Positions 1-37,090 of a stretch of 37,090 nt of DNA are shown here, in pieces. The DNA comes from an uncultured Clostridia bacterium (GTDB taxonomy: Bacteria; Bacillota; Clostridia; Oscillospirales; CAG-272), in assembly GCA_945485605.1 (NCBI GenBank), contig CALYSG010000001.1, positions 1 through 37,090 of the forward strand, in the 5' to 3' direction. The notes under the pieces were generated by a model. That model saw only the letters and a program-made list of their open reading frames with translations, was not told where the DNA came from and did not search any database. The position numbers and the translations under genes are program-made. Positions within the stretch are counted from its first letter, which is position 1. Each line of letters begins with the position of its first letter.

Positions 1-197
1 TCTTTCCCTTTCAGTGAATAATCCGCGAGGTTTGGGTGCAGGCACTGCCTGCCCGCAAGCCTTTGAAAAGGCTTGACCTAAACTTTAAAACAGGCGAAAA
101 GATGAAGCCTGTCGACCTTCCCGCTGACATCAGCTCCGGGTGAAATCTTCACACTTCGGTGAATAAACTGCGAGGATCGGATCCCGGCACTGCCGGG
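1..197. repeat. Hairpin-dense intergenic repeat element (REP/MITE-like), copy A
   Basis: About 150 nt aligns by eye with 8990-9160. Shared blocks are caagcctttgaaaaggcttg (56-75 vs 9012-9031), aaactttaaaac, and ccgggtgaa.tcttcac.t(t)tcggtgaataaac.gcgag (136-174 vs 9093-9131). GC hairpins are also shared: gcaggc-act-gcctgc (38-52, identical at 9140-9154) and cccggc-act-gccggg (183-197). A partial second unit (cagtgaataatccgcgagg) lies at 12-30. No ORF; the element starts 1 nt after the stop of the minus-strand gene ending at 199. Confidence 0.6.
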
Positions 198-198
198 G

Positions 199-741
199 TT
201 ATCTCAGATACGTTCTTCCGCAGGTGCGGCGGAAGATCTTCATGATCCGCTCGTCCGCATTGAAGTAAAAGACGCACTTTTTGTCGCTCTCGTCCCTGAA
301 GATCATAAAATACACGTCCTCGCGGTCGGGGTAAAACGTCCCCACATACTCTGCCTCGGGTTTCTCGTCGCGTATCTTGTCCCTCCAGACGTCATTCATG
401 GGCGCGATAAGTATCGCGTCGGCGAGCCTTGTCGAGAAAAACTCGCGCCTTGATCTCCCGTGATATATCACCGAAAAGCTGAGATATCCACCCATGAGCT
501 CGTACTCGTATTCGGGAAAACATCGCCTCCACGTGAAGAACACAAGGAAAAACACCGCCAGCGCCGCCACCGCCGCAAACTGCACGACATATGGCAGCAG
601 CAGCGGTATGAGCAACGCGGAAAGCACCGGGAATATGAATACACCGATATAAAGAAGGATAAAGAGAACCTTCTTTTTTTTGTACCTCGGATCGCCCCTG
701 TCGGGCTTCACCGAATATTCGCAAAACAGAGAATCGTCCAT
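199..741 (-). CDS. Hypothetical small membrane protein (two predicted TM helices plus a soluble C-terminal domain)
   Basis: 180-aa ORF. A hydrophobic stretch (VLFILLYIGVFIFPVLSALLIPLLLPYVVQFAAVAALAVFFLVFF) follows a KKKK patch. Its start overlaps the upstream gene stop (TGATG at 739-743), which suggests translational coupling. I do not recognise a family. Confidence 0.6.
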   Translation of the reverse strand: MDDSLFCEYSVKPDRGDPRYKKKKVLFILLYIGVFIFPVLSALLIPLLLPYVVQFAAVAALAVFFLVFFTWRRCFPEYEYELMGGYLSFSVIYHGRSRREFFSTRLADAILIAPMNDVWRDKIRDEKPEAEYVGTFYPDREDVYFMIFRDESDKKCVFYFNADERIMKIFRRTCGRTYLR

Positions 742-1487
742 CAGTCGGCATAGCCGAGCACTCGACGCGCTACGTCGGGTGTGTTTGTGATAACTGCGTC
801 ACAACCCGCTTCGGCAAGTGCTCTGACCGCTTCGGGATCGTCGCACGTCCAGGGGTGAACGCGGATACCTCTCTTGTGGCACTCCTCCACATATTCGGGG
901 AAGAGCGAGATCTGGTCGTACCTCGGGTGCGAGGCCTTTGCCGGAATGTTCGCACAGTATTCCCACGGCTTTATCATATTGAAGCCGTAGAGCGGTGCGA
1001 CGAAGGCGTCGGGATCGACCTCAAGCATTCTGACGAGCTGGAGATGGTTGAAGGACGAATAGATAAGCCTGTCCTGCATACCGTACTTCTTTGTGACCTC
1101 GGCAAGTGCCGCGGGCATACGCGGATCGGCTGACTTTATTTCGACGTTTATGATCATATCGGTCGGCTTTATGAGTTCGTACAGCTCTTCGACAGTAGGG
1201 ATCCTCACTCCGGTGAGCGCCTTTTTGAACTTGTATCCGAGGTCGAAGTGCTTCAGCTCCTCAAGGGTATAGTCGGTGACAAGTCCCTGACCGTTTGAGG
1301 TGCGGTCGAGCTTCTCGTCGTGAAGGATCATTATATGACCGTCCTTTGAAAAATGGACGTCGGTCTCGATTCCGTCAGCCTTCATTTCGACTGCAAGAGC
1401 AAAGGCTTCCATAGTGTTTTCGGGTGCGTAGGCGCAGGCGCCGCGGTGTGCGATGACGAGCGTTCTCTCGGTAAGTGTCTTAGCCAT
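741..1487 (-). CDS. Glycerophosphodiester phosphodiesterase (GDPD family)
   Basis: 248-aa ORF. The N-terminal motif VIAHRGACAYAPENTMEAF...ETDVHFSKDGHIMILHDEKLDRTSNG is the classic GDPD HRG/E.D/HD catalytic signature. An AGGAG ribosome binding site lies upstream. Confidence 0.9.
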   Translation of the reverse strand: MAKTLTERTLVIAHRGACAYAPENTMEAFALAVEMKADGIETDVHFSKDGHIMILHDEKLDRTSNGQGLVTDYTLEELKHFDLGYKFKKALTGVRIPTVEELYELIKPTDMIINVEIKSADPRMPAALAEVTKKYGMQDRLIYSSFNHLQLVRMLEVDPDAFVAPLYGFNMIKPWEYCANIPAKASHPRYDQISLFPEYVEECHKRGIRVHPWTCDDPEAVRALAEAGCDAVITNTPDVARRVLGYAD

Positions 1488-1517
1488 GATCTTAATCTCC
1501 TTTTTTGTTTTTCAGTG

Positions 1518-2291
1518 TCAGTAGGTGGGGGCTTCAAGTTTCCACTGTCCTGCCGAATATGTGAAGTAGAGCTTCACGGTGTGCCAGCTGTACCCTGCGG
1601 GGACGCTTTCCCATTTATCGACGTCGGGCGACGAGCTGTCAAGCGCAAAATCCTGATAGTAACCCTGTATTTCAACGATCAGAGTCGTCGAGCTGCTCGG
1701 AGCGACTATTTTCATCGTCGAGTAGTCATACTTTGTCTGTCCGCCGCGATCCTTTATGAAGTTCATTCCGGCACCGTCGATGTATTTGTACTTTGTGAGG
1801 ATACAGGTACCCTCTTCTTCGTTTTTGTCCTCACGGTAGCGGGCGCGGATCTTGTAAGACTTTCCGCCGACAAGGACGACGTCGCCCTCGAATGCCGCGC
1901 GCATGACCTTAGAAAGGTAATCGTCGGTGTAGACCTTCGACGCCGCCTCTTTTATCTGTTCATAGCTGACATACTGGCTTACAGCCTTTCCGTTTTCATC
2001 GCGGTAGGTCGATACGACGGGGGAATAGAGGATCTCCGCCGTTTCCTCGTCACTGTAATAATTTTCGTATCTTTTTATCTCGTCGGTATAATCAGCGGGC
2101 AGTCCCGACTGATCGAAGGTCGTCACAAGTCCGTCGCCGAAGAGGATATCGTTTATCTCAAATGATGCCTCGATAAGTCCTTCAAGCGTCGCGCGGAGCT
2201 CTTCTGTAAGCTCGGGCGGTTTTGATGCACAGCCCGTGAGCGAGCCGAGAAGGATAAGCAACGCAAGGAGCGCCGGTAAGATTTTTTTCAC
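1518..2291 (-). CDS. Hypothetical lipoprotein
   Basis: 257-aa ORF. Signal peptide MKKILPALLALLILLGSLTGC carries a lipobox (LTGC). It is packed between the two phosphodiesterase genes with gaps of 25-30 nt. Confidence 0.75.
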   Translation of the reverse strand: MKKILPALLALLILLGSLTGCASKPPELTEELRATLEGLIEASFEINDILFGDGLVTTFDQSGLPADYTDEIKRYENYYSDEETAEILYSPVVSTYRDENGKAVSQYVSYEQIKEAASKVYTDDYLSKVMRAAFEGDVVLVGGKSYKIRARYREDKNEEEGTCILTKYKYIDGAGMNFIKDRGGQTKYDYSTMKIVAPSSSTTLIVEIQGYYQDFALDSSSPDVDKWESVPAGYSWHTVKLYFTYSAGQWKLEAPTY

Positions 2292-2316
2292 TGATCTGCC
2301 TCCGGGGGAAAAGTTT

Positions 2317-3615
2317 TTATTTGAGTATCTCGTCGATCGCGTGACCGTCGACGCCGGGCATCTCTACGCCGAGTATCTTCGCGTAGGTCGGTGCCTCGTC
2401 GACCGTTTCGCGGCGCTCGAGAATTACACCCGATCTGATGTCGGGTCCGAAGCCGAAGAATACCGGCTGAGGTCCGAGGTCGGGGTAATAACCGTGCGTT
2501 GCCCTTCCGAAGCGGTAGTCGGTAAGGTCCATAGGAGCTACCATCGGGCTCTTCCAGTCCTCCGAGAAGGACGAATAGCCGTCGGTATGGATAACGAACG
2601 AGAAATCACCGTAGAGGTGGTCGCGCTCTGCGGCTTCTTCGGCGGTAAGGACTTCTCCGATCCCGTAGATGCCCTCGTCGCGCATAAATTTAAGAAGGTC
2701 GTAGGTCTTCTGCCATGTTTCCGTGTCGGCGGGATCCTTGAGCCTTATCTGCGCCGACATACCCGTCGAATGGCAGTAAGCCTTCCAGTCCTTCAGAGTG
2801 CCGTCCGCGTTTATCTCCATAAGTCCGTTACGGGCGAACATAACGTTCGGCTTCATGTTGCGGACGATATCGATCTGACCGTGGTCGGATACGAGGAAGA
2901 AGTTCGTCTCTTCAAAGGTTCCGGCTTCACGTGTCGCGTTGATAAGGTCGTAGAACCATCTCTCGGTGTCCTCAACGCCCTTTGTGACGTGTTCATTGAA
3001 TACGCCGTATTTGTGGCGGTAGTGGTCGACGTCGCCGGTGTGGAGCATAAGCAGGTGAGGCTTATACATACGGAGAACGTCGCAGCATACGTCTATGAGG
3101 AACTGATCGGTCTGCGGGTGGCTGCGGATCTTGAAGCCGTGGATATGCTTATCGACGATCTCGTCCCAGAATTTCTGAGACGTTCCGCCTCGGCGGAATG
3201 CCTCGTACTTTGTGTCATCGGGGCTCTGAGGCCAGTATTCGGGAAGGTTGTAGTCGATGTACTCGTGACCTCCCGTTACGGGCCAGAAGGCGTTCGCGGT
3301 GGTAAGACCGGCTTTCTTTGCCGCCGTGAAGATATCGGGGACCTTCACCGCGCTGCTGAACCAGTTCCACGGTACACCCTTGAGCATACCCGGATGGAAT
3401 TCCGAGTTATTTGTGACACCGTGCTTGCCGGGATAGCAACCGGTCATCATCGTCGTGTGGCAGGGATAGGTTACCGAGGGATAGATCGTGCGCATCTTGC
3501 GAACCGCCGAGCCCTTCTCAAACAGCTCTTTGAACATAGGCTTTTTGAGAAGATATTCCATATCCTCCCAGACCATCGCGTCGCAGGAAAAAACAACAAC
3601 TCTGCTCTGTGACAT
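2317..3615 (-). CDS. Alkaline-phosphatase-superfamily nucleotide pyrophosphatase/phosphodiesterase (NPP-type)
   Basis: 432-aa ORF. The motif TIYPSVTYPCHTTMMTGCYPGKHGV (nucleophile Thr context) together with later LVSDHG and HTGDVDH metal-ligand-like motifs is typical of type I phosphodiesterase/NPP enzymes. Confidence 0.85.
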   Translation of the reverse strand: MSQSRVVVFSCDAMVWEDMEYLLKKPMFKELFEKGSAVRKMRTIYPSVTYPCHTTMMTGCYPGKHGVTNNSEFHPGMLKGVPWNWFSSAVKVPDIFTAAKKAGLTTANAFWPVTGGHEYIDYNLPEYWPQSPDDTKYEAFRRGGTSQKFWDEIVDKHIHGFKIRSHPQTDQFLIDVCCDVLRMYKPHLLMLHTGDVDHYRHKYGVFNEHVTKGVEDTERWFYDLINATREAGTFEETNFFLVSDHGQIDIVRNMKPNVMFARNGLMEINADGTLKDWKAYCHSTGMSAQIRLKDPADTETWQKTYDLLKFMRDEGIYGIGEVLTAEEAAERDHLYGDFSFVIHTDGYSSFSEDWKSPMVAPMDLTDYRFGRATHGYYPDLGPQPVFFGFGPDIRSGVILERRETVDEAPTYAKILGVEMPGVDGHAIDEILK

Positions 3616-3654
3616 AATTATCTTCCTTTCAGATCAAATATTATTATCAGGAAA

Positions 3655-3683
3655 ATTATATAACCCTTTGCCCGAAAAGTCAA
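3655..3683 (-). promoter_or_regulatory. Sigma-70-type promoter for the minus-strand phosphoesterase operon
   Basis: The minus strand reads TTGACT (3683-3678), a 17-nt spacer, then TATAAT (3660-3655), about 40 nt upstream of the ATG at 3615. Confidence 0.5.
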
Positions 3684-3721
3684 GCGTTTGCGCGTTACTT
3701 AAAAATTTTTCGCCTTTTGAC

Positions 3722-3750
3722 TTGAATAAAATGAGCTTTTACGCTATAAT
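3722..3750 (+). promoter_or_regulatory. Sigma-70-type promoter for the EEP-family gene
   Basis: TTGAAT (3722-3727), a 17-nt spacer, then TATAAT (3745-3750). An AGGAGG ribosome binding site precedes the ATG at 3784. Confidence 0.5.
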
Positions 3751-3783
3751 AACAAGAGTAATTCTGAATCTCAGGAGGCTTTT

Positions 3784-4560
3784 ATGGCTGCAAAGATCAA
3801 GGTGTGTACCTTTAACCTCAGGATCAATACGTCAAAGGACGGGATAAATCAGTATACCAACCGAGAAGGCAGGATCCTCGACGTGATAAAGAGAGAGATG
3901 CCCGATCTGATCGGTTTTCAGGAAGCGAACGATATGATGCGGGACCGGCTTACCGACAGTCTTGCGAGGGATTATGCCGTATTCGGCTGCGGAAGAGAAA
4001 AGGACTGCACGGGAGAATCGGCGGCGATCGCGGTCAGACGGGGAAAGTTCGCCGTGCTCTCGGTCGATAATTTCTGGCTCTCCTTCACTCCCGACGTTCC
4101 GGGCTCGACCTTCGGGGGAGATCAGAGCAGCTGTCCGCGCGTGACGACCTGCGTGCGGCTTCGTCTCCTTGAGAACGGAGAGTACGTGAGATTCTGCAAC
4201 ACTCACCTTGACCACAAGGGCGAGACGGCAAGGCTTCTCGGCATTGCCGCTATTATGCAGTACATTACGAAATTTGAGGACAGGTTTATCCTCACGGGTG
4301 ACTTCAACGCCCGCCCCGAGAGCAGTGTCATTGCCGATGTGAAGGCGCTGACCCATTGCGGCAGGCAGATAAAGGAGGCCACCGAGACCGTCCCCGTGAC
4401 CTTCCACGGCTACGGGAACCCCGAAAGTCTTCGTAAGATAGACTATATCTTCACCGATGCGGAGGCTCTGCCCGACGAGGCGTATGCGGTAGTCGAGCCG
4501 CCGATCGACGGGATCTACGTATCCGACCATCATCCGGTCGTAGCGTATATAAAGCTTTAA
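3784..4560 (+). CDS. Endonuclease/exonuclease/phosphatase (EEP) family protein
   Basis: 258-aa ORF. It starts with VCTFNLR, has GFQE early, NTHLDH in the middle, and SDHHPV at the C-terminus. This is the canonical EEP motif order. Confidence 0.85.
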   Translation: MAAKIKVCTFNLRINTSKDGINQYTNREGRILDVIKREMPDLIGFQEANDMMRDRLTDSLARDYAVFGCGREKDCTGESAAIAVRRGKFAVLSVDNFWLSFTPDVPGSTFGGDQSSCPRVTTCVRLRLLENGEYVRFCNTHLDHKGETARLLGIAAIMQYITKFEDRFILTGDFNARPESSVIADVKALTHCGRQIKEATETVPVTFHGYGNPESLRKIDYIFTDAEALPDEAYAVVEPPIDGIYVSDHHPVVAYIKL

Positions 4561-4657
4561 AAGCTCTCACCCGCAACTGCCGAACGGGAATGCCGTCGTC
4601 GTGAGGTGTCCCGGCAATCGGTCGGCAAGCTCTTTTGAAAACGGGTTCGTATATTTT

Positions 4658-4704
4658 ATGGGGTAGGACTTTCCCGAAGGAAAGTCCTACCCCATGAGTT
4701 TTTT
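4658..4704 (+). terminator. Rho-independent terminator between convergent genes
   Basis: Perfect 17-bp stem atggggtaggactttcc / ggaaagtcctaccccat with a cgaa loop (4658-4695), followed by a T-run at 4699-4704. It lies between the EEP stop (4560) and the cinA stop (4723). The same hairpin may also end the minus-strand operon, although there is no U-tract on that side. Confidence 0.8.
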
Positions 4705-4722
4705 CAATTTTTCACAGACCGA

Positions 4723-5970
4723 TTATTCTGTTTCTCTCAGCGCAAGGTGCAGGGCATGACTGGCAGAGACGTACCTGATGTAGTCGCGGTCGCGCATGGG
4801 TGAGAGCGAGAGCCGCCTGACCTTTACACCTTGCTTACTTGAAACGGCGACGAATACGGTGCCGACGGGCTTTTCGGGACTGCCTCCGCCGGGGCCTGCG
4901 ATACCTGTTGTCGATATACCGAGGTCGGTGCCGAGCGCCTGTCTTACTCCCTCCGCCATTTCGGCGGCGGTCTGCTCCGATACTGCTCCGAATCGGTCAA
5001 GGGTCTCCTTTTTAACGCCGAGGAGGCGCACCTTTGCATCGTTTGAGTAGGTCACCGCCCCGCCGACAAACACATCGGAGCAGCCCGCAACATCGACGAT
5101 GCGCTTTGCCGCAAGCCCCCCGGTGCAGGATTCGGCGCAGGATATAGTCAGCCCCTTTGCGCGCAGGTGCGCAACGAGAGACGCCTCGATCGAGCCTGTG
5201 TCAACACCGTAGACGAACTCTCCGACGCCTTCGGTCGAGAGGATCTCGTTTACCTTGGCGTCGCAAAGGCTTTTTGCCTCCTTTTCACTGTCTGCGAAAG
5301 CCGTTACGCGGATCCGAACCTCGCCTTCCTTTGCGTAGGGGGCGACCGTGGGATTCACGCCGGAGTCCATCATGGGCTTAAGAATGCTCTCGACCGCCGA
5401 TTCTCCCTTGCCGAAAATTCCGATATTGCGGCTGACAAGGGTACCGTGTCTGCGCGAGAGCAACCAAGGCCTAAGCTCCTTCTCAAACATATTGACCATC
5501 TCGGACGGAACGCCGGGCATCATTGCGATGCTGTGTCCCGATTCGTCGGTGAGGATAAGTCCGGGAGCCGTTCCGCGGTCGTTCGGAAGGAGTATCGCGC
5601 CCTCCGGCACCATAGCCTGACGGAGGTTGTTTTCGGTCATTTTTCGCCCCGTGAGGGTGAAGTATTTTTCTATCTCGGCTTTGACCTCTTCGTTAAGAAT
5701 AAGCCTTCTGCCGAGAAGTGATGCCGCCGTTTCGCGCGTGATGTCGTCGCAGGTAGGGCCGAGTCCCCCCGTTACTACGGTGAGGTCATTTTCCGAAAGT
5801 GAGTCTGAGAGGGCGTTTTTGAGCCTTTCTTCGTTGTCGCCGACGACCTCCTGATGATATACCGAGATGCCGAGCGAGGCGAGCTCGCGCGACAGATACG
5901 CGGCGTTTGTGTTTACTATATCGCCGAGAAGCAGCTCTGTGCCGACGCAGAGTATCGCGGCGGTCCTTAT
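4723..5970 (-). CDS. cinA: CinA-family competence/damage-inducible protein (MoCF-type N-domain plus nicotinamide-nucleotide amidohydrolase C-domain); start codon non-canonical or uncertain
   Basis: The tracked ORF (305 aa from ATG 5640) covers only the middle and C-terminal parts. The same frame stays open upstream to the leuS stop and encodes the conserved CinA N-terminus: IRTAAILCVGTELLLGDIVNTNAAYLSRELASLGI...VVTGGLGPTCDDITRE. There is no in-frame ATG, GTG or TTG there. ATA at 5970 gives a typical ~415-aa CinA, and ATC at 5991 is the alternative. Confidence 0.8.
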   Translation of the reverse strand: MRTAAILCVGTELLLGDIVNTNAAYLSRELASLGISVYHQEVVGDNEERLKNALSDSLSENDLTVVTGGLGPTCDDITRETAASLLGRRLILNEEVKAEIEKYFTLTGRKMTENNLRQAMVPEGAILLPNDRGTAPGLILTDESGHSIAMMPGVPSEMVNMFEKELRPWLLSRRHGTLVSRNIGIFGKGESAVESILKPMMDSGVNPTVAPYAKEGEVRIRVTAFADSEKEAKSLCDAKVNEILSTEGVGEFVYGVDTGSIEASLVAHLRAKGLTISCAESCTGGLAAKRIVDVAGCSDVFVGGAVTYSNDAKVRLLGVKKETLDRFGAVSEQTAAEMAEGVRQALGTDLGISTTGIAGPGGGSPEKPVGTVFVAVSSKQGVKVRRLSLSPMRDRDYIRYVSASHALHLALRETE

Positions 5971-6006
5971 CTGATCGTTTTTCGTAAAGATCCCTCCCGG
6001 TGAAGG

Positions 6007-8409
6007 TTATCTGACAACTATATTGACTATGCGGTTAGGCACCGAGATCTCCTTGACGATCGTTTTTCCCTCTATGAAGGGCAGAACGCGCTCGTCGGCC
6101 TTAGCCTTTGCAATAGCCTCTGACGCGGGGCAATTCATCGGAAGCTCGACCGTTGCGCGGAGCTTTCCGTTTACCTGAACGGCGACCTCCACCGTGTTGT
6201 CGACAGTCTTGCTCTCGTCGTACTCGGGCCAGGGAGAGAGCGAGCAGAGCTTCTTTTCGCCAAGGCTCTCCCATATTTCCTCGCAGATGTGAGGAGCAAA
6301 CGGGCAGAGCAGGCGGACAAAGACCCCGAGCTCTTCGCGAGTGAGAGTTCCCGCCTCGTAAATTTCATTGATGAGTGACATCATTGCGGCGATCGCCGTG
6401 TTGAATTTCATACTTTCGATGTCCTCGGTGACCTTTTTTACCGTTTTATGGAAGCTCTTTGCGAGCGCAGGAGTCTCGCCCTTGCCCGCAAGAAGGTCTG
6501 TAAGACCGGCAACGCGGTCAAGGAAGCGTTTGCAACCCTTGACTCCGTTTTCAGACCACGGAGCGGCGGCGGTGTAGTCACCCATGAAGAGGGTGTAGAC
6601 GCGTAGGACATCGGCACCGTATTCGTCAACGACATCGTTCGGATCGACTACGTTGCCCTTTGATTTTGACATTTTCTCGCCGTCGGGACCGAGAATAAGT
6701 CCCTGCGCCGTGCGCTTTGCGTATGGCTCGTCGCATGGGACTACGCCGAGATCGTAGAGGAACTTGTGCCAGAATCTCGAATATATGAGGTGGCGCGTGA
6801 CGTGCTCCATGCCTCCGTTGTACCAGTCGACGGGCATCCAGTAATTGAGCTTTTCGGGATCGGCAAGGCATTTTTCGTTGTGCGGGTCGATATAGCGGAG
6901 GAAGTACCACGACGACCCCGCCCACTGCGGCATCGTGTCGGTCTCGCGGTGAGCCTCACCGCCGCACTTCGGGCATTTGCAGTGAACGAAGGAATCGATC
7001 CGTGCGAGCGGGGACTCGCCGTTCTGACCGGGAGCGAATTCCTTCATTTCGGGAAGCCTTAACGGAAGCTCCTCATAGGGTACCGCTACCATGCCGCATT
7101 TCGGGCAGTGAATGATCGGGATCGGCTCACCCCAGTATCTCTGGCGGTTGAAAGCCCAGTCCTTCATCTTGTACTGAACTCCGCCCTCGCCGACGCCGAG
7201 CTTTTCAAGCTCCTCGATCGCCCGTGCGATCGAGTCCTTCTTATTTGTATAGCCGTTGAGGAAGCCCGAATTGACCATCTCGCCGTCACCGGTGTAAGCC
7301 TCTTTTTCGGTGTCGCCGCCTTTTATCACCTCGATCACCTCAATGCCGAACTTCTTCGCGAAGTCGAAATCGCGCGGATCGTGTGCGGGGACCGCCATTA
7401 TGGCACCCGTGCCGTATCCCATCATAACGTAGTCTGCGATGTAGATCGGGATCTCCTTGCCCGTGAGGGGATTCTTTGCGGAGAGCCCCTCGAGCTTCAC
7501 GCCGGTCTTATCCTTGACGAGCTGGGTGCGTTCGAATTCTGTTTTTTTCGAACATTCGGCGCGGTAGGCTTCGACCGCGTCCATATTTTTTATCCTGTCC
7601 GAATATTTGTCGATCATAGGATGTTCGGGCGCCATGACCATGAAGGTAACGCCGAACAGAGTGTCGGGGCGGGTCGTGTAGATACGCAGCTTATCGTCGG
7701 TGCCGGTAAGGCTGAAGTTGACAAATGCGCCCTCGCTCTTGCCGATCCAGTTGATCTGCTGCTGCTTGATGTTCGGAAGGTAGTCTGCATTTTTCAGGCC
7801 CTCAAGCAGTCTGTCGGCGTATTTCGTTATGCGGAGGTACCACACGTCCTTCGATTTCTGAACGACGTCGGAGTGGCATATATCGCACTTGCCGCCCTGG
7901 CTGTCCTCGTTCGAGAGGACGACCTTGCAGGTAGGGCAGTAGTTCACGAGAGTCTTGTCTCGGAAAGCAAGCCCGTTCTCGAACATTTTGAGGAAGATCC
8001 ACTGTGTCCAGCGGTAGTAGTCCTCCTCGGTCGTGTCTATGACTCTGTCCCAGTCGAAGGAGAATCCGACGCGGCGGAGCTGAGAGGTGAATCTCTCGAT
8101 ATTCTTATCGGTGACGGTGCGGGGGTGCATACCCGTCTTTATGGCGTAGTTCTCGGTCGGGAGTCCGAAGGCGTCAAATCCGATCGGGAACATGACGTTG
8201 TAGCCCTCCATGCGGCGCTTGCGCGAGATGACCTCAAGTCCCGAATAAGCCTTTATGTGTCCGACGTGCATGCCGGCACCGGAGGGGTAGGGGAACTCGA
8301 CGAGAGCGTAGAATTTCTTCTTATCGCTCTTGTCCTCGGCGTGGAATGCCTTTTCCGCGTCCCATCTCGCCTGCCATTTTTTTTCGATATTCTTAAAATC
8401 GTTTCTCAT
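6007..8409 (-). CDS. leuS: Leucine--tRNA ligase
   Basis: 800-aa ORF. It has a class I HIGH-type motif (GAGMHVGHIKAY), a KMSKS motif (GEKMSKSKGNVV), Zn-binding CxxC pairs and a CP1 editing-domain-sized insert. The N-terminus (IEKKWQARWDAEKAF) is typical of LeuS. Confidence 0.97.
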   Translation of the reverse strand: MRNDFKNIEKKWQARWDAEKAFHAEDKSDKKKFYALVEFPYPSGAGMHVGHIKAYSGLEVISRKRRMEGYNVMFPIGFDAFGLPTENYAIKTGMHPRTVTDKNIERFTSQLRRVGFSFDWDRVIDTTEEDYYRWTQWIFLKMFENGLAFRDKTLVNYCPTCKVVLSNEDSQGGKCDICHSDVVQKSKDVWYLRITKYADRLLEGLKNADYLPNIKQQQINWIGKSEGAFVNFSLTGTDDKLRIYTTRPDTLFGVTFMVMAPEHPMIDKYSDRIKNMDAVEAYRAECSKKTEFERTQLVKDKTGVKLEGLSAKNPLTGKEIPIYIADYVMMGYGTGAIMAVPAHDPRDFDFAKKFGIEVIEVIKGGDTEKEAYTGDGEMVNSGFLNGYTNKKDSIARAIEELEKLGVGEGGVQYKMKDWAFNRQRYWGEPIPIIHCPKCGMVAVPYEELPLRLPEMKEFAPGQNGESPLARIDSFVHCKCPKCGGEAHRETDTMPQWAGSSWYFLRYIDPHNEKCLADPEKLNYWMPVDWYNGGMEHVTRHLIYSRFWHKFLYDLGVVPCDEPYAKRTAQGLILGPDGEKMSKSKGNVVDPNDVVDEYGADVLRVYTLFMGDYTAAAPWSENGVKGCKRFLDRVAGLTDLLAGKGETPALAKSFHKTVKKVTEDIESMKFNTAIAAMMSLINEIYEAGTLTREELGVFVRLLCPFAPHICEEIWESLGEKKLCSLSPWPEYDESKTVDNTVEVAVQVNGKLRATVELPMNCPASEAIAKAKADERVLPFIEGKTIVKEISVPNRIVNIVVR

Positions 8410-8435
8410 TTATTACTGTATCCTTTCTGAGATGA

Positions 8436-8774
8436 TCAAGCCATGCTTTCGGGGAGCTTCTTTCCGCCTACAAGGTGAAAATGAAGGTGGCGGACGCTCT
8501 GGCATCCGTCCTCGCCGCAGTTTGTAATGACGCGGTAGCCGTTTGTAAGTCCTTCAAGGTCTGCGATCTTCGGTATGGCTTCAAAGACCGCGGCGACCGC
8601 CGAAGAATTCTCGGCGGTGATCGAGTCCGCCCCCGCGATATGCTCCTTCGGGACGACGAGAACGTGTACCGGAGCCTGCGGGTTTATGTCGCGGAAGGCG
8701 TAGACCTTATCATCCTCGTAGACCTTCGATGACGGGATCTCGCCCGCGATGATTTTGCAGAAAAGGCAATCCAT
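8436..8774 (-). CDS. HIT-family (histidine triad) nucleotide-binding protein
   Basis: 112 aa counted from the internal ATG at 8774, which is preceded by a GGAGG ribosome binding site. The sequence runs MDCLFCKIIAGEIPS...VHVLVVPKEH...VRHLHFHLVGG and contains the H.H.H histidine triad. The longer tracked ORF (to 9068) runs through repeat DNA and is rejected. Confidence 0.9.
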   Translation of the reverse strand: MDCLFCKIIAGEIPSSKVYEDDKVYAFRDINPQAPVHVLVVPKEHIAGADSITAENSSAVAAVFEAIPKIADLEGLTNGYRVITNCGEDGCQSVRHLHFHLVGGKKLPESMA

Positions 8775-8825
8775 AGTATAAACCTCCGTATATGATATAT
8801 TTTTATATTTTTTGATTTCAAGAAG

Positions 8826-9180
8826 AGTTATAACCGCCGGCGGGCAGTGCCCGCCTGTCGTATCGCTAACAGAAGTAATGCCTTCGGAGTAGCTTCGGCG
8901 CTTTTTCTTTGGCACAACAGGCGCAAAGAAAAAGCTTTGCAAAAAGAAAGCGCCGTAAAGGGGAGTTTCGCTCTCTGCGGAGAGCGACCAAGGCTCCGCC
9001 TTTGGAAACCGCAAGCCTTTGAAAAGGCTTGAGCCAAACTTTAAAACGGGCGTGGGGCGGTCGTTCACCTCACCTTTTTGCCGACATTGTTTCCGGGTGA
9101 AGTCTTCACCTTTCGGTGAATAAACCGCGAGTCAGGGGTGCAGGCACTGCCTGCGGCTGCGGGCACCGCCTGCCTGCCTG
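8826..9180. repeat. Hairpin-dense intergenic repeat block (REP/MITE-like), copy B plus extra hairpins
   Basis: This block shares the modules listed for copy A. It also has additional hairpins: ggcgggc-agt-gcccgcc (8840-8856), cgctctc-tgcg-gagagcg (about 8968-8985), and a 12-bp gctttttctttg/caaagaaaaagc stem (about 8899-8936). It lies inside the 5' UTR between the T-box terminator and the hit start. Confidence 0.6.
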
Positions 9181-9183
9181 CCG

Positions 9184-9468
9184 AAAATAAAAAAGCCGCA
9201 GTCAGATCTGACTGCGGGACGGAAAAAACTTTCCGCGGTACCACCCGTGTTCGCACAAAGATAAACCCTTGTACGCACTCAATACCCCTTAACGCGGGAA
9301 ACGCGACGGTCTGCGGGGAGGCAAAAGCTTACCCTTCTTCGCCGAGAGCAGAGAAATGAATCCTCAGCCGGAGTGAGCCGTGACCGGTCTCGCGCGGGGC
9401 ATCTCAGCAAAACTGCCCCTCTCTGTGGCGGAGGTCCGGTCACCTTTTCCGGCGACTCAATGATATAT
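9184..9468 (-). promoter_or_regulatory. T-box riboswitch leader, probable Leu (CUC) specifier
   Basis: The minus strand carries the conserved T-box sequence AACACGGGTGGTACCGCGG (9251-9233). It is followed by a terminator, CCGCAGTCA-GATC-TGACTGCGG plus CTTTTTTATTTT (9217-9184). Stem I can be drawn as GCCGG/CCGGC, TGACCGG/CCGGTCA and GGGGCA/TGCCCC, with a CAGAGAG AG-bulge and a GCUGAGA distal loop. The 3' side of the specifier loop, CGG-CUC-A-CU, places CUC (Leu) followed by a purine, which is consistent with leuS downstream. Confidence 0.85.
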
Positions 9469-9475
9469 TAAAAGA

Positions 9476-9504
9476 AATATATCACATTTATCCCCGATTG
9501 TCAA
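9476..9504 (-). promoter_or_regulatory. Sigma-70-type promoter driving the T-box leader
   Basis: The minus strand reads TTGACA (9504-9499), a 17-nt spacer, then TATATT (9481-9476) with a TGn extended -10. It sits just upstream of the Stem I start. Confidence 0.55.
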
Positions 9505-9554
9505 GGCTTTTATCCCCGATTTTTTCCGAAGCAGGTGAAAACCCTTCGTTTTTG

Positions 9555-9583
9555 TTGACAAACGAACTTTATAATGGTATAAT
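9555..9583 (+). promoter_or_regulatory. Strong sigma-70-type promoter of the TerB/ATPase/helicase cassette
   Basis: Consensus TTGACA (9555-9560), a 17-nt spacer, then consensus TATAAT (9578-9583) preceded by TGG (extended -10). A GGGAGGAGGG ribosome binding site lies before the ATG at 9628. Confidence 0.6.
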
Positions 9584-9627
9584 GATTCATTACAATATTA
9601 CAATAATTCAAAGGGAGGAGGGCCGAC

Positions 9628-11271
9628 ATGGAGAAAAAAGGTGATGCCTTTGATATGGACGATTTCTGGGCAATAGAAAAGCTCGTGCCGAAGAAAGAAA
9701 AGCCCGCCGTTTTGCGCCGTTCCTCCGACATTTCGGCAATAGAGATAACCTCCGACCTTACGCAAAACGCGGGCGGCGGTAATGAGGGAGACGCGCTTAC
9801 CGTAAAATACGTCCCCCGTCGCCGTGAGACCGCCGCACCGGACGACGAATACGAGCCTTCGTCGCCGCTGATCGGGAGCGTGAAGATCTACCGTTGGAAG
9901 AACAGTTACAACTATTACGAGGAATTCAGACGCGACGCCCTTCGCCTTTGCAAACGGAGCGGCAGACCGAGCGCGCATATCGCCTTCTTTTCCTACGTTC
10001 CTCAGTATGTTCAGTTAAGTGACGCGCAGCTTGAATATTACCTTTACTTCCGCGACTGCGTGAGAGCGGGAGCTTGCCCGAGGGAGACCGATTACAGCTA
10101 CGTTCTGCTTCTGATCTACGAGATAATTAATCTCGGAGGGGATGCCGACGTGAAGGAGGGACAGGAGCTCCTCTGCCGCATATGGGAGGGATATCGCGAC
10201 GTTTATCCGAGGCTTGACCGCTATCTTGCCGACTGGATATGCGACTATTCGCTGATCCATCATCTGCCTCCCCCCGTCGGGATATGCGACCGCGGGCTTG
10301 CCGACAACTCGACGCTCAAAGAATTTTACGTCTATTACGGCAAGGGAGAGGGTATCTCGCTCGGATACGCGCACGCGCTGATGCGTTTTTGTTCGGGCTA
10401 CGATTACAGAAAGAGCAAGTTTGCCGCGGGAGAGAACCTTGCGCTCTATGACGAGCACCTTGCCGGCGCACTTGCGAGGGTCATAGAGACTTGCTCTGAC
10501 GGGGATCAGCTCTTATCTGCGGCAGCTCTGACCGAGAACCGCATCACGCGCGACGCCTACTCGGGGGCTCTGTGCGCGTCCGAGATGAAGCGCAGACTCG
10601 AGATCAGCTTCTGCTCCTTTTCACGTTCGCACGAGCTGAGGTTCCTTGTTGCCGACGTGCTGAAATATGCCGAGAACAGACTCCGAGGCTATCTCGGTGT
10701 AAAATCAAAGCTGAGCGTTTTCGGGATCCCGAAGCCGCTCGCGGATGCCGTTGACGCATATTTCAACGAAAAACTGCCGCAAAGACGCCGGGAAAAGGAA
10801 ACGTCCGCGGACACCATAGCAAAGGAGCCTTACGCTAAGCTCTATGACGCGCCGTCATCTCCCCTTTCGGAAGAGAACGCCGCGAAGATCGAAGAGAGGT
10901 CCTGGGGGACGACGAAGATCCTTGTCGAGGCATTCGATATGGAGGAGGATAGCGGGACAAGCACTTCACCGGCGAAGGAGGTACTTACCGCCCCTGTGCT
11001 TGATTCTCTTCCCGAAGAAGAGATAAGCGATAAAGAGAGGCTTTACGCATTATTTGACGCGGATATGCTTGCCTTTGTGAGAGCCGCGCTCGTCGGAGAT
11101 GTTTTGGCTGAGGAAAGGATAGCGGGGAAACAGGGTAAACTGAAGGATGCCTTTGCAGATGATATAAACGGAATCGCCGCCGATGTGATAGGCGACGTGA
11201 TACTTGAGGATATCGGCGTGGGATATGCCGTTATTGAAGATTACAGGGAGTTGTTTGAAGATGACCGATAA
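9628..11271 (+). CDS. sngA: TerB-N / TerB-C domain protein (Shango SngA-like)
   Basis: 547-aa ORF. The segment FFSYVPQYVQLSDAQLEYYLYFRDCVRAG....DYSYVLLLIYEIINL matches my recollection of the TerB-N signature (F.sY.P.Y..l...Q..yYlywR ... y.fLY.YE.IN). The C-terminal segment DDINGIAADVIGDVILEDIGVGYAVIEDYRELF resembles TerB-C. There is no TM segment or signal peptide. The gene symbol is given by architecture only. Confidence 0.8.
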   Translation: MEKKGDAFDMDDFWAIEKLVPKKEKPAVLRRSSDISAIEITSDLTQNAGGGNEGDALTVKYVPRRRETAAPDDEYEPSSPLIGSVKIYRWKNSYNYYEEFRRDALRLCKRSGRPSAHIAFFSYVPQYVQLSDAQLEYYLYFRDCVRAGACPRETDYSYVLLLIYEIINLGGDADVKEGQELLCRIWEGYRDVYPRLDRYLADWICDYSLIHHLPPPVGICDRGLADNSTLKEFYVYYGKGEGISLGYAHALMRFCSGYDYRKSKFAAGENLALYDEHLAGALARVIETCSDGDQLLSAAALTENRITRDAYSGALCASEMKRRLEISFCSFSRSHELRFLVADVLKYAENRLRGYLGVKSKLSVFGIPKPLADAVDAYFNEKLPQRRREKETSADTIAKEPYAKLYDAPSSPLSEENAAKIEERSWGTTKILVEAFDMEEDSGTSTSPAKEVLTAPVLDSLPEEEISDKERLYALFDADMLAFVRAALVGDVLAEERIAGKQGKLKDAFADDINGIAADVIGDVILEDIGVGYAVIEDYRELFEDDR

Positions 11272-12625
11272 TAATACGCAGAAGATACCGAAAAGGATAC
11301 TTGCCTCGCTACTCGCCTCGGTCTCGGCGGGGGTGGTCCCGCGCGCGGGTGCGCCCTATATCGCGATAGGCAGGGAGGACGAGATCGCCGCACTGCTTTC
11401 CGACCTTGAGCTCGTAAATGAGGGCGGAGGCTCTATGCGCTTCCTTATCGGGCGCTACGGAAGCGGCAAGAGCTTCCTTATCCAGCTGATGAGGGGATAC
11501 GCGCTTGAGCGGGGGTTTGTGACCGCCGACTGCGATCTGTCGCCCGAAAGAAGGCTCTACGGCACGGGCGGGAGCGGAGTTGCGACCTACCGCGAGCTTA
11601 TGAAGAACCTTGCCACGAAGTCCTCGCCGGACGGTGGAGCTCTGCCGAAGCTGATCGCGAGGCATATTTCGGAGCTTCGGATCTCGCTTTCCGAAAAGGG
11701 GATAGAGAGCGATTCTCCCGCTTTTTATCAGTCGCTTGAGGCGGCGATACTCGAGGAGCTGCGCGACATGGAATTTCTTGTCGGAGGCTTTGACTTTGCG
11801 AAGGTCATAACCGGATATTTCAGAGCCTACAACTCGGACGACGAGGATAAAAAGAGCGCATGCCTTCGCTGGCTCCGCGGCGAATACGCGACGAAAACAG
11901 AGGCGCAGTCCTCGCTCGGCTTCCGCGTGTCCTCCATAATCTGTGACGAGAACTGGTACGATTTTCTGAAGCTCTGGGCGGCTTTCGTCCGCAGGATGGG
12001 TTACAGGGGGCTTGTCGTTTTCATCGACGAGTGCGTGAACCTCTATAAGATCACTCACAGGGTCAGCCGCGAGAACAACTATGAGAAGATCCTCTCGATG
12101 TTCAATGACACCTTGCAGGGAAGAGCGCCGGGGCTTGATCTGATACTGGGCGGGACCCCGCAGTTCCTCGAAGATACGCGGAGAGGGCTTTTCGGCTACG
12201 AGGCGCTCCGCTCGCGCCTCTGTGACAGCCGTTTCATGACGGAGGGATATAAGAATCTTATAGGCCCCGTGATAAGGCTCAGGCGCCTTTCGGACGACGA
12301 GCTTTTTGCGCTTATCGTGAGAGTAACTAAGCTGCACGGGCAGAATTATAACTGGGAACCGAGAATAAGCACCGCGGAGATGACCGAGTTTTTGCGGATC
12401 TGCCTGTCGCGCGCGGGAGCCGATTCGATGATAACTCCGCGTGAGATGCTCCGCGACTATATGACCGTGCTGAATATACTTTACCAGAATGAAAACGTGC
12501 GTTTTGCCGACCTTACGGGGCAGGTGACGCTTAAGACCGCCGCCGACGAAGAGACCGGGAAGCAAGTCCCGCCGCCGCAGTCGGCGGAAAAAGGAAAATT
12601 CGACCCGGAGGATCTTGATCTCTGA
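11261..12625 (+). CDS. sngB: P-loop ATPase (DUF2791/BrxD-like, Shango SngB-like)
   Basis: 454 aa counted from the ATG at 11261, which overlaps the upstream stop by 11 nt (ATGACCGATAA). It has Walker A GRYGSGKS, Walker B GLVVFIDE, and an N-terminal segment (RILASLLASVSAGVVPRAGAPYIAIGRE) as in the DUF2791-type ATPases I recall. The tracked start at 11204 lies inside the upstream gene and has no ribosome binding site. Confidence 0.8.
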   Translation: MTDNNTQKIPKRILASLLASVSAGVVPRAGAPYIAIGREDEIAALLSDLELVNEGGGSMRFLIGRYGSGKSFLIQLMRGYALERGFVTADCDLSPERRLYGTGGSGVATYRELMKNLATKSSPDGGALPKLIARHISELRISLSEKGIESDSPAFYQSLEAAILEELRDMEFLVGGFDFAKVITGYFRAYNSDDEDKKSACLRWLRGEYATKTEAQSSLGFRVSSIICDENWYDFLKLWAAFVRRMGYRGLVVFIDECVNLYKITHRVSRENNYEKILSMFNDTLQGRAPGLDLILGGTPQFLEDTRRGLFGYEALRSRLCDSRFMTEGYKNLIGPVIRLRRLSDDELFALIVRVTKLHGQNYNWEPRISTAEMTEFLRICLSRAGADSMITPREMLRDYMTVLNILYQNENVRFADLTGQVTLKTAADEETGKQVPPPQSAEKGKFDPEDLDL

Positions 12626-12645
12626 CCTGAAAGGAAAATCAAAAA

Positions 12646-14883
12646 ATGACCGAAGCCGACAGAATATTCGACCGTTTCCCGGATTTTATCAAAGAATATA
12701 TTTACAGTCACTCGTGGGAATCTCTGCGTGAGGTTCAGATCGCGGCGGCAGAGTGCATATTTGAGACCGATCACGATCTGCTCCTGACCTCTTCGACGGC
12801 GAGCGGAAAGACCGAGGCGGCATTTTTCCCAGTGCTTGCCGAGCTTTGCCGAGATATGCCGACGAGCGTCGGGGTGCTGTATATCGCGCCGCTCAAGGCT
12901 CTTATAAACGACCAGTTTCTCAGAATAGAGGAGCTTCTTGAGGAATCCGGGATCCCCGTGACGCATTGGCACGGGGATGTTGCCCGTTCTCATAAGCGAA
13001 AATTGCTCGAGGATCCGCGAGGGATACTTCAGATAACGCCGGAATCGCTCGAGAGCCTTCTTATCAACCGCTCAAACGATATAGGAAGACTTTTTTGCGA
13101 TCTGCGCTTTGTTATAATCGACGAGATCCATACCCTGACCGGGTCTGACAGAGGAAATCAGATAATATGCCAGCTCTCGCGACTTGACCGCGCGATCGGG
13201 CGCTCGCCGAGGCGCATAGGGCTTTCCGCGACGGTCGGAGATCCGGCACTTGCCGCGGACTGGCTCTCGGGGGGCAGAGGCGTGACCGTCGATATACCGA
13301 AGCTTCCGCCGGAGAAGCTTCGCTGGCGACTCGGGCTCGAGCATTTTTATATTCAGAACCCAAGCCCCGTGCAGGCTGACGTCGAAGGGGTAAAGTTCAA
13401 GCTTCCGAAGCTGCCTGATGCCGAGATCGACGCGGGGTATGAGTACCTTTACGACTGTGTGAAGGACAAGAAGGCGCTCGTATTCTCCAACTCGCGTGAG
13501 GAGACCGAATATCTGACGGCGACTCTGCGTCAGATAGCAAGGGCACGCGGCGAGCCCGATGTGTTCCTTATACACCACGGAAACCTTTCCGCGGCGCTCC
13601 GCGAGGAAGCCGAGACGAAGATGAAAAATGAAGAGATCCGCGCCGTGACCTGTGCGACTGTCACCATGGAGCTCGGAATAGATATAGGAAAGCTCGAACG
13701 CATCGGACACCTCGGTTCGCCGTGCTCGGTTTCGTCCTTCCTTCAAAGGCTCGGCAGATCGGGCAGGAGAGGAGATCCGCCCGAGATGATGATGGTCTTT
13801 CGCGAGGAGGAGGCTCTTCCGAACGCGCCGCTCCCCGAGCTTATACCCTGGGAGCTGCTGCGTGCGATCGCGATAATACAGCTCTATCTCGAAGAGAGAT
13901 TCATAGAGCCGCCGAAGAGAAAGAGCCTGCCGCTCAGCCTTCTCTTTCATCAGACGCTGTCGGTCCTCGCCTCGTCGGGCGAGCTGACTCCAAAGAGACT
14001 TGCGGAGAGGATCCTGTCGCTCCCGCCGTTTTCGCAGGTAAGCCGCGAGGACTTCAGGACCCTTCTTGTTTCGATGCTGGAAAACGACTACATCGAGATG
14101 ACGGAGGAGAAGGGACTTATCGTCGGACTTGCCGGCGAGAGACTGATCGGGACGTTCAAGTTCTACGCGGTATTCAAGGACACGGAGGACTTCACGGTGC
14201 GCGCCGGCTCGGACGAGATAGGCACTATAACGACGCCCCCTCCGGTCGGAGACCGCTTCGCCCTCGCCGGAAGAGTATGGGAGGTAGAGGAGCTCGATAT
14301 AAAACGCAGGCTCATCTATGTGAAGCAGGTCGAGGGCAAGATGGAGGTCTCGTGGCCGGGAGACTACGGCGAGATCGACACGCGGATCCTTACCCGTATG
14401 AGGCAGGTGCTTAAAGAGGATACGGAGTATCCTTACCTGAAGCCGAACGCCCGCGCGCGCCTTGCCGCGGCGAGGAACATCGCCCGTGCGAGCGGCATGA
14501 CCGAAAGGTCGCTCGTATGTCTCGGGGGATACACGTGGTGCCTTTTCCCGTGGCTCGGGACAAGGTCTTTCAGAACACTGAGAAAGTACATCTCGGCGAA
14601 TTCGGCGAGATACGGTATTACGGGACTTGAGTTTGACGGGTGCTGTTATATGACCTTCAGAATGGATAAGGCGACCGACCGCGAGCTAATATCGGGGCTT
14701 TCTGACAGGATCGCGAGAGAGGGGATAGATACCGCCGCGCTCGTCGCGTCGGGCGAGGTGCCGCTTTTCGAGAAGTACGACTCTCTGTTACCCGCGTCAC
14801 TTCTGCGCCGACAGTACGCCGCCGACCGTCTCCGCACCGACGAGGTTGAGGCGAGAATAAGAGAGATCCTCGCGGAATACTGA
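12646..14883 (+). CDS. sngC: Lhr-type DExH-box superfamily 2 helicase (Shango SngC-like)
   Basis: 745-aa ORF. Motifs are motif I TASGKTEAAFFP, the Lhr-like YIAPLKALINDQ, motif II IIDEIHTL (DEIH), motif III GLSATVG and motif VI QRLGRSGRRG. A C-terminal extension of about 350 aa follows. It starts 20 nt after sngB, with a GAAAGGAAAA ribosome binding site. Confidence 0.88.
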   Translation: MTEADRIFDRFPDFIKEYIYSHSWESLREVQIAAAECIFETDHDLLLTSSTASGKTEAAFFPVLAELCRDMPTSVGVLYIAPLKALINDQFLRIEELLEESGIPVTHWHGDVARSHKRKLLEDPRGILQITPESLESLLINRSNDIGRLFCDLRFVIIDEIHTLTGSDRGNQIICQLSRLDRAIGRSPRRIGLSATVGDPALAADWLSGGRGVTVDIPKLPPEKLRWRLGLEHFYIQNPSPVQADVEGVKFKLPKLPDAEIDAGYEYLYDCVKDKKALVFSNSREETEYLTATLRQIARARGEPDVFLIHHGNLSAALREEAETKMKNEEIRAVTCATVTMELGIDIGKLERIGHLGSPCSVSSFLQRLGRSGRRGDPPEMMMVFREEEALPNAPLPELIPWELLRAIAIIQLYLEERFIEPPKRKSLPLSLLFHQTLSVLASSGELTPKRLAERILSLPPFSQVSREDFRTLLVSMLENDYIEMTEEKGLIVGLAGERLIGTFKFYAVFKDTEDFTVRAGSDEIGTITTPPPVGDRFALAGRVWEVEELDIKRRLIYVKQVEGKMEVSWPGDYGEIDTRILTRMRQVLKEDTEYPYLKPNARARLAAARNIARASGMTERSLVCLGGYTWCLFPWLGTRSFRTLRKYISANSARYGITGLEFDGCCYMTFRMDKATDRELISGLSDRIAREGIDTAALVASGEVPLFEKYDSLLPASLLRRQYAADRLRTDEVEARIREILAEY

Positions 14884-14901
14884 AAAAAGTTGCGAATACC
14901 C

Positions 14902-14930
14902 TTGAAATCGCACGAAATGTGTGCTATAAT
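14902..14930 (+). promoter_or_regulatory. Sigma-70-type promoter of the S-box/metK unit
   Basis: TTGAAA (14902-14907), a 17-nt spacer, then TATAAT (14925-14930) with a TGC extended -10. Confidence 0.6.
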
Positions 14931-14948
14931 AAAGTCAACAATACACGA

Positions 14949-15076
14949 TCTTATCAAGAGTGGCGGAGGGACCGGCCCTTTGAAGCCCGACAACCTGCGG
15001 TTTTTGCCGTAAGGTGCCAAATCCGGACAGATGAGGTATTTGAAGCCCGCTTCAATGCCGAAGCGGGCTTTTTCTT
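14949..15076 (+). promoter_or_regulatory. SAM-I (S-box) riboswitch with intrinsic terminator
   Basis: Conserved S-box blocks are present: TCTTATCAAGAGTGGCGGAGGGACCGGCCCTTTGAAGCCCGACAACC and GGTGCCAAATCCGGACAGA. An expression-platform hairpin GAAGCCCGCTTC/GAAGCGGGCTTT plus a T-run follows (15042-15076). It lies directly upstream of metK. Confidence 0.9.
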
Positions 15077-15090
15077 ACGGAGGAACAAAA

Positions 15091-16269
15091 ATGGCAAGAA
15101 AACTTTTCACTTCCGAGTCGGTGACGGAGGGACATCCCGACAAAATATGCGATATTATTTCCGATTCGATCCTTGACGAATGTCTGAGGCTCGATCCCAT
15201 GTCTCGCGTCGCCTGCGAGACCTGCTGCACTACGGGACTTGTCCTTGTCATGGGCGAGATCACGACCGAGGCTTACGTAGACTTTCAGCACGTCGTCCGC
15301 GAGGCTGTGCGGAATATTGGCTACGACCGCGCAAAGTACGGCTTTGACTGCGACAGCTGTGCCGTCATCAGCTCGATACATGAGCAGTCTCCCGATATTG
15401 CCCTCGGCGTTGACCGCTCGAAGGAGGCTAAAGAGGGCGAACAGACCGACGGATTTGACACGGGCGCGGGCGATCAGGGGCTTATGTTCGGCTACGCCTG
15501 CAACGAAACACCTGAGTTTATGCCGCTTCCGATATCACTTGCGCATAAGCTGGCAAAGAGGCTTACCGAGGTCAGAAAGAACGGTACGCTTCCTTACCTC
15601 CGTCCGGACGGAAAGACTCAGGTGACGGTAGAATATGACGGTGATACCCCGGTCAGAGTCGACACGGTCGTAGTATCGACTCAGCACAGTCCCGATGTCG
15701 GACTTGATAAGATAAGCCGCGATATAAAGGAGCAGGTAATAGATCGGATCATTCCCGGATCCCTGCTTAAAGACACCCGTATCCTCGTAAACCCGACCGG
15801 CAGGTTCGTGGTCGGCGGCCCCGCGGGCGACAGCGGACTTACGGGGCGCAAGATAATAGTCGATACCTACGGCGGATACGCGCGTCACGGCGGCGGATGC
15901 TTCTCGGGCAAGGATCCGACGAAGGTCGACCGTTCGGCAAGCTACGCGGCGCGCCATATTGCGAAAAATATCGTAGCGGCGGGATACGCTGACCGTTGCG
16001 AGGTACAGATAGCCTATGCGATCGGCGTCGCAAAGCCCGTTTCGGTTAGGGTAGATACCTTCGGCAGCGGAAGGATAGGCGACGACAGGATCGCCGATGC
16101 GGTCAAACAGCTGTTTGACCTCCGTCCCGCCGCCATCATTGAGAGATTCGATATGAGAAAGCCCATCTACGCGCCTCTCGCCGCATACGGACACATCGGG
16201 CGTGAGGAGCTCGGCGTAAAGTGGGAAGCTCTCGACTATACGGAAAAGCTCAGAGCGCTTCTCGGCTGA
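15091..16269 (+). CDS. metK: S-adenosylmethionine synthetase
   Basis: 392 aa counted from the ATG at 15091, which has a GGAGGA ribosome binding site. The sequence contains [33 protein letters not shown] and [16 protein letters not shown], all hallmark MetK motifs. The tracked start at 15031 would lie inside the riboswitch terminator. Confidence 0.97.
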
Positions 16270-16332
16270 AACAATGTCAAATCTCAATGCCTCCGAATAT
16301 CCTTATAAAAAAGATATCCGGAGGTCAACGCA

Positions 16333-16659
16333 ATGTTTGAGACCGTCTTTGCGTGTATTATGGCAATGCTTTCTGTGTTCGGGGCTTACTGCATGGTAAG
16401 GCTCCTTATCTCGGAACTCGTGTCGCCCTTTTCAACTGCGATAGAGATCTGCGATTCGGATGACGCCGAGAGCATATTCGAAAGGATCGGTGAGGCGTCA
16501 TTGCGCTTCCCGGAGGGCAGGATATGCCTGCTTGTCAATGAAAACAGTCCTGCAAGAGAGCTGTTAAGGACTCTCGATATCGGCAGTCGTGCGAAAATAT
16601 TCATTATAAAGGATCCTGCGGAGGAAAAAAGTGGCGGAGAGCGACAGTCTCGGCAATGA
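16333..16659 (+). CDS. Hypothetical small protein with an N-terminal TM helix
   Basis: 108-aa ORF. A GGAGG ribosome binding site sits 8 nt upstream. The N-terminus is hydrophobic (FACIMAMLSVFGAYCMVRLLI). The 3' end overlaps the recD2 GTG start by 29 nt. I do not recognise a family. Confidence 0.5.
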   Translation: MFETVFACIMAMLSVFGAYCMVRLLISELVSPFSTAIEICDSDDAESIFERIGEASLRFPEGRICLLVNENSPARELLRTLDIGSRAKIFIIKDPAEEKSGGERQSRQ

Positions 16660-18850
16660 GCGTGTTGCCGGCAGCGTCGAGGAGATAATCTACTCGAACG
16701 AGGACAGCGGATATACGATATTCGACCTTGCGACCGGGGACGGTGACCTTATCACCGCCGTCGGTTATCTGCCGTTCCTTGCGGAGGGCGACAGCCTTAT
16801 CCTCTACGGCAGGTGGGTGCACAATCCGAGGTACGGAAGGCAGTTTTCGGTCGCGTCGTTTGAGAAGAACCTTCCGGCGGACAAGGCTTCGATGCTACGG
16901 TATCTCGCGTCACGCACGATCAGGGGAGTGGGGCCCAAGACCGCGCGCAATATTATCGACGAATTCGGCGAGGACGCCTTCGACGTGATAGAAAATCACC
17001 ACGAGTGGCTCTCGAATATCCCCGGTATCTCAAAAAAGAAGGCGCTCGAGATCCACGAGGATTTTTGCAAAAAGGCGGGAATAAGACAGGCGATGCTATT
17101 CTTCCGCGATTGGTTCGGGCCCTCCGCAACGGTCAGAATATATAAGAAGTGGGGCTCGCATGCGGTAGAGCTTGCACGGAAGAATCCCTACATCATCTGC
17201 GGAGAGATAGAGGGCGTCGGCTTTGAGCGTACCGACAGGATGGCAGAGAGCCTCGGGGTGGAAAAGTCTTCGCCGGACCGTGTCGATTCGGGGATACTTT
17301 ATACTCTTCTCAGAAATGAAAGACAGCAGGGGCATGTCTGCCTTCCGAGAAAGAAGCTGACCGCGGCGTCGGCTGAGCTGCTCTCTGTCAGCGAAGACGA
17401 TGCCGATGCTGCGATCGACCGCCTGCTCGGCTCGGGGAAACTCAAATACCTCCCGGCGGGAGGCGAGAACCTTATATATTCGGCGAAGGTATTCGACGCC
17501 GAACAGTTTATCGCCGCGAGGCTCGTCCTGCTCGACAAGCTCTGCGCCGCCGCAGATGTTTCGGATATAGAGAGGCTTATCGACCGATCGGAGATATACA
17601 GCGGGATAAAATACGCCGCGCTTCAGAGAAAGGCGATATCGAACACCCTGTCTTCGGGCGTGACGGTCATAACCGGCGGTCCCGGGACCGGAAAGACTAC
17701 GGTGATCCGTGCGCTTATAAGTATTTTTGATAATATGAAGCTTAAGGTCGCCCTTTGTGCTCCTACCGGAAGAGCGGCAAAGCGTATGTCGGAGGCGACC
17801 TCACACGAGGCAAAAACGATCCACCGACTCCTCGAAATGGGATATTCGGAGGACGACGGGCGTAACGATTTCAACCGGGACGGCGACTATCCGCTTGAAG
17901 AGGACGTTATTATCGTCGACGAAGCGTCTATGATAGACACCCCGCTGATGTACGCTCTGCTTCAGGCGATAAAGCCCGGTGCGAGACTCCTTATCATCGG
18001 GGACGCCGATCAGCTTCCGTCCGTCGGTGCCGGAAATATCCTTCGCGATATAATCGACAGCGGAAGGTTTCCGACAGTTTGCCTCAAGGAGATATTCAGG
18101 CAGGCCTCGGAGAGCCTTATCGTAACGAATGCTCACGCGATAAACGATGGCAGGATGCCCGAGCTGTCGGTGAAGGACAACGACTTCTTCTTCATATCCC
18201 GCCGTACCGACCGCGAAGCGGCACAGACGGTTGCCGATCTTTACGCAAACCGACTTCCGAAGGCTTACGGTGAGTCGGAGCGCGAAGGGATTCAGGTCAT
18301 CGCGCCATCGCGCCGCGGCGAGGCAGGCACGGAAAATCTTAACATTATTCTTCAGGCGGCGCTTAATCCTCCTGCACACGGTAAAAAGGAGATAAAGTAC
18401 CGCGATATACTCTTCCGCGAGGGCGATCGTGTCATGCAGACACGGAACAATTACGACCTTGAGTGGGAGAGTGACGATGATAAAAAAACGGGGCAGGGAA
18501 TATTCAACGGCGATATCGGCGTTATCCGCGAGATAAGGCGCTCGTCGGTGACGGTCGACTTTGACGGAAGGATCGTCGAATACGATCACGATCTGCTCGA
18601 GGATCTTGAGACAGCTTACGCCGTGACCGTGCATAAGAGTCAGGGAAGTGAGTACCGAACGGTGATAATACCGGTCTGCGCTTCGACACCGACGCTTTTG
18701 CTGACTCGAAACCTGCTTTATACCGCCGTAACCAGAGCACAACGGCGTGTAATACTCGTAGGACAGGAAGCAACAATCAAAAGAATGGTTGATAACGTCA
18801 GGCAATCAATGAGGTACACCGGGCTTATGCTGAGACTTAAAGAAAGATGA
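16631..18850 (+). CDS. recD2: SF1B ATP-dependent RecD-like DNA helicase (RecD2)
   Basis: 739-aa ORF with a GTG start after GGAGGA. The N-terminus (VEEIIYSNEDSGYTIFDL) is typical of RecD2. It also has an HhH region (IRGVGPKTARNII), Walker A GGPGTGKTT, Walker B IIVDEASM, the motif GDADQLPSVGAGN, and a C-terminal YAVTVHKSQGSEY. Confidence 0.93.
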   Translation: MAESDSLGNERVAGSVEEIIYSNEDSGYTIFDLATGDGDLITAVGYLPFLAEGDSLILYGRWVHNPRYGRQFSVASFEKNLPADKASMLRYLASRTIRGVGPKTARNIIDEFGEDAFDVIENHHEWLSNIPGISKKKALEIHEDFCKKAGIRQAMLFFRDWFGPSATVRIYKKWGSHAVELARKNPYIICGEIEGVGFERTDRMAESLGVEKSSPDRVDSGILYTLLRNERQQGHVCLPRKKLTAASAELLSVSEDDADAAIDRLLGSGKLKYLPAGGENLIYSAKVFDAEQFIAARLVLLDKLCAAADVSDIERLIDRSEIYSGIKYAALQRKAISNTLSSGVTVITGGPGTGKTTVIRALISIFDNMKLKVALCAPTGRAAKRMSEATSHEAKTIHRLLEMGYSEDDGRNDFNRDGDYPLEEDVIIVDEASMIDTPLMYALLQAIKPGARLLIIGDADQLPSVGAGNILRDIIDSGRFPTVCLKEIFRQASESLIVTNAHAINDGRMPELSVKDNDFFFISRRTDREAAQTVADLYANRLPKAYGESEREGIQVIAPSRRGEAGTENLNIILQAALNPPAHGKKEIKYRDILFREGDRVMQTRNNYDLEWESDDDKKTGQGIFNGDIGVIREIRRSSVTVDFDGRIVEYDHDLLEDLETAYAVTVHKSQGSEYRTVIIPVCASTPTLLLTRNLLYTAVTRAQRRVILVGQEATIKRMVDNVRQSMRYTGLMLRLKER

Positions 18851-19575
18851 ATCAGACACTTGAAAATTTTCTTTGCGTATTTAAGTGCCCCGTTTGCCTC
18901 GACCCGATAAGGCTCGGGGACGAGGAGAGCACTCTCTGCCCGGTCTGCCGCGCGAAATTCGAGAGCGAAAAAAGAGAGATATGCGTTGATTGCGGGCTTC
19001 CCGCGCCCCTTTGCCGCTGTCACGGCGAGTTTATGCCGAGAGACGATAACGGCAGACTTGTAAAGCTTGCGTTTTACCGGGCGGGAAATCGCAGTGCGAT
19101 CGACAGACTGGTACTCAGAATGAAGCATTGTCTTGACGGACGTGCTTTTGACTTTGCCGCACGGCAGCTCGCGCCCGGGATACTCTCGGAGCTTGCCGAA
19201 AGGGGAAGTGAGCCTTCACGCGCGATAGTGACCTATGCACCGAGGAGTGCGCGCTCCGAGCGCCGCGACGGATTTGACCAGGGGCTCGAGCTGTCGCTCG
19301 CAATTTCACGTGTGACGGGTATAAGGCATGAGACTGTCCTCTATCGGTCAAAGCACAGCCGTATGCAGAAGAGCCTTGATCCGATTTCAAGGCACAGAAA
19401 TGCTGCCGAGGCTTTCCGAACGGCGAAGGATACCGACCTTGCCGGGTTCGATGTTATTCTTGTCGATGACGTTGTGACTACGGGTTCGACAATGAATTCC
19501 TGCATCTCTCTTTTGAAGCGTGCGCGCGCCGGGGCTGTGATCTGCGTCGCTTTGGCAAAGACGAGGACCTCATAA
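18847..19575 (+). CDS. comFC: ComF-family phosphoribosyltransferase-domain protein (ComFC)
   Basis: 242-aa ORF that overlaps recD2 by ATGA. It has N-terminal zinc-ribbon Cys pairs (CPVC...CPVC, C..C...C.C) and a C-terminal PRTase motif ILVDDVVTTGST. Confidence 0.88.
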   Translation: MNQTLENFLCVFKCPVCLDPIRLGDEESTLCPVCRAKFESEKREICVDCGLPAPLCRCHGEFMPRDDNGRLVKLAFYRAGNRSAIDRLVLRMKHCLDGRAFDFAARQLAPGILSELAERGSEPSRAIVTYAPRSARSERRDGFDQGLELSLAISRVTGIRHETVLYRSKHSRMQKSLDPISRHRNAAEAFRTAKDTDLAGFDVILVDDVVTTGSTMNSCISLLKRARAGAVICVALAKTRTS

Positions 19576-20292
19576 CAATACAGGGGGGATATCCGAAGAT
19601 TTTCCGCGAAAACTCGGGCTGCGTTTTTTGCCTGCGCCGCGAAGCGCCTTTGCACGTGGGTATCAGCCATGCACGGGAATTTTCGCTTGTGCTGACCTAA
19701 TACCTGCTCTCCGATCGTCGCGCGGAACATTTGTATGTCCCATATATGAAACAAAAAAAGCTCTTACGTAGGGGACGATCCCTGACGCAGGAGCTTTTTG
19801 CTGTTTAACCGCAAGAGATTTCGCAAATATATAGGAGAAATGTAAAATACTGTTACAAATGCAACATAAAAACAAATTTAGCTTTGATCTGTGCCGAAAG
19901 AGACAAAAAAAGAGCCGTTTTTCAGAAAATTTCCTCTGTGTCAAAGGTGTAGAAATTCAGGCTTCCGATTTGTGCAGTATGTACATCAAAACGAAGGTAC
20001 CGAATCGTTGCGCAGGCAACTAAGACGCGCATCGTCGGTAAATATAATTTACCTATCTGTGAGAGCCCGGATGGCTTTTGTTAAAAAAGAACAAAAAATG
20101 CTCTTACTGCTTGTAGAAAGCAGAAAAGTAAGCCTTTTTGAGTAAATACAGCTTACCTTGCGCGGCGGTTTGATGCGAAAGGTGAAAAATACCCAAAATC
20201 AAAGTGTTAAAGAAAGAATGAACGGGTGTTCATGAGGTGAGCAAAGTGCGGAAAATCGGTATAAAGCGCAGTTTTCGGTCACATTTAGTTGC

Positions 20293-20324
20293 TTGACAAG
20301 TTTTTTTGATTGTGATATTATAAT
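20293..20324 (+). promoter_or_regulatory. Candidate sigma-70-type promoter of the 16-kb operon
   Basis: TTGACA (20293-20298), then TATTAT at a 17-nt spacing (20316-20321), overlapping TATAAT (20319-24). It lies about 260 nt upstream of the first ATG at 20585. Confidence 0.5.
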
Positions 20325-20349
20325 GCCACAAAAAATACCGACCGTATAT

Positions 20350-20378
20350 ATCGCCTCCCGGAGTCGCCGGGAGGCGAT
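20350..20378 (+). promoter_or_regulatory. Perfect 12-bp hairpin in the long operon leader
   Basis: ATCGCCTCCCGG-agtcg-CCGGGAGGCGAT. No U-tract follows, so it is not a classic terminator. Further small hairpins lie downstream: CGCGC-tccg-GCGCG near 20410, and GTTTGCC-cgaaa-GGCGAAC near 20538-20556. Confidence 0.45.
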
Positions 20379-20584
20379 GCGGATTCTTCCGAAGAAAAAG
20401 GTGATCCGACGCGCTCCGGCGCGGTATGATACGGACGTTTCTGCGTTTGCACGCCTCAGACTCCGACCGGGAGATCTCCGAAGTCGCGGAGGGACCGGAA
20501 AAGAACGGCGGCGACGGACGCGGGCTTTTATCAAGTCGTTTGCCCGAAAGGCGAACGCAACTATCTGTCAGGAGGAAAATCCAG

Positions 20585-23500
20585 ATGAAGCAAAACCTAT
20601 TCAGGCGAATTCTTGCGTTAGTATTGGCGCTTTCATGCCTTGCCGGATGCGTCGTCGCGGCTTCTGCCGCAGAGACGTCATCGGGAAGCACTTCGGGCGG
20701 CTCGACGACCGATACGACGCTTGCCGACGTAAGGGAGCTGCTTAACGCACTCTCCTACGCCGATTATTCGACGAAGGAGCCCTTTGCGAGTGCAAAACCG
20801 GGAAGAGAACCGATAGTTATCGACGCGCTCAGCTACAATGCCGAAAAGACCGACTCGAAGGTATACCGTGTTAAAGTCGATGAAAAGACCGGTATTGCCA
20901 CAATAGTCGATGCTTCCTATGTGCCCGCCGAGGGCGAGTCGATCGGACTCTTCGTCGGTGACTCGGGCGAGCTTGCTTATAAGCTCAATATACCTTCGAC
21001 CGCAAAGTACAACATTAAAATAGAGTACTACCCCGCGCTTGAACTCGTGGATGCCGAGGGCAACTCGATCTCCACCGACAAGTCGGGTTCCATTGAGCGC
21101 ATACTTAAGATAAACGGTACGATACCCTTCTCCGAGGCGCGCTACCTTGTGCTTCCGAAGATATGGAAGAACGTCTACACGATCAAGATGGAGACCGTTA
21201 AGACGAATGTTGCCGCCGACGGCACCAAGACCTACGAGTATGCCGATGTTACACCTTACATAGAGAAGGCGGAGAAGTGCGGCATAAAGTACACCGTCGC
21301 CGCAGACCGTTCCTCGATAACACTTGAATTACCCGAGGAAGGCTGGTCGCTCGATACCACGGGAAAGATGCAGGAGAATGCCCTTCGCCTCTTCACGCAG
21401 GATATCGACGGCAACGAGATCCGCAGCAACATGATACGCGTCCCCGAATGGCTCGAGTATAACTGCAAGGATGTCGACGGCTTCTATTCAAGGAACTTTG
21501 AGTTTGTATTCCTGCCGGGTGCAAACGAGATAAGCCTTCTCGCGAAGAGCCAGGCGATGGTCATAAAGTCGATAACGCTCTGCCCCGCCGAGGATCGCCC
21601 GTCTTATGAGGACGTGAAGAAGAGCTATGCCGAGAAGGGCTTCACCGCCGGAACCGGTAAGCTGAAGTTCGAGGCGGAATTTCCCTTCGCAACGACCTCG
21701 CAGACGATCTATCCGATCGAGGATTCTTCTTCCGCGATCACCTCTCCCTCCGACACGTCAAAGACTATCCTCAACACGATAGGCGGAGAGAAATGGCAGA
21801 CCTCGGGTCAGAGGATCAGATATCGCTTTACTGTCGATAAGGACGGCTTATATAATATTGTAACCCGTTACCGCCAGAACGTTAACGACGGTATCTTCTC
21901 GTCGCGTGTGCTGTACCTTTACAGCGACGGACTTGATAAGGACGCCGACGGATATTACAACGGTGTTCCTTTTGCCGAAGCCACCAACCTCAGATTTGAG
22001 TTTTCGACCGATTGGCAGGTCTCTCCGCTCAAGTATGCAAAGGAGATCAAGCAGGAGGACGGCAGCTCAAAGTGGGAGAGCGTCAACCTTGAGTTCTACT
22101 TCAAGGCGGGCGTGACCTACACGATGGAGCTTGAGGTCGCCCTCGGCGACATGGGCTCGATCGTCAGCGCGGTAAGCACTTCGCTTACTAACGTAAACAG
22201 TTACTACCTTAATATATTGAAGCTCACCGGAGCCGAGCCCGACCAGTACCGCGACTACGGTTTCTACCGTATAATGCCCGATACCATGCAGGGACTCGTA
22301 GTTGAGTCGAGAAGACTCAGCGACATCTCGGCGGAGCTTAAGAATATCGCCGGTCAGAGCAGCTCAAACGCAGCTACACTTGATAAGATAGTCCGACTCC
22401 TTGAGGAGATGGGAACCGACGAGGACAACGTTGCAAAGAACCTTGACCAGCTGAAGACCTACATAGGTACTCTCGGTACATGGATCAACGACAATAAGAC
22501 TCAGCCGCTTCAGTTCGACTATTTCGTCGTTCAGGCTCCCGGAGAAGCGCTTCCCGCCGGAAAGGCAAACTTCTTACAGACGATCGGACACGAGTTCATG
22601 AAGTTCTGGTACAGCTTCTGGCGTAACTACAACCGCATGGGTGCGACCAATGCCGGTGAGAACGAAGAGGCTATCGATGTCTGGCTTGCCTACGGTCGTG
22701 ACCAGACACAGGTCATCAGAAGCCTTATAAACAATGACTTTACTCCCCAGACCGGACACCTTGTCAACCTTAAGCTCGTGGCGGGAGGCTCGCTGCTTCC
22801 TTCGATACTTGCCCAATCGGGTCCCGATGTCTATATCGGTATCGGTGAGGATAACATCATCAACTATGCTATCCGCGGAGCTCTTATGAATATAGAGAAC
22901 TTCGAAGGATTTTATGAGCTGACCGACACCTACCTGCGTGAGCATAAGACGGTTGACGATCTTATATATGATCTGAAGGCTCAGAATTATATAATAACCG
23001 GCGAAGCGGGTAAGGAGATCAAGGCTATGTCGACCGACGGCGTCGCGATGTACACGATAAAGTACAACGCCGACGGCTCCGGCGTATGCACCGACCGCGC
23101 GGGTAAGACATATTACAGCTTCACCGCGGAAGGATGGCTCTATGAGACCGGTTCGACCTTCAGCGGCAGGACTTATACCTATAAGTATCAGCTCGATGAA
23201 AACGGCAATAAGATAAAGAACGATAAGGTCCAGTTCAACGAGGCGGCGATGTATACGCTCGGACTTCCCGATGCCGACAACATCATGCACTACTACGGTC
23301 TCCCCGAGACGCAGACCTTCTCGATGATGTTCGTGAGAAACGACATCCTTGCAAACCTCGGGATAGAGATCCCGAAATCGTGGGACGACGTTCAGGCGGC
23401 AATACAGACGCTTGAGTCGAAGAATATGCAGATCGGTATGTCGAACGACTATAAGATCTTCCTCTATCAGAAGGGAAGCAAGCTCTTTGCCGACGACGGA

Positions 23501-24490
23501 ATGAGGATCAACCTTGACTCGAATATCGCGCTCGACTCCTTCGATTATATGTGTAACCTCTTCACGATGTATTCATTCCCGTATAAGTACGACTTCTCGA
23601 ACCGTTTCAGAACGGGCGAGATGCCGATAGGTATCGCGGGATACAACGGAACCTATAACCAGCTCATCGTTTTTGCGACCGAGATCCGCGGACTCTGGTC
23701 GTTCTACCCGATCCCCGGTATCGCGACCTACAAGACCGACGATGCGGGCAGATATGTCTACGAGGACGGCAAGAAGGTCGTTGAAAACATCAATAATGTT
23801 GCCGTTGCCACGGTTTCGGCTATCTCGATGATAAACGGATGCAAAAATACCGAGGCGGCATGGTCGTTTATGAAGTGGCACGTCGGTCCCGAATGTCAGG
23901 TCAACTACTCGAACGAGATGGTAGCTATACTCGGTGACTCGGCAAAGCACGCTACGGCAAACATCACGGCTCTCGAAAGTATGCCGTGGACGACCGAGGA
24001 GTATAAGCAGCTCTCGGCACAGTTCAACAACCTTGCGTCAATACCCAACTACCCCGGATCGTATATTATAGGCCGTTATACGAAGTTCGCATTCCTTGCC
24101 GCTTACGATAAGAACGCGAACCCGACGACCTCACTGCTCAAGTATATAAACACGATCAATAAGGAGATCACGAGAAAGCGCGATGAGTTCGGACTTGAGA
24201 CTCTTGAGATCGGTGAGACGCTTGCAAGCAAGAGAATAGCTCAGGCGGAGGCTAAGCTCGACTCGCTCAGCGACGGAGCAAAGGCTCAGTACAAGACAGA
24301 GATCGAGGCGCTCAGAAAAGCGATAGCGAACCTTGATTCACAGAAGGCAAGGGTATCGCTTGAGAAGATCGAGGCGCTTGAAGCGGCATCCGACGGACTC
24401 CGCGCGACGCAGTATTCGGATCTCTTTGAGGTCGCGGACTTCATCGATACTGCGGCAGCGGCTCTGAGAGATTACAGATTCTCGTATTGA
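20585..24490 (+). CDS. Giant extracellular solute-binding lipoprotein (CUT1-type SBP core with about 650 aa of extra N-terminal modules and a C-terminal coiled coil)
   Basis: 1,301 aa counted from the ATG at 20585, which has an AGGAGG ribosome binding site. The signal peptide has a lipobox (LSCLAGC) followed by an S/T/G linker. Two beta-rich modules of similar style follow (YNIKIEYYP...ISLLAKSQAMVIKSITL and LYNIVTRYRQ...TYTMELEVALG). From about aa 695 the sequence is SBP-like (IDVWLAYGRDQTQVIRSLINNDFTPQTGHLVNLKLVAGGSLLPSILAQSGPDVYIG) and has a beta-rich insert. The tail is Ala/Lys/Glu-rich and helical. The tracked start at 20426 has no ribosome binding site or signal peptide. Confidence 0.85.
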   Translation: MKQNLFRRILALVLALSCLAGCVVAASAAETSSGSTSGGSTTDTTLADVRELLNALSYADYSTKEPFASAKPGREPIVIDALSYNAEKTDSKVYRVKVDEKTGIATIVDASYVPAEGESIGLFVGDSGELAYKLNIPSTAKYNIKIEYYPALELVDAEGNSISTDKSGSIERILKINGTIPFSEARYLVLPKIWKNVYTIKMETVKTNVAADGTKTYEYADVTPYIEKAEKCGIKYTVAADRSSITLELPEEGWSLDTTGKMQENALRLFTQDIDGNEIRSNMIRVPEWLEYNCKDVDGFYSRNFEFVFLPGANEISLLAKSQAMVIKSITLCPAEDRPSYEDVKKSYAEKGFTAGTGKLKFEAEFPFATTSQTIYPIEDSSSAITSPSDTSKTILNTIGGEKWQTSGQRIRYRFTVDKDGLYNIVTRYRQNVNDGIFSSRVLYLYSDGLDKDADGYYNGVPFAEATNLRFEFSTDWQVSPLKYAKEIKQEDGSSKWESVNLEFYFKAGVTYTMELEVALGDMGSIVSAVSTSLTNVNSYYLNILKLTGAEPDQYRDYGFYRIMPDTMQGLVVESRRLSDISAELKNIAGQSSSNAATLDKIVRLLEEMGTDEDNVAKNLDQLKTYIGTLGTWINDNKTQPLQFDYFVVQAPGEALPAGKANFLQTIGHEFMKFWYSFWRNYNRMGATNAGENEEAIDVWLAYGRDQTQVIRSLINNDFTPQTGHLVNLKLVAGGSLLPSILAQSGPDVYIGIGEDNIINYAIRGALMNIENFEGFYELTDTYLREHKTVDDLIYDLKAQNYIITGEAGKEIKAMSTDGVAMYTIKYNADGSGVCTDRAGKTYYSFTAEGWLYETGSTFSGRTYTYKYQLDENGNKIKNDKVQFNEAAMYTLGLPDADNIMHYYGLPETQTFSMMFVRNDILANLGIEIPKSWDDVQAAIQTLESKNMQIGMSNDYKIFLYQKGSKLFADDGMRINLDSNIALDSFDYMCNLFTMYSFPYKYDFSNRFRTGEMPIGIAGYNGTYNQLIVFATEIRGLWSFYPIPGIATYKTDDAGRYVYEDGKKVVENINNVAVATVSAISMINGCKNTEAAWSFMKWHVGPECQVNYSNEMVAILGDSAKHATANITALESMPWTTEEYKQLSAQFNNLASIPNYPGSYIIGRYTKFAFLAAYDKNANPTTSLLKYINTINKEITRKRDEFGLETLEIGETLASKRIAQAEAKLDSLSDGAKAQYKTEIEALRKAIANLDSQKARVSLEKIEALEAASDGLRATQYSDLFEVADFIDTAAAALRDYRFSY

Positions 24491-24525
24491 CATAGCAACG
24501 CAAATAACGATGTAAGGAGATAATT

Positions 24526-25473
24526 ATGTCACAGAATACGACAAAGAAAAAAGCTGTGGCGCGCAAGGATATGTCGAAGCTCCAGTGGACGCTGAAGGAA
24601 ATGAAGCGTAACTGGGCGGGATATGTGATGATCGCTCCCTTCGTGATCCTATTCACACTCTTCACGGTATGCCCTGTGTTGCTTTCGGTGGTATTCAGTT
24701 TCACAGACTTCAATATGTTGCAGGTACCGAATTTCGTCTTTCTCGATAACTATGCGAGACTGTTCCTTGATGACGATATATTCCTCATAGCCTGCAAGAA
24801 TACCTTTATATTCGCGTGTATCGTCGGACCCGCGTCCTACATTATGTCTCTTATGGTCGCGTGGTTCATAAACGAGCTGTCGCCGAAGATCAGATCGCTT
24901 GTTACCCTGGTCTTCTACGCGCCGTCAATTTCGGGTGAGGTCTACCTCATCTGGAAGACACTCTTCTCGGGAGACGCCTACGGCTGGGCAAACGCCTGGC
25001 TTATGAAGCTCCAGATAATAACCGAGGAGATCAACTGGTTCGAAAAAGCCGAATACGTAATGCCCCTTTGTATCATAGTTGCTCTATGGCAGTCCCTCGG
25101 AACGGCGTTCCTTTCGTTCATCGCCGGTCTTCAGGGTATCGACCGCTCACTATACGAGGCGGGAGCCGTTGACGGTATCAGAAACCGTTGGCAGGAGCTT
25201 TGGTACATAACCCTTCCGAGTATGAAGCCTCAGCTGATGTTCGGTGCTATCATGTCGATCACGAACTCGTTCGGCTTCGGATCGGTCGTTACCGCACTTT
25301 GCGGCTTCCCGTCTGTCGACTACGCGGCGCATACGATAATGCACCATCTGAACGACTACGGAAGTACGCGATTTGAGATAGGTTATTCGTCAACGATCGC
25401 TGTGGTTCTGTTCGCTATCATGATATCGGCGAACCTGCTGGTCAAAAAACTGATTTCGAAGGTAGGTAAGTGA
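24526..25473 (+). CDS. Carbohydrate ABC transporter permease (MalF/UgpA-like), pair 1
   Basis: 315-aa ORF with multiple TM segments. It has an EAA loop, YEAGAVDGIRNRWQELWYITLPSMKP, and an AAGGAG ribosome binding site. Confidence 0.92.
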   Translation: MSQNTTKKKAVARKDMSKLQWTLKEMKRNWAGYVMIAPFVILFTLFTVCPVLLSVVFSFTDFNMLQVPNFVFLDNYARLFLDDDIFLIACKNTFIFACIVGPASYIMSLMVAWFINELSPKIRSLVTLVFYAPSISGEVYLIWKTLFSGDAYGWANAWLMKLQIITEEINWFEKAEYVMPLCIIVALWQSLGTAFLSFIAGLQGIDRSLYEAGAVDGIRNRWQELWYITLPSMKPQLMFGAIMSITNSFGFGSVVTALCGFPSVDYAAHTIMHHLNDYGSTRFEIGYSSTIAVVLFAIMISANLLVKKLISKVGK

Positions 25474-25474
25474 T

Positions 25475-26347
25475 ATGGCAAGATTAAGAACAAGAAAACA
25501 CAGAGTCGTCCTCAGCCGTTCTACGGGAGGCGATATCGGAATTACACTTATCCTTGTGATACTCGGCGTATTTATGTTCCTGCCGATGTGGTACGCGATC
25601 GCGCAGTCATTCAAGCCGCTTGACGAGCTTTGGCTGTTCCCGCCGAGATTCATAGTCTACAGACCTACTTTCAAGAACTATCAGGACCTCTTCGTTCAGA
25701 TGAATGTTTCGTGGGTGCCTTTCTCAAGGTACATATTCAATACGGTCCTCGTTTCGGTCACCGGAACGGTCGGAAACCTCTTCCTCTCGTCGATGGCGGC
25801 GTACGCCTTCTCGAAGATCCACTTCCCCGGAAGAAAGTGGATGTTCAAGACGATAAGAATGTCCCTCATGTTCCACTCGACGGTTACGTCGATCACAAAC
25901 TACTTCATCATGAGCCGTCTCGGCTGGGTAGATACCTACCTTGCAAAGATAGTCCCCGCCTTCTGTACGACTCTCGGTCTTTACCTTATGAAGCAGTTCA
26001 TGGATTCGCAGGTGTCCGAGTCGGTGCTCGAATCTGCACGTCTTGACGGTGCGAGCGAGTTCAGGACCTTCTGGATGATAGCGATGCCTATGGTAAAGCC
26101 CGCGTGGCTGACTCTTATCATTTACTGCTTCCAGGGCCTCTGGAATGCGGGACAGTCTATCTACATTCAATCCGAGCAGCTCAAATCATTTAACTACGCA
26201 ATTCAGCAGATCGTCGCCGGAGGTATCAAGCGTGCCGGTGCCGGTGCCGCGGCGCAGGTCATCATGATGATGGTCCCAATACTGGTATTCGTCGTAACCC
26301 AGTCAAACATCATCGAGACGATGGGCTCCAGCGGTATGAAGGATTAA
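25475..26347 (+). CDS. Carbohydrate ABC transporter permease (MalG/UgpE-like), pair 1
   Basis: 290-aa ORF that starts 1 nt after the previous stop. EAA loop: ESARLDGASEFRTFWMIAMPMVKPA. Confidence 0.92.
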   Translation: MARLRTRKHRVVLSRSTGGDIGITLILVILGVFMFLPMWYAIAQSFKPLDELWLFPPRFIVYRPTFKNYQDLFVQMNVSWVPFSRYIFNTVLVSVTGTVGNLFLSSMAAYAFSKIHFPGRKWMFKTIRMSLMFHSTVTSITNYFIMSRLGWVDTYLAKIVPAFCTTLGLYLMKQFMDSQVSESVLESARLDGASEFRTFWMIAMPMVKPAWLTLIIYCFQGLWNAGQSIYIQSEQLKSFNYAIQQIVAGGIKRAGAGAAAQVIMMMVPILVFVVTQSNIIETMGSSGMKD

Positions 26348-26362
26348 AAAAGGAGGCAGAGT

Positions 26363-28558
26363 ATGGTAAAAAGAATAAGTGCCGTGCTGGCAGTGATCTT
26401 CATAATAATTATTCTGTGCTCGCTTCCGGTCGGCGCAAAGTCATATCAGACCTATACCTACGCGCTTAAGGGCTATCCGCTGAATTCGCCCGACGCCTAT
26501 GTTCCCGAGATCGAGATAACCTCGGACTATATAGGTCTTACCGGCGGATCGGATATTCTGAAGGCTCTCAAAGAACCCTCGGATATCGAGGTAGACGAGA
26601 ACGGCTGGGTATATATAGCCGACTCGGCAGCCGATACGAAGGACGCCAAGTACAGCCGTATCGTCGTACTTGACAATAACTTCAAGCTTAAGCACATAAT
26701 AAAGGACTTTGATAACGATCAGGGTAACCCCGATACGCTGTGCGGACCGAAGGGTGTCTTCATCACCGATGACACGATCTATGTCTGCGATACAGATAAG
26801 AACAGAATAGTTACCTTTGACCGTCAGTTCAACTTCATCGACATAATCAAAGCCCCCGAAGACGAGCTCTTCGAGAACGACTCGGTCTATAAGCCGGTCG
26901 CGATCGCGGTTGACCAGTACGACAGACTTTACGTCGTGTCGTCAACGACCAACCAGGGCGTTATCATGATGACACGTGACGGCGACTTCACCGGGTTTAT
27001 CGGGGCGCAGAAATCCTCGCTCTCGACCTGGGATATAATCTGGAGACGTTTCCAGACCGACGAGCAGAGAGCACAGTCGGCAAAGGTCGTTCCGACCGAG
27101 TTCAACAACATCGCAATAAACAGCGACGGCTTCGTTTATGTCACTACGAACAAGATCAATGAGAAAACTCAGCAGAATGCAATAAAGAAGAAGTCAAAGA
27201 GCGGTGACTACGCTCCCGTCAAGCTCCTCAACCCCGCGGGAGAGGAGATCATGAGACGTAATGGCTTCTGGCCGCCGTCCGGTGACGTTCAGGTCGGTGC
27301 CGCTAACGAAGAAAACGGCGGAGCTTCCTCGATAATCGACGCCGCGGTCGGACCCGAGAAGACCTGGTCGATCGCCGACAGCAAGAGATCGAGGATCTTC
27401 ACCTATGACTTCGACGGGAACCTGCTCTTCGCCTTCGGACAGAAGAACGGCGGACAGCTCGGAAACATCGACCTTCTTGCAGGTATAGTCTATCAGCGCA
27501 ATTACGATGCCGACGGAAATCAGAACTACAAGATGCTCCTGCTCGATAAGAACAACAAGAGCTTCACGGTATTCCGCCAGACAGAGTACGGAAAGACACT
27601 GATCCAGGCTCTCGCACATCAGAACGCCCGTCAGTACGACACGGCGGTCGATGACTGGTTCGAGATACTGAAGAGAAACTCAAACTACGACGCGGCTTAT
27701 ATAGGTATAGGTCAGTCGATGTACAGAAACGGTCAGTACGAGGAATCAATAGAGTACTTCAAAGCTGCATACGATACCTCGAACTACTCGAGCTCGTATG
27801 AGGAGATCCGTAAGGCATGGATCACAAAGTGGCTCCTGCTTATACCGATCGGGGCTGTGGCGATCATCGTCGGATGCGTCTTCTTTATGAGGTATGCAAC
27901 TAAGGTCAACAGCCGCGCGGCTGTCGCCGGAGGTAAGAGAAACTTCAAGGAGGAGCTGCTCTACGGCTTCCACGTGATCTTCCACCCGTTCGACGGCTTC
28001 TGGGATCTGAAGCATGAGAAACGAGGCTCGCTGAGGGCTGCGATAGTCTTTATTCTGCTGACGATCGTCGCGTATTTCTATAAGGCGGTCGGCTCGGGTT
28101 ACTCGGTAAATCAGCAGACGGTCTATACGACGATAGTCGAACAGGCGGTGCAAGTAGTCCTGCCGCTTATGCTCTGGGCGATCGCAAACTGGTGTCTTAC
28201 GACGCTCTTTGACGGCGAGGGCAGCTTCAAGGATATCGTCATAGCGGTCGGGTATTCGCTTCTCCCGGTAATCCTTACGTTGATTCCGACGACGTTTGCC
28301 TCGAACTTCATGGTAAGCTCCGAGATAGACGTACTGAACTTTATCACGAACGTCGGACTTATCTGGGCGGGACTCCTGATCTTCACCGGTATGATGGTAA
28401 CACATGACTATTCGATAGGTAAGAACCTTGTAACGACGATCGGTACGCTTATCGGAATAATCTTCATAATGTTTATCAGCGTACTCTTCGTAACACTTCT
28501 CGGAAAAGTAGTCAGCTTCGTCACAAACATCATCACCGAGATAAGGTACAACGCATAG
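26363..28558 (+). CDS. Membrane protein with a signal/anchor, an NHL-like beta-propeller, TPR-like helices and a C-terminal YIP1-type 5-TM domain
   Basis: 731-aa ORF. Propeller-blade motifs recur: WVYIADSAAD...SRIVVLD, IYVCDTDKNRIVTFD, LYVVSSTTNQGVIMMTRDG, FVYVTTNK and SRIFTYDFDGNLLFAFG. A TPR-like stretch follows (YDTAVDDWFEILKRNSNYDAAYIGIGQSMYRNGQYEESIEYFKAAYD). After one further TM helix comes FHVIFHPFDGFWDLK plus five hydrophobic helices, which is YIP1-like. Confidence 0.8.
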   Translation: MVKRISAVLAVIFIIIILCSLPVGAKSYQTYTYALKGYPLNSPDAYVPEIEITSDYIGLTGGSDILKALKEPSDIEVDENGWVYIADSAADTKDAKYSRIVVLDNNFKLKHIIKDFDNDQGNPDTLCGPKGVFITDDTIYVCDTDKNRIVTFDRQFNFIDIIKAPEDELFENDSVYKPVAIAVDQYDRLYVVSSTTNQGVIMMTRDGDFTGFIGAQKSSLSTWDIIWRRFQTDEQRAQSAKVVPTEFNNIAINSDGFVYVTTNKINEKTQQNAIKKKSKSGDYAPVKLLNPAGEEIMRRNGFWPPSGDVQVGAANEENGGASSIIDAAVGPEKTWSIADSKRSRIFTYDFDGNLLFAFGQKNGGQLGNIDLLAGIVYQRNYDADGNQNYKMLLLDKNNKSFTVFRQTEYGKTLIQALAHQNARQYDTAVDDWFEILKRNSNYDAAYIGIGQSMYRNGQYEESIEYFKAAYDTSNYSSSYEEIRKAWITKWLLLIPIGAVAIIVGCVFFMRYATKVNSRAAVAGGKRNFKEELLYGFHVIFHPFDGFWDLKHEKRGSLRAAIVFILLTIVAYFYKAVGSGYSVNQQTVYTTIVEQAVQVVLPLMLWAIANWCLTTLFDGEGSFKDIVIAVGYSLLPVILTLIPTTFASNFMVSSEIDVLNFITNVGLIWAGLLIFTGMMVTHDYSIGKNLVTTIGTLIGIIFIMFISVLFVTLLGKVVSFVTNIITEIRYNA

Positions 28559-28571
28559 TCGGAGGGATAAT

Positions 28572-31500
28572 ATGAAAAATGTAATGAAAATACTGTCGGC
28601 TCTCTTGGCTGTGCTGATGCTGTGCGGGACCGTGACGGTCGGAGCAGGTGCTCTTACCCGTTACGACGAAAACGGCAACGCCGAAGGGTCAAGCAAGTTC
28701 AAGGAAGACTCCGTGAACTATGAGCTGACGATAGAAAAGAACCTTGAGTCCTCAAGGTTCAATACCCCGCAGGAAAAGGTCGCGAGCATGGACCTTATGT
28801 GGGAAAAGAACGGCTACAGAATGTATGTTGACCCGATCAGCGGAGAGGTCGCGACCGAGAAGATCGTGACCGGAGAGCTCCTCTTCACAAACCCGTGGGA
28901 CCTTTCAAACGCAGCATACACCGCGGTCACACCGGGCAAGAAGGACAAGAGCACCGCTCTCAGCGTCAAGAAGCAGCTTATGTCGCAGATAGTTATCACC
29001 TACATCGATAACAACAACCCGAAGGAGCTTTACAGCTGCATCGAGGCTGCGGCGAGAAATCAGATCAATGTTGAGTACATAAAGAACGGTATCCGCATAG
29101 AGTACTCGATCGGACGCGAGGAAGCGAGAATGCTTGTTCCTATGCGCATAAGCAAGGAAAGATTCGAGAAGAGGATCCTTCGCGAGATGCGTGAGACCGC
29201 CAATACCGAGGAAATCCTCGTTATCGACCCCAACGCCATTATCGGTACGGTCAGCGACGGTAAGAAGAAATTCGGCGATGCTCTCGATAAGGGAGCCGAA
29301 CCGGGCGAGGAATACGGATATTACGACTACGTAAAAAAGTTCATCGATCCGAACTTCGATATGGAGGGAGCACCTCTTTCGGGTGAAAGACTCAAAAAGT
29401 CCGACTACGGATTTGAGTATGAGTGCTTCGCGGTCATAAAGTTTACCTCGTACTACATTGAAAAGAACCTTGACAACGCGTCGACCGACGCCGAGCGTTC
29501 TTCGATCCTTGCCATGTATCCGATAGTCAAGCAGATGCCTATCTACATTATCGATACAACGGTCAAGGACAATGCCTCACAGATGAGGAAGGTCGAATCG
29601 TATATCAAGGACTACGCACCGACTTACACCTACGAGGAGCTTGACAACGACCATGAGCTGACCGAATACGAGGCGATGGCAAAATCGCCCGTCCTCTTCA
29701 AGGTCGCTCTCGAGTATACTGTCGATGAAGACGGTCTTGTCGTGCGTATGCCGGCTAACGGAATACGCTTCGACGAATCGATATATCTGCTTGAGAATAT
29801 CGAGATGATCCCTTACATGGGTGCCGGAAGGAACGACGGCGACTGGAGCGACGGAGGCGACGGATACAACTTCTTCCCGGACGGCTCCGGTGCACTGTTC
29901 GACTTCCAGCAGCTGAATGACGGTGCTCACCACGATGCATATGCGCAGATCTACGGTACCGACTTTGCATACCATACGATCGCGGGTCAGCATCAGGAAA
30001 CGGTGAGATACCCCGTTTTCGGTATCGTAGAGCACTGGACCGGAAAGAAGACCGACTACACGAAGGTCATCAAGCAGGAGGTCCTCAACGAGGACGGAAC
30101 CGTTAAGACCCCCGCGGTGTACGGAACGAAGGACGTTGACGAAGATCACGGCTTCCTCGCGATAATCGAGGAGGGTGACGCTCTCGCCAAGCTGACGACG
30201 GTCCACCTCAGCGCAAAGAGCATCTATAACACGGTCAAGATGAGTTTCTACCCGAGACCGAAGGACAGCTACAATATGGCTGACGCGATCTCTGTCGGCT
30301 CGAATAAGGAAATGACCGTCGTTTCGGAGAGAAAATACGTCGGTAACTATAAGGTCAGATACGTAATGCTCTCTGACGATGAGCTTGCAAAAGAGAATAA
30401 CCTCTCAAAATACTACGAATGCTCATGGATGGGCATGGCGGTCGCATACCGCGACTACCTTGAAAAGCAGAACGTCCTTACAAGACTTACCGAAAGCGAC
30501 GTTTCGGCAAATATTCCTCTCTATATCGAGACCTACGGCGCTATTATGACGACCGAGAAGATCTTCTCGATCCCGGTCGACGTAATGACACCTCTGACGA
30601 CCTTCGAGGACGTCAAGACGATGTACAACGATCTGTCGGGCGATATAAAGAAGAAGACCGAGGAGCTCGTGAACAGCGGTAACACGACCTCTGCCGGAGA
30701 AGAAAACGTAAAGAATGCCGCAAACATCAACTTTAAGCTCACGGGATATGCAAACGGCGGTATGTACTCGGTCATGCCTTATAACCTCAACTGGGAAAAG
30801 GCTGTCGGAGGCTCATCGGGCTTTGCTGATCTTGTGAAGTATTCGAAGGAGAACAACTTCGGTGTCTTCCCGGACTTCGACTTTGTATATTCTGAGAATC
30901 AGGCGAACTTCGACGGTGTGGACCTCAAGACGGACGCCGTAAAGACGATAGATAACCGTTACACGATGCGCCGTTACTTCAGCGCGACGTATCAGGCGTA
31001 CGTAGGTTACTACGAGCTCGCGATCTCGGCGTCAAGGTACGACAAATTTATCACCAAGCTGCTCTCTAATTACCTTAAGTACGACCCGACCGGCATATCG
31101 GTTTCGACTCTCGGTACCGACCTCAACTCGGACTTCGACGAAGAGGATCCGCTGAACCGCGAGGATTCGAAGGAATATACGATCGACGCGCTTAAAAAAC
31201 TCAACAACACGATCAATGCCTCCGGAAACGCGCTTAAGATAATGACGAGCGGAGGAAACGCTTACACCTGGAGATACGCCGACTACATTATAAATATGCC
31301 GCTTAATTCGAGCCGTTATAACGATTCGAGCAACGCGGTGCCCTTTATAGGTGTCGTGCTTCACGGATACCTCCAGTTCGCCGGTACGCCTATCAACGAA
31401 GAGGGCGATATCGAGTATGCGTTCCTGAAGGCCATCGAAAACGGTGCCGGACTCTACTTCGTAATCTCTTATCAGAACACTCAGAAGCTTAAGGACGATT

Positions 31501-34500
31501 TCCGACTCAGCGAGCATTACTCTGTCAGATACGATATCTGGAGAGATGACCTTGTTGATATGTATGTCGAGCTGAACGATCTTCTGAGCGATCTGCAGAC
31601 AAAACTCATAATTGACCACGAATTCCTCGTTGGTTCCCGCGTTCCCGATCCCGATGAGGTGATAGAGGACGAAGAGAACAAGAGAAAAGAGGAAGAGCTT
31701 AAGGCAGCCGAAGAGGCAGCCGCCGCCGCAAAGAAGGAGATCGCAGAGGCTCTTGCCCTCAGAAAGACTCCTATGACGCAGGCAAAGGCTACGGAAGCCG
31801 AGCTCGCCCGCGTTGCCTCCTACATTACTGCCGCGGCAAAGCACGCCGCACTGATCGACAGGAGCTATATCGACATCTGCGCAGACCTTGCAAAGGCGTC
31901 CGAGAATGCTCTGAAGGCAGCTGCCGAGGCACAGAAGGCAGTTTACAGCGCCACGGCGTTTGCTGCGGGCGAGAAGGATGCCGCGGATTCTGTCAGCAGC
32001 AAGATAAAGTCAGCTGTTGACAGCGCAGTAACCGATGCGCTCACCGCTCTGCTCGTCGGCGTAACCGATAATGCAAAGAGGACCGAGATAACCGCAAAGG
32101 TCAACAGCATTGCCGCTGAACTGAAGGCTGCCGCCGCGAACTCCGGCGCTGCCGAGGCGGCAAGACTCGCCGCTACGGCGGGCACTTACTTCAGCGATGC
32201 CGAAGCGGCCACCGCTAAGGAAAATGCCGCCAAGAAGATCGTTGATGCCGTTGCCGAAGGTATCGGAGACGAGAGCGCTGCCCTTACCGTAGCCGCCGAT
32301 GAGGCGGATCGCGTCATCGTTTCTATGGTCTCCGAGCTTCTCATTGAAAAGGTACTTGCCGCATTCACGGCTGCCGACGCCGCATCGGTCTACGATGTAG
32401 CGAAGAAGTCCTATGACAAGAACGTGACCGAGACAAACGACACGATCACAAGGATCGCTACCCTGCTTTCCAACAAGGAGACGACGAAGGCTGCGGCAAT
32501 AGCTGCCGGCGTTTCCGAGGCAGATGTCGCGAATGCGATCGCACTTGCCGAAGCCCGTCAGACGGCAGCAAGTAAGGTGACCGCCGCGAAACCCGATGAG
32601 AAGGCTTACACCGACGCTTCTTACGCTTACAATACGAAGATAGCTCTCTACTATTCGGCACTCAATGACACCTACAAGACTCTTGCGGGCAGCGATAGCG
32701 CGCTCAAGACCGCTCTCGAAAAGCTCGCGGCTTATGCTCAGGCTAATACCGAGGCAGCGGCGGCGGAGGCTCAGGCAAGTGTCAATCCGAGCGAATCGAA
32801 TACCGAGAATGCAACAAACAAACGCAACACAGCCAACACGAGAAAGGCTGAATATGAGGCACTTTCAGAGGCTGACCGCAACGCCGCTCAGGCAGTAGCC
32901 GACAGAGTCGATGCCGCTGTCGCCGCAAACAGCGACGATGCCTACAAGGCTCTCGCAACCAAGTTTGCCGACATGAATACCGCAAAGACCGCGGTATCCG
33001 ATGCCGAAGTCGGATACAAAGCATACCTTGTGCTCGTAAAAGAGTACAATGACGCAAAGACGGCATATGAGACGGGCGAGGTCGTAGCGATCGCGAAGGC
33101 GGCTGCCGACGCGAATTACACCGCAGTCGCTGCCGTTTATAACGAAGTAGCCAAATCAGATGCCATAAAGACCGCGCGTGAGATCACGGCACTGATCGAT
33201 GTCCTCATAAAGGCCGAAGCCAACCTCGCGTCCGTGAAGGATACATACGACACCGCGAAGGAATTCTTCGAAAAGACCGGACTTGAGGAGGGTGCTTACA
33301 ATACCGCGAAGGCCGCATACGAGACGGCGCTTACGGCTATGACGACAGCGAAGGCTGACCTTGACGGCGCGAGAAACGCCGCGGCTCACAAGACCGAATT
33401 TGAGGCGGTCGAAGCCGCTTACAGAGCGAAGCTTACCGCCGATACGCAGAATAAGCTGATAACCGACCTTGTTAAGTATACCGAGGACGCCGTGAAGGGT
33501 CTCTTCGGAATGAGCGCCGAGATGGCCGATGCGATAAATAAGACGGCAGACTACATCGTCAAGAACAACAAGGCTGCCGAAGCCTCTGCAACCTACAAGA
33601 CCTATATGTCGAAGATCGACAGCGCGGTATCCTCCATAAACTCGAGCATCGCGAATATGAAGGCCTCCGTAAGCCTTGCCGAATCGGCTACCGAGTCACT
33701 CAAGGAGAAGTACGAGGCAACTCTTGCCGATCCCAATGCGAGCGCGATAGAGAAACAGAGCGCAAAGCAGTTCTACGAGTCGGCAGTAGCCAATACGAAG
33801 AAGGCAAGCGACAACCTTGCCGCTCTCGAAAGAGATTACGACGAGCTGCGCAAACTGACCTACAACGAAGCCCTTACAAAGGCTAAGGCGATCGTATTCG
33901 GCTACGAAACGGTCGAGAACGATAAGAAGGCGGCGACAGACGCGTTCGTAAAATTCAACAATGCTCTTAACACATCCGATGAGGCGCTTAAGATAATCGA
34001 CAGCGAGTGGAAGAAGATGGTCGACGCCGCGAAGACCTATACCGAATCCGCGAATGCTCTTGCCGATATGGCAGAGAAGGATTTTGACGCCATGAGCAAG
34101 GCTGAGAAGGAAGAATACAAAGCTAATCTCGTGCTCTATTCCTACAGAAAGATGATCGCTGAGGAAGAGCTCCGCTCAGCACAGGAGATCATCAGTACGA
34201 ACCTTCTCATCTTCAAGGACGATAAGGGCTACAGAAATATGACGAAGCTCCGCAACAGCGCCGAGGCTTCTGTCCAGCTTCTCAAAGTTGACCTCGAGTA
34301 CGCCGCATCGCTTAAGGCTCTCTATGATGCCGACGCGACCGCGACAGCCGAGGATAGGGCTTACGCCGACGAAAAGTATGAGAACCTCAAGGCACTCTAC
34401 GACAGCTACTGCGAGATGCTTGAAAAGGCTGATGCGATGCTTGCACAGGTGCGTGCATTCGCACTTGAGCAGGAGCTTATCGACGAGAAGTTCGAGATCG

Positions 34501-34757
34501 TAAACAATACGAAGGCACAGGATCTCTTTAATGAGACCCTCAACGTAAAGAAGAAGAACAACACCACCGTCGAGACTGACAAGTACACGAGCTCGGACGG
34601 CTCGATCGTCGCCGTTACCTACGGCGGCAAGGACGGAAAAGACAACGAAGCCTACCGCACCTTCATACTTAACTACAATTCGTTCACTATAACCGTGACC
34701 TACGCCGGCGTCGAGTACACTATCCCCGGCTACGGATACAAGGTTATAAATCACTGA
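28572..34757 (+). CDS. Giant secreted protein: globular region of about 1,030 aa (DUF5696-like by recollection), Ala-rich helical region of about 930 aa, and a short beta-rich C-terminus
   Basis: 2,061-aa ORF with a GGAGGG ribosome binding site. It has a Sec-type signal peptide (MKNVMKILSALLAVLMLCGTVTVGAGA) with no canonical lipobox, and no LPXTG, SLH or C-terminal TM segment. The N-region is rich in Asp/Asn/Tyr/Phe (FFPDGSGALFDF, YIETYGA, NFGVFPDFDFVY). Confidence 0.85.
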   Translation: MKNVMKILSALLAVLMLCGTVTVGAGALTRYDENGNAEGSSKFKEDSVNYELTIEKNLESSRFNTPQEKVASMDLMWEKNGYRMYVDPISGEVATEKIVTGELLFTNPWDLSNAAYTAVTPGKKDKSTALSVKKQLMSQIVITYIDNNNPKELYSCIEAAARNQINVEYIKNGIRIEYSIGREEARMLVPMRISKERFEKRILREMRETANTEEILVIDPNAIIGTVSDGKKKFGDALDKGAEPGEEYGYYDYVKKFIDPNFDMEGAPLSGERLKKSDYGFEYECFAVIKFTSYYIEKNLDNASTDAERSSILAMYPIVKQMPIYIIDTTVKDNASQMRKVESYIKDYAPTYTYEELDNDHELTEYEAMAKSPVLFKVALEYTVDEDGLVVRMPANGIRFDESIYLLENIEMIPYMGAGRNDGDWSDGGDGYNFFPDGSGALFDFQQLNDGAHHDAYAQIYGTDFAYHTIAGQHQETVRYPVFGIVEHWTGKKTDYTKVIKQEVLNEDGTVKTPAVYGTKDVDEDHGFLAIIEEGDALAKLTTVHLSAKSIYNTVKMSFYPRPKDSYNMADAISVGSNKEMTVVSERKYVGNYKVRYVMLSDDELAKENNLSKYYECSWMGMAVAYRDYLEKQNVLTRLTESDVSANIPLYIETYGAIMTTEKIFSIPVDVMTPLTTFEDVKTMYNDLSGDIKKKTEELVNSGNTTSAGEENVKNAANINFKLTGYANGGMYSVMPYNLNWEKAVGGSSGFADLVKYSKENNFGVFPDFDFVYSENQANFDGVDLKTDAVKTIDNRYTMRRYFSATYQAYVGYYELAISASRYDKFITKLLSNYLKYDPTGISVSTLGTDLNSDFDEEDPLNREDSKEYTIDALKKLNNTINASGNALKIMTSGGNAYTWRYADYIINMPLNSSRYNDSSNAVPFIGVVLHGYLQFAGTPINEEGDIEYAFLKAIENGAGLYFVISYQNTQKLKDDFRLSEHYSVRYDIWRDDLVDMYVELNDLLSDLQTKLIIDHEFLVGSRVPDPDEVIEDEENKRKEEELKAAEEAAAAAKKEIAEALALRKTPMTQAKATEAELARVASYITAAAKHAALIDRSYIDICADLAKASENALKAAAEAQKAVYSATAFAAGEKDAADSVSSKIKSAVDSAVTDALTALLVGVTDNAKRTEITAKVNSIAAELKAAAANSGAAEAARLAATAGTYFSDAEAATAKENAAKKIVDAVAEGIGDESAALTVAADEADRVIVSMVSELLIEKVLAAFTAADAASVYDVAKKSYDKNVTETNDTITRIATLLSNKETTKAAAIAAGVSEADVANAIALAEARQTAASKVTAAKPDEKAYTDASYAYNTKIALYYSALNDTYKTLAGSDSALKTALEKLAAYAQANTEAAAAEAQASVNPSESNTENATNKRNTANTRKAEYEALSEADRNAAQAVADRVDAAVAANSDDAYKALATKFADMNTAKTAVSDAEVGYKAYLVLVKEYNDAKTAYETGEVVAIAKAAADANYTAVAAVYNEVAKSDAIKTAREITALIDVLIKAEANLASVKDTYDTAKEFFEKTGLEEGAYNTAKAAYETALTAMTTAKADLDGARNAAAHKTEFEAVEAAYRAKLTADTQNKLITDLVKYTEDAVKGLFGMSAEMADAINKTADYIVKNNKAAEASATYKTYMSKIDSAVSSINSSIANMKASVSLAESATESLKEKYEATLADPNASAIEKQSAKQFYESAVANTKKASDNLAALERDYDELRKLTYNEALTKAKAIVFGYETVENDKKAATDAFVKFNNALNTSDEALKIIDSEWKKMVDAAKTYTESANALADMAEKDFDAMSKAEKEEYKANLVLYSYRKMIAEEELRSAQEIISTNLLIFKDDKGYRNMTKLRNSAEASVQLLKVDLEYAASLKALYDADATATAEDRAYADEKYENLKALYDSYCEMLEKADAMLAQVRAFALEQELIDEKFEIVNNTKAQDLFNETLNVKKKNNTTVETDKYTSSDGSIVAVTYGGKDGKDNEAYRTFILNYNSFTITVTYAGVEYTIPGYGYKVINH
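31666..34470 (+). other. Alanine-rich, predicted all-helical low-complexity segment inside the 2,061-aa CDS
   Basis: The segment runs from EDEENKRKEEELKAAEEAAAAAKKE to ...RAFALEQELIDEK. Composition is dominated by A, K, E, T, D and S with periodic Tyr (for example AKAAYETALTAM and AKTAYETGE). It has essentially no Pro, Gly-rich or Trp content. At DNA level it is not an exact tandem repeat. Confidence 0.75.
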
Positions 34758-34776
34758 GAAAGGAGAAGCAAAAGAA

Positions 34777-35763
34777 ATGACTGAAAACATTAAGCTGAAC
34801 GGCACCGAAACGAAGAAAAAATCCGGCGCCAAGAAGAAAAAACGCAGTCATGCCTCGCTTGACAGGCGTAAGGCGCGTTCCGGCTGGATCTTCGTCGCAC
34901 CGTTCGTGATCGGCTTTCTCTTCATCTACTTCCCCATAGTCTTGCAGTCAATAAAGATGAGCTTCTTCACTTACGAGACTCTTGCCGGCGGAGGCTACAC
35001 CATGGAGTGGGTCGGCTTCGAGTATTTCAGACAGGCGCTGTTCGTAAACCCGAAGTTCGTGCAGACTCTGATAACCGGAATCGGAGATATGATATTCGAG
35101 ATCCCCGCGATTATAATCTTCTCGCTCTTCATGGCGGTACTTCTGAACCAGAAGATGGCGGGCAGAGCACTCTTCCGCGCGATATTCTTCATTCCGGTTA
35201 TCCTGTCCACCGGTATTATGGAATCGATCAATAACCAGAACATCCTTGATGAGTACATGGAGGAAAGTATCTCGGACGGAACCGAATCGAGTGCCGCCGA
35301 TCAGATCGCCTCGGCGATGGATATTCAGGCGCTCTTCTCAGGAATGGCGGTCGGATCCGAGCTTGCCGAGATAGTTGCCGACTGGGTCAACAAGATATTC
35401 CAGATAGTAAACCGTTCGGGCGTTCAGATGCTTATATTCCTTGCCGGACTGCAATCTATCTCTCCTGCGATCTACGAATCGTGCCAGATAGACGGTGCGA
35501 CCGCATGGGAGACCTTCTGGAAGATCACATTCCCGATGATAAGCCCGATGATACTCGTCAACTCGGTATATACGGTCATAGATTCCTTTACGACCGACTC
35601 AAATACCATTATGAAATTTATTTCAAATGAGTATCTGCAGCCGGACGGAAAGGGAACGAGCACCGCTATGTCGTGGATGTACTTCCTCATCGTAATAGCT
35701 ATGGTCGGTATCATCGCGGCGATATGCTCCGCCTTCGTCTTCTACCAAAGACGAAATGACTGA
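34777..35763 (+). CDS. Carbohydrate ABC transporter permease (MalF/LplB-like), pair 2
   Basis: 328-aa ORF with a basic N-terminus (KKKSGAKKKKR). EAA loop: YESCQIDGATAWETFWKITFPMISP. An extended extracytoplasmic loop covers about aa 145-205. Confidence 0.9.
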   Translation: MTENIKLNGTETKKKSGAKKKKRSHASLDRRKARSGWIFVAPFVIGFLFIYFPIVLQSIKMSFFTYETLAGGGYTMEWVGFEYFRQALFVNPKFVQTLITGIGDMIFEIPAIIIFSLFMAVLLNQKMAGRALFRAIFFIPVILSTGIMESINNQNILDEYMEESISDGTESSAADQIASAMDIQALFSGMAVGSELAEIVADWVNKIFQIVNRSGVQMLIFLAGLQSISPAIYESCQIDGATAWETFWKITFPMISPMILVNSVYTVIDSFTTDSNTIMKFISNEYLQPDGKGTSTAMSWMYFLIVIAMVGIIAAICSAFVFYQRRND

Positions 35764-35780
35764 GAAAGGAGAGAAGATAA

Positions 35781-36842
35781 ATGGATACAACAGTGAATTC
35801 ATACCGCGATCCGCATAAGAAGGTAAAGGTCGAGTTTGACCGTGCCCCTCTTGCGCAGCGGCTCAAAGCAAAATATCTCTCCTTCTTCTTCATAAAGAAG
35901 GTCGTCTGGTATCTCTTCAGGCTCATACTTCTTATCGGTATATCGTACGTCGTTATCTACCCCTTCATCACGAAGATCGCGGGCTCGTTCATGTCGCCTG
36001 CGGACTTCGTCGATGTCACGGTACTTATTATACCGAAGCACTTCACACTTGACACTTATACGGCGATATTCAACGAGCTGAGCTACAGTGAGGCTTTTCT
36101 GAATACCTTCATGCTTTCTATATCCTGCGCGGTGATTCAGACGCTGAGCTGTTGCCTTGTCGGATACGGACTCGCGAAGTTCAAGTTCAAGGGTGCGAAG
36201 TACGTCTTTCTCGCCGTCATACTGACGATGATCCTTCCGTACAGAACGCTTTACAGCTCTATCATAGGATTTTTCGGCAGCTTTGATATAAGGGGACCGC
36301 TCTCGGCGCTTATCGACGGCCCCGGACTCTTCACACTGCTCGGAATGGCGGGATGGGAAGAGGTTGCAAACGGGATCAATATCAACAACACCTACTTCCC
36401 ACTTCTGATTCTCTCGGCGGCAGGACTTGCATTCAAGAACGGACTCTATATATTCCTTCTGAGACAGTTCTTCCGCGGAGTCCCCGACGAGCTCGAGGAG
36501 TCGGCTTACATCGACGGATCGGGTACGATAAAGACCTTCATCAGCATAATCCTTCCGCTTTCGGTGCCGATGCTGATAACGGTATTCCTCTTCTCGTTCT
36601 CGTGGCAGTGGACCGATATAGACTATACCGGAATGTTCTTCACGTCGACCAAGACGAAGCTGCTTCCCAACATAGTCGGCATCCCTCAGTCTCTCTCCCT
36701 TAAGGCGGAGGACTTCGCCGCCGGTAAGAACCTCTATGAGGCGGCGATAAGAAACACCTGCGGACTTATGATAATCGCGCCGCTGGTAGTCGTTTATGTC
36801 TTCTGCCAGAAGTTCCTGGTACAGGGCATAGAGCGCTCCGGT
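35781..36842 (+). CDS. Carbohydrate ABC transporter permease (MalG/LplC-like), pair 2; 3' end not resolved (no stop codon before the window end)
   Basis: This ORF is not in the supplied track because the frame never terminates. The ATG at 35781 follows an AGGAGAG ribosome binding site. The translation starts MDTTVNSYRDPHKK...LILLIGISYVVIYPF, has the EAA loop EESAYIDGSGTIKTFISIILPLSVPM, and ends with a family-typical ...FCQKFLVQGIERSG at 36842. After that the translation becomes R/L/Q-rich nonsense. Confidence 0.8.
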
Positions 36843-36845
36843 CAC

Positions 36846-37088
36846 GGCCTTCGCCTCGGGCTTCGCCGCCAGGATGAAGGAGACCATCGCCGAGACATCG
36901 CGCGCGGCCAGCCCCTTGACGGCCAAGAGCAGGTTATCCTCTTCATCCTTCTCCAGGAGCGTCTCGGCCTGCTTGAGCTGCTCCTCGGCAGAAGAGAGCT
37001 GCAACTTCTGCGCCAGGCAGACCAACTGCGCATAACGCGGGAAGTCGGACTTCTCCGAGCCCTTGATTGCAAAGTCCAGGCGGTTCTT
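36846..37088 (-). CDS. Partial ORF of unknown function, open at the window edge and running into the permease gene
   Basis: The minus-strand frame reads KNRLDFAIKGSEKSDFPRYAQLVCLAQKLQLSSAEEQLKQAETLLEKDEEDNLLLAVKGLAARDVSAMVSFILAAKPEAKA. This is protein-like, unlike the plus-strand translation of the same bases. Codon style looks different by eye (many CTG/CAG/GCC). Its continuation beyond about 36845 is the antisense shadow of the permease. Confidence 0.4.
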
Positions 37089-37090
37089 CA

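Follow-up and report, generated by a model that had tools for sequence, protein, structure and literature searches.

A Shango-type sngABC operon at a conserved site between hit-leuS and metK in an uncultured Clostridia bacterium

Shango is one of many anti-phage defence systems that have been validated but lack a known mechanism; the first-pass annotation of the present DNA called its mechanism unresolved, in agreement with papers up to 2025–26. In Pseudomonas aeruginosa PA14, the genes of the system are ordered TerB-like protein, ATPase, helicase, and its presence brings EOP down 10–100-fold (PMC10250203; Johnson et al. 2023). Shango has also been found in E. coli (bioRxiv 10.1101/2022.05.11.491447; Millman et al. 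2022). The P. aeruginosa system occupies the variable cDHS1 hotspot (PMC10250203), and that of E. coli lies in genomic islands. Type 2 BREX possesses, in BrxD and BrxHI, an ATPase–helicase pair homologous to SngB and SngC, together with methyltransferase, PglZ and kinase partners. Bunzi BnzA and Dionysus DinB carry the same Ter-superfamily label as SngA, and the role of the TerB-type component is unclear in all three. Finally, the DExH motor of SngC is shared with Lhr-core and MrfA (YprA). Both Lhr and MrfA are DNA-repair helicases.

Here we describe a locus whose three families and their order are those of the E. coli and PA14 systems, found in a 37,090-nucleotide stretch of DNA from an uncultured Clostridia bacterium (the window). 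It differs from those systems in its divergent SngA, in which the N-terminal motif is Clostridia-specific and the disordered linkers are long. It also differs in its position, which is neither a defence hotspot nor a genomic island but a site between core operons that is syntenic across species. The features of the locus and its surroundings are as follows.

about 8815–9165, no strand: repeat block (dispersed palindromic repeats) that separates hit from the T-box terminator
9212–9469, minus strand: hit-leuS T-box leader (Rfam RF00230, 71.7 bits, E = 2.2e-15; below the Rfam gathering score of 93)
9504–9476, minus strand: divergent hit-leuS promoter driving the T-box leader (match 11/12)
9555–9583, plus strand: sngABC promoter, TTGACA, 17-nt spacer with extended TG, TATAAT (consensus match 12/12)
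9613–9622, plus strand: sngA ribosome-binding site, GGGAGGAGGG, from reading the sequence
9628–11271, plus strand: sngA, 547 aa, TerB_N/TerB_C protein
9904–10260, plus strand: TerB_N domain of SngA, aa 93–211 (Pfam PF13208, E = 8e-16)
10885–11250, plus strand: TerB_C-like tail of SngA, aa 420–541 (PF15615, 18.5 bits, E = 0.0025; sub-threshold, cut-off 26.3)
11261–12625, plus strand: sngB, 454 aa counted from ATG, P-loop ATPase of the BrxC_BrxD family (PF10923)
12646–14883, plus strand: sngC, 745 aa, Lhr-core-type SF2 DExH helicase
14884–14901, plus strand: gap of 18 nt from the sngC stop to the metK -35, without a terminator, an arrangement kept in four species
14902–14930, plus strand: metK promoter, TTGAAA-17-TATAAT (match 11/12)
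14948–15037, plus strand: metK SAM (S-box) riboswitch aptamer (Rfam RF00162, 70.3 bits, E = 1.2e-14)
15042–15079, plus strand: S-box terminator hairpin and U-tract (-23.9 kcal/mol, z = -4.5), the first strong terminator 3' of sngC

The analysis bore out the first-pass description of three co-directional genes behind a consensus promoter, as well as that of the riboswitch-controlled flanks, the T-box of which has CUC-A at the expected specifier position. The three genes are adjacent, co-oriented and preceded by one upstream promoter, the operon arrangement of Shango. The promoter is a sigma-70-type match with an extended -10. Across four species-level lineages its -35, TG and -10 elements are unchanged, and the spacer around them varies. 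The end of sngA and the start of sngB share 11 nt, ATGACCGATAA, which suggests translational coupling, and sngB and sngC are 20 nt apart. The overlap is counted from the sngB ATG at 11261; the ORF lister instead opens the frame at an upstream TTG, at 11204. Each frame covers nearly the entire profile of its family, and the cassette is an intact tricistronic operon of the Shango type. As had been annotated, no terminator separates sngC from metK: from the sngC stop to the metK -35, terminator scanning and folding found no terminator-like site and no hairpin that would be stable (positions 14876–14950 fold at -6.5 kcal/mol, z = 0.32). Transcripts that read past the sngC stop would enter the metK S-box leader, where the SAM-dependent terminator would be the first strong one they meet.

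Searches with PADLOC, TerB_N, PF10923 and helicase profiles placed all three proteins in Shango families. With PADLOC, the best match of each protein was its own Sng profile, over nearly the full length. Moreover, the trio recurs in the same gene order at eight other loci (L095, L098, L101, L103, L104, L187, L188 and the plasmid locus L190). Together with the Lhr-type fold of the helicase, these results support the assignment of the cassette as Shango-type SngA/B/C, comprising a TerB_N/TerB_C protein, a PF10923 ATPase and an Lhr-type DExH helicase, as the first-pass annotation had proposed. SngB matches its PADLOC profile at 4e-164 (545 bits) and PF10923 at 1e-154, the latter from end to end, and also contains AAA_16. 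SngC matches its PADLOC profile at 2.3e-241 (801 bits) and has the Pfam domains DEAD and Helicase_C. The catalytic motifs noticed earlier are present and intact in both proteins: Walker A (GRYGSGKS, aa 64–71) and Walker B (VVFIDE, aa 252–257) in SngB, and ASGKT, DEIH (aa 159), SAT (aa 194) and QRLGRSGR (aa 367) in SngC.

The best sequence and fold matches of SngC among solved structures are 5v9x, 7lhl and 6znp. The predicted structure of SngC is modest in quality (pLDDT 67). Its top fold match, Mycobacterium smegmatis Lhr (5v9x; E = 1.9e-20, TM 0.52), extends over the whole length of the protein and is followed by MrfA (6znp); sequence similarity to these structures is limited to the RecA domains (aa 9–385). 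On the other hand, SngC falls far short of the NCBIfam cut-offs for Lhr-type and ligase-associated helicases (TIGR04121, 217 of 850 bits; PRK13767, 186 of 849; PRK09751, 113 of 1496). Since its fold is nonetheless Lhr-core-like, SngC is a relative of these helicases and not a member. Unlike them, it is always partnered by SngA and SngB, and it comes without a ligase, an MrfB-type exonuclease or the Lhr C-terminal extension.

How might the three proteins work? Overall, we consider it likely that the locus is a Shango operon whose products act as sensor, switch and motor on invading DNA, and which is vertically inherited under purifying selection. By analogy with the homologous trios of P. aeruginosa and E. 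coli, which have a measured anti-phage phenotype, we infer an anti-phage function for the present operon. The three proteins would be cytoplasmic and act jointly on nucleic acid. Judging from domain content, SngC would be a 3'-to-5' DNA translocase or helicase of the Lhr-core kind, serving as both motor and effector, and SngB, a BrxD-like AAA_16-type P-loop ATPase, an ATP-dependent switch or loader. SngA, with its folded TerB_N core, acidic TerB_C tail and disordered linkers, would most likely set specificity, as a sensor or an adaptor. Because no nuclease, toxin or membrane domain was found in SngA, SngB or SngC, their action is expected to be ATP-driven and non-degradative, most likely the remodelling or displacement of replication intermediates of invading phage (or plasmid) DNA, as opposed to degradation or membrane killing. 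Both this division of roles and the non-degradative mode are deduced from domain content.

The first-pass annotation took the cassette for an accessory element inserted into a core region and suggested comparing the leuS–metK interval in related genomes. All same-species contigs that include metK and its upstream sequence have the cassette at the identical site, and so do three sister species-level lineages, with identical synteny. This comes close to the outcome, invariant carriage by all relatives, that the annotation had set against its own interpretation. The synonymous divergence of the sng genes (dS 0.63–1.16) is like that of LeuS, HIT, MetK and RecD2 (0.49–1.06), with orf108 and ComF higher (1.04–1.74). 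The GC content of the cassette equals that of its flanks, without anomaly, and no integrase, transposase or other mobile-element genes occur near it in the window. Nor did we find a further defence gene or PADLOC system in the 37 kb. The accessory, defence-island or mobile surroundings usual for Shango, a common property and not a strict criterion, are therefore not seen here. Thus, in the present lineage the operon appears to be not a recent mobile insert but a chromosomal locus, located between hit-leuS and metK and inherited vertically. The dN/dS ratios, 0.075 for SngB, 0.04–0.05 for SngC and 0.15–0.20 for SngA, indicate strong purifying selection on the operon; those of SngB and SngC (0.04–0.08) match the values for MetK and RecD2.

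The idea of an insertion may hold for a more distant past. Of 107 more distant relatives, among which the leuS–metK adjacency itself is not conserved, 106 lack the cassette in the 10 kb that precede metK. Elsewhere the family is mobile: 697 plasmid records carry SngB homologues, 542 of these plasmids being conjugative, and one Clostridium plasmid copy adjoins relaxase and IS110 transposase genes. The absence near metK in distant relatives and the plasmid-borne copies point to acquisition at some point, and this would predate the genus-level clade. A search of phage records and viral contigs returned no relatives.

Five further Clostridia copies likewise lie among core genes. The six independent contexts are hit-leuS/metK, downstream of PFOR, mnmE/rplS, holB/nrdR, matE/lgt-nrdR and upstream of rpsL-fusA-tuf, and Pfam labels reveal no integrase and no other defence gene within 9–10 kb in any of them. 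Between loci L187 and L188, SngC is even better conserved than NrdR (76% versus 67%). The fixed site between core genes and the slow evolution of SngB and SngC are the sole unusual trait of the present system.

Housekeeping-grade conservation and core-gene surroundings are atypical of defence and fit genome maintenance equally well. One may therefore ask whether SngABC in gut Clostridia serves mainly in DNA repair, R-loop processing or the response to replication stress, with anti-phage activity absent or a by-product. The fixed, syntenic position in four species-level lineages, the flank-like dS, the MetK-like and RecD2-like constraint on SngB and SngC, the six contexts among core genes and the absence of relatives from the phage and viral records searched all agree with such a role, and so does the kinship of SngC with the repair helicases Lhr and MrfA. 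We nevertheless regard it as unlikely. The measured phenotypes of the homologous trios, the patchy distribution of the family and its presence on conjugative plasmids argue against it, and a subunit changing as fast as SngA would be unusual for a repair factor. A related proposal, to which we assign a similarly low probability, is that in a large group of gut Clostridia (Oscillospiraceae-like) Shango has become a quasi-core chromosomal module, inherited vertically beside essential operons and constrained as strictly as housekeeping genes. SngA and SngB would license the Lhr-like helicase for a primary role in genome maintenance, the handling of replication or R-loop intermediates, with phage or plasmid exclusion as a consequence. 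As a Shango trio the locus represents no new category, and standard tools (PADLOC, DefenseFinder) would pick it up. That a 'defence' trio acts like a core gene set in four species and six Clostridia lineages does bear on the question of a cellular DNA-processing role for Shango.

Returning to the reading as a defence operon acting on invading DNA, SngA is the subunit to which specificity may be assigned. Its rate of evolution is about three times that of SngB and SngC, and this clear asymmetry is useful in that it marks SngA as the likely specificity or adaptor subunit. However, its variability resides mostly in disordered linkers modelled with low confidence, and with pN/pS below 1 there is no signature of positive selection that would back an arms-race sensor. 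SngA matches the PADLOC SngA profile PDLC03958 at 2.4e-43 (aa 73–543 on profile positions 64–523 of 528), with a score of only 147 bits that marks it as divergent. The TerB-N signature claimed for it in the first-pass annotation is firm, whereas the TerB-C-like tail stays sub-threshold in this protein; PF15615 (TerB_C) is recorded in most full-length SngA homologues, from 73% identity downwards. The tail is acidic (20 D+E against 9 K+R in the last 80 residues, aa 468–547), as is the whole cytoplasmic protein (pI 4.9). In the AF2 model (pLDDT 84), the conserved and well-folded core comprises aa 73–360, with pLDDT above 90, and is the part that varies least between species. A Foldseek search with this core returned nothing significant among solved structures (best E = 0.1), so the role of SngA is a guess. 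The confidently predicted fold without a significant solved match, along with many invariant polar residues, makes the core a good target for structural work.

The discovery paper suggested a different function for SngA, since TerB is membrane-associated: sensing phage-induced membrane perturbation and triggering the ATPase and helicase (bioRxiv 10.1101/2022.05.11.491447). The proposal has been repeated in later surveys. For the present protein we find it quite improbable. SngA possesses the flanking domains TerB_N and TerB_C only; a domain search reported no canonical TerB domain at E up to 10. The protein has no lipid-binding domain, and the maximum 19-residue hydropathy of 1.43 gives no transmembrane segment. 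Here SngA differs from BnzA and DinB, which have TerB proper and transmembrane or pore-forming partners, whereas both partners of SngA are DNA-type enzymes.

There is hardly any chance that the ATPase and helicase form a remnant or a satellite of type 2 (Pgl-like) BREX, with gene 1 an unrelated neighbour: BrxD and BrxHI are indeed the second-best PADLOC matches (3.7e-47, 160 bits, for SngB; 1.2e-125, 418 bits, for SngC, aligning to aa 8–723), in keeping with the relationship noted at first pass, but they are far behind the Sng profiles, NCBIfam BREX_BrxD (NF033438) gives SngB 157.8 bits where its cut-off asks for 350, a domain scan of ORFs outside the cassette found no PglX, PglZ or PglW-like genes in the window, and gene 1, which here takes the place of the BREX partners, is tied to gene 2 by the overlap and by co-occurrence at the eight other loci.

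The repeat block that had been noticed on one side of the cassette is real. It lies outside the cassette, where it bounds the neighbourhood on the left, and is species-specific, being missing or different in sister species. Related repeats occur at positions 1–194 of the window and at loci L098 and L191, and the block breaks metagenome assemblies.

The trio that the first-pass annotation had read as a Shango-type cassette lies between two riboswitch-controlled units, hit-leuS on the minus strand and metK. ORF coordinates and a reading of the sequence bear out its description of co-directional genes behind a consensus promoter:

9628-11271, plus strand: gene 1 (sngA), ORF of 547 aa
11261-12625, plus strand: gene 2 (sngB), ORF of 454 aa counted from ATG
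12646-14883, plus strand: gene 3 (sngC), ORF of 745 aa
9555-9583, plus strand: sng promoter, a perfect TTGACA-17-TATAAT with an extended TG
9504-9476, minus strand: divergent promoter belonging to the T-box leader
9469-9212, minus strand: T-box leader (71.7 bits, E 2e-15; a full-length match, below the Rfam curated 93 bits)
14948-15037, plus strand: SAM riboswitch (70 bits)

A ribosome-binding site (GGGAGGAGGG) lies downstream of the sng promoter. The sngA and sngB genes overlap by 11 nt (ATGACCGATAA), a start–stop arrangement that permits translational coupling, and 20 nt separate sngB from sngC. Both predicted riboswitch flanks were recovered, and the T-box specifier position reads CUC-A. 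A Spot 42 match at 9187-9288 is spurious: it overlaps the T-box terminator, and its 23 bits are below the 80-bit cut-off. Just upstream of the sngA promoter, two copies of a 13-nt direct repeat, TTTATCCCCGATT (9487-9499 and 9509-9521, 22 nt apart), flank the -35 of the T-box promoter on the minus strand; sister species retain the repeat in part, and it may serve as an operator.

Profile searches placed all three products in the anticipated families. With PADLOC, gene 1 matched SngA (2.4e-43, profile positions 64-523 of 528) with no runner-up profile, gene 2 matched SngB (4e-164, 545 bits, positions 3-426 of 439) well ahead of BrxD (160 bits), and gene 3 matched SngC (2.3e-241, 801 bits, positions 5-714 of 720) ahead of BrxHI (418 bits). 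Pfam assigned TerB_N (8e-16) to gene 1, BrxC_BrxD (PF10923, 1e-154, spanning all of SngB) plus AAA_16 to gene 2, and DEAD and Helicase_C to gene 3. The Walker motifs of gene 2 (GRYGSGKS, VVFIDE) and the helicase motifs of gene 3 (ASGKT, DEIH, SAT, QRLGRSGR) are present as first described, and sngABC shows no disruption of its reading frames or catalytic motifs. For gene 1, the TerB-N assignment held, whereas the proposed TerB-C-like tail (aa 420-541) is sub-threshold in this copy (18.5 bits vs 26.3); PF15615 is on record in most full-length SngA homologues, from 73% identity downwards. Both SngB and SngC fall far short of the NCBIfam equivalog cut-offs for BrxD and Lhr-type helicases, and are relatives of those families rather than members.

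The same three families occur in the same order in three sister lineages (L095, L098, L101), in more distant Clostridia contigs (L103, L104, L187, L188) and on a Clostridium estertheticum plasmid (L190). Together with the near full-length best PADLOC matches, this co-conservation supports the original assignment, and we regard it as very probable that the cassette belongs to Shango. Among plasmid records, 697 carry SngB homologues, and 542 of these records are of conjugative plasmids; in the plasmid rows listed, the genes beside them are commonly annotated as DEAD/DEAH helicase and TerB N-terminal protein. No SngB or SngA relatives were detected in phage records or IMG/VR viral contigs. The SngA family comprises 1777 clusters at 50% identity (E up to 0.001). 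A lone SngA homologue (L105 / L106 9001-10713; 42% identical, TerB_N + TerB_C) has no sngB or sngC nearby and is flanked by a FliB_C gene and polysaccharide-synthesis genes. On the C. estertheticum plasmid, pCF002-344, a gene for an 849-aa 'ATP-binding cassette domain-containing protein' (L190 11596-14142) starts 17 nt after sngC and could encode a fourth component of that plasmid variant; the chromosomal Clostridia copies are without it.

Is the cassette an accessory insertion in a core region, as had been proposed? Comparison of the leuS-metK interval shows the cassette in same-species contigs: all 14 contigs retrieved by identical MetK or identical SngC carry cassette genes, with sngC directly upstream of metK on every contig that holds both. 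Moreover, the order cinA-leuS-hit | sngABC | metK-orf108-recD2-comF is identical in the three sister lineages, whose LeuS (95-96%) and MetK (94-95%) identities to the window mark them as different species of one genus-level clade. Their SngC (94%), SngB (91-92%) and RecD2 (89-91%) are similarly close to those of the window, and SngA is 67-74% identical. By Nei-Gojobori estimates, the sng genes have a dS of 0.63-1.16; values for LeuS, HIT, MetK and RecD2 are 0.49-1.06, and orf108 and ComF have 1.04-1.74. The corresponding dN/dS is 0.075 for SngB, 0.04-0.05 for SngC, 0.04-0.06 for MetK and 0.15-0.20 for SngA. Recent horizontal transfer can be rejected, since both dS and GC content of the cassette are like those of the flanks. 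Neither an integrase nor a transposase was found in the window or the sister loci. From the shared site, flank-like dS and GC, lack of mobile genes and low dN/dS we therefore conclude that inheritance of the cassette has been vertical since before the species split, under strong purifying selection.

Across the four species there is hardly any change in the promoter, the T-box or the sngC-metK junction. As first noted, no terminator separates helicase and metK promoter: from the sngC stop (14883) to the metK -35 (14902) we found no terminator-like site, and the predicted fold of this stretch is no more stable than that of shuffled sequence (z 0.32). The first strong hairpin past sngC is the S-box terminator (15042-15071; -23.9 kcal/mol, z -4.5). 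Transcription leaving sngC crosses the metK promoter and S-box leader, and its fate would therefore depend on SAM; the sngC-metK arrangement is conserved in all four species.

At greater distance, we considered 107 loci from the MetK matches listed (MetK 64-77% identical, the best 77%), each extending at least 3 kb beyond metK on its upstream side. Among these listed matches, a SngC-like gene lies within 10 kb of metK at just one locus (L021; 62% identical), 7 kb away and just upstream of rpsL-fusA-tuf. These relatives keep the metK-recD2-comF synteny, and leuS is not adjacent. The near-absence of the cassette by metK and the separate leuS therefore place the acquisition, or assembly, of the locus at the base of this clade. 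Thus, the accessory-insertion reading holds in this deep sense, but not for a recent insert.

The window's species carries a repeat block between hit and the T-box terminator, an insertion that sister species either lack or have in a different form. The family is dispersed, modular and palindromic (window 8815-9165 and 1-194, L098 4603-4849, L191 1732-2052), with modules including GCAAGCCTTTGAAAAGGCTTGA, CCGGGTGAARTCTTCAC..TTCGGTGAATAAAC.GCGAG and GCAGGCACTGCCTGC. Same-species metagenome contigs break or diverge within the block on both sides, and nine of the ten listed contigs with an identical HIT protein end inside it (~8917-8935); no clean empty site was found among these ten. The hit-leuS contig L191 (7240-10182) aligns with window 9154-6213, hit-leuS being 96.8% identical, and joins these genes to EamA, MarR-ABC-ABC and an rve transposase, with the T-box missing. 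Its breakpoint falls inside the dispersed repeat, so we rejected it as a clean empty site. Since L191 comes from a sample that also yielded a sng-metK contig, the join may be an assembly chimera or may reflect a genuine rearrangement.

Five other chromosomal Clostridia copies are likewise all among core genes:

L103: downstream of PFOR, near dnaX-recR
L104: between mnmE and rplS
L187: between holB and nrdR
L188: between matE and lgt/nrdR
L021: upstream of the str operon

Within 9-10 kb of these copies, neither an integrase nor a recognisable defence gene was found. By contrast, Proteobacterial Shango is reported from the variable cDHS1 hotspot in P. aeruginosa and from genomic islands in E. 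coli. Across these Clostridia lineages SngC is 69-83% and SngB 67-82% identical, with SngA down to 38-52%; between L187 and L188, conservation is higher for SngC (76%) than for NrdR (67%).

Between species, SngA differences cluster at aa 1-80, 361-400 and 441-520, and aa 201-360 are almost invariant. A structural model built with 108 homologues (pLDDT 84) has a confident folded core (aa 70-390), disordered stretches (aa 1-70 and 441-464) and a compact C-terminal domain (aa 468-547); the last 80 residues are acidic. The variable stretches largely coincide with low-confidence, linker-like segments. Within the species, 40 residues vary (pN/pS 0.17-0.32), and in two strains synonymous diversity reaches up to ~2x that of neighbouring genes. 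Given these pN/pS and dN/dS values and the position of the variable sites, mostly in low-pLDDT linkers, we rejected positive selection on the gene as a whole; the variation agrees with a loosening of constraint on the linkers, perhaps combined with some recombination locally. Within the disordered N-terminus, at least 90% of the 108 Clostridia homologues share the motif D-x-F-W-x-I-x-x-L-x-P (aa 11-21, window 9658-9690), which looks like a docking peptide for a partner.

PDB sequence searches detected no solved relative of SngA or SngB. A PDB fold search with the SngA model gave no significant match (best E 0.1), only ~70-residue winged-helix-like matches at E ~1 that map to no definite part of SngA, and we place no weight on them as a sign of DNA binding. 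Among solved sequences, SngC is nearest to Lhr of M. smegmatis and MrfA of B. subtilis. Its AlphaFold model (pLDDT 67) matches Lhr (5v9x) over the whole length (E 1.9e-20, TM 0.52), and SngC is accordingly Lhr-type, with an Lhr-core fold.

The literature searched still describes the Shango mechanism as unknown, in agreement with the first-pass annotation. Defence is probably the function for which this cassette is selected here. In gut Clostridia it evolves much like a core gene set; this point of modest interest keeps open a role in genome maintenance, though we judge such a role unlikely. Membrane surveillance by Shango is not supported for this SngA, in which no canonical TerB domain is reported and which, like SngB and SngC, has no transmembrane-like segment. 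One tentative and rather doubtful division of labour is that SngC would be the DNA motor and effector, SngB an ATP switch or loader, and SngA an adaptor or sensor. Lhr-type enzymes are 3'-to-5' translocases, and no nuclease, toxin or membrane domain was found in the three proteins; the complex might disturb the replication intermediates that invading DNA forms, leaving them undegraded.

No second defence system was found in the window, where PADLOC matches of RecD2, ComF and HIT are generic domain matches. Between metK and recD2, overlapping the recD2 start, lies a 108-aa ORF without a family match (16333-16659); its position is kept in all four species and it evolves fast (66-75% identity; dN/dS 0.10-0.19). 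Further along, an ABC sugar-uptake-like locus (20426-35763) with permease genes encodes giant proteins of 1354 aa, with an SBP_bac_1 solute-binding domain only near the C-terminus, and 2061 aa (DUF5696), together with a 731-aa protein carrying NHL, TPR and Yip1 domains.

Follow-up and report, generated by a model that had tools for sequence, protein, structure and literature searches.

A conserved seven-gene locus of Clostridia and Bacilli encodes a candidate accessory-rich CUT1-type glycan importer

Seven forward-strand genes of an uncultured Clostridia bacterium, located in a 37,090-nt stretch of DNA (the window), are judged to encode an undescribed variant of the CUT1 sugar importer, in which the accessory proteins are built in. 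With slightly better than even confidence, we read the locus as one transcription unit for a seven-protein, accessory-rich CUT1-type importer, conserved across the Bacillota, by which a glycan is captured, processed and imported. It is most likely a cell-surface machine for grabbing, cutting and importing a carbohydrate. An earlier sequence-only reading of this DNA had named a module of solute-binding protein (SBP), permeases, YIP1 and DUF5696 proteins, and this module is present in the RefSeq annotation of Butyrivibrio and Paenibacillus. It had known of no characterised counterpart and, in agreement with this, DUF5696 (PF18952) is unmentioned in a full-text literature search, in which the fixed seven-gene core was also not found within any described locus.

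The open reading frames of the operon are separated by gaps of 35, 1, 15, 13, 19 and 17 nt and an AGGAGG-like Shine-Dalgarno site is present upstream of all seven starts, as was expected from the earlier description of 1-35-nt gaps and an own ribosome binding site (RBS) for each gene. A candidate sigma-70 promoter at 20293-20321 (+ strand; TTGACA, a 17-nt spacer and TATTAT extended by an upstream TG) matches at 11 of 12 positions, has the top score in the 19.5-37.1 kb region and is conserved in the loci L005 and L004. The 5' leader of ~257 nt (~20328-20584, + strand) has a 13-bp GC-rich hairpin close to its 5' end, and its predicted fold has an MFE of -105.3 kcal/mol (z = -2.99; equally stable shuffles, 1/200). 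One candidate promoter and a structured leader of ~260 nt had been proposed before and both are supported by these values. The leader gave no Rfam match at E <= 1, no cre-like site was found in it, and its conservation is recognisable only in the two closest relatives (88% and 80% at the nucleotide level). Just two weak 5-bp terminator-like hairpins were detected on the + strand inside the operon, which is the chance frequency. The tight spacing, the RBS of each gene, the one strong promoter, the lack of a convincing internal terminator and the hairpin behind the last gene in conspecific contigs argue for one unit, and the seven genes would probably share a single transcript. The last gene had been said to end at 36842, which is wrong, as the frame of permease P4 has no stop codon there and runs off the window. 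Up to 36843, the window and the conspecific contigs share 99.2-99.3% identity, and beyond this position they diverge; in these contigs the P4 gene stops 14 nt further on, giving 358 aa (...IERSGLTAD and stop), and a 20-bp hairpin lies downstream. The positions 36844-37090 of the window are foreign to the locus.

All the domains assigned earlier (SBP_bac_1, four BPD_transp_1, NHL with TPR and Yip1, and DUF5696) were recovered by Pfam. The first gene (20585-24490, + strand; ATG with an AGGAGG site) encodes a solute-binding lipoprotein of 1301 aa, or of 1354 aa if the in-frame ATG further upstream (20426) were the start. The protein has a signal peptide with an LAGC lipobox, one hydrophobic segment (aa 9-27) and the SBP_bac_1 domain at aa 893-1103 (E 1e-14). 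Behind the lipobox come two beta-sandwiches of the CBM6/35-like type, then a helical bundle, the CUT1-type SBP fold and, at the C-terminus, a helical tail. The N-terminal extension (20813-22498, + strand), which includes sandwich 1 (~aa 77-333), sandwich 2 (~aa 359-519) and a four-helix spacer (~aa 523-638), was modelled by AlphaFold2 with a mean pLDDT of 93.2 and pTM of 0.89. It has no sequence match in the PDB, and the Foldseek search has identified CBM35 (2w1w) and CBM6 (2cdp, 2cdo) with probability 1.0 and TM of 0.53-0.61 on target, along with sandwich domains from multidomain glycan enzymes. This N-terminal region is common to the homologues of 1070-1140 aa.

The four permeases, all on the + strand, form two MalF/MalG-type pairs with EAA loops in all four. 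In the first pair, P1 (24526-25473; 315 aa, MalF/UgpA type; BPD_transp_1 E 1e-12, EAA loop at aa 211) has UgpA as its top NCBIfam similarity, under the cut-off, and P2 (25475-26347; 290 aa, MalG/UgpE type; BPD_transp_1, EAA loop at aa 186) is similar to UgpE, GlcU and MalG in the NCBIfam comparison. The second pair is composed of P3 (34777-35763; 328 aa, MalF type; BPD_transp_1, EAA loop at aa 234), with an insertion of ~70 aa behind its third hydrophobic segment, and P4 (35781-36843; MalG type, 354 of 358 aa in the window; BPD_transp_1 E 4e-12, EAA loop at aa 240). P3 shares 26% identity with P1, and P4 shares 21% with P2. The two translocons of the cassette are accompanied by a single binding protein, a feature which was counted against reading it as an import machine. 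No ATPase, regulator or other CAZyme was found in or beside the cassette in the window, and none is recurrent beside 83 gut-clade loci, which was counted against this reading as well; an ABC_tran/TOBE (MsmX-type) ATPase gene lies directly upstream of the cassette in L085 and L086 (Paenibacillus, Neobacillus).

The fourth gene (26363-28558, + strand) encodes a membrane protein of 731 aa (Pfam Yip1 E 3e-16, NHL 2e-7, TPR_16 7e-6), in which an N-terminal hydrophobic segment is followed by an extracytoplasmic NHL beta-propeller (~aa 30-405), a TPR region (~412-485), a TM helix (491-509) and a five-TM Yip1 domain (536-705). NHL propellers and TPR proteins were matched by its sequence in the PDB. 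Two overlapping genes encode its NHL and Yip1 parts separately in Cohnella, Butyrivibrio and one MAG. No Yip1-DUF5696 fusion was found in seven long family members, a result also set against the import-machine reading.

The fifth gene (28572-34757, + strand) encodes an exported protein of 2061 aa with DUF5696 (Pfam E 5e-117), whose sequence gave no GH129/GH101 match in Pfam and PDB. The structural model is that of the homologue P0022 (AlphaFold2 pLDDT 80), which is 49% identical to the window protein, the latter not being the one modelled. In the model, the core has three domains, i.e., a beta-sandwich, a TIM barrel and a C-terminal beta-sandwich in a GH129/GH101-like arrangement, and the protein has extra N-terminal domains relative to these enzymes. 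Foldseek matched the model to DagB (5opq, E 6e-22) and NagBb (5wzn, E 2.5e-18) as well as GH101 and GH36 (weakest E 1e-8), the GH129/GH101 structures being aligned at 8-11% identity with TM of ~0.65 on target. The check on enzyme families has placed the large proteins in no well-characterised family by sequence, and the likeness is at the level of fold only, at ~10% identity. The conserved residues are PDGSG (D437, window numbering), YGxD464, D854, R863, N896, N942 and E956; D437, D464, D854 and E956 are invariant or almost so in 31 sequences at ~20% identity, and a conserved Asp follows barrel strand 4. By strand counting, not superposition, the acid/base Glu position of GH101/GH129 appears to be Asn (N896), and the distant members (Butyrivibrio, Paenibacillus) do not keep the PDFDF motif that follows barrel strand 3. 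Due to these two features, catalysis by DUF5696 is unproven.

An Ala-rich helical insertion of ~955 aa (aa 1036-1990; 31677-34541, + strand; 24% Ala, 0.4% Pro, 1.8% Gly) lies inside the C-terminal sandwich and, as judged from the aligned sequences, is clade-specific. It is missing from the Butyrivibrio and Paenibacillus proteins, in which the flanking strands are contiguous, and its length among the relatives varies from ~150 to >1000 aa. Three long helices are formed by it in the P0022 model, and its comparison with the PDB gave generic coiled-coil matches only. The C-terminal beta-strand segment (aa 1995-2061; 34554-34754, + strand; strands 1131-1179 in the P0022 model) completes the sandwich past the insertion; its conservation extends from the gut clade as far as Paenibacillus, and a Y and an N in it are invariant in 31 sequences. 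Since the insertion exits and re-enters the sandwich, it must fold back on itself. Instead of being anchored by the Yip1/propeller protein, the giant protein may stay attached through an uncleaved N-terminal hydrophobic segment (signal anchor), which from the alignment looks likely for the Paenibacillus homologue.

All sufficiently complete loci among the 93 fetched share one order of the seven genes, which is considered to extend over hundreds of gut, rumen and soil Firmicutes. The comparison has covered 83 loci of uncultured gut/rumen Clostridia, Butyrivibrio fibrisolvens, Paenibacillus cellulosilyticus, Neobacillus, Cohnella, two more MAGs and the conspecific contigs. The order persists even where DUF5696 identity falls to 21-28%, as it does in the Bacilli and Lachnospiraceae (Butyrivibrio, Paenibacillus, Neobacillus, Cohnella), and the flanking genes differ and are unrelated from locus to locus; hence, chance adjacency, for which a check on co-conservation had been proposed, is not seen. 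The cassette is found beside GH43, a histidine kinase and a response regulator in Butyrivibrio, LacI with GH26, GH113 and GH9 in Cohnella, GH2 and GH38 in Neobacillus, and LacI with GH30 and GH35 in one MAG. In the window and the 83 gut-clade loci it lies amid housekeeping genes, e.g., LeuRS, MetK, RecD2, AlaRS, SufCD and enolase. Across these 83 loci, identity is 70-98% for P1, 71-98% for P2 and 41-79% for DUF5696. Two distinct homologues per genome are present in two Paenibacillus, P. hamazuiensis (single contig) and sp. 32352. As the flanking glycosidases vary widely and DUF5696 is constant, one fixed substrate is argued against.

In the proposed mechanism, the lipid-anchored binding protein, which joins its two CBM6/35-like modules and the helical spacer to a CUT1 SBP fold (predicted folds), would retain at the membrane surface a large oligosaccharide or, as proposed in the earlier reading, a polymeric substrate. 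The exported DUF5696 protein, having a GH129/GH101-like layout in the model, may cleave or trim the bound glycan; the fold likeness to CBM6/35 and GH129/GH101 fits these capture and processing roles. The helical insertion of the gut clade may act as a stalk, possibly reaching through or beyond the wall. The polytopic NHL/TPR/Yip1 protein would be the scaffold which organises the complex, by analogy with the Yip1-family YknW, which belongs to the ABC transporter YknXYZ as an accessory subunit and modulates its assembly (PMC4887032). This protein may also be the anchor of the giant DUF5696 protein, and its propeller may bind or modify the substrate. The products would be taken in by the two MalF/MalG-type heterodimers with their EAA coupling loops, probably energised by an ATPase of the MsmX/MsmK type that is shared between transporters and has its gene at another place in the genome.

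The DUF5696 protein may instead be a pseudo-enzyme, i.e., a non-catalytic glycosidase relative that binds, guides or gates glycans, with enzymes encoded elsewhere making the oligosaccharides and the cassette being a generic module for uptake of large oligosaccharides. The apparent Asn at N896 and the loss of PDFDF in Butyrivibrio and Paenibacillus are consistent with this, and so are the seven constant genes beside varying glycosidases (GH43; GH26/113/9; GH2/38; GH30/35). On the other hand, the four acidic residues D437, D464, D854 and E956 are kept across the 31 divergent sequences. Moreover, DagB shares only the nucleophile Asp with NagBb and is yet active (PMC5698469), so a missing canonical acid/base is weak evidence for inactivity; we consider the pseudo-enzyme explanation rather unlikely. 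Slightly more doubtful is a role of the gut-clade machine in the cell's own envelope, in turnover, recycling or remodelling of wall polysaccharide or capsule rather than nutrient foraging. Against it, catabolic glycosidases and sugar regulators are neighbours of the cassette in the cultured relatives, and two distinct homologues in each of two Paenibacillus genomes is what nutrient systems with separate substrates show; whereas, the housekeeping neighbours, among which no regulator or CAZyme recurs (window and 83 gut-clade loci), the unusually conserved P1/P2 in comparison to DUF5696, the near-consensus promoter and the cre site not being found all point to the envelope.

The locus could also be regarded as a group of functionally unlinked neighbours, with two unrelated surface proteins next to two sugar ABC transporters that are ordinary and independent. 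In favour of this, the two permease pairs share no more than 21-26% identity, and either could by itself make up a standard translocon. However, the same order is found in Clostridia and Bacilli with different flanks, the gaps are of 1-35 nt, and the NHL and Yip1 coding regions overlap where they are split into separate genes. This explanation is highly improbable and is effectively refuted by the synteny.

As an accessory-rich importer, the system is comparable to the CUT1 importers MalEFGK2 and UgpBAEC in its SBP_bac_1 lipoprotein and MalF/MalG-type heterodimers with EAA loops. It also resembles those CUT1 importers which use a shared MsmX/MsmK, an arrangement known from Bacillus and Streptococcus, in having the ATPase gene outside the operon (adjacent in some relatives). 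Whereas, its binding protein is three times as large as usual and has CBM-like modules, two permease pairs are present per single binding protein, and in each locus the pairs are invariably separated by the large Yip1/NHL and DUF5696 proteins, which are not transporter components. With the GH129, GH129-like and GH101 enzymes (NagBb 5wzn; DagB 5opq; EngBF 2zxq; SpGH101 5a55), the DUF5696 protein shares the three-domain layout (Foldseek E 6e-22 to 5e-9) and the conserved Asp after barrel strand 4; DagB is made of an N-terminal beta-sandwich, a TIM barrel and a C-terminal Ig-like sandwich (PMC5698469). It differs from them in the low identity, the apparent lack of an acid at the acid/base position (strand counting), the extra N-terminal domains and, in the gut clade, the long helical insertion.

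In the bifidobacterial GNB/LNB route, a surface GH101 (EngBF) frees the disaccharide and an ABC transporter imports it. The logic of an extracellular GH101-fold protein (here a fold match only) with a CUT1 importer is alike; however, the bifidobacterial enzyme and transporter are encoded in separate loci, the enzyme is sortase-anchored, and neither a Yip1/NHL protein nor a second translocon is involved. YknWXYZ of Bacillus also has a Yip1-domain membrane protein encoded with an ABC transporter, the interaction being a candidate one in the present system, whereas YknYZ is a MacB-type exporter and not a binding-protein-dependent importer, and YknW has neither propeller nor TPR domain. The Gram-positive polysaccharide utilisation loci of Lachnospiraceae (e.g., Roseburia, Eubacterium rectale) differ from the window, which has no regulator and no recognised CAZyme. 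On the other hand, co-localisation of a glycan-active enzyme and an ABC importer is the likeness to these loci, and in Butyrivibrio, Cohnella and one MAG the cassette is likewise accompanied by regulators and glycosidases.

The seven plus-strand genes of the cassette were found in one closely packed series, comprising the 1301-aa binding lipoprotein SBP (20585-24490), the first permease pair P1 (24526-25473) and P2 (25475-26347), the NHL/TPR/Yip1 membrane protein (26363-28558), the DUF5696 protein (28572-34757) and the second permease pair P3 (34777-35763) and P4 (from 35781). The intergenic gaps are 35, 1, 15, 13, 19 and 17 nt in order, and an AGGAGG-like site precedes all seven start codons. 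An alternative in-frame ATG is present upstream of the SBP gene at 20426; the ATG at 20585 is the one with a ribosome binding site, and the protein read from it begins with the lipoprotein signal MKQNLFRRILALVLALSCLAGC, which contains an LAGC lipobox. The top promoter-like match within 19.5-37.1 kb is a candidate promoter at 20293-20321 on the plus strand (TTGACA, 17 nt, TG-extended TATTAT; 11 of 12 positions matched), and the terminator-like hairpins inside the operon on this strand are just two weak 5-bp ones, a chance frequency. From this arrangement a single transcript is inferred for all seven genes. Of 200 shuffled versions of the leader (about 257 nt), only one folds as stably as the native sequence (z = -3.0). 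No Rfam family matched the leader and its conservation is recognisable solely in the two closest relatives; a riboswitch is not claimed for it. A search for the cre consensus gave matches at chance level, with none within the promoter or leader. The genes upstream of the cassette encode LeuRS, HIT, MetK, RecD2, a ComF-like protein and the Shango system; these are housekeeping or defence genes, and the locus is therefore chromosomal.

The sequence-only reading had ended the seventh gene at 36842. This position turned out not to be a stop, and the P4 frame has no stop codon within the window. The window P3 protein recurs unchanged on many contigs from metagenomes, being indexed in 109 blocks of the assembly collection. 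Four of these contigs are conspecific and match the window at 99.2-99.3% identity across 12,067 nt, ending at 36843. Past this point they read ...GGTCTTACAGCCGATTGA, which gives a P4 permease of 358 aa with the C-terminus IERSGLTAD-stop, followed by a 20-bp GC-rich hairpin between the P4 gene and a convergent small ORF (88-aa), and then nrdR. The natural operon hence closes with the P4 gene and a hairpin, which strengthens its reading as a single unit. In-frame extension beyond 36843 was rejected as P4 coding because the conspecific contigs diverge there. The last 247 nt of the window (36844-37090) had no match among the fetched sequences, and an unrelated minus-strand ORF is readable in them (...KNRLDFAIKGSEKSDFPRYAQLVCLAQKLQLSSAEEQLKQAETLLEKDEEDNLLLAVKGLAARDVSAMVSFILAAKPEAKAVTGA). 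This tail is foreign to the locus, and is probably either a contig-end assembly chimera or a strain-specific rearrangement.

When one genome per species was scanned for close relatives of the window DUF5696 protein, these were found in at least 526 species-level genomes (the gut-type subfamily), and the best 80 of these all belong to uncultured gut or rumen Clostridia. When 83 loci had their ORFs scored against the window proteins, the order SBP, P1, P2, NHL/TPR/Yip1, DUF5696, P3, P4 was retained in every locus with enough contig, with identities of 70-98% for P1/P2 and 41-79% for DUF5696. The same gene order is present in Butyrivibrio fibrisolvens pNP243 (DUF5696 identity 28%), on a megaplasmid of Paenibacillus cellulosilyticus (21%), and in Neobacillus kokaensis, Cohnella luojiensis and two further MAGs. 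Chance adjacency of the seven genes is excluded by this synteny; the operon proposed earlier is co-conserved in order from Clostridia to Paenibacillus despite differing flanks. Clustering of 1091 flanking ORFs from the 83 loci revealed solely lineage-specific housekeeping synteny (AlaRS, methyltransferase, SufCD), without any recurrent regulator, ATPase or glycosidase next to the cassette. The DUF5696 family as a whole comprises 3804 clusters at 50% identity in a full-library phmmer search (1109 at E <= 1e-30), and lengths in the best 150 of the 3804 range from 595 to 2545 aa.

The domain calls made from sequence alone (SBP_bac_1, four BPD_transp_1, NHL/TPR/Yip1, DUF5696) were all recovered by Pfam. 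BPD_transp_1 is above the Pfam cut-off in each of the four permeases, and all four have the EAA coupling loop, of the pattern E[AS]xxxDG...P. The two permeases with EAA loops that characterize a CUT1 importer (TC 3.A.1.1) are present twice over, as two complete MalF/MalG-type pairs (P1 and P3 share 26% identity, P2 and P4 21%), and the binding protein is also of the CUT1 type. In NCBIfam, the permeases showed mere resemblance to UgpA/E, MalF/G and GlcT/U, far under the cut-offs. Since all four permeases have EAA loops, each pair should dock an ABC ATPase dimer. No ABC_tran gene, and hence no MalK/MsmX-type ATPase, was found in the 37-kb window. In Paenibacillus (ugpC) and Neobacillus an MsmX/UgpC-type ATPase gene immediately precedes the cassette, and we therefore assume that the window cassette draws on a shared ATPase encoded at another site of its genome. 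The cassette is predicted to take up a sugar or oligosaccharide in an ATP-dependent manner. The second permease pair is atypical. In P3, an acidic stretch of about 70 aa is inserted behind the third hydrophobic segment (aa ~130-215; 35166-35420), which is the position of the extracytoplasmic P2 loop of MalF. P3 of Paenibacillus has only 289 aa, so that this insertion may be confined to the gut clade, as is the helical insertion of DUF5696. P4, at 358 aa, is longer than the usual MalG-type permeases (~280-300).

In SBP, the SBP_bac_1 domain (PF01547) is at aa 893-1103 (E 1e-14, 55.8 bits against a gathering score of 26), and its homologues carry both PF01547 and PF13416. The large size of SBP, with its extra ~580 aa at the N-terminus, is retained across the relatives examined. 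In the model of aa 23-672 (pLDDT 93), a pair of beta-sandwiches is followed by a four-helix bundle and then by the opening strand of the SBP fold. The model has the CBM6/CBM35 beta-jelly-roll fold, matching the isolated modules 2w1w, 2cdp and 2cdo with Foldseek probability 1.0 and TM 0.53-0.61 on the target, and it also matches sandwich domains in multidomain glycan enzymes. The Pfam scan of the window SBP gave no CBM, just a sub-threshold Golvesin_C match, and a sequence search of the PDB found no meaningful relative; its homologue P0177 has a precomputed match to PF16990, which we take to be CBM_35. The last ~120 aa of SBP (aa ~1181-1301; 24125-24487) form an Ala/Glu/Lys-rich tail, helical as read from the sequence, and a similar tail is seen in the consensus of the homologues. 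This tail could pair with the DUF5696 helical insertion or with the TPR domain.

The 731-aa membrane protein has Pfam NHL, TPR and Yip1 (PF04893, E 3e-16) domains. Its hydropathy places the NHL propeller and TPR on the extracytoplasmic side, followed by a TM helix at aa 491-509 and then the Yip1 membrane domain. In every locus the gene for the five-TM Yip1 domain lies between the two permease pairs, so that a Yip1 domain is encoded with ABC transporter genes, as for a YknW-like accessory subunit. The protein is the product of a single gene in the window, Paenibacillus and Neobacillus. NHL/TPR and Yip1 form two genes with overlapping coding regions in Butyrivibrio (22 nt), Cohnella (20 nt) and the MAG GCA_947625675.1 (4 nt). 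This variation between split and fused forms speaks for joint action of the propeller and the Yip1 domain. The protein would be a membrane scaffold or anchor. No Yip1 or NHL domain was found in seven long members of the DUF5696 family whose N-terminal extensions measure 550-1000 aa.

The 2061-aa protein matches Pfam DUF5696 (PF18952) in three stretches, at E 5e-117 and 392 bits against a cut-off of 25.6 bits, and the Butyrivibrio and Paenibacillus proteins match this family end to end. Against the PDB, phmmer with the single sequence gave nothing meaningful, and a 60-sequence DUF5696 profile found just generic coiled coils (myosin, EnvC, RipA) through the Ala-rich region. Pfam at E <= 10 detected no GH101 or GH129 in the window protein, in its homologue P0022 or in the Butyrivibrio and Paenibacillus proteins, so that sequence similarity assigns none of them to these families, and NCBIfam had no name for any of the three large proteins. 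The earlier expectation was upheld in that searches of PDB, Pfam and NCBIfam by sequence place the large proteins in no well-characterised enzyme family.

An AlphaFold2 model was obtained for P0022 (1180 aa, 49% identical to the window protein, 100% coverage, 60 sequences), with a mean pLDDT of 80. Foldseek matched it to DagB, a GH129-like 3,6-anhydro-D-galactosidase (5opq, E 6e-22), and to the GH129 enzyme NagBb (5wzn, E 2.5e-18), with TM 0.64-0.68 on the target, followed by GH101 endo-alpha-N-acetylgalactosaminidases (E ~1e-11) and, more weakly, GH36 and GH13; identity to the matched glycosidases is only 8-11%. The model shows the GH129/GH101 architecture of a beta-sandwich, a (beta/alpha)8 barrel and a C-terminal beta-sandwich. 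DagB has the same layout, with an N-terminal beta-sandwich, a TIM barrel and a C-terminal Ig-like domain, and has just the nucleophile Asp in common with NagBb, whose acid/base it is without (PMC5698469). The polar residues conserved in 31 DUF5696 proteins (~20% identity) are, in window numbering, PDGSG (D437), YGxD464, D854, R863, N896, N942 and E956. By strand counting on the model's secondary structure, not superposition, D854, which is Asp in at least 90% of the 31 sequences, follows barrel strand 4, and N896 follows barrel strand 5. In GH13, GH101 and GH129 the nucleophile comes after strand 4 and the acid/base after strand 5. D854 would then be at the nucleophile position and N896 at the acid/base position. 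Catalysis by DUF5696 is plausible. The hydrophobic segment at the N-terminus may either be removed by cleavage or stay as a signal anchor, and in the Paenibacillus homologue it looks like an anchor; the earlier label of the giant protein as anchorless is uncertain.

At aa 1036-1990 the window protein is 24% Ala, with Pro and Gly almost absent. This stretch is missing from the Butyrivibrio and Paenibacillus proteins, in which the preceding strand joins the conserved C-terminal strands directly; it is therefore an insertion within the C-terminal sandwich, and since both of its ends lie in one domain the chain has to double back. Among relatives the insertion varies in size, from about 150 to more than 1000 aa, and in the P0022 model it forms three long helices and an acidic linker.

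The cassette is best supported as an accessory-rich CUT1 ABC importer. The DUF5696 protein might be a non-catalytic pseudo-enzyme, an unlikely reading that is retained because its acid/base position is, by strand counting, apparently not an acid; the candidate nucleophile D854 is conserved in nearly the whole alignment, and DagB itself has no counterpart of the NagBb acid/base. As to the substrate, the enzyme, transporter and regulator of a Gram-positive PUL occur together around the cassette in Butyrivibrio (GH43, histidine kinase, response regulator, two extra SBPs), Cohnella (LacI, extra SBP, GH26, GH113, GH9) and one MAG (LacI, GH30, GH35). In Neobacillus the neighbours are GH2, GH38 and sugar oxidoreductases, and two Paenibacillus genomes have two distinct homologues apiece. 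This pattern is that of a carbohydrate-uptake module redeployed for different substrates, and we infer a carbohydrate or glycan as the substrate class. The window contains neither a regulator nor a recognised CAZyme family inside or adjoining the cassette. Because of this lack of such neighbours in the gut clade, together with the very conserved permeases there, a role of the gut-clade cassette in envelope maintenance is also considered, though it is judged improbable.

In the importer reading, the CBM-bearing lipoprotein would act as receptor, the GH129/GH101-fold DUF5696 protein as processing enzyme and the Yip1/propeller protein as membrane scaffold, and the two translocons would be powered by one shared ATPase. 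A bolder and only tentative proposal is that the seven proteins form one fixed supercomplex and a new class of binding-protein-dependent ABC importer, in which receptor, glycosidase-fold protein and scaffold are physically coupled to two translocons, and a glycan chain is held, cut and imported in one concerted, possibly processive, step; this class would be of ancient origin in Bacillota, with hundreds of uncultured gut species carrying it. The occurrence of the cassette in culturable Paenibacillus, Neobacillus, Cohnella and Butyrivibrio makes these proposals directly testable.

The rest of the window also contains recognisable systems. At 9628-14883 on the plus strand, three consecutive genes flanked by housekeeping genes match the Shango anti-phage defence system in PADLOC: SngA is a TerB_N protein (E 2e-43), SngB a BrxD-like ATPase (E 4e-164) and SngC a DEAD/Lhr-like helicase (E 2e-241). 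The metK gene is directly preceded by a SAM-I riboswitch (RF00162, 14948-15037, plus strand), which scored 70.3 bits where the gathering score is 44.4. The start assigned mechanically to the metK ORF, at 15031, overlaps the aptamer, and Pfam homology begins from aa 24; the true start is therefore probably further downstream. A phosphoester hydrolase cluster at 199-4560 includes, by Pfam, a GDPD glycerophosphodiester phosphodiesterase (741-1487, minus strand), a type I phosphodiesterase / nucleotide pyrophosphatase (2317-3615, minus strand) and an Exo_endo_phos protein (3784-4560, plus strand), along with two ORFs without Pfam matches, and may be linked to teichoic acid or phospholipid turnover.

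Full-text searching of the literature library yielded no paper on DUF5696 or PF18952, nothing relevant that combines Yip1, NHL, solute-binding and permease, nothing on this system under a new GH129/GH101 family, and no prior study of any accessory part; RefSeq labels the cassette parts by domain only. The statement of the sequence-only reading that the system has no characterised counterpart thus agrees with this literature. If the proposed reading is true, a widespread glycan-acquisition route of gut and rumen Clostridia and soil Paenibacillaceae has been missed by CAZyme- and PUL-based annotation, a candidate new glycoside hydrolase family would be added, as would oversized binding proteins with CBMs as a new type, and bacterial Yip1 proteins would gain a role in importers. 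The component superfamilies and the logic of an enzyme with an ABC importer are already known. What is new is the fixed seven-gene architecture with its dual translocon, oversized receptor, Yip1/propeller partner and probable new glycosidase family. The seven-protein supercomplex, if true, would be a Gram-positive counterpart of the Sus-type surface machines of Bacteroidetes.

Follow-up and report, generated by a model that had tools for sequence, protein, structure and literature searches.

A predicted all-helical arm of about 940 residues in a putatively secreted DUF5696 protein of an ABC importer cassette from uncultured gut Clostridia

How is an alanine-rich segment of some 940 residues accommodated within a predicted secreted protein, and what might it do there? 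The question is raised by a gene of an uncultured gut Clostridia bacterium, located in the window analysed here, which is a stretch of 37,090 nucleotides (contig CALYSG010000001.1). A GGAGG sequence lies 7 nt 5' of the ATG of this gene, and the encoded protein of 2,061 amino acids comprises, in order, a signal peptide, a DUF5696 head, the helical insert, a linker and a C-terminal beta domain:

28572-34757, plus strand: DUF5696 gene, 2,061 aa, predicted secreted (ORF list, Pfam)
28572-28658, plus strand: probable type I signal peptide, cut at MKNVMKILSALLAVLMLCGTVTVGAGA/LT (read from the sequence)
28659-31649, plus strand: head, aa 30-1026, Pfam DUF5696 (Pfam; Foldseek on the model of homologue P0044)
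31650-32051, plus strand: N-proximal base of the insert, helices H1 (aa 1027-1092) and H2 (aa 1097-1160) (alignments, AF2)
32070-33503, plus strand: distal part of the insert, H3-H16 (aa 1167-1644) (HSP coverage, homologue search, dN/dS, AF2)
33516-34469, plus strand: C-proximal base of the insert, H17-H23 (aa 1649-1966) (alignments, AF2)
34470-34583, plus strand: linker, aa 1967-2004, about 38 aa (AF2)
34584-34754, plus strand: five-strand C-terminal beta domain, aa 2005-2061, 57 aa (AF2, homologues)

The N-terminus reads as a probable type I signal peptide, without a canonical lipobox or a cysteine in lipobox context, and AF2 models the matching region of P0044 with a low-confidence helix that gives way to disorder. 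Pfam and NCBIfam searches of the protein returned no LPXTG, SLH, dockerin, choline- or GW-type or other wall-binding domain, and its terminus (...YGYKVINH) carries no sortase sorting signal. An earlier, sequence-only reading of the window had noted the lack of a recognisable wall or membrane anchor, and these searches together with inspection of the sequence agree with it as regards classical anchors.

The N-terminal ~1,020 residues belong to DUF5696 (PF18952) with a score of 392.5 bits (E 4.7e-117; gathering score 25.6 bits), a Pfam family that is uncharacterised and of which the literature searched makes no mention. A PDB sequence search gave no significant match, the best hit (E 0.06) being unrelated. 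Clues to the fold come from Foldseek, applied to an AF2 model of P0044, a homologue with 49% identity: this model matches DagB (5opq_D, E 4.8e-23) and NagBb (5wzr_A, E 1.9e-19), with TM scores normalised to the target of 0.65-0.69 for GH129 targets, and also the GH101 enzymes (E 3e-12 to 1e-8). DagB is a GH129-like 3,6-anhydro-D-galactosidase, NagBb a GH129 alpha-N-acetylgalactosaminidase, and the GH101 enzymes are endo-alpha-GalNAcases. The model suggests that the head consists of an N-terminal beta-sandwich and a (beta/alpha)8 barrel of GH129-like or GH101-like type. Sequence identity in the structural alignments of P0044 with these enzymes is 10-11%; the DUF5696 family alignment holds many invariant carboxylates, and the likeness to GH129 and GH101 is one of fold.

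Where the insert enters this architecture bears directly on its shape. The head closes with two short strands (aa 1013-1023, nt 31608-31640), and 117 of the 120 best relatives end in the C-terminal beta domain, whose motif is KYT..DGSIVAVTYGGK...YRTFILNYN.F.... This domain gives no match to the Pfam DUF5696 model, which leaves out both it and the insert. Its pLDDT is 92-94 when modelled together with the head (P0044) and 62-83 when modelled without it (aa 1000-2061), which is consistent with a domain that packs on the head. Of the ~95-residue C-terminus that had been taken to be beta-rich, 57 residues make up the domain; the remaining ~38 form a linker that contains one 9-residue helix and is of low confidence at aa 1993-2002. 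On the evidence of the models, the domain and the strands at aa 1013-1023 probably form one Ig-like domain, and the insert would then probably sit inside this small domain after the barrel, between its first two and its last five strands. An insertion at such a site would be brought back to the head at either end and so would form an out-and-back arm instead of a linear tether. In DagB a 73-aa Ig-like domain follows a beta-sandwich and a TIM barrel (PMC5698469). The order of beta-sandwich and barrel followed by a small Ig-like domain is common to DagB (5opq), NagBb (5wzr), the GH101 enzymes (2zxq, 5a55) and, by prediction, the DUF5696 protein; in none of those enzymes, however, does a helical insertion separate the C-terminal domain from the barrel.

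The insert itself spans aa 1027-1966. The segment previously placed at 31666-34470 is real, although its coordinates were shifted by one base relative to the codons, nt 31665-34469 being those of residues 1032-1966. These residues comprise 24.1% Ala, 9.6% Lys, 9.2% Glu, 7.7% Thr, 7.0% Asp and 6.3% Ser, with 0.4% Pro and 1.8% Gly, as against 6.9% Ala, 3.2% Pro and 6.5% Gly in the head, so that the description of an A/K/E/T/D/S-rich segment with almost no helix breakers was accurate. The segment had also appeared to be non-repetitive, and both DNA and protein comparisons agree. Tandem Repeats Finder reports no rows inside the insert and two short ones at its 5' border (31572-31594 and 31672-31691); a scan for direct repeats within it returns only GC-rich chance matches of 15-28 nt, and the one longer direct-repeat family (64 nt, 70% identity) joins a site in the head to a site in the insert. 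Internal protein diagonals reach a best score of 48, compared with 44.5 +/- 4.3 and a maximum of 54 in composition shuffles. The periodic tyrosines that had been remarked upon are a local phenomenon: Tyr-Tyr pairs exactly 7 apart are in excess (10 observed versus 2.06 expected, z 5.7), but there is no long-range lattice (Fourier power lies under that of shuffles), and tyrosine is not enriched (4.8% versus 7.1% in the head). Of the degenerate vocabulary, AK.AYE occurs twice against an expectation of about zero, but AA.A.A is at chance level. Sequence searches against Pfam, NCBIfam and the PDB yielded nothing meaningful for the insert, for the C-terminal domain or for the SBP tail described below; matches of the searched segments to COG6_N (E 0.009), Filament (E 7e-4), SMC, dynactin and myosin were rejected as compositional, all-helix matches.

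The length of this open segment raises the concern of an assembly expansion, which can be dismissed because the insert contains no repeats able to mislead an assembler and because full-length copies occur in four independent assemblies. Full-length copies are found at 99%, 79% and 61% identity, and the cluster at 99% identity has 72 members. Homologues at 67-68% identity align to the insert with zero indels over 935 residues, and one at 46% identity with 3 gap events. The dN/dS ratio lies at 0.18-0.31 in the insert, compared with 0.065-0.096 in the head. By residue class, conservation within the insert is 0.71 for alanine, 0.66 for large hydrophobic residues and 0.48 for polar residues.

Between lineages, the insert varies in length, a point that the earlier reading had raised. 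Of the 120 best relatives, 117 have it at lengths of 211-1,452 aa, and among 80 genome loci it is as short as 65 aa, giving an overall range of 65-1,452 aa. Conservation along the insert follows a V-shaped profile, and shorter homologues have their deletions nested in its middle; P0016 is without aa 1105-1668, P0027 is without aa 1204-1703, and HSP coverage has its minimum at aa 1540-1660. The distal part (aa 1167-1644) evolves fastest (dN/dS 0.20-0.45), and a search of 1.84 billion representatives with these 478 residues returned one match and no detectable homologue beyond the immediate clade. Lineage specificity therefore holds for the distal half of the insert only, the arm itself being a family-wide trait. 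The bases are a different matter: the N-proximal base holds the motif ALALRKTP and an arginine, R1064, that is invariant in all aligned family members, H1 is 83% identical among close homologues, H17-H23 are kept in roughly a third of these 120 relatives, and H18 (AIEKQSAKQFYESAV...) is the best conserved helix of the insert.

An AF2 monomer run on aa 1000-2061 of the window protein predicts the insert to be folded and all-helical, with a mean pLDDT of 90.1, a pTM of 0.76 and 865 of 935 residues in helix; AF2 confidence on alanine-rich helices can run too high, and the distal half is informed by about five close sequences. In the model, 23 helices with a median length of 34 residues (range 10-71) are connected by turns of 1-8 residues, and the longest helix extends for 10.7 nm. 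That the segment is helical, as first read, is thus upheld in the prediction, and the check for disorder came out negative: a disordered low-complexity linker was ruled out on the grounds of the pLDDT and pTM values, the gap-free alignments at 67-68% identity and the dN/dS of 0.18-0.31. Foldseek comparison of the insert model with the PDB gave no match that reached E 0.001, and TM scores normalised to query length were at most 0.13 against the PDB and BFVD; viral BFVD matches were set aside as generic tape-measure or fibre helices. As judged from the model, the arm would constitute a large, non-repetitive all-alpha domain, confidently predicted and without a structural match.

The genes surrounding the DUF5696 gene provide a context for the arm:

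20585-24490, plus strand: giant lipoprotein SBP, with SBP_bac_1 near its C-terminus (Pfam, sequence)
24182-24487, plus strand: alanine-rich SBP tail, 102 aa (alignments of SBP tails)
24526-26347, plus strand: ABC permease pair A and B, at 24526-25473 and 25475-26347 (Pfam, locus comparison)
26363-28558, plus strand: Yip1 membrane protein (Pfam/NCBIfam)
34777-35763, plus strand: permC, a third permease-like protein, BPD_transp_1 (Pfam, locus comparison)
35781-36842, plus strand: permD, a fourth permease (comparison with other loci)

The order SBP-permA-permB-Yip1-DUF5696-permC is identical wherever flanking sequence exists (80 loci). A fourth permease follows in L081 and L083. The cassette, which is strictly conserved, numbers seven genes; in the window the last four codons and the stop of permD are replaced at a synteny break. 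The SBP reading frame opens at 20426, the likely start being the ATG at 20585, and the protein has the lipobox LAGC. The Yip1 protein combines a signal peptide, an NHL beta-propeller, a TPR region and a C-terminal multi-pass Yip1 domain, and its NHL/TPR region is taken to be extracellular.

The SBP had been said to end in a shorter segment of composition similar to that of the insert, and it does: the 102-aa tail follows a conserved INKEITRKR motif and contains 19% Ala and no Pro. The end of the SBP tails is conserved and fits the pattern [YF][ILM]..AA.AL..Y. Across 53 loci, the lengths of SBP tail and insert are correlated (Spearman 0.58, p 5e-6, uncorrected for phylogeny). The three loci with inserts of 65-78 aa have tails of 27-36 aa, and the 50 loci with inserts of at least 200 aa have tails of 89-186 aa; the three minimal-insert, short-tail loci are each other's nearest relatives and so may count as one event. 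The tail is not proportional to the insert, measuring 98 aa beside a 231-aa insert and 102 aa beside a 1,073-aa insert. The proposal that SBP tail and insert dock helix to helix gains from the correlation, which is not proof of docking; the co-variation favours a docking or positioning role and supports it without proving it.

Taken together, our reading is that of a real all-alpha arm of about 940 residues, placed within the Ig-like domain of a glycoside hydrolase-like enzyme, which positions the enzyme at the cell surface beside the importer; we regard the case for and against it as evenly balanced. The function, docking and surface location that we infer would be as follows. Some 23 amphipathic helices with short turns would pack on heptad-like seams of Ala, Tyr and aliphatic residues, and a conserved base, made up of H1-H2 and H17-H23 and including the invariant R1064 and the QFYESAV helix, would carry the fast-evolving H3-H16, a part that has been lengthened or shortened between lineages, hence the range of 65-1,452 residues. 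Most likely the arm would hold the anchorless putative enzyme at the cell surface near the ABC importer of the cassette by docking via its base onto the helical SBP tail and/or the TPR/NHL region of the Yip1 protein, with its variable distal part reaching out from the cell into the wall or beyond it. A bolder version, which we consider unlikely, is that the cassette represents a new kind of Gram-positive surface glycan-harvesting machine in which a GH129-like enzyme that lacks a covalent anchor is kept on its own importer purely by helix docking, with the arm base on one side and the SBP tail and/or the Yip1 TPR ectodomain on the other; the distal arm would be a lineage-tuned, wall-spanning probe adjusted in length to each lineage's envelope, and the fold a new all-alpha one.

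Several other explanations have to be weighed against this reading. In the original proposal, the insert would make a rod on the order of 100 nm or longer, either as one continuous alpha-helix or as a canonical coiled coil of two or three strands, which would cross the wall and extend far out from the cell. Very low proline and glycine contents and more than 90% helix speak for it, as do the local heptad spacing of hydrophobic residues and tyrosines and the (compositional) profile matches to coiled coils of SMC, dynactin and myosin. Within helices hydrophobic residues are indeed correlated at i+3, i+4, i+7 and i+14 (z 2.9, 4.0, 5.5 and 2.8), but over 935 residues the power at periods 3.5 and 7 does not exceed that of shuffles, and the amphipathic signal is patchy in 42-residue windows; together with the confident turns between 23 helices, the longest of 71 residues, and with conserved Gly/Pro/Asn-containing turn motifs (G/P identity 0.69), this makes a ~100 nm rod exceedingly improbable. 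A canonical long coiled coil of the M protein, myosin or SMC type was discarded for want of an uninterrupted heptad register. If both ends are back at the head, the insert can extend no further than half its contour length, and with 23 helices and turns of 1-8 residues any arm probably measures tens of nm at most; elongated packing with 2-4 helices per cross-section would give an upper bound of about 30-65 nm, and compact packing less. The opposite extreme, a helical region that expands neutrally and is tolerated as filler without a specific function, would account for the wide length range, the near absence of the insert in one clade and the lack of any family or fold match; we consider it very unlikely in view of the length kept at 46-68% identity, the dN/dS of 0.18-0.31, the preferential conservation of core residue classes and the invariant arginine and conserved base helices found across the family.

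Two further explanations grant the arm a function of another kind. The helices of two or more chains may interdigitate and serve as an oligomerisation scaffold for dimers, assemblies or a surface lattice, in which case the AF2 monomer would misread the contacts; the predictions are of monomers only, heptad-like seams are present, and DagB, the closest structural relative, is a homodimer (PMC5698469). However, the high pTM belongs to a self-contained monomer, very short turns favour intramolecular hairpins, fast distal evolution is unusual for an obligate homo-oligomer interface and minimal family members manage without the arm, so that we find a scaffold improbable. Alternatively, the arm could have nothing to do with the transporter and act as an adhesin, or bind ligands, on host mucus, dietary particles or other cells, its rapid distal evolution being driven by diversifying interactions or by evasion of phage or immunity. 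A lineage-specific distal part that evolves at about three times the rate of the head, length classes that vary by clade, and relatives that derive mostly from gut and rumen genomes would all suit an adhesin, which is nevertheless improbable given a dN/dS well under 1 with no region-level positive selection, searches that found no known binding domain, and an SBP-tail co-variation that points inward, to the cassette.

If the positioning arm were confirmed, tethering by an arm would be an alternative to retention by sortase, cohesin-dockerin or S-layer-homology systems and would account for the retention of an enzyme without an anchor next to its transporter. Most of the 534 species-level genomes that carry the cassette belong to uncultured Clostridia of gut and rumen, and the literature searched contains no study of the DUF5696 enzyme or its partners and no description of a system combining GH129, Yip1 and an ABC transporter. 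The natural length series of 65-1,450 residues lends itself to structural biology and to the study of how helical domains grow.

The predicted arm recalls several known helical systems. Like SMC, Rad50 and MukB, the protein has a globular unit split by a very long out-and-back helical excursion of lineage-variable length; the SMC excursion, however, is a two-helix antiparallel coiled coil with a hinge at its apex, the arm here comprises about 23 shorter helices, and there is no homology with SMC, Rad50 or MukB, profile matches being compositional and Foldseek TM scores at most 0.08. Spectrin-repeat and staphylococcal Ebh/Embp rods are elongated modules of the cell surface or cytoskeleton, built as serial three-helix bundles with recognisable tandem sequence repeats. 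The arm resembles them in being all-alpha, with helices of 30-40 residues, short turns and heptad-like cores, but, in contrast to the tandem repeats of ~100-130 aa in spectrin, Ebh and FIVAR-GA proteins, it has no internal repeats, Pfam repeat family or fold match. The stalk of antigen I/II (SpaP/P1) of oral streptococci pairs repetitive alanine-rich helices with a proline-rich polyproline helix, bears the head at its tip and belongs to an LPXTG-anchored protein. As in the predicted arm, an alanine-rich helical out-and-back stalk separates parts of a Gram-positive surface protein; unlike antigen I/II, the arm described here contains 0.4% Pro, no repeats and no sortase signal.

The features of the window on which the argument rests are listed here with their coordinates and strands.

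20426-24490, forward strand: giant ORF of the lipoprotein solute-binding protein (SBP)
26363-28558, forward strand: Yip1 protein, 731 aa, with a signal peptide, an NHL beta-propeller, TPR repeats and a C-terminal multi-pass Yip1 domain
28572-34757, forward strand: DUF5696 enzyme ORF, 6.2 kb, 2,061 aa (the window protein)
31665-34469, forward strand: residues 1032-1966 of the window protein, its helical insert
35799-37025, reverse strand: Arg-rich ORF of 408 aa with a TTG start

The ATG of the DUF5696 gene lies 7 nt downstream of a GGAGG. The N-terminus of its product, MKNVMKILSALLAVLMLCGTVTVGAGA/LT, looks like a type I signal peptide and on inspection contains no lipobox, in keeping with the sequence-only reading of a protein that lacks a recognisable anchor. 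Pfam DUF5696 covers the protein up to about residue 1,020 (E 4.7e-117). Residues 1032-1966 consist of 24.1% Ala, 0.4% Pro and 1.8% Gly, compared to 6.9%, 3.2% and 6.5% in the head, and carry a net charge of -37. The insert is a real and well-bounded feature, as that reading had observed, although its span of 31666-34470 was one base out of the codon frame. Four independent assemblies (Logan SRR25667342, ENA ERZ27253213, Logan SRR12557734 and NCBI GCA_964461635.1) contain full-length copies, at 99%, 79% and 61% identity to the window protein, which rules out an assembly artefact, and the 99%-identical cluster of the protein holds 72 member sequences.

AlphaFold2, run on window residues 1000-2061 with an alignment of 45 sequences, returned a model with a mean pLDDT of 90.1 and a pTM of 0.76. 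In it the insert forms 23 helices (H1-H23) of 10-71 residues each (median 34), separated by turns of 1-8 residues; 865 of its 935 residues are helical, which bears out the helical character proposed from sequence. In this model the segment is helical and folded, and neither one continuous helix nor one canonical coiled coil. An elongated arm would be bounded at roughly 30-65 nm, a figure obtained by sharing the helical residue count over 2-4 helices per cross-section rather than from coordinates, and compact packing would make it shorter. Hydrophobic residues inside the modelled helices correlate at i+3, i+4, i+7 and i+14 (z 2.9, 4.0, 5.5 and 2.8), forming heptad-like seams whose phase is reset at every turn. 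Such resetting explains why Fourier analysis of the whole segment is flat, with no coherent periodicity, and why its 42-residue windows are amphipathic in patches only. The periodic Tyr described earlier holds locally (a Tyr-Tyr spacing of exactly 7 occurs 10 times versus 2.06 expected, z 5.7) but not as segment-wide coherence.

The description of the insert as non-repetitive is upheld. Tandem Repeats Finder reported no row inside it and just two short ones at its 5' border, a direct-repeat scan of the DNA found within it only short GC-rich chance matches, and its best internal ungapped 30-residue match scored 48 versus 44.5 +/- 4.3 in composition-preserving shuffles. In the one longer direct-repeat family (64 nt, 70% identity), one copy lies in the head and the other in the insert. 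A Foldseek search of the insert model against the PDB gave nothing at E <= 0.001 (query-normalised TM <= 0.12) and one against a viral library gave generic tape-measure or fibre helices only; Pfam, NCBIfam and PDB sequence searches returned only compositional all-helix matches.

Compared with the window protein, relatives P0002-P0004 are 67-68% identical in the insert, with 0 or 1 gap events per 935 residues, and about 90% identical in the head; the more distant P0005 is 46% identical in the insert, with 3 gap events, and 74% in the head. Nei-Gojobori dN/dS is 0.18-0.31 for the insert and 0.065-0.096 for the head, and the insert is therefore under purifying selection about 3x more relaxed than that on the head. 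Conservation within it is 0.71 for Ala, 0.69 for Gly/Pro, 0.66 for large hydrophobic and 0.48 for polar residues, the pattern expected of a packed helical fold.

Length varies greatly across the family, as had been anticipated. Of the 120 best relatives, 117 have both the head end and the C-terminal domain, and the 211-1,452 residues between them are always Ala-rich (12-32%) and low in Pro and Gly. Among 80 genome loci the spacing falls to 65-97 residues in a minimal clade (L027, L047, L056 and L024), where a single charged helix is followed by an acidic, Pro-containing linker; the SBPs of L027, L047 and L056, the loci in which this gene is available, have no helical tail, and the clade makes a useful natural control. 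Insert lengths cluster near 200-300, 400-500, 800-900 and 1,200-1,300 residues. Conservation along the window insert is V-shaped and shorter relatives lack nested middle portions (aa 1105-1668 in P0016, aa 1204-1703 in P0027), so the base of the arm (H1-H2 and H17-H23) is the conserved part, with H1 and H18 foremost. Arg1064, which lies in the ALALRKTP motif of H1 (aa 1027-1092, nt 31650-31847), is invariant in alignments of 61 and 45 sequences despite a Pro after it in the predicted helix, and may serve as a fixed point of contact. The distal part (aa 1167-1644) matched only its own cluster among 1.84 billion representative proteins and is, on that search, lineage-specific.

We modelled the full-length short-insert relative P0044 (1,180 aa, 49% identical to the window protein; pLDDT 80.8, pTM 0.71). 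By Foldseek its head matches the GH129-like 3,6-anhydro-D-galactosidase DagB (5opq, E 4.8e-23), the GH129 alpha-GalNAcase NagBb (E 1.9e-19, TM 0.65-0.69 on target) and GH101 endo-alpha-GalNAcases (E 3e-12 to 1e-8). From N- to C-terminus DagB consists of a beta-sandwich, a TIM barrel and an Ig-like domain of 73 residues (PMC5698469). Whereas in DagB the Ig-like domain follows the barrel, DUF5696 proteins have two short strands (window aa 1013-1023), helices, a linker and a conserved 57-residue domain with five strands. The two strands and this domain together are about the size of the DagB Ig-like domain. Only the head is better conserved than the five-strand domain, whose pLDDT is 92-94 when modelled with the head (P0044) versus 62-83 without it (window residues 1000-2061). 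These points lead us to infer a genuine insertion of the helices, within the C-terminal Ig-like domain or just ahead of it; both ends of the arm would then return to the head.

Relatives were found in 534 genomes at species level, of which the 80 listed belong to Clostridia, Eubacteriales, Oscillospiraceae and similar groups, mostly from gut and rumen samples. Wherever the flank is present the cassette is collinear in 80/80 listed loci, in the order SBP, two permeases, Yip1 protein, DUF5696 enzyme and third permease-like protein; the Yip1 protein is directly 5' of the DUF5696 gene in all 80, and a fourth permease follows the third in L081 and L083. The cassette has two permease pairs, A/B (24526-26347) and C/D (34777-36842), and just one SBP; it contains no ATPase subunit. 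The annotated SBP start is probably too early, ATG 20585 being the likelier one (AGGAGG 5' of it, lipoprotein signal LAGC). The SBP is about 3x the usual size, and the ~880 residues ahead of its SBP_bac_1 domain gave a weak Golvesin_C-like match only.

The SBP ends in a tail of 102 residues (nt 24182-24487; Ala 19%, no Pro). Most tailed SBPs (loci L001-L079) bear the motif [YF][ILM]..AA.AL..Y near the very C-terminus, which, with the TPR region of the Yip1 protein taken as extracellular, might mean that a C-terminal peptide or helix is recognised. Tail and insert lengths correlate (Spearman 0.58, p 5e-6, n=53 loci, kinship ignored): tails measure 89-186 residues in 50/50 loci with inserts of at least 200 residues and 27-36 in three minimal-insert loci that are each other's nearest relatives.

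Within 36825-37090 synteny is lost: the break, near nt 36843, coincides exactly with the 3' end of the gene for the fourth permease, whose ORF starts at 35781. In relatives this permease ends ...GIERSGLTAD*, and a spacer and then a small gene on the minus strand come next; the window instead has ...GIERSG/HGLRLG... with no stop before its end, and the DNA beyond is unrelated. The junction reflects either a genuine rearrangement or a chimeric join made during assembly. The 408-aa reverse-strand ORF, mostly antisense to permD and with no Pfam match, is probably not a gene, and its first ~60 codons alone may be part of a true minus-strand gene further downstream.

The insert is a domain of many helices, free of repeats, that is folded and kept by selection; its base is conserved and its distal part can expand. 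The enzyme that carries it is secreted, GH-like and without a recognisable anchor, and is encoded in a fixed importer cassette. We give even chances to an arm that protrudes out and back from the C-terminal Ig-like domain, whose base would dock the enzyme to surface parts of the importer (the tail of the SBP, the TPR/NHL ectodomain of the Yip1 protein, or both) while its variable distal part would project outward; the structural half of this mechanism is much firmer than the functional half. The fuller version, an enzyme-importer supercomplex that helix docking holds together and whose arm spans the wall and is tunable in length, is doubtful.

Among the alternatives, an oligomerisation scaffold seems unlikely and an adhesin or ligand-binding arm somewhat less likely still. 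That the arm is neutral filler is improbable, since length kept among close relatives and purifying selection argue from the sequences that it is not. The single 100-nm coiled-coil rod, envisaged from sequence if the segment were a continuous helix or coiled coil, is the least credible, as the 23 modelled helices reach at most 10.7 nm (aa 1649-1719).

The head has a predicted fold like that of the GH129-like and GH101 enzymes and would work in a similar way; at 10-11% identity its sequence alone does not place it among them. With SMC/Rad50 the arm shares the principle of a long helical excursion that runs out and back and divides a head, but it lacks their hallmark, a continuous two-helix coiled coil, having 23 helices and no segment-wide periodicity. 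Spectrin and Ebh rods show the same serial short-helix build, yet are marked by tandem repeats, which the arm lacks, its internal matches being no better than shuffles. Antigen I/II offers the common idea of an Ala-rich stalk in a Gram-positive surface protein; its hallmarks, a Pro-rich partner and an LPXTG anchor, are absent from the window protein. The searched literature makes no mention of DUF5696 or PF18952, and the family itself is unstudied; helical arms and stalks of surface enzymes, such as this one is proposed to be, are a known kind of domain.
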